DNA of 55,917 nucleotides from Tubiluchus corallicola (Eukaryota > Animalia > Priapulida). Location: contig JAQGDQ010000199.1 in the NCBI GenBank assembly GCA_030141605.1, positions 214,430-270,346 of the forward strand, read 5' to 3'. Positions 1 to 55,917 of this stretch are shown in pieces (position 1 is the first letter of the stretch; the number at the start of each line of letters is the position of its first letter). Below the pieces are notes generated by a model. The model was not told the origin of the DNA, searched no databases, and was given only the letters and a program-made list of their open reading frames with translations. Both the position numbers and the translations under genes were made by a program.

Positions 1-108
1 GATAGTGAATGAGTGAGTGAGTGAGTGAGTGAGTGAGTGAGTGAATGAGTGAGTGAGTGAGTGAGTGAGTGAGTGAGTGAGTGAGTGAGTGAGTGAGTGA
101 GTGAGTGA
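1..108. repeat. (GAGT)n microsatellite
   Basis: Direct reading of gagt tandem units; lies in an intron of the cholinesterase-like gene. Confidence 0.95.
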
Positions 109-145
109 AAGAGATGCCCATCTGGTGCAAAGCATCAAATTATAC

Positions 146-2110
146 CTATCACAGACTGTATAGCAGGTACACCCTTGCTCAAAATAATGCAGTGTTTGGT
201 ACAGAAGCCACCTTCCTTCACCTGAATCTTCTCATCGCCAATGTCCAAGTACTTTCGTCCTCCCAATTTGAACTCTGGCCAGAAAACAGTATTTTTGGTT
301 CCACCTTCATTGGGATTTCTGAGAAGACAAATATGTAAAAGATATCAGTAAAATCAAAACTGAAGTACAGAATATTAGTGGGAGTTTTTCAGCAGACTTA
401 TTCGTGGCTAAAGTGGCAAAAATGTCAGTGATTTCATTCTGGAGAATCTTTTAGCAAATAGGAAAAAAATATGACAAAACACTATAAAAACGTCGCCTAA
501 TTACTAGAGTAAAAAGAGATGTTAGACTTGCAAGACTTCTACTTTTTATTTAACAGTAAAATTAGTTTTGTGTAAGAACTAGCAGGAAAAAACCTGGATT
601 ACCCAGTTTCTGCAAAATTGCGGATGTAAGTCATCAATGATCTGCTGATGTTCCTTTCATACTCCGTAAAGTCTTGTTCATTTTTGAGTGGCAGTCCCAT
701 AAAAAATGGTACGTCATCATCGGATACTACTCCACACCACTCGGGCCAAGGTGAGCCAGAGGGTCGATGACTAAACGTATACCAATAAACATGACCACCC
801 CTCTCGAACCAGTTCACGGCAAACTCTGTTAATGGACAGATGCTGTAGAAGTCACCCATAAAGTCTGAAATTGCACTAATACACTCCAAATTTCCAAAAG
901 GATATTCAAGGTATGCATTGAGTACAATATTTTGGACGACTTCATCATAATCTTTAAAAGCATTATTGAAAGTGGCGACATAGTCGGTATAGCTGCAGTT
1001 AGGTTGGTCTTGACTGGGGTAAATCTCTAACTCAGTTTCTCGCAGGAGCTTAGCGCCTTCATTTTTTGTGACAGAAATCATTACTGGTACATCAGCATTT
1101 GCAAAGTTACTAGCACTCGCTGGTGGTGTTACGAGAAAGTTACCATCAAGCGTAGGCCTCACACCCTGATCAGGAATGCCAGTACTTAATGGTAGTGTAA
1201 ATTGTAAAGCATTTAACGTAGAAGCATTGACATCTCTCATGCAAGATATACTGACGTCATCATCTTCAACGCATCCAAGTGCAGCTGCAATGCTTCTGCA
1301 AAAAGCGAGGGCATTTTCAGGTTTATCATAACTTGGATTGTTTTTCCACTCATTGGGAAATGCAGCTTGCACAATAGCAGAAGAAAACAAACTTTTGCTA
1401 AGCGGAGAGATCAAGTGATATCCCACCATTACTCCAGTAGGTTGCCCTGCAATTGTAAGTTTACCTTTGTCCCCACCAAAAGATTCAATATTATCATTTA
1501 TCCACTCAAGTGCCAAAACCTGATCCAACAAACCTTGATTTCCAGGTGATTCTGTGTTATTCAGGAACAGAAAACCAAAAGGTCCAACTCTGTAGTTGAT
1601 GGTGACTACAATCATGTTGGCAAATGCAGAAAGAATTGTTCCATCCATACGTTTTGTATTTGCTGCTCCCATTACAAAAAAACCACCATGAATTAAAACA
1701 ACTGTTGGCAAACCTCTTGCATTTTCTGGAGTAAACACATTTAGATATAGACAATCTTCACTTACTGGAGTAGTAAGATCATATGCATCATTAACTTTCA
1801 TCCCTTCTCCCACAACAGCAGCAAATGTGTTATTTATCTGGAAACAGGAATTGTGGGGTGTTGTTGCTAATTTTATTCCTTTCCACATTTTAACAGGCGC
1901 TGGTTTTGCAAATCGTAAGTTTCCAACTGGGGGTTCAGCATAAGGGATACCTAGAAATGTACGCACTTTTTTGTTTAAAGCTTCCTGCATGAAACCTTTC
2001 ACCTTGCCAGTGGTCGTCTTGACAACGAGGCCATTTCTGTTGACCCGTTTCCCTGATGCAAATGTAAAAATGCAATTCATGATGCAGAACAAAACCCAAC
2101 GACTCTGCAT
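146..2110 (-). CDS. Acetylcholinesterase/butyrylcholinesterase-like carboxylesterase family protein, probably catalytically inactive; 3' end outside window
   Basis: Coding exons 2110-603 and 318-146. Motifs: signal peptide MQSRWVLFCIMNCIFTFASG, FLGIPYAEPPVGNLRF, SEDCLYLNVFTP, IHGG, INYRVGPFGFL, GNQGLLDQVLALEWINDNIESFGGD, FAETG|NPN..WPEF...YLDI...C. Phase-2 intron GG|GTAATC(602)...TTCTCAG(319)|A; next donor G|GTATAA at 145. Acceptor TTTCAG at 2123 just upstream of the ATG. Confidence 0.9.
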
Positions 2111-3399
2111 GGTGAAACAAACCTGAAATAAGACACAAAATGATAATCCATTTAGAAATCATTTTGTATGGAATTTCGCCAAGTATCTTGTTGTTCACGT
2201 GGCCATGACTACTCACCTGTGCTTAACTGTATAAATAGTAATGATTATAACTATCTGTCAACTAGGGTTAGGCTACTTAATCCATGGTAGACACAGGATG
2301 ACTACTTGACTTCCTGTTCTAGTGAATGGAACCTACCAGTCAACTCCAGGCAGTGGCAAGTTTGCAGGTAGCCTATGGGGGGTGGGGGGGGAGTCTAAGT
2401 AGATGGTTCTAGTATGGGAGGTGTATTTTAATTTTGCTTGAAGAAATTAGTCGTTCTTCTCATGATAACAATGCAAATGACAATGCATCAGCAACAAAAG
2501 ATATTATTAATTAACTGCCCTGCTGGCATCAGATTAGCACATACAAAATCGAGCAACTTACAGTCTCTGGAATGTTGTACTGTACTGGGGTACCTCACAA
2601 CTCTGAACATGGATCACTTCAAGCAATTGAATGGGTCCTCCGTGTAGCACTTACTAACCTTCATTAATGGTCATTGTCTTTTAATTTGACATACAGAAAA
2701 ATAAAAGAGGTGTTGTAGATTTGAATCTTTTCTCAAAACTCAACAGCCAGGATGCTAAACTAACTGACATACTTACTGACTAAACACCGCATGGCATAAA
2801 TTACTGCACAGGTATATTTGTTTGAATATTAACATGAGAGTGACAATTACATAAGTAGTTTTCACAATATAACAGTCAAGTTTTGTTACATATAACAAAC
2901 ATATCGACAAAATGTTAAGGTTGCTTTACGGAAATGCATGATATAAGTAAATATATCATATTTTGCTATTTTAGATTGTTGTAAACCAATTGTTTTCGCA
3001 GTTTAGTTTAATTAATGGCAATTTTATAAGTTTTATATATAATTTACATGTAATATATATAATTTACATATAAATTAGTAAGTGCCAAAACAAGATTCAT
3101 ATATACAGTATAACTAAATCTGGTACTGTTCAGAAAAAGTTCAGAATTGCAAAATTAGCAATGATAAAATGGGCAAATTATTATTAAGATGGAACAGTTT
3201 ATTTGATTGAGCATAGAAAATTTAAAATTTTAACTTCGGGTAAAGTGGTTTAATTGTCTGACTAACGTAATTATAGTGATTGCAGCTTTCAGTTAAGTGC
3301 AACATTGTAAAATGGCCTTTTATTTTTTAATAGAAACAAGATAAAACACTACATCAATAGAGCTGGTTATTTATTACAGTCAAGTTAGGAAAAGTGAAT

Positions 3400-3562
3400 A
3401 CTCTTACCTGTGTACAGATGTGCTTACAGCTTGTAACGACCAACAACGTGTGGCAAAAATGACTGCTCCCTATTGGCAGCAACTAAAGCTGTCAAGAAAG
3501 TCAAAGGTTTTATACTTTTGAAACGACCTTTAAATTTTTATTTGCACGTAAGCCGCCCAATT
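3400..3562 (-). promoter_or_regulatory. Putative promoter and non-coding first exon of the cholinesterase-like gene
   Basis: On the - strand: GC/CCAAT-like gccgcccaat near 3552-3561, TATAAAA near 3508-3514 and a strong donor CAG|GTAAGAG near 3408. A second donor CAG|GTGAGT lies near 2216. Confidence 0.4.
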
Positions 3563-5647
3563 AACATGTAAATTGTTAACTTTATTATGCAAATAAATGA
3601 ACAAACCGCATGAAAAACAAACGGCATAAGCAATTGAAAACTTTTTCTGCAAGGTCACAGAGCAACGTGCAATATTTTCCCTTAATTCTTGCCGAAACTA
3701 AATTTGTGAAAGGTGAAAAGAGTCACCTTTAGTTCTCTCTAACTGAATTGATTTACAACAGATCCGGTTACGGATCTGAATTTTTTTGCTTTAAAACTCG
3801 GTACTGGAGTTTATAAAGAAATGATAAAGATCAATAAAAATAGACATTTTGCATAAACATACTATACATTACTGTATATTTATTAAACACATAAAAGCTT
3901 AATCTTAGTATTTTTGAAATTCTGATAAATGTGAGGATTTGTGTAATTAAATGACTAATTGGTTCCTTTTCGTCCAAACAGGTCTGTTTTGTACTGTGAA
4001 TGGCACTATAACATACAAAACAACATAAAAATATAAAGAAAAATTAGAACAATTGAATCACAATCACATGGGCTTTACTATTCCAACAATAAGCTCTGAA
4101 AACTGAACAACAACAAATATAACCGATGAGAACATATATTTACATTTAACAAATATCATACGTCTGCAAAATAATTGAATTTATTCTCTGCAAAGTCAAA
4201 TCAAGACATCATAAATTATAACATTTACTGTGACTAGAAACATCGGTATAATAACTAAAACTAAGCGCATTAAGAAAAGACAATGATATAACACCAATCA
4301 AGCAATAAAATAATGAAGAGCAAGAATAACAAAGAAAAACGTGTATATACCTGTCAGTAAAACATTTGCCTCTCACCTAGGCAATGTTCCCGGATACAAG
4401 GTAATAACATTTTTATAGATAAACATGCATACTAACTACAAGTTTTCAAGGTTATGTAAAATACGCAGCGTGGATTCAAAGTATACTGTAAATCTCTAGT
4501 TTTAACGTATAAACATACATCTAAACCAGAAAATTTGAAATGAGCCGAAGTGTAAATGTAAAAATGATAAACGAACGAACCAAGGACAATTTCAAATTAT
4601 TTTTAAGGGAAGAAACGCAATTAAAAAATCCGTTGTATAACACAAATATCTTCACTCGAAACAAATTATGAACAGAATACAAAAACATATGACAAAATGC
4701 AAAGAAAACTTCGCTATGAAAAACAGCAATTATTACTTTCTCTTATCCATCTCATCTGTGTCTCTTATCTCCTCCAGCAATGTTCTATTCTATGCTCAGC
4801 ACAAACATGCAAGAAAGAACATTTATTTACGAGAACTAATTGCAGGTAAAATGCAACTCTTTGTGTGCTGTTATTTGACGTTTACAACAAACATTGTTCA
4901 AAAAATCATGATTACGACGTTAAAATGATAAAGCCAAAGCAAAATTGTTCTAAAATCTTATTAAAATCAGAACCAATATAGGTACTAAAGTGGTGCCCTG
5001 TTTCAGAAGTCTGGTAAGCTTTTAGATTCATCAAAATGACTTTAAGTGTGTGTGTACTGGGATGTTACTGTCGAGACGTCAGCCATTTTACGTTACGGCT
5101 CTCTTTAATAATTGAAGTTACAATGTGGTTAGAGGTGTGTTCTGGATCTGAAGTTTCTTACTTTAATAAAGATTTTGTACTGAACTTCAAATGTATCAGC
5201 ATATAAGAGAACCTGTGTTATCCTAGTATAATTTTATGGCGCTGACTAGAGGTGTGGGTACGGATCCTCTATCCGGGAAAACTGCAACCAAACAAGTTCA
5301 ACTCAATTGACCGAAGGACCCGCTGATCTCAAGATCGTGGATTAGAAATGTTGTGGATACTACGTTCTTTAATTTAAGATGGAAAATAAAAAGTCAGACT
5401 CGCGCAGTCAATCCAGAATTCGTTGTACTATATTCGTGTTCATAATGATCCAGTCAAGCCATAATTGACTTTTTTCTAGAATGATGTTAATTGCTGAAAT
5501 GTAGAATTCAAAATGGCAAATACAAAATCCGACACAGTCATTGTATGCAGAGCTTGTTCTAGGTTTTATGTTTTAATGAAAATCCGTTACGAATTTGAAC
5601 AGCCAGATAAGTTTTTTCAAAAATTATCCTCAACATCATCTTGAATA

Positions 5648-5790
5648 TAAAATGGCGGATCAGTCCTAATGTCTAAATGTCATTTTGGTTGTAGCATATA
5701 AATAACAACACCTAAAGAGGTGCATTTAGCTGCAAAGTAACACTTTTCTTAATAAATGTCCCTTCTTTCATATTTGTTCTGAGCACAGCA
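5648..5790 (+). repeat. Old dispersed repeat, second copy at ~11262-11400
   Basis: Shared blocks aaaatggc.gatcagtc, taacaacacctaa, gtaa.acttttcttaa, atgtcccttct in both places. Confidence 0.55.
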
Positions 5791-6469
5791 TGGCTGTATG
5801 AAACAATAGACAAGGAAACATGCTAGTAATTAACTCCTTTTCAGAACGAAAGTTTCTTTGTTTTTAGTTGTCTGTTATCCAGTAGGTAATTCTGATTAAC
5901 TATGTTATTATGTTAAAGCTCGATTCGGGCAAATATATTATATTTGGAGAGTTCAAAGATGTAGCAACTGGATAAAATTTTAAAATAAAAATAAGTTTAC
6001 TAATGGCTATCATGAATACAGTCATTTACCACTACCAGTACTGAAAATTTGGAACTCACAAGTTAAAAGCGCGAATTGATTCTACATTAAATAATCCCAA
6101 AGCAACAGCTAATAGAAGAGCTTTATTGTGCCGTAAAGACAAATGCATGTAGTAGTAGTAGTAGTAGTATTATCTGTATTTTGCTTTTTTGAAAACATTG
6201 ACAAACATAATAAAAGAGACAGACAATCAGTGTTAGTTCAAACAAAAATATTCACTGTTCTAGGCAAATGTGTCTGGTGCAAGCTAAAGTATGAGTGCAA
6301 ACTAGAAATTCAGAAATAAAACTACAAATACACAATGCACTATGATAAAACTACACACACTTTCATTCCCGCACGCACCCATTCATCCTCTGATGCACAC
6401 ACCCTCTCTCTCTCTCTCGTTCACACACACACGCACACGCACACGCACACACATTTTTTTTATAAATGT

Positions 6470-7020
6470 TGATAAACTGTTCTTCCCACGTAAGCATGTT
6501 GTCCAACTTAACGCCTTTAACAAGAAATTAACAACTTTTGACTGCACATTAACACCATTTTCTATTTGTAGGGATATAGCAGCTGTATTTTCGGTATTGT
6601 TAATTGTTGGGGATAATACCATAAATTCCTTTTTATCTCAGTTCATTTTTAACTTGTAATAATTAAATGCCATGTTGATATTCTTTATCTCTTTTTCTAA
6701 GTAGTGTTTTGCAATACTGGTGTTCTCGTGAGCCAGATAAATAGTCGTGTCGTCTGCACATTGCTTAATACTTGAATATTGTAGAACGTTAGAAATATTG
6801 TACATAAAAAGGTTAAACAGTAGAGGTCCCAACAGTGTACCCTGTGGGATACCTTCTTGAAGGTTAGCCCAATCTGAGTATGTTGGAGAGTTTATTTTAA
6901 CCCGCTGCTTTCTATTTTGTAGGTAATCATTAATTAATTTTAATGCTGATTGTTCGAATCCCATTTCCTTCAAATTTTCCCAACACAGTAGTGCGTGATT
7001 TAAACTGTCGAATGGATTAT
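6470..7020 (-). mobile_element. Degenerate LINE (CR1/L2/Jockey group) reverse transcriptase fragment
   Basis: FDSLNHALL, YLQNRKQRVKIN, GIPQGTLLGPLLFNLF, CADDT, LKMN. Confidence 0.9.
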
Positions 7021-8529
7021 TTAAATCCCCATAAACGGGGGATGGAGCATTAAAATATGATGACCTGTATGAATTCAATGTCCCTCCAGTAAAGAACCAC
7101 TGCGACAGGAAAGGAAACAGCATGTTATTTGCCCAATTTCAAAGTGAATTGTAGGCCATATGTAAACTAATTCAAATATGGTGCCACCACTGAACGTCAA
7201 ATCTGAAGTGATCTTTGCATTTCTCCAAGGACATTTGGCAGTAAAATCGCTTTGTTCTTAAAGTTGTTATTAGTGTTCATGGAATGATATTTTAGAAATT
7301 AAATTGCCAAGATCCATTTTGACATAATAATAATGACAGTAGTTTTCCTATACAGTAATTATTTTAGGCACCGCCTGGACAACAGTAATTATTTTATTAT
7401 TGCTGTATTGCGAATGTGATTATTGAAATAGCTAAATATGATGAACACAAAATAATGATCTTAAAACCCTATAGAAACGGCTAGTATTCACCAACTAAAA
7501 TGTATAACTATTTATAACTTGATGTGATTGCATTGTTTACACGCGCATTTATTATGTCCATCTTAACCCACCGTCTACTTGATGAAAACGCCAATTTTAA
7601 TGAAGAAAGTTTACATGAGCAATTTCAGTTTAGCCCTCTTTCTCCTTAACCTTCGGTAAGTGCTAAAATTTTGATTTAGGCGAGTATATATTTCACAGTC
7701 ATAAAACTATCTTTGCTTCCATCTTGTGGTTGCTAACATTTGCATTGCATAAGCAAAATATTCACTTCCGATGCAAGAGACAAGTAATGCAACAATTGGC
7801 GCCATCGATGGCAAGACGGGAAGTCTTGTAAGACAAAACATTTTTAAGTAATATCTTCTGTTCTCTATTGCGTTCTTGTCAGCTTAAAATTGTGAAATTA
7901 ATTTTAATCATTTTATATATTTCCATATAATATGAATCATCACCTGCAGTAGAGACGTGATAATATTATTAATGGCAACTTATTAAATATCTAAATTTAC
8001 TAACATTAAAATAGACAAAAGAATTTTACTTATTTAATGCCTAATACATAAAGACATTCGAGGCAAACACTTGTAGAAAACAACTGAACACTATATTACA
8101 TGTTTGCACAAAAACTGAAACCGTTTATTATACTACATAGTTATATATAACATGACAGCTAAACTACACTGAGGACCAGAGTGTCCTGCAAGAATTAGAC
8201 AGTGGCTAGAAGTGAAATCTAGCCAGTATATATAGGTAGAGAACTATGCAAAAACTTGGCTTCACATATCCCATTACAGTAAAAATAGGGGAGATCCAGT
8301 GAGTATGCATATTCACTGGACCGAGCAATTGTACTAGGGGTGAGTTTAACTAGTAAAATGTTAAAGTGACTAATCAATAGATGGCAGCACCTAAATATAC
8401 AGTTACAACTTTCACAAGTATCTTACTTAACGTAATCTATATGCCACTATATAAAGTAGTAGGCATGTGTACATGAATTTGTTTTTGACTGATCAAATCT
8501 TAAAAATTTCGAAAATAATGTTAATGCTG

Positions 8530-9440
8530 AAAATAATAAAATTGATATTTGGATGAAGGCAAATCAGTTAAGTGTCAAGCAAATTTATGCTTATCACTAA
8601 TCATCAATCTAAATCCGACCTAGATAATTTTAAAATTAAAATTGGTAAAAACATCATACAGCAAACTGATCAAATAAAATATTTAGGTTTGTACATTGAT
8701 AACAAAATGTCATGGAAACCGCATGTAAGCCACATCTCGTACAAAATCAATAAAGTTGTTGGTATAATATCTAACATTAGGCACTATGTTGATAACGACT
8801 CACTCAAAGCAGTATATTCTCAGCTCCAATATTGTATTCTTACTTTTGCTTTTGCAACAACAACCTCTCATAACTGCTTAAAATAAAATTGTCAAAATAA
8901 TGAATTTTTGCTAGATTAGAGAGATTAGAATTTTTGCTAGAGATCACGCAACTCCCGCTTATAAAAACCTTCACGTTCTAAAGCTTCATGATATTTGTAA
9001 TCTTGAACTAACTAAATTTGTTTTCAAATTTAAACATAATCTACTTCCTGAAATATTTTCTGATTATTACACACCTCTAATAAACACCAATAAGATCTGT
9101 AAAAAGAAATTTTGTAAACTGATTTGCAACCAGAAGAATCCGAAGTTCGCTTAAATACAAATGTGTTGTACTGTGGAACTCTCTTTCACTAGACCTATTA
9201 GCAGGCACATTGTTTACTTTTCAAAAACAGTACGAAAAACAACTACTAACGAAATATGATTAGGATTGTGAATTATATTTGTCTCCGTGTCTTGGTTTAT
9301 AAGTTCACCAGAAAACCCGCCTATCACTTGATAAAATATCTATTGTTCTGACTACGTTTTTTAATGCAACTGTTTCTTTCCAGTATATTCTACTTTATGT
9401 GTATGAAATGTTAATGAAGCTGCCATAAAATAAATAAAAT
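8530..9440 (+). mobile_element. 5'-truncated LINE (L2/CR1/Crack-like), RT C-terminal region and 3' UTR
   Basis: IKYLGLYIDNKMSWKPHV, KINKVVGII..IRHY, YSQLQYCI; further frameshifted motifs downstream; (TAAA)-like tail near 9425-9440. Confidence 0.8.
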
Positions 9441-12189
9441 TTTCTGACTTCATGCTAGACGCAGTACAGGTAAATTTATACAATACACATTGCATGATAT
9501 GTATTGCATGCAAAGGCCTATAATTGGTTTAAGGTATCTTTTAAAATAATACAATTTAGTTGATGAATGTATTTACAATTTTTTTTTGTTAGGATAGTGC
9601 ATGATGTTTGATCTTTTACATATTGTCAACTGGTAATTATAACTGCATGATGGAATGTTTTCTATATTTTTATATAGATATATATATCTGATGATATAAT
9701 GATATTAATTAAATATGTACATTTTTTATTTAGTTGCTGACTGTCTCCGCAGATGGGGATACTAATTAGGCATGACTTTTTCTTTTACGATCATTTGAGT
9801 AAACAAAGTACATTTGAGCAAGAAAAAGCAAACTAGTACATCAAAACCTGCTGAGAAGATAGGGTTATACAGTATGTGCCAGTAGTGTCAAGTTAAATGT
9901 GTTGTTCACTAGTGTAAGTTAAGTTACATAACTTTCTTAATGTCATTCCTACTGGTAGAATAAGTAACAATGTTTGCAATCGTGTGTCTGTGAAATTTAT
10001 AAGTGATCTTTCTATTCTCTGAAAAGCTTTCATATACAATATACCTGTTAGCCAGTCCGTGTTTGATTAATTGCCCATTGTACTTATAATAAATGCATTC
10101 GTGATTGAAATTTTTTGTAAAATAGAAAAAATATTGTTCAAACTAAACTGTTGTAGTACAACAATTGTAGCTGATGTGCCATCAAGTATACTTTTATACT
10201 TTTTGTCCAAAAAAAGTTCAATTTTAATGTTAATAATATGTTCTATTAAATTTATGTTTAACGAAAAAGCTGATTTTTATGCTTCTTAACCGTGTTTAGA
10301 TATTTGCATTATCGCTAATCAGGACTCTAATTACTGGTGGCGCCACCCCAGAGCTTGAATTGATACTAGCTGAAGGGGCGGATCTGCGGGGAGGCTACAG
10401 CACTCCTGAAACTTTAGTTGATTGAGATCGACCTAAAGTGGCTCAAATCACCTTATGCGACAGGCCTATTGCTCAGTTTGGGGTTTGTCTTTTTGTGTTA
10501 TTTAACAATAAATGTTATATTTTCGGTTAAATTACTTGGAGGTTTAGAGATTTACTGACGTACGAAAAAACGTAACAGTACAGCATAACAAACATCAAGT
10601 GAGATGTATAAGTGTCCTTAACAAAAAATACAAATTAATAAGTTAAAATAAACGACTATAACATTTCGCAACATTTAAATTACTTATGTTATTTGACTTG
10701 ACTTGTCACATTATATTGGAATGATTGGTTTATCCAGCCCTTTTTCTCATTTTTCCCAAATATCCCTAAACTTAACTTGGCAACAAAGTGGATCTATGGT
10801 TGTTGATTTTTTTTTAAATCAGTTTGACTGAAAAGAAAATATAAGAAGTTCACAGTTGATTCAGTGACTATTGTATTACAAATCCGATGCTGTGACTGTT
10901 AGACCACTCAGACCCTTATTTGATGTATTTTATGGTCAGGTCAGCTGTGACTAAAGGTTTGACCTGCGGTCTGCAGATTTTGCGAGAACAATGGACAGGT
11001 TACGACTTGTACAAAGCGCTATATGATCACCAACCCTGCCGAAGACTTTCCTTTGTATCCCACTGACCTAGTATATATCATTAAATTGGTGATAAAATCT
11101 TAAATGATGATGTCACTGCAAATCAAAATTCCATCACAGCCAGGGTTTGCAGTTTTTCTACTAGTTTATAATTATAGTCCTGAGAAGATTCAAGACAATT
11201 CATTACGAAATGGTGGAGCCAGCTTTTTCAAAAAAAATCCTAACTTCACCATTACGAATTTAAAATGGCCGATCAGTCACAATAATATTGGTGAACAATA
11301 CTTCTATTAAAGTATAATTAACAACACCTAACGTGCTGTTAGGCTAAAACGTAATACTTTTCTTAAGTAGATGTCCCTTCTTGTATGTTTGTACAGTTCA
11401 AAACGATTCTTATTCTCCTCGGGAAAATGTGTGTCCGTTCATATTAATGTAAAACAAGCATTGTATAACACCCCACAAGTAGCTACAGAGACCATAGAGT
11501 TACTATGTAAGTGCCTAATAACGAAGAAGCACAAGGTAATACACAACAAGCAGTTTCCCAGCGTGCTTGTATATAAGTGCAGTTCATACATTTCACTGTG
11601 TAAGACATAAGTCATTTATTTCACATTACACATTTACAATAGCTTCATGTACAATATCTAGTGAAAGGGCCTACAAAGAACGTAATACAAATAAGAAATA
11701 CTGCACAGGAAAAGCCTCACACACTGTTCACCTATATACAAATGTAAATGTGTTGCAGGCAATCAAATAGCAGAGCTTGTTAGATTGTCCCACACAGTGA
11801 AAGAAAAAAAAGTAATGAAAATAATCTGAAAATTTAAAGTGAATCGTGTGATTAAGAAAATATTAGTGCTTAAAATGGAATGATGTAATGAATGAAGCTC
11901 ATATATGAGATGATATAAAAGATAGAAAGACTATTATTTGTTAATAGTATGTAAAATTAAGATTACACAAAGAGTGTAATAACAGAGTAACAACAATAAA
12001 AGTCTAACTAGACATTGTTAGGATGTAATAAATTAAGCAAACATGCACCTTGTGTTTGTACTCTCCTGTTTGTAAATTTGTAATTGTATTGGATAGAAGA
12101 ATTTTACCTAAAAGTTTATTTATAATCAGTCTGCAAAAGACAATGACATCATATACAAAAATCCAAAGTACATTCCGTTACACCTATGA

Positions 12190-12393
12190 CCATTGTATCA
12201 ACAAACTAGGGTTGTTAAGTTTGATAAATTAAATGAAATACTTCTGCCCGAAAGCCTTAATATAGCTGCCTTAGGAACTAATGATCTGTTGAAGTTGTTA
12301 TTATTCGGTAAAGATGAATTTAACTATGTTGCTAACTGCAAAATATTCCGATGCATACATGACCTTATATTACATACTAAACGCTTCCAGTAG
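12190..12393 (+). mobile_element. LINE ORF2 C-terminal remnant
   Basis: LLLFG...N.KIF..I...I..TKRF* matches the typical C-terminus of CR1/Jockey-group ORF2. Confidence 0.6.
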
Positions 12394-12440
12394 TTTCTAT
12401 CTGACATGAAATGCACCAGTCTTAAATATTCGTACATTAA

Positions 12441-12900
12441 CCCTTTCAGTCCCAAATTATTTTTTTAATAAGAAACATTTTTTGGCTTGATTCTTTTGTT
12501 CAGCATGTCCATCTTGTTTACACACAATAATTATTTTTTTCTACCTGTGCCCGTGTGCTAAATATAGCCTGTATCCCACGGGATACATTGGGATTCAATA
12601 GAAGCATAAAATGTGCTTCATTTTGCAACTGCTGATAATTTTCTAAAGTATTTAAGACATTTAGACATTGCATACTATGCTGATCTGTACAAAGTCGTCT
12701 CTAAAGTACTGTACCTTGCGCAGTTTTTATGCTATGTAGATTTTCTACTTTGCCATTTTATCACCATTTTTAGTCTATTGTTATTGGCTTAAATCAAAAT
12801 AACTATTAACAGATCAAATAACTGTCAGTTTTAAAATTTTAATAATTTTAAAGGCAGAAAATATTCTCGTATCCCACGGGAAACAACGGGTATGAAAGGG
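12441..12900. mobile_element. piggyBac-type non-autonomous element (MITE)
   Basis: TTAA(12437-40)|CCCTTTCAGTCCC ... GGGTATGAAAGGG|TTAA(12901-04): CCC/GGG termini, TTAA target duplication, internal repeated gtatcccacggga. Confidence 0.85.
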
Positions 12901-13101
12901 TTAATACTTTCTAATCGCCATTTTCTACTAATGTCTAATGTAATCTTGTAGTAAAACTTGTCAGCTTGTGTAGTTATAGTCTATTCTTATTGTAAATGTT
13001 ACTAATGTCTAATGTAATCTTGTAGTAAAACTTGTCAGCGTAGTTGGGTCGTATGTTCGTATGTAGCAAGTTTGCAATCCTTGTATATCACGAGCATCTG
13101 C

Positions 13102-13221
13102 TTATACACGAGTACGGCGTTGAAAACACCGGTTCTGGTCTGATCACCGAAGTTAAGCAACGTAGAGGCGGGTTAGTACTTGGATGGGTGACCGACTACG
13201 AATATCACGTGCTGGAGGTTT
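13102..13221 (+). pseudogene. Diverged 5S rRNA copy (pseudogene or 5S-derived retrocopy)
   Basis: gttgaaaacaccggttct.gtc.gatcaccgaagttaagcaacgt...ggttagtacttggatgggtgaccg..gaata...gtgctg.agg matches invertebrate 5S with intact box A/C. The terminal helix no longer pairs, there is no T4 terminator, and a (TAAG)n tract follows. Confidence 0.8.
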
Positions 13222-13236
13222 GCTGGATGCCAACAC

Positions 13237-13237
<1 letters not shown>

Positions 13238-13334
<97 letters not shown>

Positions 13335-13480
13335 GTAAGTGAGTAAGTGAGTAAATGAGAGAGTGAGTAAGTGAGTAAATGAGAGAGTGAGTGAGTGAGT
13401 GAGCGAGCGAGTGAGTGAATGAGTGAGTGAGTGAATGAGTGAGTGAGCAAGCAAGCAAGCAAGTAATTAAGTAAGTAAGA
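13238..13480. repeat. Compound (TAAG)n/(GAGT)n/(GCAA)n microsatellite
   Basis: Direct reading. Confidence 0.95.
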
Positions 13481-13900
13481 AAGGTAAAGTAAGATCACTA
13501 CTACTACTACTATACATACCACTAGTACTACTATTATTGCTACTATTACTACCCACCACCACCATTACTACTTTGCACGTCTTTCTCTTCACCCTCTCTG
13601 TCGCTTTCTTCTTATCTGCATCTCTCTCTTTCTTCTCTCTCTTCCACTATCCCTCCCCTTCCCCCCTCTCTCTCCCTCTCTCTTGTTTTCACTCCTCGCT
13701 CTCCTTTATTAGTCATAAAATAACAGAAAAACATTTCTTTAGGCCATTGTCAAAATTAAAACTAAATATCTCAGTAATCATCATTATACCAGCAATTGAC
13801 CTAAATAACATCTAAACGAAACACGAGCAACAATACAGGCGTTTTAACCCTTTTCTTAACTAAACTTGACAGTAAAATAATTCGTGTATTGGTTGTGTGA

Positions 13901-14401
13901 AGCTGATTATTGGTGTTTTAGGGAAAGGCAAAACTATGAGGGAGTCAGATTATAAAACTACACGTTTATTGAACATCAAACACAAAAAATATAACAGATA
14001 GTAATGCCAGCCCCCTGATCTAGCCTGCTCTCCTTCAAGACCCAGACTCAATTCCCAGAGCTGGGCTGAGCTGATTATTGGTGTTTTAGGGATGGCAAAA
14101 CTATGAAGAGTCAGATTATAAAACTACACGTTTATTGAACATCAAACACAATAAATATAACAGATAGTAATGCCAAGCCCCCTGATCTAGCCTGCTCTCC
14201 TTCAGCTCCCAGACTCAATCCCCAGAGCTGGGCTGAGCTGATTATTGGTGTTTTAGGAATGGCAAAACTATGAAGAGTCAGATTATAAAACTACACGTTT
14301 ATTAAACATCAAACACAATAAATATAACAGACAGTAATGCCAAGCACCCTGATCTAGCCTGCTCTCCTTCAGCTCCCAGACTCAATCCCCTGAGCTGGGC
14401 G
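13901..14401. repeat. Tandem repeat, ~168 bp x3, LTR-like on the - strand
   Basis: Units start at ~13902, 14070 and 14237 (gctgattattggtgttttagg). The - strand unit carries AATAAA; GATATAAG at ~14414-14420 lies upstream on the - strand. Confidence 0.85.
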
Positions 14402-15181
14402 CATCACAAGGCTTATATCTCGTGCGCCGAGCTTCGACACATCGACGCCTACGCTTCGGTTCTAAATCACTTGCTCACGTGACACCACTCTTTAATTGGC
14501 TTCATAGCATTCATCAAGTATGGGTTCTTTTCATCTTGATCTGTATTACAAATTCCGTACACTAATTACACAATAAATGCAATCATTGCAATTTTAATCA
14601 CATGATTAAATTCAATTCAATTCAATTTTTTATTCCAGTAACTAAGACCATACAGATAAGCGTATATAAGACCGTACGAGATGCGTTCGGGTAAGATCGT
14701 AAGCAGTTTTCTGTCGGTCACCAATCCACCTACAGTTACGGCCGGGAATACTGACCTTCTGTCCATGCGCAAGTATCTTACCACTCAGGTATTACTTCTG
14801 CAGAGGTATTATACACGAGAACTAAGCGCTTTGGTTTTATAAGTTTTTAGTCTTAACTTTGCTGGTTTTTAGTTGCTCGCTTGTGATGTAACCACTATAA
14901 ACAGATTTGTTTCGCCGTGAAGTCGGATTTGTATTCGTTCTCGGTCATGTACAGTATACTCATTGTGAGGCAAACAATGGGTACTCAATTTCCACGAAAA
15001 CTTGGACCACTTAACCGTAAACGCCTCTCTGTTAGCAGCTAGTTTATTGCCGTCAGTTGATAGTTTGCCATGCCCATCGTGGCTACTTCACACGCCACGC
15101 AATAAACAACAATAATCAGCAACCAGCTTTAATCACTATAATAAATAGACTTTAACGCAACTACTATGCCAATTATTTTAC

Positions 15182-15985
15182 TACAGGTGATGTTGTGCAC
15201 AGGCAGGTGTACGTGGTACAGGTGATGTTGTGCACAAGCATGTGTACATGGTACAGGTGATGTTGTGCACAGGCATGTGTACGTGGTACAGGTGATGTTG
15301 TGCACAGGCATGTGTATCTGGTACAGGTGATGTTGTGCACAGGCATGTGTACGTGGTACAGGTGATGTTGTGGACAGGCACGTGTACGTGGTACAGGTGA
15401 TGTTGTGCACAGGCACGTGTACGTGGTGAGGTGATGTTGTGCACAGACATGTGTACGTGGTACAGGTGATGTTGTGCACAGGCAGGTGTACGTGGTACAG
15501 GTCATGTTGTGCACAGGCATGTGTACGTGGTACAGGTGATGTTGTGCACCGGCATGTGTACCTGGTACAGGTGATGTTGTGCACAGGCATGTGTACGTGG
15601 TACAGGTGATGTTGTGCACAGGCATGTGTACGTGGTACAGGTGATGTTGTGCACAGGCATGTGTCCGTGGTACAGGTCATGTTGTGCACAGGCATGTGTA
15701 CGTGGTACAGGTGATGTTGTGCACAGGCATGTGTACGTGGTACAGGTCATGTTGTGCACAGGCATGTGTACGTGGTACAGGTGATGTTGTGTACAGGCAT
15801 GTGTACGTGGTACAGGTCATGTTGTGCACAGGCATGTGTACGTGGTACAGGTCATGTTGTGCACAGGCATGTGTACGTGGTACAGGTGATGTTGTGCACA
15901 GGCATGTGTCCATGGTACAGGTGATGTCGTGCACAGGCATGTGTACGTGGTACAGGTGATGTTGTGCACAGGCAGGTGTACATAG
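15182..15985. repeat. 35-bp minisatellite, ~23 copies
   Basis: Unit tacaggtgatgttgtgcacaggcatgtgtacgtgg. Confidence 0.95.
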
Positions 15986-16575
15986 TGAGGTGCTGTGACT
16001 TTAATATGGTAAGTAATGTTCCAAACGAGATATCCAGGCAGTTTGGTAGAAAAACCTAAATAAGCGAGTAACTCCGTGCTTCGCATTCCGAACTGTTCCC
16101 TAGAACATTTCGCGCCTCAAAATCCCTCTGATTTCACCCAAATGACTTCCGGATATCCGAACATTTTCACCAGCCTCGCACCAAGCAACACCAAGGCCGC
16201 GTTCACACTGCGTACGAAACTGTCCTCCTTATTTCCACTGCCAATTGTCACAGTCACTCATGCGACATGAGATCACATGGGAGATTTTACAATGGCCATT
16301 GACTGAAAGCATGTCAGTAAGCGTAACTGGGTCAGTAGTATGAAAGAGAGACAGAGAAAGAGAGACAGCAAGCGGACATCTAAAAGATGAAAGTGAAAAG
16401 AGATGCAGTGCCCGGAGCAGTGAACTTTCACTGTCTGCTAAGTTATGGCCTCCTGTTAGCGAAATCACATCCTCTTCACGTAACGTGTAACTGATACCGT
16501 TTCATGTGATTATTGGAGAGACTGACGAGAGTATTCTTGAAGATGATGGCAGTGTGCTGATTGAGAAACATTGAA

Positions 16576-19282
16576 ATGAATCTTAAGACAATTTTAACAC
16601 TTTTACTTCTGCTGTTTCTGTACACACAGGTAAGTTAATTGTGTCTAATTTTTTCGCACTGTTTCTGTACACACAGGTAAGTTAATTGTCTAATTTTTTC
16701 ACACTGTTTCTGTACACACAGGTAAGTTAATTGTCTAATTTTTACACATTGTTTCTGTACACAGGGGTAAGTTAATTGTGTCTAATTTTTTCACACTGTT
16801 TCTGTACATACAGGTAAGTTAATTGTCTAATTTTTTCACACTGTTTTTGTACATACAGGTAAGTTAATTGTCTAATTTTTTCACACTGTTTCTGTACATA
16901 CAGGTAAGTTAATTGTGTCTAATTTTTTCACACTGTTTCTGTACACACAGGTAAGTTAATTGTGTCTAATTTTTTCACACTGTTTCTGTACACACAGGTA
17001 AGTTAATTGTCTAATTTTTTCACTGTTTCTGTACATACAGGTAAGTTAATTGTGTCTAATTTTTTCACACTGTTTTTGTACACACAGGTAAGTTAATTGC
17101 GTCAAATTTTTTCACACTGTTTCTGTACATACAGGTAAGTTAATTGTCTAATTTTTTCACACTGTTTCTGTACATACAGGTAAGTTAACTGCCATATATT
17201 TTGAAATAGTTAATTTTTCCTCGGTGAAGACAATTATTGAAGAAAATAACTTGGATACGTAGTAATAGCAACTCCAAGTAGCAGTAGAATTTATGTGATT
17301 TCTTTTGTTTTCAGAGGAATGCAGCCCAGCCATCATCTTCTTTGTACAACACGGATCCTATGCCAACAAAAATAACTTATAGTGGCGTGCCACCTCAATA
17401 CAGAAGTCCAACTCGTAGCAATGGCAATTACTACCAAGACTCTTATCCGTCAAGGCCCACAGAATACAAAAACAATGCTGAATATTACAGTCATGGTGTG
17501 CCTTACTCCGGTGGACGTCCCATAAGTGGCAGTCAGCAGAGGTCATCAGCTCCAGTGCCAAAATCCCAGCTAGTAGCCGTCGCCAGATATGCGCCACCAG
17601 ACATAACTACGTATGGAAGACATGTTAGACCTGGTAGGCCACATGACTACAGGTATAAAGATGGAGAAACCTTCAGAAGTGAAGCAGAAGATAGTAATAA
17701 TGTTCTTATTACAAAACCCTTGGAAGCTCGCAGCACAGACCAACGCACATCAACATACAACAACAGAAGTCCACCATCAATAAGTTATAGGCAGCTATCA
17801 CCTCTGCCACATCCTTCAACTAACAGACAACAAACAGCAATAGGACCAACTTCAGATTATTTGAGCGTATATCAACAAGTGCCACAACAACCACCACCAT
17901 CTGGGTATCAACAAGTGCCACAACAACCACCACCATCTGGGTATCAACAAGTACCACAACAACCACCACCATCTGGGTATGAACAAGTGCCACAACAACC
18001 ACCACCATCTGGGTATCAACAAGTACCACAACAACCACCACCATCTGGGTATCAACAAGTGCCACAACAACCACCACCATCTGGGTATCAACAAGTGCCA
18101 CAACAACCACCACCATCTGGGTACCAACAAGTACCGCAACAACCACCACCATCTGGGTACCAACAAGTGCCACAACAACCACCACCATCTGGGTACCAAC
18201 AAGTGCCACAACAACCACCACTGTCTGGGTACCAACAAGTACCACAACAACCACCACCATCTGGGTACCAACAAGTACCGCAACAACCACCACCATATGG
18301 GTACCAACAAGTACCGCAACAACCACCACCATCTGGGTACCAACAAGTGCCACAACAACCACCACCATCAAGGTATCAACATCTGCCACAACAACCACCA
18401 CCATCTGGGTACCAACATGTGCCACAACAACCACCACCATCAAGGTATCAACATGTGCCACAACAACCACCACCATCTGGGTATCAACAAGTGCCACAAC
18501 AACACCCGATACATGATGAACAAGCGCCACCACCACCGCCATCACTTCATCAAGCTGCTGATGCTCATTATGGCAAACGAACGGGGCAAGGAGGCGCTGG
18601 GAACTCCGAAACTAACCATAAACATTTGAGGCACGGTGACGGAAATGCTGACGAACATGCAGGCGTAAATGATCACTACACAGGAGGACATGTAGGAGAT
18701 GTTTCTGGTTATTACAGAAGAGGTGCACACGAGTAAGTATAGATACTGTCGCAGATGCGAGCATTTAATTTACAGTTTATTATTAATTTTCATTTGTAGT
18801 TTTAAACTTTAGTTTTCCATTACCACTAAGTCAGTGCTGACATCTGTTTGTACACTTGGAAGTTTCCAATATATGTACGTACTTGCTACTGCTATATGTT
18901 TGTATGGAACTGGGTCACTTGGCTTCTCTGTGAATGTAGTAGTTTTTCACACTACTCACAGAGTAGACAGTCTCTAACAGAAAACAAATTCGATTAAAAT
19001 TGAATTTTTGACTTTCGAACTGGAATCGAACCGATTTTCAAGAGTTCAAGTCGAATTCAAACTCAGTTTTAATGATTTTCGAATCATTAATAAAAAAGTA
19101 GTAATGCATACTACTTGATTTTGTTGTCCAGTAAAAACGCACATAATTTGTTTAAAAATTCTACGCAGAAATCTCACTGAATTGTGCGGATTGCGTGATT
19201 TCAAACGTTTTAACGACAAGGAACTTTTGTCGGTGACGTGATGAATTATTCAAATACATAATTTTAGACTGGAATTCATCAA

Positions 19283-19327
<45 letters not shown>

Positions 19328-20597
19328 AATCATCATCATCATCACCATCGTCGTCATCACCATCACCACCATCATCGTCATCACCATCATCATCATCATC
19401 ATCATCATCCAATGAATCACACGTCCAGTGACATGATTCTGCTCACCTCCCTATGCCAGGACTCCCTGCTTGCCGCAATGCCCCAAGTACATTTATTTCT
19501 AAGGATCAATGTTGAAGTGTTTAAATCTTTCTGCGCAAAATCTAAATATGTTAACATTTGTCCTCCTGCAGGTTTTTTAGCTGGTTCTATGGCTTGTTGA
19601 AGAGCTATCTTCACTGGAATATCATCAGGTAGTCTAAGCATATGCCCAATCCATCTTAAACGGCGTCTTTTTATTTTTCTTGTCCAAGGTTCTTCTTTGA
19701 TTTTTTCATATAGAATGTTTGCTTGAAATTTTCTTTGGCCATCTAATACCCAAAGTGTTACTGTACTGGAATTGAAATCGAACGAATCAAACTTATTCAA
19801 ATCTTATTCGAACACTCACCCCTAGTAACAAGGCTATTTGGAACAGGCCAAAACAATTTTGTTCCTACAAAACAGAGTTATTCTTACTGTGGTAAAACAC
19901 AGACAGATAAATTGAGTTATTCATTTGCAAGTCATGATTAATTAGCCAATTAAATACACTTTCGAAATAAAATAATTAAATGTTGAAGCTACACGACCAG
20001 ACGGTTTAGTCTAGTGGTAATGCATCTGCTTTCCGTCTGGGAGGTCGTGAATTCGAACCAGCGGCCGGGTCATACCAAAGACTTTAAAAATGGCACTTGC
20101 TGTTGCCCTGCCTGGCGTGTGGTATTTAGGGTAAAAGTGGGGTAATAATAGCTTCTGTTATGTAGTTGTAGGTTGTTATTTAGAGTCGGTGATAATAGCT
20201 GTTTGAGCTAATGTTAATTGTTGACCCAAAAGCCGACTTTAAATAAAGAATATTATTATTATTGTTGTTGTTATTATTATTATTATTATTACACAAAATG
20301 TGTAGCCAAAGTTGCTAAATCCATTGTTGTTTGTTGTTATTTACAACTGATGTCTTGTTTGCTTATTAACAACAAACTCATTGATATTTCAGACAAGGAT
20401 ACGACCGCGTTCGTGAGTTCAGCCGTCGCCTTCGCGGTTTCCGTTACGGCTTTAAATGGGGCAAGTCCTGGCACATACCGGAGCCGTATCCCTACAAGGT
20501 CAAACCCGGGGAACCGGATCCCATTGGACTTGGATTGTCCGGAATGGACAGAGCTGCAAAGATTTATGCATATGGATCGCAATACGTTTTTGGCTGA
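16576..20597 (+). CDS. Secreted Pro/Gln/Tyr-rich repetitive protein (~558 aa), no family recognised
   Basis: Exon 1 16576-16629 encodes MNLKTILTLLLLLFLYTQ (signal peptide), donor CAG|GTAAGT. Exon 2 17315-18732 (acceptor TTTTCAG, phase 0, in frame with the 464-aa ORF). The ORF stop is part of a donor, GA|GTAAGT. Exon 3 20393-20597 (TTTCAG, phase 2) gives QGYDRVREFSRRLRGFRYGFKWGKSWHIPEPYPYKVKPGEPDPIGLGLSGMDRAAKIYAYGSQYVFG*. Confidence 0.75.
16612..17190 (+). repeat. 43-47-bp tandem repeat carrying 13 copies of a GTAAGT splice donor
   Basis: Unit ctgtttctgtacacacag|gtaagttaattgtgtctaattttttcaca; it is the end of exon 1 plus the start of intron 1 of the secreted-protein gene. Confidence 0.95.
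17870..18505 (+). repeat. Coding 36-bp tandem repeat (YQQVPQQPPPSG), ~17.5 copies
   Basis: In-frame repeat; much of the variation is synonymous (TAT/TAC, GTG/GTA, CCA/CCG). Confidence 0.95.
19277..19750 (-). mobile_element. RTE-like LINE 3' fragment with (GAT)n tail
   Basis: IKRRRLRWIGHMLRLPDDIPVK...W...A.SR..W motif; the microsatellite tail (19277-19410) follows the stop directly on the - strand. Confidence 0.8.
19995..20291 (+). mobile_element. tRNA-derived SINE, copy 1 (central domain resembles MetaSINE)
   Basis: A-box tagtctagtgg, B-box a/gttcgaacc, body ggtcataccaaagactttaaaaatgg..cttgctg, (TAT)n tail; near-identical copy at 21887-22122. The MetaSINE assignment is from recall and needs checking. 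Confidence 0.8.
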
Positions 20598-20837
20598 GAA
20601 AATACCTAGTTATTTACACGGAGATGATGAAAGCGATGGTAAAGAGGCGAAAGATACTAGCAAAAGAGGTACTAGCACATCATTCTCAACAGAACACAGC
20701 AAAAGAAGAGCAAAAATTGACAAGCATTGATTCTACAATCAAAAGCCTGATACGCAAAGACAATTATTAACTGTATTGTATGTAAGGATAGAGAAATCAT
20801 GTTTACAATGTGGGCAGAACTGCCAACCAATGTGTAC

Positions 20838-20971
20838 TCTCTCTCTTTCTCTCTCTCCCTCCCCCCTCTCTGTCTTTCTCTCTCCCTCCCCCCTCTCTCT
20901 CTCTCTCTCCCTCCCTCTCTCTCTCTCTCTCTCTCCCTCCCCCCTCTCTCTCTCTCTCTCCCTCCCCCCTA

Positions 20972-21012
<41 letters not shown>
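20838..21012. repeat. (CT)n/(AT)n low-complexity tract
   Basis: Direct reading. Confidence 0.9.
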
Positions 21013-21040
21013 GTTCAAATTTGCAACCTGATGGGTTTAT

Positions 21041-21583
21041 ACGAAAACCGGATGATTGTGTAAACATTAGTTCGGGATAAAGAATGCTTTAAAATATCGA
21101 AAACTATAAAAGCTTTTTTAAGTCGAAGTTTAGATTAAATAATAATTACCTCGGATGGTTAAATTTTGTTAAACTTTCAAAGTTACGCGCGGCTCAGTGA
21201 ATCTACTAAGATTGGCAACGGCGCCTTTTTGTCACGTTCGCGTGGCCGACAAATAGAAGCCGGTACCGTGGTAACCATGATCATGTACTGCAGTGTTAGT
21301 TTCAGACGGCATATGATGTAGAGCTCATTTTCGTGACATCACGTGTGTAAACAGTATTGTAACACGCAAATGTGCTTGACGTGCAACAGAAGATGTCTAC
21401 CATTGCACAAACTGTGGTTAGTTTCCGACGTAAGCAATAGCTGTGTTCGGTTGCCGTTAATTACCTTTCTAAGCTAATTATTCAAATATAAGAAACAATT
21501 GTTAACTTTTATAGGCAAGAAAATGTATATTTTGGACAGTAAATTAAAATGAGATTCAGTCTAAACAATCGTCCGGTCTTCCT
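21041..21583. mobile_element. Non-autonomous TTAA DNA transposon (Kolobok-like), copy 1
   Basis: TIRs a.gaaaaccggatgatt / aatcgtccggtcttcct; flanks ttat/ttaa; homologous copy in opposite orientation at 41643-42102. Confidence 0.75.
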
Positions 21584-21886
21584 TTAACAGAAGCAATCTG
21601 GTTTCTGATTACAAAATGTCTTGTTGGCATATTCTTACAGCTATGTTGGCCTAGGTAAGACTGTTACAACTTTGTATATAAAAGACTTTTTTATATTTTT
21701 TCAGAGTTACATGATCTTTATTATGATTTTACATTGTATACACACTATAATTAAATTACATTGAACTGCATTGAAAGTATTTACTATATTTAGACAATAT
21801 AACAGTAGTTCCTCAGTCATTACACTTAAATTAGTGCCCCCCCCCCCAAGAGTTTTCTAAAGTTTCTAAACTTTTCCAGAGTTTAC

Positions 21887-22122
21887 GGTCTGACGGTTTA
21901 GTCTAGTGGTAATGCATCTGCTTTCCGTCTGGGAGATCGTGAGTTCGAACCAGTGTCACACCAAACTTTAAAAATGCTACCTGCCTGACGCTTGGTATTT
22001 AGGGTAAAAGTGGGGTAATAATAGTCTCTGTTATGTAGTTGTAGGTTGTTATTTACAGTCGGTGATAATAGCTCTTTCAGCTAATGTTAATTGTTGACCC
22101 AAAAGACGACTTTAAATAAAGA
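21887..22122 (+). mobile_element. tRNA-derived SINE, copy 2
   Basis: Aligns by eye with 19995-20250 over most of its length. Confidence 0.8.
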
Positions 22123-22269
22123 TCATTAATACTAAAACGAAAACAACCAATCAAAATTTCGATTTACCCACAGTTATTCTAAACAATTCTATCAGTTATT
22201 ACAGCCTTAAAGAACAAAAGTTCAGGAAGAATAATCCTAGAGTTACGTTCATATTTTAACTTAAGAGCA

Positions 22270-23827
22270 ATTATTAAATTGAAATTAAAGAAGATTAAAT
22301 TTAACATCCTTAAGCTTTACCACCTATCCACATTTGAGCCACCAATGTCACATTTGACTTGACATGTGTCTACATTTGACTTACCAAAAATGCTTAAAAT
22401 TTCTTGAAAACAGATTTAACAAGACAATGCAATAATATGACAATTGATAATAATCAAAAAACTAATAATTAATAAAAATAAAATCAAGAAATCGTGAGCT
22501 TCACGACAAAAGTTTGTATGACCTTGAACATTTGCTTACAGCACACAGCTTATATTAGCAGTAATACTGTATAAAACTTGTAAATTCAAACTCTCCCGCT
22601 ATGGACGGCCATTTCAACGATCAGTCTTTATATGAGAAAAGTAAGACAATTCAGATAACATTTCATTTTGTCCGAAAAGATGATCAGACCATTCGTTCCT
22701 CACATTTTACCTCATTAACTAAAAAAACTACAAATTATTCTACAAGATCTATTATTCTCTTGCGAAAAACATAAATAATATATTCTTGGTGAGCCAGTGG
22801 TGCACACTGGGATGGTGAGCCAGTGGTGCACACTGGGATGGTGAGACAACGGTGCACACTGGGATGGTGAGACAACGGTGCACATTGGGATGAAGAGACA
22901 GTGATGTTCTACCAGTTGTTGCAAACATTCAAATTATTAATTTTTCATTTTCAATTACGTAAGTCTTTCAAACAGATACCCGTACTGCCAAGTCAGGGAT
23001 GAGAATGACAAATTGCAAAAAACTCTGAAACACGCCAGGGGTTTGGGGGCCGCGGAGCCCCCTTGGAACCAGCAAAAAATAGCAATTTTGTGACCACAGA
23101 GAGCTTCTAAGTGGACTTAAAATATCAATTACCTTGTTTCATGCATAATTTAAAATATCCAACTATCAAGGATACACGATACCTAATTGTCTCAAAAACG
23201 CCTTAGTACTGGCTGCTCCTATGCAAAAGTATATAAAAACTGTCTGCAATTGACTCAAATAACGCCACACAATTGATTCTATATTTTCATACATAGAGAT
23301 ATACACGTGGTTACACTGATGTACGTGATGTAAACAAAGTGACGGCCTGCCATCTAGCGGTCAGTTTGTGAAATAATGTACTGGGTCCGTAAAAATTTTC
23401 TCAGCGAATTTATGCGATTTACAAAAGTAGCACTACTATTCTTCCAAAACTCGGAATTCCGTGTATCAGCGGAAAATTCTCATCCCTGGGCTAAGTAATA
23501 TATGATTGTACAGAGATTTTTGAGACATACTTCAAAATTCCCTTTTCATGCCTGTTAAATGGCATCTTAGCAGCTTAGAACAAAAAAGTTTATATAGGTT
23601 TTACATGTCAAATGTAGATTTAGGTAATTCAAATGTCTCTTGGTAACTCAAATGTAGACTTAGGTAGTTCAAATGTGTTAACAATGGTTTTCAAGAAATC
23701 TTAAGCGTTTTTGGTAAGTCAAATGTAGACACATGTCAAGTCAAATGTGATATTGGTATCTCAAATGTGAATGGGTAGTAAAGCTTAAAGATGTTAAATT
23801 TAATCTCGTTTAATCTTAATTTAATAA
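22270..23827. mobile_element. Long-TIR/foldback non-autonomous DNA transposon
   Basis: 22270-22412 is the reverse complement of ~23688-23827 with few mismatches; subterminal acatttga motifs; a related fragment lies at ~24137-24205. Confidence 0.7.
22994..23488. mobile_element. hAT-like MITE nested in the foldback element
   Basis: Perfect 13-bp TIR CAGGGATGAGAAT / ATTCTCATCCCTG; 8-bp flanks tgccaagt / ggctaagt (6 of 8 match). Confidence 0.75.
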
Positions 23828-24375
23828 TCGTTGTGAAAATAATAACTTTATAGGTCTACTAATAGTTCACTAATATTCTGCAAACTTTAGATACCATTGG
23901 AACTGTTAGAGAAAACAATACATTCTTAAAATAAACAATGTTTCTTGAGAGAAACTAATTCATTAATGCAGTGCTAATGCATTACTTAAAAAACTAATTA
24001 GTGATTCACTGTTCTTTGGGAAGGGACAAACAACACATTTTTCATAGTTATGAAAGAGGTGATGACTATCTTTGGTTTATCTTTTTGTAATTTGCATTTA
24101 AATAACTTAATTACCGATTTATTCAAAGTAATGCATCTACATTTGACTTACCTAAGTCACATTTGAACTTTCCCGTGTTTACATTTGACGTGTAAAACTT
24201 ATAGAATTTATTTAACATGTATCATTACACGTAGCGAAGTCAGAGAAGTTAATGTGTATTAAGAATCGTTCATCAGATTATTGTTTGAATATACTTATTT
24301 ATTATTCATTAATTCATATATTCATTAATGAATATATTATTCATTAAAATCAACAAAACAACAAAGCTACAGTCC

Positions 24376-27300
24376 TCATAAAGGCGATGCTTTAGTTTGA
24401 GGATCTTTCTCCTTTGCAGCATCTTCATCTAGTCCAATGTTACTGTCTCCTTCAGCTAATTCATGCTGGTTTTTTGGCACTGCACTATTGTCATCATCGA
24501 CACTTTCGCTAGCGTCCTGCACAATTTGACCGCTGCTATCGTCCAGATCGGTTTCATTCACCGGCGCCATCGAGACATTCAATCTGCTCAGTTTCTCAGA
24601 GAGTTTTTCCTGGTGGTACTCCTCTTGCGCAGCGGAAAGTAAGATGTTCAGCAATGAGTTTTTGTTGTCCCTGTGATGCGGGACAACGGGCGGATAAGGA
24701 TTACCTGAAATAAATTTCATTTCTTAACCACTTCACTGCCATAATGACATTTATTTATAGGAAGGTGCTGCCCTCTACGAGCAGCAGTTGGGATGAAAGA
24801 GAGAAGGGGAGGAGAACAATGATGGCCGCGTTCTTGATCACAACAATGTTTTTTCTGTCTTTATTGTGTTAGTGAACAACAGCATTTAATTATTACCAAA
24901 TTTGTACCTTCGTGATATTTTAAATCTTGATAAAGAGCCAATGATGTAAGTTACATGAATTTAAATAATTTAATTAAGTTTACGAATTCGATCTGAGAAA
25001 TTTGTAAAAGCACTTTGACCAACAGGTTGTCTTCTTCTTAATTATTAAGCTTCTGTTCATCATTCTCTTTATTTTTCTTCTTTTTTAATGTTCTCTTTAT
25101 TATTCTCTTTAGAATAAACGACTTTGGAACATGAATGAAATAGTGAAGGCTTTCTGTACATGACAGCAACATTGATTTTTGCTTTTGGAACGTATCTCAG
25201 TAATTTTAAATTACTTTCCACGGGAGTCTCAGTTTTGTTTAACGACGTTTCGCTTAACGTCTCATTTTGCTGGAACGCCTTAGCGTCGCTAAGCGAGGAC
25301 TTACTGTTCAATTATCATTTCCACTAACACATCCTTCTACCCTTCCTATGTGATCTAACTTTTCTCCCAGTTCTTTTTTTTTGTTCACTCATCCATTCTT
25401 TTTTATCGGGTTCACATGACAGTGGGCTTATACAAGCCTTTGCTTCTCTAGCCCCCTGCAGTACAATTATTCTTTTATTATAACGATAGTGTATGAAACA
25501 TAACAATTTAATACAGTAGATGTAATAATTTTGATGTCACTGTGTGTTTAATGTCATTATATTGTACTAAATGTGATAATAATAATAAATAAATAAAAAA
25601 AATAAAAAAATAAAAATAAAAAAACCGATTATAGTGATTTATACACAGTTGTAATCAAGATTAATTTGATTAATCAATTAATTTCCCATTATTGAATATT
25701 TGAAAGCATATCAGACAAACACTGTTTCAAGAAACACAAAGGTTATACACTGGAAAGCATTCGTTACCTTTCAGTTCGAGGATACCCTGATACCTTGCAC
25801 TTCCTGGCAACTTCAACGGTAACGGAAACATGCTAGTATATGTCACGGTGTACATCTGGAATCGTGGAACTAACACTTTGAATAGTTTGTGCACCAAGTC
25901 AGGATCCTGAAATAAGTCAAAGAAGAGAGAAACGTCAAAATCTACGATGACATTGTTCTGTTCTAAACAAAACCAATCAGCAAAACAATGAAGAAATTTC
26001 AAGAATATTTTGCCCATGGGATGTGTGTGCCATACTCAGGTAAGTTGTGGCAAGGATATTTCCATACAGACGGTGTTACTGTTCCTAGCTAAGAGTATAA
26101 TAGACATGGTTTTTCAGCAAGTTTCTAAAGACCCTTCCACTTACATTTTCTTTGATAATAAATACAGGGTGTCTCAAAAGTCACCATACACTTGCTATTT
26201 ATCTAAGTACTCATAACGGACAAGATGTACTTGAACTCAACCAGTTTCACATGTTCTTGTACTTGCTATTTATTTAAGTACTCGTACTAGACAAGAAGTA
26301 CTTGAACCCTAACCAGATTCACATGTTCTTGTACTTGCTATTTATCTAAGTACTCGTACCAGATAAGATGTACTTGAACTCAACCAGATTCTCATGGTCT
26401 TGTACTTCCTATTTATCTAAATACTCGTACCAGATAAGATGTACTTGAACTCAACCAGATTCTCATGTTCTTGTACTTGCTATTTATCTAAATACTCGTA
26501 CCAAATAAGATGTACTTGAACTCAACCAGATTCTCATGGTCTTGTACTTGCTATTTATCTAAATACTCGTACCAAATAAGATGTACTTGAACCCTAACCA
26601 GATTCTCATGTTCTTGTACTTGCTATATATCTAAGTACTTGTACCGGATAAGATGTACTTGAACCCTAGACAGATTCTCATGTTCTTGTACTTGCTATAT
26701 ATCTAAGTACTTGTACCGGATAAGATGTACTTGAACTTAACCAGATTCTCATGTTCTTGTACTTGCTATTTAACTAAGTACTCATATTAGACAAGATGAA
26801 CTTGAACCCAACGAGATTCTCATGTTCTTGTACTTGATATTTATCCAAGTACTCGTACCAGATAAGACGGACTACAACCCTAACCAGATGGTCATGTAGT
26901 TCAATGGCTGGTGTACACATACAGATGAACAGATTTTGATTTCCTGGATCACATGCTGTACCAAGTCAGGGAATTACACAAACACCCAAATTCTCAGGAT
27001 AACATGTTCAATGATTTTTTTTATTATTATTATTGTTGTGGCGATCGCTGGCATCTATTAGAATTAAATAGAACATTGTAGAATGTTCCATTAGAATAAT
27101 CGGCTTACCTTGTAGAATGTTCTAGAGAGAAACGTCTAGAATGTTCCCTGGCACCCTATATAAGGCGAAGCAGGCCGCTGACACACACACACACACACAG
27201 ATTTCGAACGGACCCCCTTACACATTCTCTTGTATACTTGTATTTTCAGATACACTCAAACGTTTTCCAGATTTTCACGCTTATTGTAAACATTTCGTGT

Positions 27301-28965
27301 TCCTTCATACTTTCGTGTTGTAGAATTCTCGCTTAATAAACTAGTTTAATTTGATGAAGCGTTTTCTGGTTTTCTCTACGAGCCTTCCGAGAGAAACAAA
27401 ACACAACAATTATATTTATTGTTAAGCAAAGAAACAAAGAGACGGATAGAAGTAATACTAACTATATAACAGAGTAGTCACTCTTACATCAATACAGTGC
27501 ACTTTGGTAACATTTTAGAATTCATCTGGCTCAGAATGTCAGAGGTACTTACGACTAGCCAATATTTTGCCATCTCCATGGTATGCTTATGCGTAGGTCC
27601 ATTGCGGACAGCATCTTCAATTAACTGAAAATTATTGGAAACAATAAATTCAAAGCAACTAAGAAAGTTTACACAAGTTAATCCACACCATCAAAATTAA
27701 TGCTGCAATAAATTTGCATTCAAACAGGGATAAAAAATTAACAGACCAGTGTATCAGGAGCAATGCCCTAAACGTAGCCTAGCCTAACCTAAGCCTAGCA
27801 AAAGTTGAACTTTGTTGGTAAGACAATTGTTTTACATGAATTACAACAGAATGTCCAATTTGTTAAAAACAGTTCCATTTTATTCATTGTTAATTACTAT
27901 GAACTATGAATTTATTTTTAAACATCAAAATACAATATCAAACACATTAATAAACTTTAAATAAAAAAATTTGAGCAGTGCGAGGTGAGTGTACGACCAT
28001 ACGGTCATTAACACACTCACATTACTTAAATGAAAAAATGATTATAGTAAAGCATGCTTCTGTAGATAACTTAATGTAAATAAGGATGAAGTAAATGATG
28101 CAATAATTTGAGTAGTGCGAGGTGAGTGTACGACCATACGGTCATTAACACACTCACCTTACTTAAATGAAAAAATGACTATAGTTATGCATGCTTCTGT
28201 AGATAACTTAATGTAAATAAGGATGAAGTAAATGATGTAATAATTTGAGTAGTGCGAGGTGAGTGTACGACTATACGATCGTTAACACACTCACCTTACT
28301 TAAATGAAAAAATGATTATAATTATGCATGCTTCTGTAGATAACTTAATGTAAATAAGGATGAAGTAAATGATGTAATAATAGCAATGGTATAAGAGCAA
28401 TAAACCTGAAAGTTGAGAAAGGAAAACATAATATGTAATTACGATTTTGAGTGAGCCTTAAAGAGTGAAATTTTTTTTTTAAATAGTTATGAATATGAAT
28501 TATGTGATTATCTGTCAATCTATCACTTACTTGTATTACAATGCACAATACTGCTTACTTGTGTATACAATGATATACATATATATATATATATATACAC
28601 ACATATATATATATATATATGCAGATTTAAGTGGGGGAGAAGAGATTAAATTATACATTATACTTATAGTAATATCTATAATTGTATAGAACATTTAAAT
28701 ATAATTGATGGTAGTAATGTAGCCATCATAACCATTAAAAATGAGCTATGGTTAGCGGGGGGACAAATTATAAGAATATTGGTGATTATTTCGCAAAATT
28801 AATGTAATTAATGTACTAGTTACAAATTCAAACTTGGTGCTTCTTTAGAAGCCGATGTAAACTTTATAATTCTATAAAAGTAGTTTAAGCGCAAACTCAA
28901 AACCTTACACCCAAACAGAAAAGTAAACACATACGCGCTCAACATATCCTCTTGCCTCATCAGCG
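24376..28965 (-). CDS. MRPL17: Mitochondrial ribosomal protein L17 (bL17m); N-terminal coding part not found
   Basis: Exons 28965-28935 (ADEARGYVER), 27624-27553 (LIEDAVRNGPTHKHTMEMAKYWLV), 25906-25768 (DPDLVHKLFKVLVPRF...GILELK), 24704-24376 (GNPYPP...NSLLNILL...). All GT-AG with consistent phases. Confidence 0.88.
26188..26890. repeat. 71-72-bp tandem repeat, ~10 copies, in an MRPL17 intron
   Basis: Unit gtacttgctatttatctaagtactcgtaccagataagatgtacttgaactcaaccagattctcatgttctt; preceded by a Tc1/mariner-like end tacagggtgtctcaaaagtca at ~26163. Confidence 0.9.
27034..27408 (+). mobile_element. Solo LTR (375 bp) of an LTR retrotransposon
   Basis: TGTTGTG...CACAACA termini, exact 5-bp TSD ATTAT on both sides, TATATAA at 27157-63, AATAAA at 27335-40. 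Confidence 0.88.
27070..27163 (+). promoter_or_regulatory. Heat-shock-element-like arrays plus TATA box inside the solo LTR
   Basis: aGAAcaTTGtaGAAtgTTCc (27070-89), aGAAtgTTCtaGAGa (27114-28), aGAAacGTCtaGAAtgTTCc (27128-47): alternating nGAAn pentamers with one mismatch each. Confidence 0.6.
27968..28381. repeat. 137-bp tandem repeat x3 with internal hairpin
   Basis: cgaggtgagt recurs at 27981, 28118 and 28255; aggtgagtgt / acactcacct inverted pair in each unit. Confidence 0.9.
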
Positions 28966-28988
28966 CTGGACCCCAACGTTAGTGGGAT

Positions 28989-29544
28989 GAAGGGCAGGTG
29001 TGCCACCAAAGTATATTACAGTAGGTTAAGTATGGCAGTACTAGACAATTATAAAGTGTGATAAGATCTTCTTTAATAAAACAATGTTTAACTCGTCTGA
29101 TTAACCCAATGTTTTTAGCAATTTTAGAATGAATTGTGGTTTCCGATCTAAGTGTTCATTTAAGATAACACTTAAGAACTTCATTTTGTTTACTTGTTCT
29201 ACAGCATCGCCAACACTTTTTATAATACTGTTCATATTTATCAGTTTCTTACGAGCTCTGAATAAAATGTATTTAGTTTTAGTTGAATTTAATGCTAATT
29301 TATTGATTTTAAACCAGGCTGTAATTTTACTGAGTTCATTATTAATAATGTTAATGTCAAGTAACTTGCTGTTGATCTTGAAAAAAATATTTGTGTCATC
29401 AGCAAATTGGAAAAACTTTCCATTGTCAGCAATACAGTTTTGTAAGTCATTAATATGTATTAAGAACAACAGAGGTCCCAATATAGATCCCTGGGGTACT
29501 CCATGTGTGATTATTGCATCAATGGAAAGGACATTGTTATATCT
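28989..29544 (-). mobile_element. LINE RT internal fragment (L2/CR1 group), same family as 38.5-39.9 kb
   Basis: [36 protein letters not shown]; highly similar at DNA level to ~39200-39713. Confidence 0.9.
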
Positions 29545-29994
29545 AGCAACATTTTTTATTTTTAATAAATATTCGACTGCAAACAAATGTAACCTGATGT
29601 ATTTCTAGATTTTTTGCTACGTTGAGCAAACAAAAAATACACGTATGTTTTTAGCCACTGTACTGCGAGGAATCTTCCAGAATTAACTGTATCAATCAAA
29701 AGCTTCAAACATTAAAGTTCTGTTCCGATTTTTTTTACTGCAGCTGCAGATCATTTAAATATATGCTAATCCATTTTTCTAACAATCGCATCACGGTCTG
29801 GACAATTTATAATCGTTTTGCTTTTATAAAATTCTGGTGTTTCCTTTTTCTTAGTTTATGATTATATTTTATTTGAATTGTTGATGCTGGAAACAGGACA
29901 AGCATAACGAAAGTGCATATCAGATAGCAGCTAACCTGCAGGTAGCAGCTGCGATAACATGTTAATTGTGATAAAATTTTATTTGTTTTTGTAG

Positions 29995-32900
29995 AACATC
30001 TTATTGGAATAAAATCATTCCGAGGCTGTTGGCAATTTAACCAAGCAGATTTGGGCGAAGTTGTCCAAACACGAGATGACTGCATTCAAAATTGCACTGA
30101 TGAAAGCAAAATATATGCTTTACTTGTTAACGGTAACAAATGCTACTGTGAAAATGTGTTTGGTAGTGAAGGACCTGCACTAAATCCATGTAGTTATCAA
30201 TGTGGAACGTCAAACAAAGTAGAATGTACGCCTGGAGACAGTGACTGTAAAACATGCGGTGGTGAACAAGCTGCTGAAGTTTACAGAACAGGTAAATTTT
30301 AACTTACAGAAGTATAAATATTATTCAATATTGTCACGTGCATTTGTTTAGAACTGGTCATAGACAAATGTCATAGTTAACGTGTAATTATCTATCTACT
30401 GACGTTTAGTCTATCGTCGAAGTGTTAATAATGTCTGTCTTGATAAGTGTAACTTTCATAGCTTTTTACCACGTTACCTGGCAGCAGGAAAATGCATTAA
30501 AGAAATTTGGGTCCCTTTTTATTTATTTTGTTACTTTATGTTTTATTTTTTATTACTTTTATTTTTTCCATCATTTGTTTGTTTTCGTACGTAGTGAGTT
30601 GATTTGGGCAATTTGTTCTGGAAGAGATGCTCAAGCTTGCAAAGCCGTGTGTTTAGCCGCTCAGGTTACAATTTTGGCTAGGAAAGAAACATAAACAATA
30701 AAGTAACAAAACAGAAAATATTTAAAATCAGTTATTAACTGGCAGTACATCACTTGTACATATTGACAACACTATTTATATATGATGACATTACATGTAT
30801 GTGAAAAATGTCACGTTTTGTTCTATATCATAGGATTATGGTTATGACTAAGGGATAGGGTTAGTGTTAATGTTATTTCTTTTTTCCTGTAACTTTTTCA
30901 TCAGGTTCAAATGCGCCTGACCAGGTTTGAAGATTAGGACCAATCACCAAAATACGAATACTAGTCAGGTTCATCTGCAATGGTTTATTAATTTCCGGCA
31001 TACAATCATAATCTAATAACTCAGAATAGAGAAATTTCCATATTTGAAATAGCTAGATAGACGGACAGACAAGCGGTGCATTACAGAAACCGTTTGAAAA
31101 GACGTGTACAGCAAAAGTAAAAACAAATACAGGAACTTCCAGAGAGAACCCAGCAGTAGAGATATGCAGTTGCTGAAACGTGCTGATCAAATTACAAAGA
31201 ATGCAATGTTAACATGGACATTATATTGCCATTAAATAAATTCTCTCATCTGTAGAGTCGCTTTTATTACAGCACTGTATGTTTCAGATTATGATTTTCT
31301 TAACAAAACGTTGAACTGCCATGATGGTAATTATACTTATGAGTTGGAAGAAGACACCCGACTTGAACTGATGACCATGAACAGTGATATGTGCATCGGC
31401 CACTGTAGTGATAAGGGTAATTAATTAATGATTAGGTCGAGTCGTAGTGAGCATTTTTTTAATATTTTTCGTCGCTCTTTCACAATTTAATAGAATCTTC
31501 CTTTTGATGCTTTGTTGATAATTCATGGTGAATAAAGTGGTACCGTTGATTGTATTGTTGCAGACCTCAAGACCATCACAGTGTTTGCAAACATTAAATA
31601 AAATTAACTTGTATACAGTTATGATTGCTAGTCATAGTAGAGAAACCACAAACGAAAGCTTTGTATTTTTATAAAATTCGCATAGCTTTTCTCTAAACCC
31701 AGTTTTACAGGTGTGAATTCTAAGTCTTACTGATGATGACTCGGAAATTTTAGTGCCATTTTTTCAAATTAGCCAGATTTTTCACTCACTTCTAAATTTC
31801 GTGCTAGAATAATGGTGCCTCCAACTGAGCCCCATATTGTACAACGTTCACAACGATTCATGACTACACTGGATGGCTTTGAGCCTTTATATATTGCAAT
31901 TCCAGCTAACGGAGAAGATTGTTAAATGCTAGTCAAAACTGGTATCAGTTCACGATTAGCTTCCTATTCATCATAGCGACTTTGGCACTCGCTTAATGCG
32001 TCTTGTTTTCAAAGTTATCAGAACTTTCTATTTAGTAGGAAGTCTAAACTTTTTATTGCAAATAAAGTTTTTAATTTGGCACAACTTGCATGATTAACAG
32101 CGTTTACAGTAGTGATTATGTGTTTACGGTAACCTTGTCGACTGGTATACCACTTTTGTAAATTTCATAGGAAACCAGATTTCTCATATTGCTACTCTAC
32201 AGCTTGCTAAGCTGGTCTGCCAGCTGAAGCTTGGAAAACAAATCCCTAAATTTGTGTACCACAGTTATAAGCTTCCGTTCGGTAACAGAACGCTGCAACT
32301 CACTAATATATGCAGTGCATAAGATGTGATATAGGTGTTGGGTAGCTTCTGTCCACTCCTGAGTCATTAATAGACATTTTCCAAGACATACTCCCTCTCT
32401 CTCTCAACATCTTGTCTGGAATGGTGTGGTTTTTGACAATTAACCTCATGTCGTGATACTAATAATTACGCCGTTACTGCGATTTACATTAAATACGTTA
32501 CCATTTGTGGTCACATCGTTAAAGTACATATTTTGTGATTTACTTGATTTGAAACAGTAAGAATTGAACTCAAGCTTCTGTGTGCAAAATGTGTTGTTCA
32601 TCTTTAGCACTGTGGCACATTTTAGTTCTCTAACTGCTGCACAAATTTTCCCCAACTTAATGACCGCAGCAAAAATTTTACATTTCAACCACATTCCAAT
32701 CATAGCTGTAAAATACTTTTTCTTATTGTCAAATATCCTACTGTTGGTTACAACAACTGTGCCACCTGTAATAAAAAGTAACAATAAAAACCAAACTGAA
32801 ACAAAATTCATATAAACGGGTGTTGGATAACTAAAACCGTTCAGATATTGATATTTATAGTTCGCAAGGTATAATGAGTAGTGACGATTTGACAAAAGTA

Positions 32901-35900
32901 GAACGTACAAAGGAGCTAAGCTAGTAGCCAGTTATTGGTTTTCTGGAAGCCCGTTTGTGTGCTAGTGTTCCTCTTGTAACTGCAACTGCCTCTTCTCTTG
33001 TAGTCGCAAAACCCATTATACTTTGTGTAATTAACAAAAATTTGTTTTGCAGGGTATGCTTACGCTATCTTAGTGAATCATAACACCTGCAAATGTGGAG
33101 AATATCACACCTTTGATGAAGGAAAGGTTGATGATAGTTTTTGCGATTCACTTTGTTCGGGGACTGTTGTATTCAGGAAAGACTCAGCTTTTGATTACTG
33201 TGGGAGCCACTTGGGCAAATACATCAGTGTTTACACCACGCCAACAGGTATGAAGATAACTACTGCGTTTTAGCTTTAGCTCTATGAGGGTCGTGCATGC
33301 CAGCTGTTGTAGTATAGTCATTAATTTTAGTGAAATAGCATTTATACACAACCAAAAAATGAAGTGAAGTATAATAAGTAAAATTGCAATTAATATCTAA
33401 TTTACAAGAATCTAAATTGTACTTTCAGCTTGTCCACCAGGGCAGCACGGTTCAGCACCGGACAACTGCCAGGATTGTTCTGGTAACTGCTTGAATGACC
33501 TGTGCAGCAATATCAATGGGCATTGTTTCAACAACACTTGCAAAGAATTCTACAATGGTGAACTCTGTGATAAAGGTAAATTGGTTTTGCAAAGTTGCTT
33601 CTGCACTTCTGTGTAGAAAAAGAATGAGCAATATAATGTAAAAGATGTCATTGAAACTGACTGCAGTTACGATTAAACTCCTGTAGAAGTAGTTAATGTA
33701 TAAAATGGAGATTCCTATAATTTTTCAACAGTTTAGATGTTCGTAAAAGTTTATGTTAATAGGATACATCTTGCATAAGTCTAAACAGATTGAAAATAAA
33801 AATGAAGGTACTTGCAATTGAGCATTTTAGCGTAAAAGGGAAGCTATATCAACATATAAACTCTACCACTAAAATGATTTCTGAAAGCAAAGTTTATATT
33901 AACATAAAATTCAAGCCAGTCCCACGTAAGTATTTGAAAATTTTATTAAAATCACTTTACTTGCCCAACGTCTCTCTGTTATTTACCAAACGTTATTGTA
34001 GGTTAGGTTAATTAAATAAAACATTTCTTTTATAGAAAATCCAAAATTTGATGAAGGCCCTATGATAGAAGGCAAGGACATAAATGCGTATTTTCTCAAT
34101 ATCAGATGGAATGAGTGGACCACAAGTGATCAGACAGGAAGCGGTACTCCTGAGATGTACATTGTAAAATACGAGACTAACACGAAAAATGACGAAATTG
34201 TTTGTGAAGTTGAACATCGCGGAACGGAAGAGCCTTATTCATGTATACTTCAGCCGTTGTATTTAGGAGCGGAGTACAGAGTGTGGATTATAATAAACAG
34301 TGCTGAAGGAATCGGAAAGGATTCCCCAAAAACAACAGTAACAACAGCTTGTAACAGTACGTTATACTAACTATTGCCGTAGAAATTGTTGTCAATTAGT
34401 ATGTGGATACCTGTGTTAATGAAATAATAACGTTTATTTTTAAAGCTCACTTCAAGTTTGAAAATTTTTAAATAATTCTAAATTAAAAAAGCAAAAAAAT
34501 TTCCATATTTCTGTACACAAACGTAGCACTGTGCAATGACATTTTTTGTATGATTGTAATACTGAGAAATTAAGTAAATCTTATATGTCAACAAATTTGA
34601 AAACAATAACTATTATCCGTGTCTCTTGAGTGATTATTGTTCAGTCTATTTCAAGCCCCATTTTCTTACTATCTTTTACTGTTCTGAACATAACACTTAG
34701 TTAAACAACATCTCGCACTCGTTTAAATTTTTAAGATTTTCTTTCAGTTTAAAACATTCTGAGATCATCTGTATTTTTAATTGAAACAAAAGTCTTGCAT
34801 TCCCTTTTCAGATCCATTAGAGGCACCAACCATTCATGTAGCTGATCCAGAATTGGAAAAAGATCCAGATGCAGCAGATAATACCGCCATGACTACAATC
34901 ACTTTACCAGTAAGGATATTTTTCTGCCTTCCAGTCTAGGCCTAATAAAATCTCAGCAAGAATTATAATGATTTCTTGCTTCTTCCAATGACCAAATCGT
35001 AAGAATGTTCTTTTTTTTTGCAAATAAAGTTGCCTGAAGTTGAACTTATATTTTAGTGAAAAGTTAGTTCATCAATTATCGATAATATTTAAAATTACGC
35101 AGATCAAGATTATAAAAAAACTGCCATCGTTTCAAGTTTTACATTACATTAATTACACACAAGACATTAATAAAAATCTTCAAGATGTTTTGCTCAAGCT
35201 ATCATTAAGATCTGCAATTATGAGTAAGTTGCAACAAATTACATGCTTAAATGAGTTTGTAATTTGCAAGGAACAAGACAACACCACCATCATCAATTGT
35301 GAAAGCATTTCCGAGTATGAAATATACTACGATTCAGAAGATCATGAACACACTGGAAATGAAACCATCACTGGTGACGTAGCAAGCCACGATGTTTCAG
35401 GACTTCAGCCTTATTCCACTTACACTTTCACGGTCAGGTACAAGAATAACGAAGATTTCTGGAGTGCGAAAAGCGATTCTGCAATAGACACACCCCAAGC
35501 AGGTGAAGTGAACTTTTTTTACTAAACAGAAGTGCTAAAAGTAAAGATAAGCGAGAATTTTGAAGTAAGCCTACATTTTAAAAATCACAAAACAAAGAGA
35601 AGCATAGATCTAGTATCAGATAGTAAGTTTAACATTTTGTGCCAAAGACCCAAGAAACTACCATGACATTAAAACCTGCAATCCAGTTGGTTTATCAAGT
35701 AATTCGACTTATTTTTTACTAACTCAGTAGTTCATGCCCTATTAGTTTTTGACTGTCTTATACCCATTGCAATTTGAATTTCAAATTCTAATTTTAGCTC
35801 CAGGACCAGTGAAAGAACTCACTGTCACTGGAACTGCCACTGATGCTCTGGAGATAACATGGAGTCATCCCGATCAACCAAATGGGAAAATGGAACGTTA

Positions 35901-36398
35901 CAATGTAGAAATAACGTTGGTGCAATCACCTCACTGTAGTGATCATTCCCACAATATCACACATCACGCGAGTGGCACAGATGAACATTACACTGCACAA
36001 AATCTATGTGGTGACAGTGAGTATAAAGTAGCAGTTTGGGGAGAAACCAGTGGAGGTGAAGCGATTAACTCAAAACAGAATGCAACTGGTTGGACAATAA
36101 AAGAGGGTATTATAGCTACTATATTAGAATAAAGTATAAGTATTTGCAAGCTGTTGTATACTGCACAATAAACTAGAATTCGTTTAAGAATGAAGTTATA
36201 TCATTCTTAAAGTTAAATGAAACTGTAAACTGAAATACCTAAACTGGTAAACAAAACTGAAGACAGCATATCACTGAGGTAGTTTAAATACTGTGTATCC
36301 AGTTTGCGTAGTTACTGCCTATAAGTCATCAGGTTTCAGGATTATAGACAATGTTGTATTATTTTCACAGTTGTTACTTCATAACAGCTTAATTAATA

Positions 36399-36462
<64 letters not shown>

Positions 36463-38272
36463 TAAATAAGAATAATAGTAGTAGAGAATTACTTAAAAAG
36501 AAACTAGACAGAATGGATAAAAATACCATATATAGAAATCATTGGCGGTGAAGCAGTTAACTCAAAACAGAATGCAACTGGTTGGACAATAAAAGAGGGT
36601 ATTATAGCTACTATATTAGAATAAAATATAAGTTTCTGCAAGCTGTTGTATACTGCACAATAAAGTGAAATACATCAATGAAGTTATTTCATTCTTAAAG
36701 TTAGATACTCTAAAGTGAAATACCCAAACTGGTAAAACAAAACTGAAGACAGCATATCACTGAGCTCGTTTAAATACTGTGTATATTTAAATCCTGTTTG
36801 CATAGTTATTGCCCATAAGTCATCAGGATTCAGGATTACAAACAATGTTGTATTATTTTCACAATGTGTCTGTGTTTTATTATTTGCACAGTGTTTAGTT
36901 CTTAACAGCTTTAACTTGCAACCAGAGAGTTTTCACATAAGAGCATTCAAATTGGCATTGTCATAATATTCCATATAAAACTTCACAAGATTAGTGTCAA
37001 ATTTATTGAACTTCGCTACTGTCATTCTTAAAGTTAGATACTCTAAAGTGAAATACCCAAACTGGTAAAACAAAACTGAAGACAGCATATCACTGAGCTC
37101 GTTTAAATACTGTGTATATTTAAATCCTGTTTGCATAGTTATTGCCCATAAGTCATCAGGATTCAGGATTACAAACAATGTTGTATTATTTTCACAATGT
37201 GTCTGTGTTTTATTATTTGCACAGTGTTTAGTTCTTAACAGCTTTAACTTGCAACCAGAGAGTTTTCACATAAGAGCATTCAAATTCGCATTGTCATAAT
37301 ATTCCATATAAAACTTCACAAGATTAGTGTCAAATTTATTGAACTTCGCTACTGAATCTGCACATTATATCTGATTTTTGATTCCTCCATTATTTTCAGT
37401 ACCAAATGTCACCGTAGAAAATCTTACTCTCGTTCAAGCTACGAGCTCTGCTATAGAATATACATGGGAAGGGCCAGCAGACTGTTGTGGACTAAATGGG
37501 GAGTTTGTAACCTACAGCACAGAACTTTATGCCAGTGATGTACTAGTTGCTACGAAAAATGACTCAAACAATAATAAAATAATATACGATAGAGAAGATG
37601 GTGTAAGTTATGGAGAAACTTACATTTTTAAAATCTGGATTGTCAACGAAATGGGTAGAGCAAACATATTTGAAGAAGATCAAGTTACAACTCTTCTTCC
37701 TTATGGTACGTGTAAGATAGCATGTAAAAACTTGTGCAGAAAGCTGAACATATAAATAAAATGAAATTTTATTTGTAAGATTAGCATGTTTATAAGAATT
37801 ATTAATCATGAAGAATTAGCATTTCGCAGTATAATTTAGAAAGATTCATCTCTAAACAAGCTATATTGTTATTATTGGATTAAAGTATATATCTACAAAC
37901 TGACACATTTCTTTTTTAGTATGTGATCCAGAACCGTGCAATAATGGCAAATGTGTCGTTGATGAAAATGACTATGACAACTTTGACTGTGACTGCAGTG
38001 GAACCGACTTCACAGGAAGCTGTTGCCACATTTGTAAATATCTAGCATCTAAGTTATATTTAATTCTTGTTCATGAATTTTGAATTATCTGACCTGCTGT
38101 TCACAAATAAGTATTACTACAATTTGTCTTGTAATAATACTTTTCTGCTTCTTCCAAATTTCACTCTTCGTTTTGGTTTCCTTATAGATAGGTAATTGGT
38201 TAGTATTTTACAACCTTACATGAGTACCTAAGTTATCGTTTAATTAATTATTTATAATCTTAATGTCAATAG

Positions 38273-38307
<35 letters not shown>

Positions 38308-41300
38308 CTTGATTTCACCAATATATATATATATTGATGATATCAAGCTTTGAAAAGGAGGAAATGCGAAAATTTGGAGCACAGCCTGGGTTTGAACCAG
38401 GGATAGTCTTCTAACATAGTAGATGGCATAACAGCAAAATTACTGCGTTTTTTTATTTTTTTATTTTTTACTATCTCAATTATTTCATTTCATTTATTCA
38501 TTAAATATATCCACAATGATCATTATAGCATTGTACATAAAAGTATTTAATAACATATTTATTATTATGTGCACAAGATGCCAAGCCGCAAATGACCCGT
38601 GGGGTACTCAAGAAGTAATTACTTGTTTAGAGTACCCCAAATGAATGAGGACTGAGTGTAATAGAAAAGAGCAGTAAAGGAGTAGAAGGAAAGGTTAATA
38701 GAGAATAAAAAGAAGGAGAATGATGTGGTAGTATCTGTATGAGTAACATGACCTATAGAAATGTAGAAATTGACATAGCCAGCAACACAATGGATTCCGA
38801 CAGGGACAGCAGTGTAATTAATCAAATTGATTTATTCTGTATAATTAGAAAAGATTTCAGTAAAGAATTTTTTATGTATTCGTTGATGTTATTCCAAAGT
38901 CTAGGGCCAGTGTTAGTGATGAAGTGCCTTGCCGCGTCAGTCCTGCAATACTTAATACAAAATTCGTTAAATCTTGTTGAGTAATGTCTTACGTTAATAG
39001 ATAATGGGTTTAAAAAGAAAGCGGGGTGAAGTTTATGTTTGGCTTTGTAGATGAACACAGCCGTATTCAGGTTTATTAGATCATTTAGCACTAGGATAAA
39101 ATAATTCTTAAAAAGATTAAGACCTACATGTTCACGCTTGTTCAAATTAGCTATCAATCTTATAAATTTACGTTGTAGAGAGTTTAGTTTAACTAGAGTT
39201 GAAGGGTAGGTGTGCCCCCAAAGTATATTACAGCAGGTCAAGTTTGGCAGTACTAGACAATTATAAAGAATGATTAGGTATTCTTTTGAAAAACAATGTT
39301 TAACTGGACTGATTAAGCCAATGTTCTAAGCAACTTTAGAATGAATCATGTTTAAGTGTGGTTTCCAATCTAGGTGTTCATTTAACATAACCCCTAGGAA
39401 CTTCATTTCGCTTACTTGTTCTACAGCATTACCATCAATTTTTATAATACTGTTCATATTTATAGGTTTGTTACGAGCTCTGAATAAAATGTATTTAGTT
39501 TTAGTTGAGTTTAGTGCTAATTTATTGATTTTAAACCAGGCTGTAATTTTACTGAGTTCACTATTAATAATGTTAGTGTCAAGACCTTTCCATTGTCAGT
39601 AATACAGTTTTGTAAGTCATTAATGTATATTAAAAACAACAGAGGTCCCAAAATAGATCCCTGGGGTACTCCGTGTGTGACTATTGCTTCGTTGGAAGGA
39701 ACATTGTTACATCTGACTGTGGTCCTTGAGGTAATTAGCAAAGCATGAGTATGCGATCCCTCTAATGCCATAGTGGAATAACTTATCTAACAGAATAGCA
39801 TGATTAACTGTATCAAAGGCCTTAGAGAGATCACAAAAAATGCCAATGGCAACAGCGTTTTGTTCTAATGAATTAATTACGTTGTTTACTATATTTATTA
39901 GGCCTAGCTGTGTTGAACTACCCTTGAACGTTCCCTGGCCATTATGGCAGTTCAAAGTTTATTAATTATAGCTACCGGCCACTTCAGCATTTCTATGCTT
40001 ATGTAAGAGTGATGCTAACTAATTAGGTTAATTTAAATTTAGATTATTTTTGAACTCGAATTTCACGTGAGCAATTAACAATTATTTATAACTTAATATC
40101 GGCTTATATTTAAAATAAGAAATGTGAAAACGTTGAGACATAGCCATGATGATCCCTGAGGAGCATAGTAGTCTAGGGTTACCCAGAAGGTCCCTGGTTG
40201 AACGCCAGGCTATGTTCAAAATTTCTCACATTTCTTATTTTTTCAAAGTCTAGTTTCAAAATTCACTTAACTGTGGGCTTTTATAACCATTAATCGTCTA
40301 GTTCTTACTTAACTTCCATAGTCTTGAACTGTTCCACGTCACCATGCATGAACAACGGAACATGTGAGGATGTACTAGAACCTGACGATTGTGACTGCAG
40401 CGCTAGTTGTGAGGAAGTCATCGCATATTTTACATGCTACTGTCCAGAGGGTTATGAAGGACGCTTATGCGAAAGTACTTTTTACATAATATTATCGTCT
40501 TTTATTAGCAAAAAATTGAGATAAGTTTTTAGGCGATTGACACTCATAAAAGAATTGCAAAATGTTCAATTAGAATAGTCACGTTGATTTAAGTCGATGT
40601 ATGGATAAATTTTTGGCACAAAGCTCACGGCTTTTTTGTTTTAAAAACTCAGCCGTAGAAGTTGATGTGAGAACAACACATTCTCTGTGACTACCACTTA
40701 TGTTGCTGCCACCACAGCCACCAAGTGCCATCACCAACACCAATACCATCACCACAACCACTCACAAGCCACGGCTGTTAGTTCTTACTATTGTCTCTGC
40801 TTGTTGCCATCACCATAACCCCATATCATGATCACCCACCAACACCAGCACCTCTACCATCATCATCGCCACAACCACAACCAGTACCACCACAACCGCA
40901 ATCTAATTCTCCTTCCACCTCTGCCTCATTCGTCCCTTTTCCTCCTCCTGTTTATTCCTCTTTGTTTTGTCCTCTTCCCCCTTTGCCTTATTCTTCTCCT
41001 TTTCTTCCTTCTTCTATGGGGGCCGCTCATACTACTAGCTGTTGACACATCTCAAAAGGAAGCACTTACCAAGTTATCACTGAAACTTATAGTTCAAGCA
41101 AATCATATAATAGCTGAAAAACAGCACTAGTTGCCAATAAAAATAGATTCATAAATAAATAAATAAATAAATGGTTCTGTTTGCAAAATTCAAGTAGAAG
41201 CTTTGTATTTTAGAGCTCGACCCGGAGAAAACCGAAAATTGGTGGATCTTCGTTGTAGCAGCCGGTGTTCTGTTGGTCATCCTTTTGGCTTCATTTCTTT

Positions 41301-44300
41301 ACTACAAAAGCAAGAAACGTATTCAAGCTAAAAAAGATGAATCGGCTACTGAACTCAGTCTGGAAAACACACAAAATGGTTAGATAATACACGTACATGC
41401 ATCTGCTCTCTTATATGTCATGAAAGATTTCCATTATTGTACAGAAATAATTTTATTGTTTGTGCTGCTGTTATTAAAGAACTATGTAAATTTTATGCAA
41501 GTGTATGAAAGTGGTTTATTGTGGGTATTGTTGGGCATATCCCATCACTCGGTAAAAGACAGTCAATCAAGATGTAGTATCTTGTTCGCATCATTGTCTT
41601 TGTTTATCTCTGCTGTTTTTTCATTTGTTGGGGTTCATTTAAAGGAAAACCGGATGATTATTTAGACTCATGCTTATTTTAATTTACTGTCCAAAATATA
41701 TGTTTTCTTGCCTATAAACGTTAGCAATTGTTTCTTACATTTGAATAATTTGTTTAGAAAGTTACTAGCACGTTTGCATAAGTGTTCCTGCTGAAACGCA
41801 TGATGCCACGAAATCATGATGCCATGACGTTTTTGTCATATGACGCCAGAAACTAACACTGCAGTTCATGATTATGGTTATCACTGTACCGCCTTCTATT
41901 TGTTGGCCGCGCGCACGTTACAAAAAGGCGCCATTGCCAATTTCAGTAGATTCACTGAGCCGCGCGTAGCTTTGAAAGTTTGAGTATCCAAAGTAATTAT
42001 TGTTTAATTTAAGCTTTGATTCAAAAAACGCTATTGCAGTTTTCAATATTTTAGAGCATTCTCTATTCTGAACTAATGTTTACACAATCAGCCGGTTTTC
42101 TTTTAACTTAAGCTGATACCAGCCAGAATAAATTAAATTTCCAAAGCTCTCTCACAAAGCCAGAATTGCATATGTGTTTTTCCGTAACCTGAACTTCTAT
42201 TAGGTCTATCCGCCACATACGCATATTGACATAACAGAGACTTGATACAAGACACTGCAGGAATTCACTGAAATCTACACATGACCTACGAATAATAATA
42301 TAATCAAATAGTTATCCTGCATTTGTTGACAATATTGAGAAAAAGGTTTAAACCGCGCCATTGCCTTGTATACATGCACTTTAAGGTAAACCTGTTTTCA
42401 AAAAAGTAATGCGTAGGCCTACAGACATTTCAATTTCTTATGTGCATGCGGAATCATATTGAGTTAAGCATCAACATTTTTCTACATTATTATCCAAAAG
42501 TCATGCTTTAAATGTGCTGAATTTCTTCCCTGCACATTCGCAAATGAGAATGTAGATAATCCAGCAGCCAGGACATCAACGTATGCCAAATATTAAGCCA
42601 GTGAAGACCCTGACCTAATAGAAGATCCAAATTTCCTCGAAAACTAACACACAGACCGCGACTTCAATATTGCTTTACCAGTCAAAATCAACAACCACAG
42701 CGTGAAATTCTAAGACAAAATTGAAAGATTTAATGAAAAAACACATAATATTTTTGCATTATTTCAATAAAAGATTTATTGCCATTGGAAAAATAGATAT
42801 TGAGTATTGGACGAGTAAACCCCATCCCCACATTGCAAAATAGTTTAATATTCAGTTTCGCTGTTATCACAATGTAAAGTTGATTTACCTTTTTCACTGT
42901 ATTTATAGGACAATATGATGCTCTTAGTGCAGAAAATCCAGACGAACACATTTACGAGATAATTGGTGAAACACTAATGGGATGCAAATGCGAGGTTAGG
43001 GTAGCTCTCAGAAGCAAAACCGAACAAAGTGAAGAGGTTAACAGTGCAGTAAAAGAAACTCGTCGAAGAGTATATGAAAATGTAAAACCCAACTCTGATA
43101 AGCCGCTACCCGTTCAACTAGGAAAATTGTTCGACCAGATTTTATTGGAGAAGGAAAAAAATAATGGCTTCTGTAACGAGTTCGATGTAAGTCGCTTAAG
43201 TAATCCAACATGTCGTGTCAGCTGGCATAATTAATTTTGCTGCGATTTGTAATTTTCATGTATTCAGCTCCGCATATTAATTGAAAGCTCTCGATCTAGT
43301 GTGGTCCCATTGTTTGGTGTAATAGAAATCCGAGTGTACTGTAGTATACTCCAGCGAAGTCTCATAACAATCCGGTGTGAGATGGCATGATTTTAGGCTT
43401 TCTGTGAAAATTGTGTTATCACAGCTATCAAGAATTCAAAATAGACTGACTCCGCCAATCAATGCAGAATTTGTAGATTGTCAATTGCAACTGCCATGGA
43501 GATTTAAGCTTTTGCAAAAACTCATTCCATAACAGCAATAGCAACAACATCATCTCCCAAAAGCAGCTATTTGGAAGTTCCACTTGCCAGCTTGTTTCCA
43601 CCTGAAGAGCAAAAGACTCTGTCGAATGTTTGCACATTATTGATAATTGCCAAATTGGCCTAATAGCATTTTTTCACGGCACATAATTTCAGCTAATTGC
43701 AACATTTTTTGCATGCTATTGTCATAACATTGTCTTATGTTGATGTTGTTGATGCCATCGCTATCGTCATCGACACAAGGTGATGTAACGTAGTGGGTGT
43801 GGTGTGATTATATGACAAAATAACGATATGGCGTAGTGAACGGGACATTCTGTGGTGTTGTGTGCTGTGGTATATTGTGATGTGATGTGGTGGGTGTGGT
43901 ACAATGAAGTGAGGTGGGTGGATGTGGTGTGGAGTGGAGTGGGTTGTTCTTGTGGTATAGATTGTTGTTGTGGATTCATAAGCAAACTTCATTTGCAGAG
44001 TTCGCTACCGAGTTGGATGGTTACCAAATTATTTTTTCCAAGAAATAGACCAAGTGTGAAAAAATTTAGTAGCAGGAAAAGAGTAACAACAAGAATGAAG
44101 CTGTATCCTGTGTAAAAGTAAAAATGGCAAAGAAACGTATTTTACTGTAGACTTAAATGTTTAAATATTTATTTTATGACTTTACTAGCACAAAAATACT
44201 GTACATTTGTCTTACTATGCAAGTGTTTTAAACAAAGAATTTGCTGATCAGTAGGGGCAGGTGCACATTAGAGTTACTACACAAGACCTTATAGCTCCAG

Positions 44301-47300
44301 CTGCGGTAATATGCTGATCTTTATTAGATGCACAACCAAAACATTAAGCTACACTAATAAAAAACGAATGCCTTTTCTTAGTCTCAAAAAATGTTTTTAA
44401 ATGTCACAAGCCTTAACCTTAATATGCATCATCAGCTGAATTAACAATAATGAAAACTTGTGCTGTTTCAGGCTAGCAGCACAAGTTTCTGAAGTAACTT
44501 TGGACAAAAGCTCCTGGCAATAAAAAAAGCAATTCAATTTTTTGCAGTCTTTTCAGGCAATACCTATCACAAGTCATCACGTGTCTAATGCTGGATTAAA
44601 TTTGGAGTCAAAAAACCGTTTTCAAGATGTTATCCCATGTAAGTAGATCAATGTGCTTGCCCAGTTTTGTCAACATTATAAACCTAAATAATAGAGATAT
44701 ATCCAAATTAATTTACGGATCGATGAATTCTATATTGCTTCGCCCTACATGGTCTTTCCCGATCATCAGCCAAGTGGTACGGTAAGACACATGATCCTGT
44801 TACATAAGGTTCGGCTGGTTGGAGTCCAGCTGAAGGGACTTGATGTCCAACTTAGAGGTTACCTGGATTTTTCTTGATTCACTTCCTTAATTACAATTGC
44901 TAAGCCATGTGTGATTGATTACTTTTGAGTCTTAATATTAATCTAATATTAATATTTAATATTAATCAAGCTTGCTCATAAAATAAAATAACAATTGTGA
45001 ATTTTGTAGCTATCGCATTTTATGTTAATCATTTTCAGATGACAACTACCGTGTCAAACTTCTTCCAACAACTCGACTTTCCTCTGATTATATAAACGCT
45101 TCTTACGTTGATGTAAGTTCATTTTTTGATACAGTATATTGGAAGACAATAATTTATATTTAAACTGGGTTCACAACCCTGTTCAAATATAAGGTATTAC
45201 CTACCAATACTATTTCAAGCTAAACGTTAACTAACATGGGAAAATATTTGCCCGCCAATTAATTTACTTGAAATTACAAGCTCAAATTTTAATTATTTGT
45301 TTTTTCCCGACGAGCTTCCACGAAATAACGTTAATCGTAATATAAAACCGGATTCATTACAATGGTAAAATTTAATAGTGTTTAAACGACATACCCTGGC
45401 ACAAAAAAAAACTAAAAAAGCAAGTAACCAAAACGGGAAAATATTTGCCAGCCAATTAATTTACTTGAAATTATAAGCATAAATTTTAATAATTTGTTTT
45501 TGAAATTAGATATGAGTGCAAATGACTAAAAGCTCAAGGATAAAAAATTAAAGGCTTTTTGTAAATTACTGATGAAAAAATTATTCTGTCCTAAAATTAA
45601 ATCTGATTTTAGATTTTTTCAGATGCAGATCATGTTGTAAATTTGATGGAAAACAAAATTTAATGTTTGTTGTAATTAAAGGGCTATAACCAGGAGAATT
45701 CAGTCATTGTGACCCAGTTACCATTACCAACCACAATCACCGACTTTTGGTGCATGGTTATGGAACAAAGTGTAGCAACTGTCGTGATGCTGAATCAGTG
45801 GCCGTTGAATCAAATGGTAGACCAAACATTTTCCATATAAAGTGTTTTTGTTCAATTTCAACTTTATGCCTTCGATCAATAATCAATTAATATATGAATT
45901 ACAGAAACTTTGTTGTATTAACATAGGTTGTACATAGAATGGACATTTTCAAATAAATCACTGCATGTGACAAAAAATGAAAAAAAATCTCGAAATCTAA
46001 ATTTTAATTCTCTTGTTTGGCCCCATAAACAGGACTACTGGTAATAAGAAGTAGTAATATACATACATTTCAGGAATGTCCACAATACTGGCCAGAGCCG
46101 GGCGGAAAAGCACAACATGGTGGTATTACAGTAAGATGCAATTTGCCAATAAAGCGAAGCAAGTATTACGACATAAGGATACTTGAAGTTGCAAATATTT
46201 ACAATGTAAGAATTTCAAGCTTCCATACTGTATAACGTGGTGGTATTACAGTAAGATGCAATTTGCCAATAAAGCGAAGCAAGTATTACGACATAAGGAT
46301 ACTTGAAGTTGCAAATATTTACAATGTAAGAATTCCAAGTTTCCATACTGTACAACGTGGTGGTATTACAGTAAGATGCAATTTGCCAATAAAGCGAAGC
46401 ACGTATTACGACATAAAGATACTTGAAGTTGCAAATATTTACAATGTAAGAATTCCAAGTTTCCATACTGTTCTAACTAACACAGCAAGATGCAGCAGCA
46501 GTGCAGTGTGTGTAATCTGTGTGTAGTGTAATGGTGTGTGACAGATGTGTACAGAAGTACGTGTAACAAAGGTGTATGCAAAAGTTCTTTATAGTAGTAA
46601 TCCTAAAGCGAATTATACGTTCTATCTGTTACTGATAGTAAAATATTGTCATTTTTGCTAATTTGTCAACACTGAACATGTATTGAAGGAAACCATCACT
46701 GGCGTTCCGTAAACAAGAGTCTTTACAATAACTTACAACTTTATAACCAATATGTTTCGACCTTTAAGCAACCTTGAGAGTTTAGAGTGTGATATAATTT
46801 GCAACACGCAAAGGGCATTTTACTTTTTGAGGTTGTAAAAATTATTCTACTGTACAAGGCATGGAATTCTAAATGCACTTGCTTTTTCTAGAATGAGTCA
46901 CGAACACTGCATCATTTTCACTTCAAGTCTTGGCCACTTGAAGCAACAATACCTTCATCACCACAGGCCTTTCTGAATCTTCTAAATGCTGTTAAAAAAT
47001 GGGAATTGGACATAAAGAATGAAAAAATTGTTGTACAATGTCTGTAAGTTTGTTACTATAGCTACATAATTATAATTTTTTAAAAAATAAATTGCAAGTG
47101 AAATTCATTTTGCAGAGTATTGTGGATACAGACGTTCGTGCTACTTGTAGAAATATGCTGAGAACAAAGAAACTTAAGATTAACATTAATTTATGTTCTT
47201 CGACTAGCAATATCTTTCAGCTGAATGTTTGGCAAACCTCTTAGAGTTTCAAAGCTGTAATCATGCTCTTTCTTGCACAGAGATGGCGCACAAAGATGTG

Positions 47301-47704
47301 GATTATTCACTGCATTGAGATGCACCCTGGATAAGATTGAAGATGAGGGGCTTATTGACATTTACTCGATAATTAAACACCAGCGGTCTATCCGACCACA
47401 GTTTATACCTAACTTAGTAAGTAATCTAAGAAAATTTGCACTTCTGTAAACGTGATGCACAGATTTCTGTCTACTTAAAAATATTAAATTGCCTCGTTCT
47501 GCTTCTACATGTGGATTTGGCATTTCATAATTTGCGGGTCTTACTTTAGAGGTGACGCAACAATCATTTCTTTGTTTTTTTCAGGAACAATACAAATTTT
47601 GCTTTGAAGCTGTGTCCGCATATTTTCAATTAAAATCAGCAGCTTCGGGAAATGTACAGCATTCGGCTACTTCTGTAAAACAAGAACCATATTATAACAT
47701 TTAA
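29995..47704 (+). CDS. Single-pass receptor WSC x2-EGF-FN3 x4-EGF x2-TM-ITAM-like-PTP domain (receptor PTP-like, probably inactive); ~1190 aa assembled, start exon not found
   Basis: 20 phase-consistent exons with no in-frame stop: 29995-30291, 31288-31416, 33053-33247 (WSC); 33429-33575 (EGF); 34036-34356, 34812-34909, 35271-35502, 35798-36106, 37400-37705 (FN3); 37920-38033, 40322-40474 (EGF); 41214-41378 ([29 protein letters not shown]); 42909-43186; 44557-44638 (KNRF); 45039-45112 (DYINAS); 45682-45816 (TQLPL..T..DFW); 46074-46205 (CPQYWP); 46892-47043; 47281-47416 (VQCLDGAQRCG across the junction); 47585-47704 (EQYKFCF...YYNI*). AATAAA near 47866. Confidence 0.88.
36051..37353 (+). repeat. 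Local duplications: ~36051-36370 copied at ~36544-36864, and ~36690-37020 copied at ~37023-37353
   Basis: Direct sequence identity; an (AAT)n tract at 36395-36462 separates the first pair. Confidence 0.85.
38480..39925 (-). mobile_element. 5'-truncated, frameshifted LINE (L2/CR1/Crack-like) in a receptor intron
   Basis: [64 protein letters not shown]; 3' UTR stem ggggtactc / gagtacccc at ~38600-38638. Confidence 0.9.
41643..42102. mobile_element. Non-autonomous TTAA DNA transposon (Kolobok-like), copy 2
   Basis: TTAA|AGGAAAACCGGATGATT ... AATCAGCCGGTTTTCTT|TTAA. Confidence 0.8.
45191..45500 (+). mobile_element. Partial copy of a MITE-like dispersed repeat
   Basis: Near-identical to ~49074-49313, with an internal partial duplication at ~45435-45500. 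Confidence 0.7.
46112..46471 (+). repeat. 120-bp tandem repeat x3 spanning a PTP exon 3' end and its donor
   Basis: AAT|GTAAGA donors at 46206, 46326 and 46446. Confidence 0.95.
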
Positions 47705-49073
47705 ATTTAATAATTTCAATTAATGCTCAGTTATTTTTAATAACTGACTAGTCCAATACTCAGTTTCGGTGGCTGATTTGATAACTGATGTCTTTCGCCA
47801 CCCATTCACATTTGTTTGATAATTTAATTTATACTTATTTTCTATGTATTTTTATTGGGATAAAAATAAATTATATGATTTAATTTGATTAATTAACAAT
47901 CAAGTTGACTAAGTAACCGCACAAATTAAAAGCTGTCAGTAACGGTGAATTTACCATTACTGATTTTCATACTCAGATATATTAAAATAAATACAGGTAT
48001 AATGATGGTGTGCATTATAATTAAAATTGTAAGATACAATGATTGTGATTTTAAAACATGATTAATAGTTAGCTTCAACATGTGTCAGTTAGGCATATAA
48101 AATGCTAGCATCTGTGCTAAATTTCCCTGCAAAAGGAGGCATTGTGTGTATATTTCTATTATGCCAAGCAAAGTTTTAATATCATAATCATCATAGAGTT
48201 TAAGTTTAAACACTAAAGAAGATGACAAATACCATGACAACGCGAATAACAGCAGAGATGTTTACAGTCACATGGAAAATATCTCATTAACATAATTCAG
48301 AAGATTCCAAGAAAGGCAATTAAAATTTACAGGCTGCAGCTCAATGGCTTGCAATGGATTAGAACGACTTACACCGTCAATTATGGCACCCTCCCACACG
48401 TGATTGCTGGAAAATTTATTTAAATTAGATACAATATATTTTCGTCTTATCTGTAAAACATTCAAGTACATATAGCACAACGGCAGTAAATAGGATCTCA
48501 ACTTTGAGCTACAAGAGACCAAAATTTCACATAATTAAAATAAAACAAAAATAAAAAGGTGACATAGTGCAATTTTAGATGTACTAAAACCAGGAAATAA
48601 ATTGTTATAAAATGCAAAAGACCACATAAATGACAAAACTAATAAAATAATTAGTGTTTCACCTATATTTCATCTATACATTAGTATTCTCCATTTTTCC
48701 AGCATCTCAAACCAAACTTTGGCAGTAATTTTACATTCTCAGGCTTTCCCATTAAATAATTAAACTTACCTAGATCATTCCAGTCATTAAATGTGGTTTC
48801 GTATTAAAATATCCATTGATCAAATTGGTTCGTTAATTGTCAAAAACATTGTAATAAGACGTGCGTCACATACACGATAGTACCTCAATTACACAATTAA
48901 CATTATCGTTCATTACCTAGGATTCTTTCATAATACACTGTTTCACTTCTAACTAGGACAGTGCGGCCAGTGCCACATTTAAGTGACGAATTGTATTACA
49001 ATGTCTGGCTTCAGAACCCTGTTGAAATATCTGGCTTCAGAACCCTGTTGAAATATCTACCAATATTGGTAGA

Positions 49074-49412
49074 AAGGTATTATCTACCAATACTATTGCA
49101 AGCTGAACGTTAACTAACATGGGAAAATATTTGCCCGCCAATTAATTTACTTGAAATTACAAGCATAAATTTTAATTATTTGTTTTTTCCCGACGAGTTT
49201 CCGCGAAATAACGTTAATTATAATATAAAACCGGATTCATGACAATGGTAAAGTTTAATAGTGTTTAAACGACATATCCTGGCACAAAAAACTAAAAAAG
49301 CAAGTAACCAAAACTTTACATTCCGGATGAGTTGTGTACAAAAAAACGAATGGAGTCATTGTCGTACTGACGTAGCCATCTTTGCTCATTATAGAGCATT
49401 TAGTAGGTAATG
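49074..49412. mobile_element. MITE-like element, fuller copy
   Basis: Imperfect TIR atta(t/c)ctacc / tagtaggtaat; second copy at 45191. Confidence 0.6.
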
Positions 49413-49723
49413 GTTATGGTTGAATTGTATCCATGTACTGGATCTAACGGTAATGATCTTCTTGAACAATGTTCTTTGTATAAAATAAACACTTCTCAAA
49501 TTCACTCAAATTCATTAGTTTTCGTTGTTTAGTTTTACCTTTTCTGTTCTAATAATTGCAAATTTACAATCTTTTGTTGTATCAAAAACGATTTTCTCAC
49601 ACAAAAATTCTCACCTTAACTGAGAACTTGACCTGTGACAATTCTCCACATTTCCCGGACATTTGTTATTCCATTGACAAAATGATTGTTGGATGCCTAA
49701 TGGAGTGGGAATAAATAATTACG

Positions 49724-49763
<40 letters not shown>

Positions 49764-51221
49764 TTATCGTGTTTTCGTGTTAATCCGTCATTCGGGCACC
49801 TTTCTTCCTCCAACGTATGACCATCTTCTCTAGAAACTCCTATTCAAGTGGAACATGGTTGGAAAGATTCGCACATGAGTGGGATTTGAATCCAGACGAC
49901 CTGGATCGTGATGTACCAATTGGCCATCTGATGAATATAAAATATGTGGTGTACACCTTAACAGGTGTCTTAATTAATTTCGTTGATTAAAATGGAATCA
50001 ATGACATTGATTGCTGTAAAATTGTTGTACGTTTATGTAAATATCAAAGTTCATGTTGCATGTATCAGCCCTAGTGAGAACTTCCTTGTTCATATCAAAA
50101 AACAAACAAATTTGACACAAACTCGTGTAAAGGTAGAAATCATAATGCATTTGAAAGACTACATCTCTCCGCGTATCTAGAGACTATTCATTTAGCAAAA
50201 TGTTGTAAACTTTCCCGTTTTCTTTTATAAATGCTTCTGGTTTTATAAGTAAGAAATTCTACAGCATAATTTTCAGAGAGACAATCAAGTGAAAAATAAA
50301 TTATCACAAAAATTAGGCCTAACTTGGAGAGCCTAACTGCAACTAGCCTAAGACTGTCAATTAAATACTTATTTGCTGTTAATTCGACTGCTTTTTTAAC
50401 TCACTTTACACTTTGATTGTTATTTAATTTTAATAATTATAATAAAGCATTAAAACATAAATGCAATGGTCATCATCAAACGCCCCTTGCGTCTTATAGA
50501 CTGGACAGACAAAGTATTAAAATGCAGAGGACATTTGCCATCAAGGCAAGTAAACACAATCTAGTCACCTTTCATGGTGAATCAGAAGTGGAGATTATTT
50601 TCTGTTCTGAGCAGTTAAAGGCAACATTAAAAGTTGCCTATGTCACACTTAATATTTAATACTGTACGTTTTAAAAGTGCGTCTAGATCTTTGCGTCACC
50701 AAACTTATGGAGTTAAATTGAACACGCTGTGGAATAACGAGTATCAAAAAAATATTAAAAAACAGAGAATTTATTTCCTAAAACCTTGTTCTGTCCGAGT
50801 TGCATTGTGTCGAAATGGGAAATTTTGGTATCAAATTTAGTTGCTGCGTGTTATCAAGGAACTTTGAACGCAATAAATCAAACACACAGTATATCCATAA
50901 ATATCCAATATATCCCCCCCGCTACAACGGGTGCATTGGTGAACGTGTTTGCATAGTTTAGCGTGTCTGTTACATAAGTTAAATTTTACTATAAATGTAC
51001 AGCATTTGCTTCAAAAACTCATTGCCAAACTATATATATATATATTTGTGCAAAAATTGGTTTCTGCAATGTATAAATCGTAAATTTATGAATCCATATA
51101 GTTCAGTATAACAACGAGAAAACCCCTAGAAACTTCAACACGTCAAAGGTTCAAATACTAAAATAAAAACTTTGAAGTGCTTATTGGATGTAAACAGATT
51201 GTGGAAACATAAACATACGAA

Positions 51222-54200
51222 ATGAAAATCCGGACGTGTTTATTTCTGATTACAATAACAGGTAAGTAAAGCAACAATTCAGCTCATGAGTAAAACATTT
51301 CTACATTTATGATATAAATTCTGTGTTAGATTGTTACAGGAATACACAGCACAGATCAGACTGGTGTTATCGAAAATTTGTTTTATTGTATATGACATTT
51401 ATGTTAATAAAGCTCAGGGGAGAAACCTATGGTACATTAACCTGGTTATCTATTTGTAACAGGACTGAAACTGTCAGAAATCTTTTTATGATTGTCGTTA
51501 AGATAGGGTTATGCGATTATCCATTTTTAAAGTAAACCACGATATGTATTTCTTTAATTGTTTGTGTCTCACTACTTTGAACATTTAATCATTTTTATTT
51601 AGTCATTCGTTCTTCCTATTTCAAATGTTCACAAACCAAGAATAAAAAACAAGCAAAATTTGACTAAAATGTGGCCACAACAAAACAAATAATTATTCAT
51701 TCAATTCATTGATAATACATACTTCACAAGCTATAGTTTGATCCTCACATTACAAATTTCACAAATATATCTTGTTAGTTAACTATCATAAATGTTTACT
51801 TACATATTAGCAATTACATGAATAGCATATTATCACATATAGCACAATGCACTAAAGCACAATAATCACCTTATAAGGCATAAGATAAATTCAAGATAGG
51901 TGCACCATAATTTTATCTGTAATTTAGCACTACAGGCCTATACAGAGGGACTTGCTCTGTTAGCCAGTGAAAGCTAAGAAAATCGTCCTTGTTGCTCATG
52001 TCGAGTGGCCTTATATAAACTTTTCCTTCATAAATTAATCTAAATAGTGGGCTTCATGCAATCCATACTTGTATGGTATGAAACTACCTACAGACCTAGT
52101 CTAAGGGCAAATCTGAGTTTAACATTCAAGGCTATATTATAAGACTGTGGCTAAAGGAAAATTCATGAACTTGAAAAAATGCTAGAGAATTTAGGGGGGG
52201 GATTTTATAGACACATAAAATGAAATTTATCTTCGGGAAATATATATGCGATTTCCCGACAGGTGTAATATAAAGGCCTATGAATAACTGGTACAATTTT
52301 GTAATTTCATGAATGATATCGTGGAATAAATTACCTAAAGAATATGTTTAAGTGTGAAATGTTAAGGCTAAATGAGATCATAATTATTTGGAGTTTTCGC
52401 AAGAACCTATCATAATAACTGTTCCTTTCAGCAATAAAACGCAAGTTCCATTTTAGGTTAACCATAATCAGTTAACAGTCACACTAAACCTGTTCAAAAC
52501 AATTTTACGTATTTTAATTTTTTTTAACTTTACGGATAATTTTCAAAAAAAATTCACACAAAATCAATGCGAAGAGATTGTATTAGTTTTTTTATCATTT
52601 GAGAGAAATTGTCAAAATAAGTTCGTCAACGAAAGTTGCCATAGAACAGTAATAGTTAAAAGTTTTTTGCCGTGAAATTTGCTGAGAATTTCTCTGGCAA
52701 GGCTAATTCTATGCAATTAAAAAGTAATTTTAACGAGTTTCAAGAAAGAGTTTATAAGTCTATATTATTTTAGTCACAATTTGTAAGTCAGAGTAAATGC
52801 TTTACTCTCTCTTGAGATTAATAGGCGGCACGTGGAGACTTGATATGAGGCAGACTGGATGCTAAGAATCATATCTGGTATTCTGGTATATAATCCATCT
52901 ATGTATTAATTTTTATAGTTTGTTATATTTCCAGCTGTTTGTGTGCTGTTTGCACAGACATATGAATATGAAGGATGCTTTAATGCAAAACACGAGGGCA
53001 ATCAAGATTTGCCAATCCAGCTTGCTAACAAAGATGAGCCAGAAGACTGCATAGACGCTTGCATAGAAGAAAGTTATCCATACGCTGGGTTATCATCACA
53101 ATCTGCACCACAGAGCAAAATAATATGTCGTTGTGGAAACAAATACGGAGAATTCGGGGAAACAAACAGCAGCTCTTGTCAGGGATGTGGAAGTCAAAAT
53201 GGATACAATTGCGGAAATGGTGAAGACTTCAATGCTGTTTATAACACACTTCGTAATGTCTGTTAATTTTAGGGAAAATGCGAATTGCTCTACTAATCAG
53301 CTCACATACACAAACAATGTCTTACAAACTCTGCATTTGTAAAACTACTTATTAAGTTCGTTGCCTTTAGTACAGAAAAGTACAAAAGACAGAATCTGAA
53401 GATCACTTATCATGCAGCAAAAATATGAGATTTCTATTATAATCTCGATGTAACGTAATAACTAAAATCTTTGTGTAACATATTAACCTAACATGCATTA
53501 AAATGTTGTTAACATTCTGCTTACATTAATCATAATCATAATAATAATACATTACAAATGCGCATCGTTCTCCGAAAATAGAAATGTGGTAAAAACTTCT
53601 TCAATAAAATATATTATGACGTTTGCATGATGTCAGTGAGCGCTCAGTTACCAATCCCGTGGTTGGTTCAGGAGCGTCTCTAAGCGTAATGGAATATTCC
53701 ACTCTTGCATTAGACGCAGTAAAACTGCTGCTTGGTACCAGTGAACTGTTACAATGACCCAAAGACCGCCTAAGGCAAAGACGTATTGTTTGTGAAAAAA
53801 ACTGCGAGAAAGAGTCTAAACAAAGTAATACACAAAAATATTTTCCGGTTTTAATTTTTTTAAGAATGTTTTCAACGTACCCAGTAGCTAGTGTTAATTG
53901 CTAATCAGCATCCTTTCATTAAGTAAGCGAGTGAGTGTGTGAGTTAGTGAGTGAGTGAGTGAGTGAGTGAGTGAGTGAGTGAGTGAGTGAGTGAGTGAGT
54001 GAGTGAGTGAGTGAGTGAGTGAGTGAGTGAGTGAGTGAGTGAGTGAGTGAGTGAGTGAGTGAGTGAGTGAGTGAGTGAGTGAGGGAGTGAGTGAGTGAGT
54101 GAGTGAGTGAGTGAGTGAGTGAGTGAGTGAGTGAGTGAGTGAGTGAGTGAGTGAGTGAGTGAGTGAGTGAGTGAGCGAGCGAGCAAACGAGTGATTGAGT

Positions 54201-55075
54201 GAGTGACAACACGGCTTACCCACAACCAGGATAGATTTAAATTAGTTTAAATTTCAACAAATTAACTTTTCGCCATTTTGCCACCTTTTGTACGTTCAGT
54301 CGTGCAGGGCTTATAAAGGTTATAAAAGTAATTTTGAAATGTCTAGACTCTAGTGGAAGTTCAGTGATTATTATGTTAGTTCTAGCTCCAGCCATTTGTC
54401 CGCACTACAATATTGTGTCTCATGTGTTGTTGGCACCACACTGTCAAGAGCATGAAACCAGAAGAAATTGGTATCCCAGATAGTTAGAGTTTACAATGAA
54501 CTAATAAAATTTTTTATAATAGTTATTTCAACACATCTCATGCAAGAAATCTCAAGCTATACAGCAGACAAAAACGATCTTCTTTCACGTAAAATGCTCA
54601 ACACTTACACAATTCATGACAATAGGAAGCTGTTGCTAGCCTTTAGGTAATCAGTGATCACCCTCTTATGCACATTCCAGAACTTATCTTTAATGAATAA
54701 GACCAGTGTTCAAGATGGTTAAGACGTTGTCCATATGACAAGTTTAACTATAGGCTGGGACGAGCACAGTAAAATGAATAAATAAAAGTATCATCTTAGT
54801 TTTTCAGACTGCACGTCACGAGTTTCGTGGATGTTGGAATTTTGGCACACCACTTACCACTTATGCTGCCAATGTTTCTGACTGCATGAGATATTGCATA
54901 GGAACAAACAGATTTGCTGCTACAAAAACTACTCCTTCGGGTAATAACTGTAATTGTGGAGCCAAATTTGAAGGACAGGATGTTCCTGAAGGGCCGTGTC
55001 GTGAGAATGTGGAACTCCAGGGTGATTTTTGGGGTACTGACAATACATATGCCCAAGCTATATACGAAGTCGGAG
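51222..55075 (+). CDS. 5' part of a paralogous WSC-domain receptor/secreted protein (signal peptide + WSC + WSC); continues beyond window
   Basis: Exons 51222-51261 (MKIRTCLFLITIT, G|GTAAGT), 52935-53252 (AVCVLFAQTYEYEGCF...CIDAC...YPYAGL...CRCGN...C..CG...CG...NAVY), 54800-55075 (EFRGCWNF...DCMRYC...CNCG...AIYEV); all phase 1. Confidence 0.8.
53925..54205. repeat. (GAGT)n microsatellite
   Basis: Direct reading. Confidence 0.95.
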
Positions 55076-55917
55076 GTAAAAATCATTACATTTTTTATTT
55101 TATTTTTGTTATATTTAGCCTGTAACATTTATTTTGTTTCACTAAATTAGCAACTTTTTATAAAGTACCAATTGTCCTACAGATTTTAGTACCTCTGTAA
55201 CTAGAGTTGAATAACTACAGTGTAATTTAAATTCTACCATTAATGATATTAATCACCAACAATTCTTAATTTACAACACCCATTTTTGTCTCTGCAGCAC
55301 CTGTTTTCGTCTCTTAATAGATTCTTCACACATAAACAAAGGAAGAAATAGGAAGAATCTCGACCTTGGTGATGATACGCTGCTAAGATGATTTAGCACC
55401 TGTTATCGAATATGCACACCAAGATTATATAGGACCTAAGCGCATAAGCTTCATTATGGCTACTTACAGAGACTACTTGAAACCTGACTACCTTACAATA
55501 GTTGTTTTCTAAATGATCCTTACTGAAGTTCAGCTAACCAATAAGTACTGAGGGTGTCTAAATTCACGGTAGCACTGAAACATATATCAGTTAGAATTAG
55601 TCCCCTCTCATTGAAGAAAAATTCCTCGTGTTTTGCTGATTAAAATATGATTTTCCAACTGCAGTCTAATCTCTTGAAAACTGTGCGACAATAATAGAAG
55701 TATTGAGTTTATTATACTATTAAAGCTGTTCGTAGTCTGATGGCAGCTATTTCTACAGCAACAGGTTACAAAACGTCAAAGAAATAAAAGTGTCAGCAGT
55801 GTGACACTTTTTATAAATTTCCAGCATGTCACCTCTGCAAATTATTCAGCCAAAAATGTTTTCATGACTTTTCAAATTTACAAAACATTAATCTAATACT
55901 GGACTGGTTTCACTAAG

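What the first reader, a model, noticed from the sequence alone, without database searches (positions are those of the whole stretch)
29995..55075. Tandem WSC-ectodomain receptor family coupling an ITAM-like motif to a pseudophosphatase: candidate invertebrate immune or recognition receptor system
Seen: one complete-looking architecture, WSC-WSC-EGF-FN3x4-EGF-EGF-TM-(YxxL-x9-YxxI)-single PTP domain, followed 3.5 kb later by a second signal-peptide/WSC/WSC gene in the same orientation. Known: WSC is a putative carbohydrate-binding module (yeast Wsc1, Kremen, polycystin-1); classical receptor-PTP subtypes R1-R8 do not use WSC ectodomains; ITAMs recruit Syk/Shark kinases, as in Draper. Inference: a lineage-specific glycan-sensing receptor array in which an RPTP scaffold has become an activating or docking receptor. 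I know of no named family with this combination, but unannotated homologs may exist in invertebrate genomes.
Basis: partly seen in the sequence, partly recalled or inferred. Interest (0 to 1): 0.85.

Follow-up and report, generated by a model that had tools for sequence, protein, structure and literature searches.

The report
Receptor phosphatase missing its catalytic core
This intact 20-exon invertebrate gene is predicted to encode a cell-surface receptor with WSC (likely sugar-binding) domains outside and one phosphatase domain inside that is built on the normally inactive second domain, so it likely signals as a docking or decoy receptor rather than as an enzyme; a starfish gene model shows the same kind of loss independently.

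Summary
The architecture is real: 20 GT-AG exons (29995-47704) give 1194 open codons, WSC-WSC-EGF-FN3x4-EGF-EGF-TM-(YxxL-x9-YxxI, YENV)-one PTP domain-YYNI; the signal-peptide exon was not found. The single PTP domain is not a decayed D1. Its core groups with D2 pseudophosphatase domains of invertebrate PTPRK/M/T-like receptors (AU rejects D1, p=0.023), while its first helices are D1-like: the active D1 core was likely deleted in frame between matching introns. An Asterias rubens model has the same hybrid; a Solemya model has the reverse. WSC heads on such receptors are not new: a Priapulus RefSeq protein has WSC-EGF-FN3-TM-D1-D2 and is the nearest relative. The ITAM-like pair is present (0.2-0.4% of shuffles) but in 0 of 74 homologues, and is untested. 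A tandem family is not supported: gene 2's WSC domains are 15-34% identical to gene 1's, and no TM lies in the window. Clustered glycan-head RPTPs tied to immunity are known in snails. The scan's earlier findings hold nothing on this gene or motif. Verdict: new variant of a known kind; likely a docking/decoy receptor.

The parts
29995..30291 (+). Gene 1 exon 1 (first found): end of presumed signal peptide and WSC domain 1
   Evidence: Pfam WSC E 5e-5; fold top hit yeast Wsc1, weak
31288..31416 (+). Exon 2: first half of WSC domain 2
   Evidence: alignment with other WSC domains
33053..33247 (+). Exon 3: second half of WSC domain 2
   Evidence: Pfam WSC E 5e-4
33429..33575 (+). Exon 4: EGF-like (stabilin/MEGF type) domain
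   Evidence: Pfam EGF_STAB1-2 E 0.0065; collinear with the Priapulus EGF
34036..34356 (+). Exon 5: FN3 domain 1
   Evidence: Pfam fn3 E 9e-6
34812..35502 (+). Exons 6 (34812-34909) and 7 (35271-35502): FN3 domain 2
   Evidence: Pfam fn3 E 7e-8 for exon 7; splice model
35798..36106 (+). Exon 8: FN3 domain 3
   Evidence: Pfam fn3 E 2e-9
37400..37705 (+). Exon 9: FN3 domain 4
   Evidence: Pfam fn3 E 0.016, under cut-off
37920..38033 (+). Exon 10: EGF-like domain
   Evidence: cysteine spacing in the sequence; no Pfam hit
40322..40474 (+). Exon 11: EGF domain
   Evidence: Pfam EGF E 3e-6
41214..41378 (+). Exon 12: transmembrane helix with basic stop-transfer stretch
   Evidence: sequence; hydropathy
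42909..43186 (+). Exon 13: juxtamembrane region and D1-type N-terminal helices of the PTP domain
   Evidence: profile score +14.9 bits for D1, 0 of 40 D2 domains reach it; D1 better in 29 of 29 pairs
42914..42964 (+). ITAM-like pair YxxL-x9-YxxI; second tyrosine in an acidic, hemITAM-like context
   Evidence: 0.2-0.4% of shuffles; 0 of 74 homologues
43073..43084 (+). Juxtamembrane YENV motif, same motif and place as in Priapulus XP_014672142
   Evidence: YxN in 19 of 74 homologue juxtamembrane regions
44548..45112 (+). Exons 14 (44548-44638) and 15 (45039-45112): pTyr-recognition-loop region, D1 or D2 origin ambiguous
   Evidence: profile scores -2.7 and -0.2; D1-like against Priapulus
45682..47416 (+). 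Exons 16-19 (45682-45816, 46074-46205, 46892-47043, 47281-47416): D2-derived core with WPL loop, CLDGAQR P-loop, altered Q-loop
   Evidence: trees, AU test, motif table
47585..47704 (+). Exon 20: last PTP helix and tail ending YYNI, stop codon; AATAAA at 47865
51222..51261 (+). Gene 2 exon 1: ATG and first part of signal peptide
52935..53252 (+). Gene 2 exon 2: end of signal peptide and WSC domain
   Evidence: Pfam WSC E 1e-6, over cut-off
54800..55075 (+). Gene 2 exon 3: WSC-like domain; gene runs on beyond the window
   Evidence: no Pfam hit
22904..22958 (+). Weak candidate for gene 1's start/signal exon (joins in frame, good donor, modest hydrophobicity); unproven

Best explanation
Gene 1 is predicted to encode a type I membrane receptor that likely descends from a two-domain WSC-headed receptor tyrosine phosphatase like the one in Priapulus and likely lost its active D1 core by an in-frame deletion between matching introns, so that it would act as a catalytically dead docking and decoy receptor. 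Shown: intact reading frame, one PTP domain, D2-type catalytic loops, D2 placement of exons 16-20, four cytoplasmic tyrosine motifs. Inferred: the deletion joined D1's first helices (and perhaps its pTyr-recognition loop) to the D2 core at intron 13 or intron 15. Inferred from known RPTP biology: ligand binding by the WSC head (glycan or protein; untested) would cluster the receptor, Src-family kinases would phosphorylate the juxtamembrane and tail tyrosines, which with no attached active D1 would stay phosphorylated and recruit SH2 proteins (YxN motifs: Grb2 type, recalled; the YxxL/I pair: possibly a tandem-SH2 kinase), while the D2 surface would bind the partners of active sibling RPTPs and shield them, as human PTPRU does.
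For: Splice model with no break over 1194 codons despite a long branch of 1.3-1.5 changes per site. No second set of PTP exons in the window. Exons 16-20 fall in the D2 clade (99/95*) and a D1 placement is rejected (p-AU 0.023); exons 13-15 fall on the D1 side (99/100*). Exon 13 profile score +14.9, reached by 0 of 40 D2 domains; against Priapulus, D1 scores higher for exons 13, 14, 15 and D2 for all of 16-20. Motifs: literal WPD in 39 of 40 D1 and 4 of 42 D2, absent here; P-loop C+1 is S in 40 of 40 D1, L here; C+2 is D here and in 27 of 42 D2; the first Q-loop Gln (35 of 40 D1) is P here. Independent parallel: Asterias rubens P0053 switches from D1 to D2 at exactly the junction that matches intron 13 and nests among starfish paralogues; the middle domain of Solemya P0015 is the reverse hybrid. 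Priapulus P0002 is collinear in the ectodomain (E 4e-14, 21%), shares YENV, and its D2 is the sister (88/76, not starred). Precedent for decoy/scaffold action: 10.1101/805119 (passages), PMC9640194 (abstract).
Against: A D2 origin of exons 13-15 is not rejected (p-AU 0.336); in that tree the query is a long branch and two D2 rows also fell on the D1 side. Exon 17 scores D1-like (+9.3, D1 better in 32 of 40 pairs), so slow D1 evolution may bias the D1 calls; the single-switch gain (19.2 bits) was matched by one true D2 (20.0 bits). The catalytic Cys and Arg are both kept, so residual activity is possible. P0053 and P0015 are automatic gene models whose DNA I did not see. Function, ligand, expression and phosphorylation are all untested. 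No start exon was found.
Confidence: 0.55

Rival explanations
1. It is a true activating immune receptor: WSC domains sense microbial glycans and the YxxL-x9-YxxI pair recruits Syk or Shark as in Draper, making it the activating partner of inhibitory, D1-bearing siblings.
For: Spacing of 9 is inside the 6-9 definition in PMC4034164 (passage); 0.2-0.4% of composition-kept shuffles give such a pair; the second tyrosine has two of the three acidic positions of the hemITAM defined in PMC12582321 (passage); glycan-head RPTP clusters lie in snail schistosome-resistance loci (PMC12297450, PMC13712769, passages).
Against: 0 of 74 homologues carry the pair, and the D1-less starfish protein has only the single motif of its D1-bearing paralogues; the first tyrosine has no acidic residues just before it; the shuffle test was chosen after seeing the motif; gene 2 is not a close paralogue.
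Confidence: 0.2
2. The domain is still an enzyme with low or changed specificity; the receptor works like a single-domain (R3-like) phosphatase.
For: Cys-x5-Arg intact (Arg kept in only 18 of 42 D2); KNRF loop with the following Asp-Val is D1-like; a Glu follows the WPL and aligns with the WPE of PTPRA D2; WPD-to-WPE mutants keep residual activity (10.1101/805119, passage).
Against: General-acid Asp, P-loop Ser-Ala and the first Q-loop Gln are all replaced together; D2 domains have negligible activity (PMC2638020, passage).
Confidence: 0.1
3. The loss of D1 is an assembly or haplotype artefact, or the gene is a decaying copy.
For: No start exon found; local duplications overlap exon 8 and exon 17; no single contig bridges intron 13 or 15.
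Against: No N in the window and all phases fit; no stop or frameshift in 20 exons over a long branch; DNA contigs of run X1 cover the exon 13/intron 13 edge, most of intron 13 in pieces and the intron 15/exon 16 edge (X1 may be the source sample); the same junction type occurs in another phylum.
Confidence: 0.12

Closest known systems
Priapulus caudatus XP_014672142 (RefSeq 'PTP kappa-like', P0002)
   Same: WSC-EGF-FN3 head in the same order, juxtamembrane YENV, nearest D2 in the wider tree
   Different: One WSC, more FN3 and a Fn3_PTPRU domain, intact D1 with WPD and HCSAGVGR plus D2, no ITAM-like pair; a predicted protein with no functional study found
Asterias rubens 'PTP T-like isoform X1' (P0053)
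   Same: Single PTP domain made of D1 helices joined to a D2 core at the junction matching intron 13
   Different: Ig-EGF-FN3 head without WSC, no ITAM-like pair, separate origin inside a starfish clade; automatic model
Biomphalaria SudRes1 / LG5R MEGF- and galactose-binding-domain RPTPs (PMC12297450, PMC13712769; passages read)
   Same: Invertebrate RPTP with a putative glycan-binding head and EGF domains; candidate recognition receptors
   Different: Tandem PTP domains, fucolectin/GBD rather than WSC head, shown to be clustered and linked to resistance; WSC and ITAM do not occur in either main text
Human PTPRU and the PTPRK D2 domain (10.1101/805119 passages; PMC9640194 abstract)
   Same: Catalytically dead receptor PTP acting as decoy or scaffold; D2 binds partner proteins
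   Different: PTPRU keeps D1 and D2 and is dead by point changes in D1; MAM-Ig homophilic ectodomain (recalled)
Draper / MEGF10 ITAM receptors (PMC8092387, passages)
   Same: Single-pass receptor with EGF-type domain and paired cytoplasmic YxxL/I
   Different: EMI-NIM ectodomain, no PTP domain, Src42A-Shark binding shown by experiment

Membership tests
Invertebrate PTPRK/M/T-like two-domain RPTPs | FN3-containing ectodomain and one TM helix | tested here: met
Invertebrate PTPRK/M/T-like two-domain RPTPs | D2 domain in the clade of these proteins | tested here: met
   99/95*; D1 rejected, p-AU 0.023; names are those given by the sources
Invertebrate PTPRK/M/T-like two-domain RPTPs | Tandem D1 + D2 with an active D1 (WPD, HCSAGxGR) | tested here: not met
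   one set of PTP exons, D2-type motifs: a derivative, not a canonical member
Invertebrate PTPRK/M/T-like two-domain RPTPs | YxN motif after D2 | tested here: met
   YYNI at the end, after a longer tail; YxN in the last 14 residues of 45 of 74 homologues
Vertebrate R2B (PTPRK/M/T/U) | MAM and Ig domains at the N-terminus (recalled) | tested here: not met
   WSC and EGF exons instead; no MAM or Ig hit in the exon scan
R3 RPTPs (single PTP domain) | FN3-only ectodomain with one active D1-type domain | tested here: not met
   core is D2-derived; definition from the abstract listing of PMC5336234
Named fly RPTPs (Ptp36E, Ptp69D, Ptp52F, Lar) | 1:1 orthology in a tree | not tested
   no Drosophila sequences were among the proteins held
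R8 (IA-2) single pseudophosphatases | Single D1-type dead domain in the R8 clade | not tested
   no R8 row in the trees
ITAM receptors (Draper/MEGF10, CD79 type) | YxxL/I pair 6-9 residues apart | tested here: met
   spacing 9, upper limit of the definition in PMC4034164; outside the 6-8 form often used (recalled)
ITAM receptors (Draper/MEGF10, CD79 type) | Motif conserved among relatives | tested here: inconclusive
   0 of 74 homologues, but none is a close orthologue (PTP identity under 40%)
ITAM receptors (Draper/MEGF10, CD79 type) | Phosphorylation-dependent Syk/Shark binding | not testable with these tools
   needs a binding assay
WSC domain (PF01822) | Profile or fold match | tested here: inconclusive
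   gene 2 exon 2 passes the cut-off; gene 1's two domains are under it when scanned by exon; weak fold match to Wsc1
WSC domain (PF01822) | Glycan binding | not testable with these tools
   needs a glycan array
Clustered polymorphic recognition-receptor arrays (SudRes1 type) | Several close paralogues in a cluster with allelic diversity | tested here: inconclusive
   gene 2 is distant and cut by the window end; no genome held

The most novel reading that the evidence does not exclude
Invertebrates repeatedly flip receptor phosphatases from erasers into activators: because D1 and D2 share intron positions, one in-frame deletion removes the catalytic core, and here the product then gained an ITAM, giving a paired glycan-receptor system (active WSC-RPTP as brake, D1-less ITAM-bearing WSC-RPTP as trigger) parallel to vertebrate paired immune receptors.
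Probability: 0.15. Interest if true: 0.82.

Novelty: new variant of a known kind. Interest (0 to 1): 0.47.

Why it matters
D2 domains are normally studied attached to an active D1, and their independent role is an open question. A natural receptor that keeps only the D2 core, under long selection and with extra tyrosine motifs, is a direct test case, and parallel hybrids in a starfish and a clam model suggest a simple, repeatable route by which expanded invertebrate RPTP families change signalling sign. Whether this has to do with immunity is unproven.

Tried and rejected
Expression: no RNA holder listed for 29900-36200; run X1 reads through introns and is DNA, X2 touched only a repeat in intron 12; reads were laid only on 41190-47760, so the ectodomain exons have no read data. 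These blanks say nothing on expression. No whole genome held, so copy number and clustering are untested. Homologue search with WSC exon 1 found none (weak); search with the Priapulus WSC-EGF-FN3 region found only itself; WSC is in 1 of 27 scanned hits (27 of the 29) and in none of the 48 precomputed lists. Atlas: nothing over 0.77 for exon 13; only generic FN3-PTP clusters for P0002. PDB sequence search with gene 2's WSC: 0 hits. Start exon: the best-looking signal peptide (24819-24867) would put a stop at the joint with exon 1 and was rejected; candidates inside the LINE remnant were set aside. A starfish affinity of exons 13-15 was not upheld by the D2 tree and is treated as long-branch noise. 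Literature: searches listed no paper on WSC-bearing RPTPs or on D1/D2 hybrid domains; the library lacks most subscription papers, and sea-urchin and pan-eukaryote phosphatome surveys (recalled, not read) may bear on this; supplements were not read. Earlier findings by words, sequence and place: nothing on this gene.
Full report
Observation. Reading the window and joining exons by coordinates gives a 20-exon gene on + from 29995 to 47704. All 19 introns are GT-AG with matching phases, and the frame is open for 1194 codons. Pfam, scanned exon by exon, gives WSC (exons 1 and 3, under the curated cut-off), an EGF-like domain (exon 4), fn3 (exons 5, 7, 8 over cut-off; 9 under), EGF (exon 11; exon 10 by cysteines only) and Y_phosphatase in order over exons 15-19. 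A weak model of exon 1 (pLDDT 52, three sequences) has yeast Wsc1 on top in two fold searches, tied with PAN/apple folds (Z 5.6; E 0.047). The gene lacks an identified first exon: the best signal-like candidate would create a stop at the joint, and 22904-22958 is only a weak option. Gene 2 begins 3.5 kb downstream with a signal exon and two WSC-type exons and leaves the window.

The phosphatase domain. tblastn with 29 relatives finds one set of PTP exons and no D1 remnant in the introns. The catalytic loops are of the D2 type (40 D1 and 42 D2 domains): literal WPD in 39 of 40 D1 and 4 of 42 D2, but WPL-E here, with the one-residue insertion absent from all 40 D1; the residue after the catalytic Cys is Ser in 40 of 40 D1 and Leu here; the next is Asp here as in 27 of 42 D2; the first Q-loop Gln is Pro. 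Cys and Arg of the P-loop are kept. A tree of exons 16-20 puts the query among D2 domains (99/95*) and rejects a D1 placement (p-AU 0.023). A tree of exons 13-15 puts it on the D1 side (99/100*), but there it is a long branch, two D2 rows also fall on that side, and a D2 placement is not rejected (p-AU 0.336). Leave-one-out profiles score exon 13 at +14.9 bits for D1, which 0 of 40 D2 domains reach; exons 14 and 15 are in between; exons 16, 18, 19, 20 are D2-like; exon 17 is D1-like (+9.3) (rows covering under 60% of an exon were dropped for that exon). Against the nearest relative, Priapulus, D1 wins exons 13-15 and D2 wins 16-20. A single-switch statistic was not decisive: 19.2 bits, matched by one true D2 at 20.0. 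The simplest reading is an in-frame deletion from an intron in D1 to the matching intron in D2, at intron 13 or 15. That D1 and D2 share intron positions is recalled, not tested here.

Parallels. Asterias rubens P0053 (RefSeq model, cluster of 12 sequences) has one PTP domain that follows its paralogue's D1 up to the end of the second helix and its D2 from the matching residue on (78% identity). This is the position of intron 13 here, and P0053 nests among starfish genes, so the event is separate. It is the only D2-only case among 74 homologues with a TM. The middle of three domains in Solemya P0015 is the reverse hybrid, as unequal crossing-over would give. Both are automatic models; I did not see their DNA.

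Relatives. A search of 1.84 billion representatives with exon 18 gave 29 hits at 32-48% identity, mostly invertebrate 'PTPRK/T/epsilon-like' proteins with varied heads: Sushi, kringle and F5/8, fibrinogen, Ig, and WSC. Priapulus XP_014672142 has WSC-EGF-FN3 collinear with gene 1 (E 4e-14, 21%), the same juxtamembrane YENV, and its D2 is the query's sister in the wider tree (88/76, not starred; 38 rows, near-duplicates left out). Earlier unreviewed notes on this genome suggest a priapulid; my tree fits that but does not show it. So WSC plus RPTP is on record, and the new trait is the loss of the D1 core.

Tyrosine motifs. YxxL-x9-YxxI lies at 42914-42964. Such a pair arises in 0.43% (spacing 6-12) or 0.23% (6-9) of shuffles of the 92-residue juxtamembrane stretch, a test chosen after seeing the motif. 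Spacing 9 is the upper limit in PMC4034164 (passage), and the second tyrosine resembles the hemITAM-like motifs of PMC12582321 (passage). It is found in 0 of 74 homologues (a set with isoforms and 14 CD45 rows), including P0053, whereas YxN is common in the juxtamembrane region (19 of 74) and tail (45 of 74). Loss of D1 is therefore not generally tied to gaining an ITAM.

Gene 2. Its WSC domains are 15-34% identical to gene 1's, no closer than to Priapulus (21-34%), and its second WSC is one exon where gene 1's is split in two. It may be another WSC receptor, but a recent tandem array is not supported, and no genome was available.

How it likely works. [quoted passage not shown] By inference this receptor would be a ligand-clustered scaffold whose tyrosines are written by Src-family kinases and not erased in cis, and whose D2 surface competes with active siblings (0.55). 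A Draper-like Syk/Shark trigger (PMC8092387, passages) is possible (0.2); residual enzyme (0.1) and artefact or decay (0.12) are less likely. An immune role has precedent in snail resistance loci rich in glycan-head RPTPs with tandem domains (PMC12297450, PMC13712769, passages) but no evidence here.

Verdict. The gene is real and the pseudophosphatase call is right. The WSC head and the family kind are on record, the array is not shown, and the ITAM is a single untested motif. The D1/D2 hybrid and its recurrence were not found described in my searches. New variant of a known kind, interest 0.47.

Noticed in passing
window 599-2158 (-): Long exon of a cholinesterase-like protein (Pfam COesterase E 4e-114) in which the catalytic Ser and His positions are both replaced in the alignment to solved cholinesterases: a likely pseudo-esterase.
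   Followed up: partly
window 17288-18736 (+): 482-codon open frame with a 36-base unit repeated 17.6 times, giving Gln/Pro-rich 12-residue repeats; no Pfam hit.
   Followed up: no
window 46112-46471: 120-base unit in three copies covering the 3' part of exon 17 and its donor; read-through of the first donor meets a stop, so the extra copies are likely silent.
   Followed up: partly
window 36535-36597: Partial copy of the end of exon 8 with its donor in intron 8, beside a 333-base duplication.
   Followed up: no
window 45191-45434 and 49074-49314: Interspersed repeat (94% identical copies) in intron 15, one of the two candidate D1/D2 junction introns, and between the genes.
   Followed up: partly
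window 41639-42106: Very high-copy element in intron 12, hit by many contigs of both runs; by eye an inverted relative lies near 21150-21560.
   Followed up: no
window 42987-43766 and 47626-47684: Run X1 holds a second version of exon 13 (2 silent, 2 replacing differences) and exon 20 (1 and 1) among the rows shown; allele or paralogue not resolved, 54 rows not shown.
   Followed up: partly
window 24376-24723 and 25069-25311 (-): Two open frames that look like exons of a gene facing away from gene 1; no significant Pfam hit.
   Followed up: no
window 29101-29604, 38822-39958, 6638-7138: Broken LINE reverse-transcriptase remnants, recognised by eye in the frame lists.
   Followed up: no
P0015 (Solemya velum) and P0053 (Asterias rubens): Three-domain RPTP with a D2/D1 hybrid middle domain, and one-domain RPTP with a D1/D2 hybrid: the two products expected from unequal crossing-over between D1 and D2.
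   Followed up: partly
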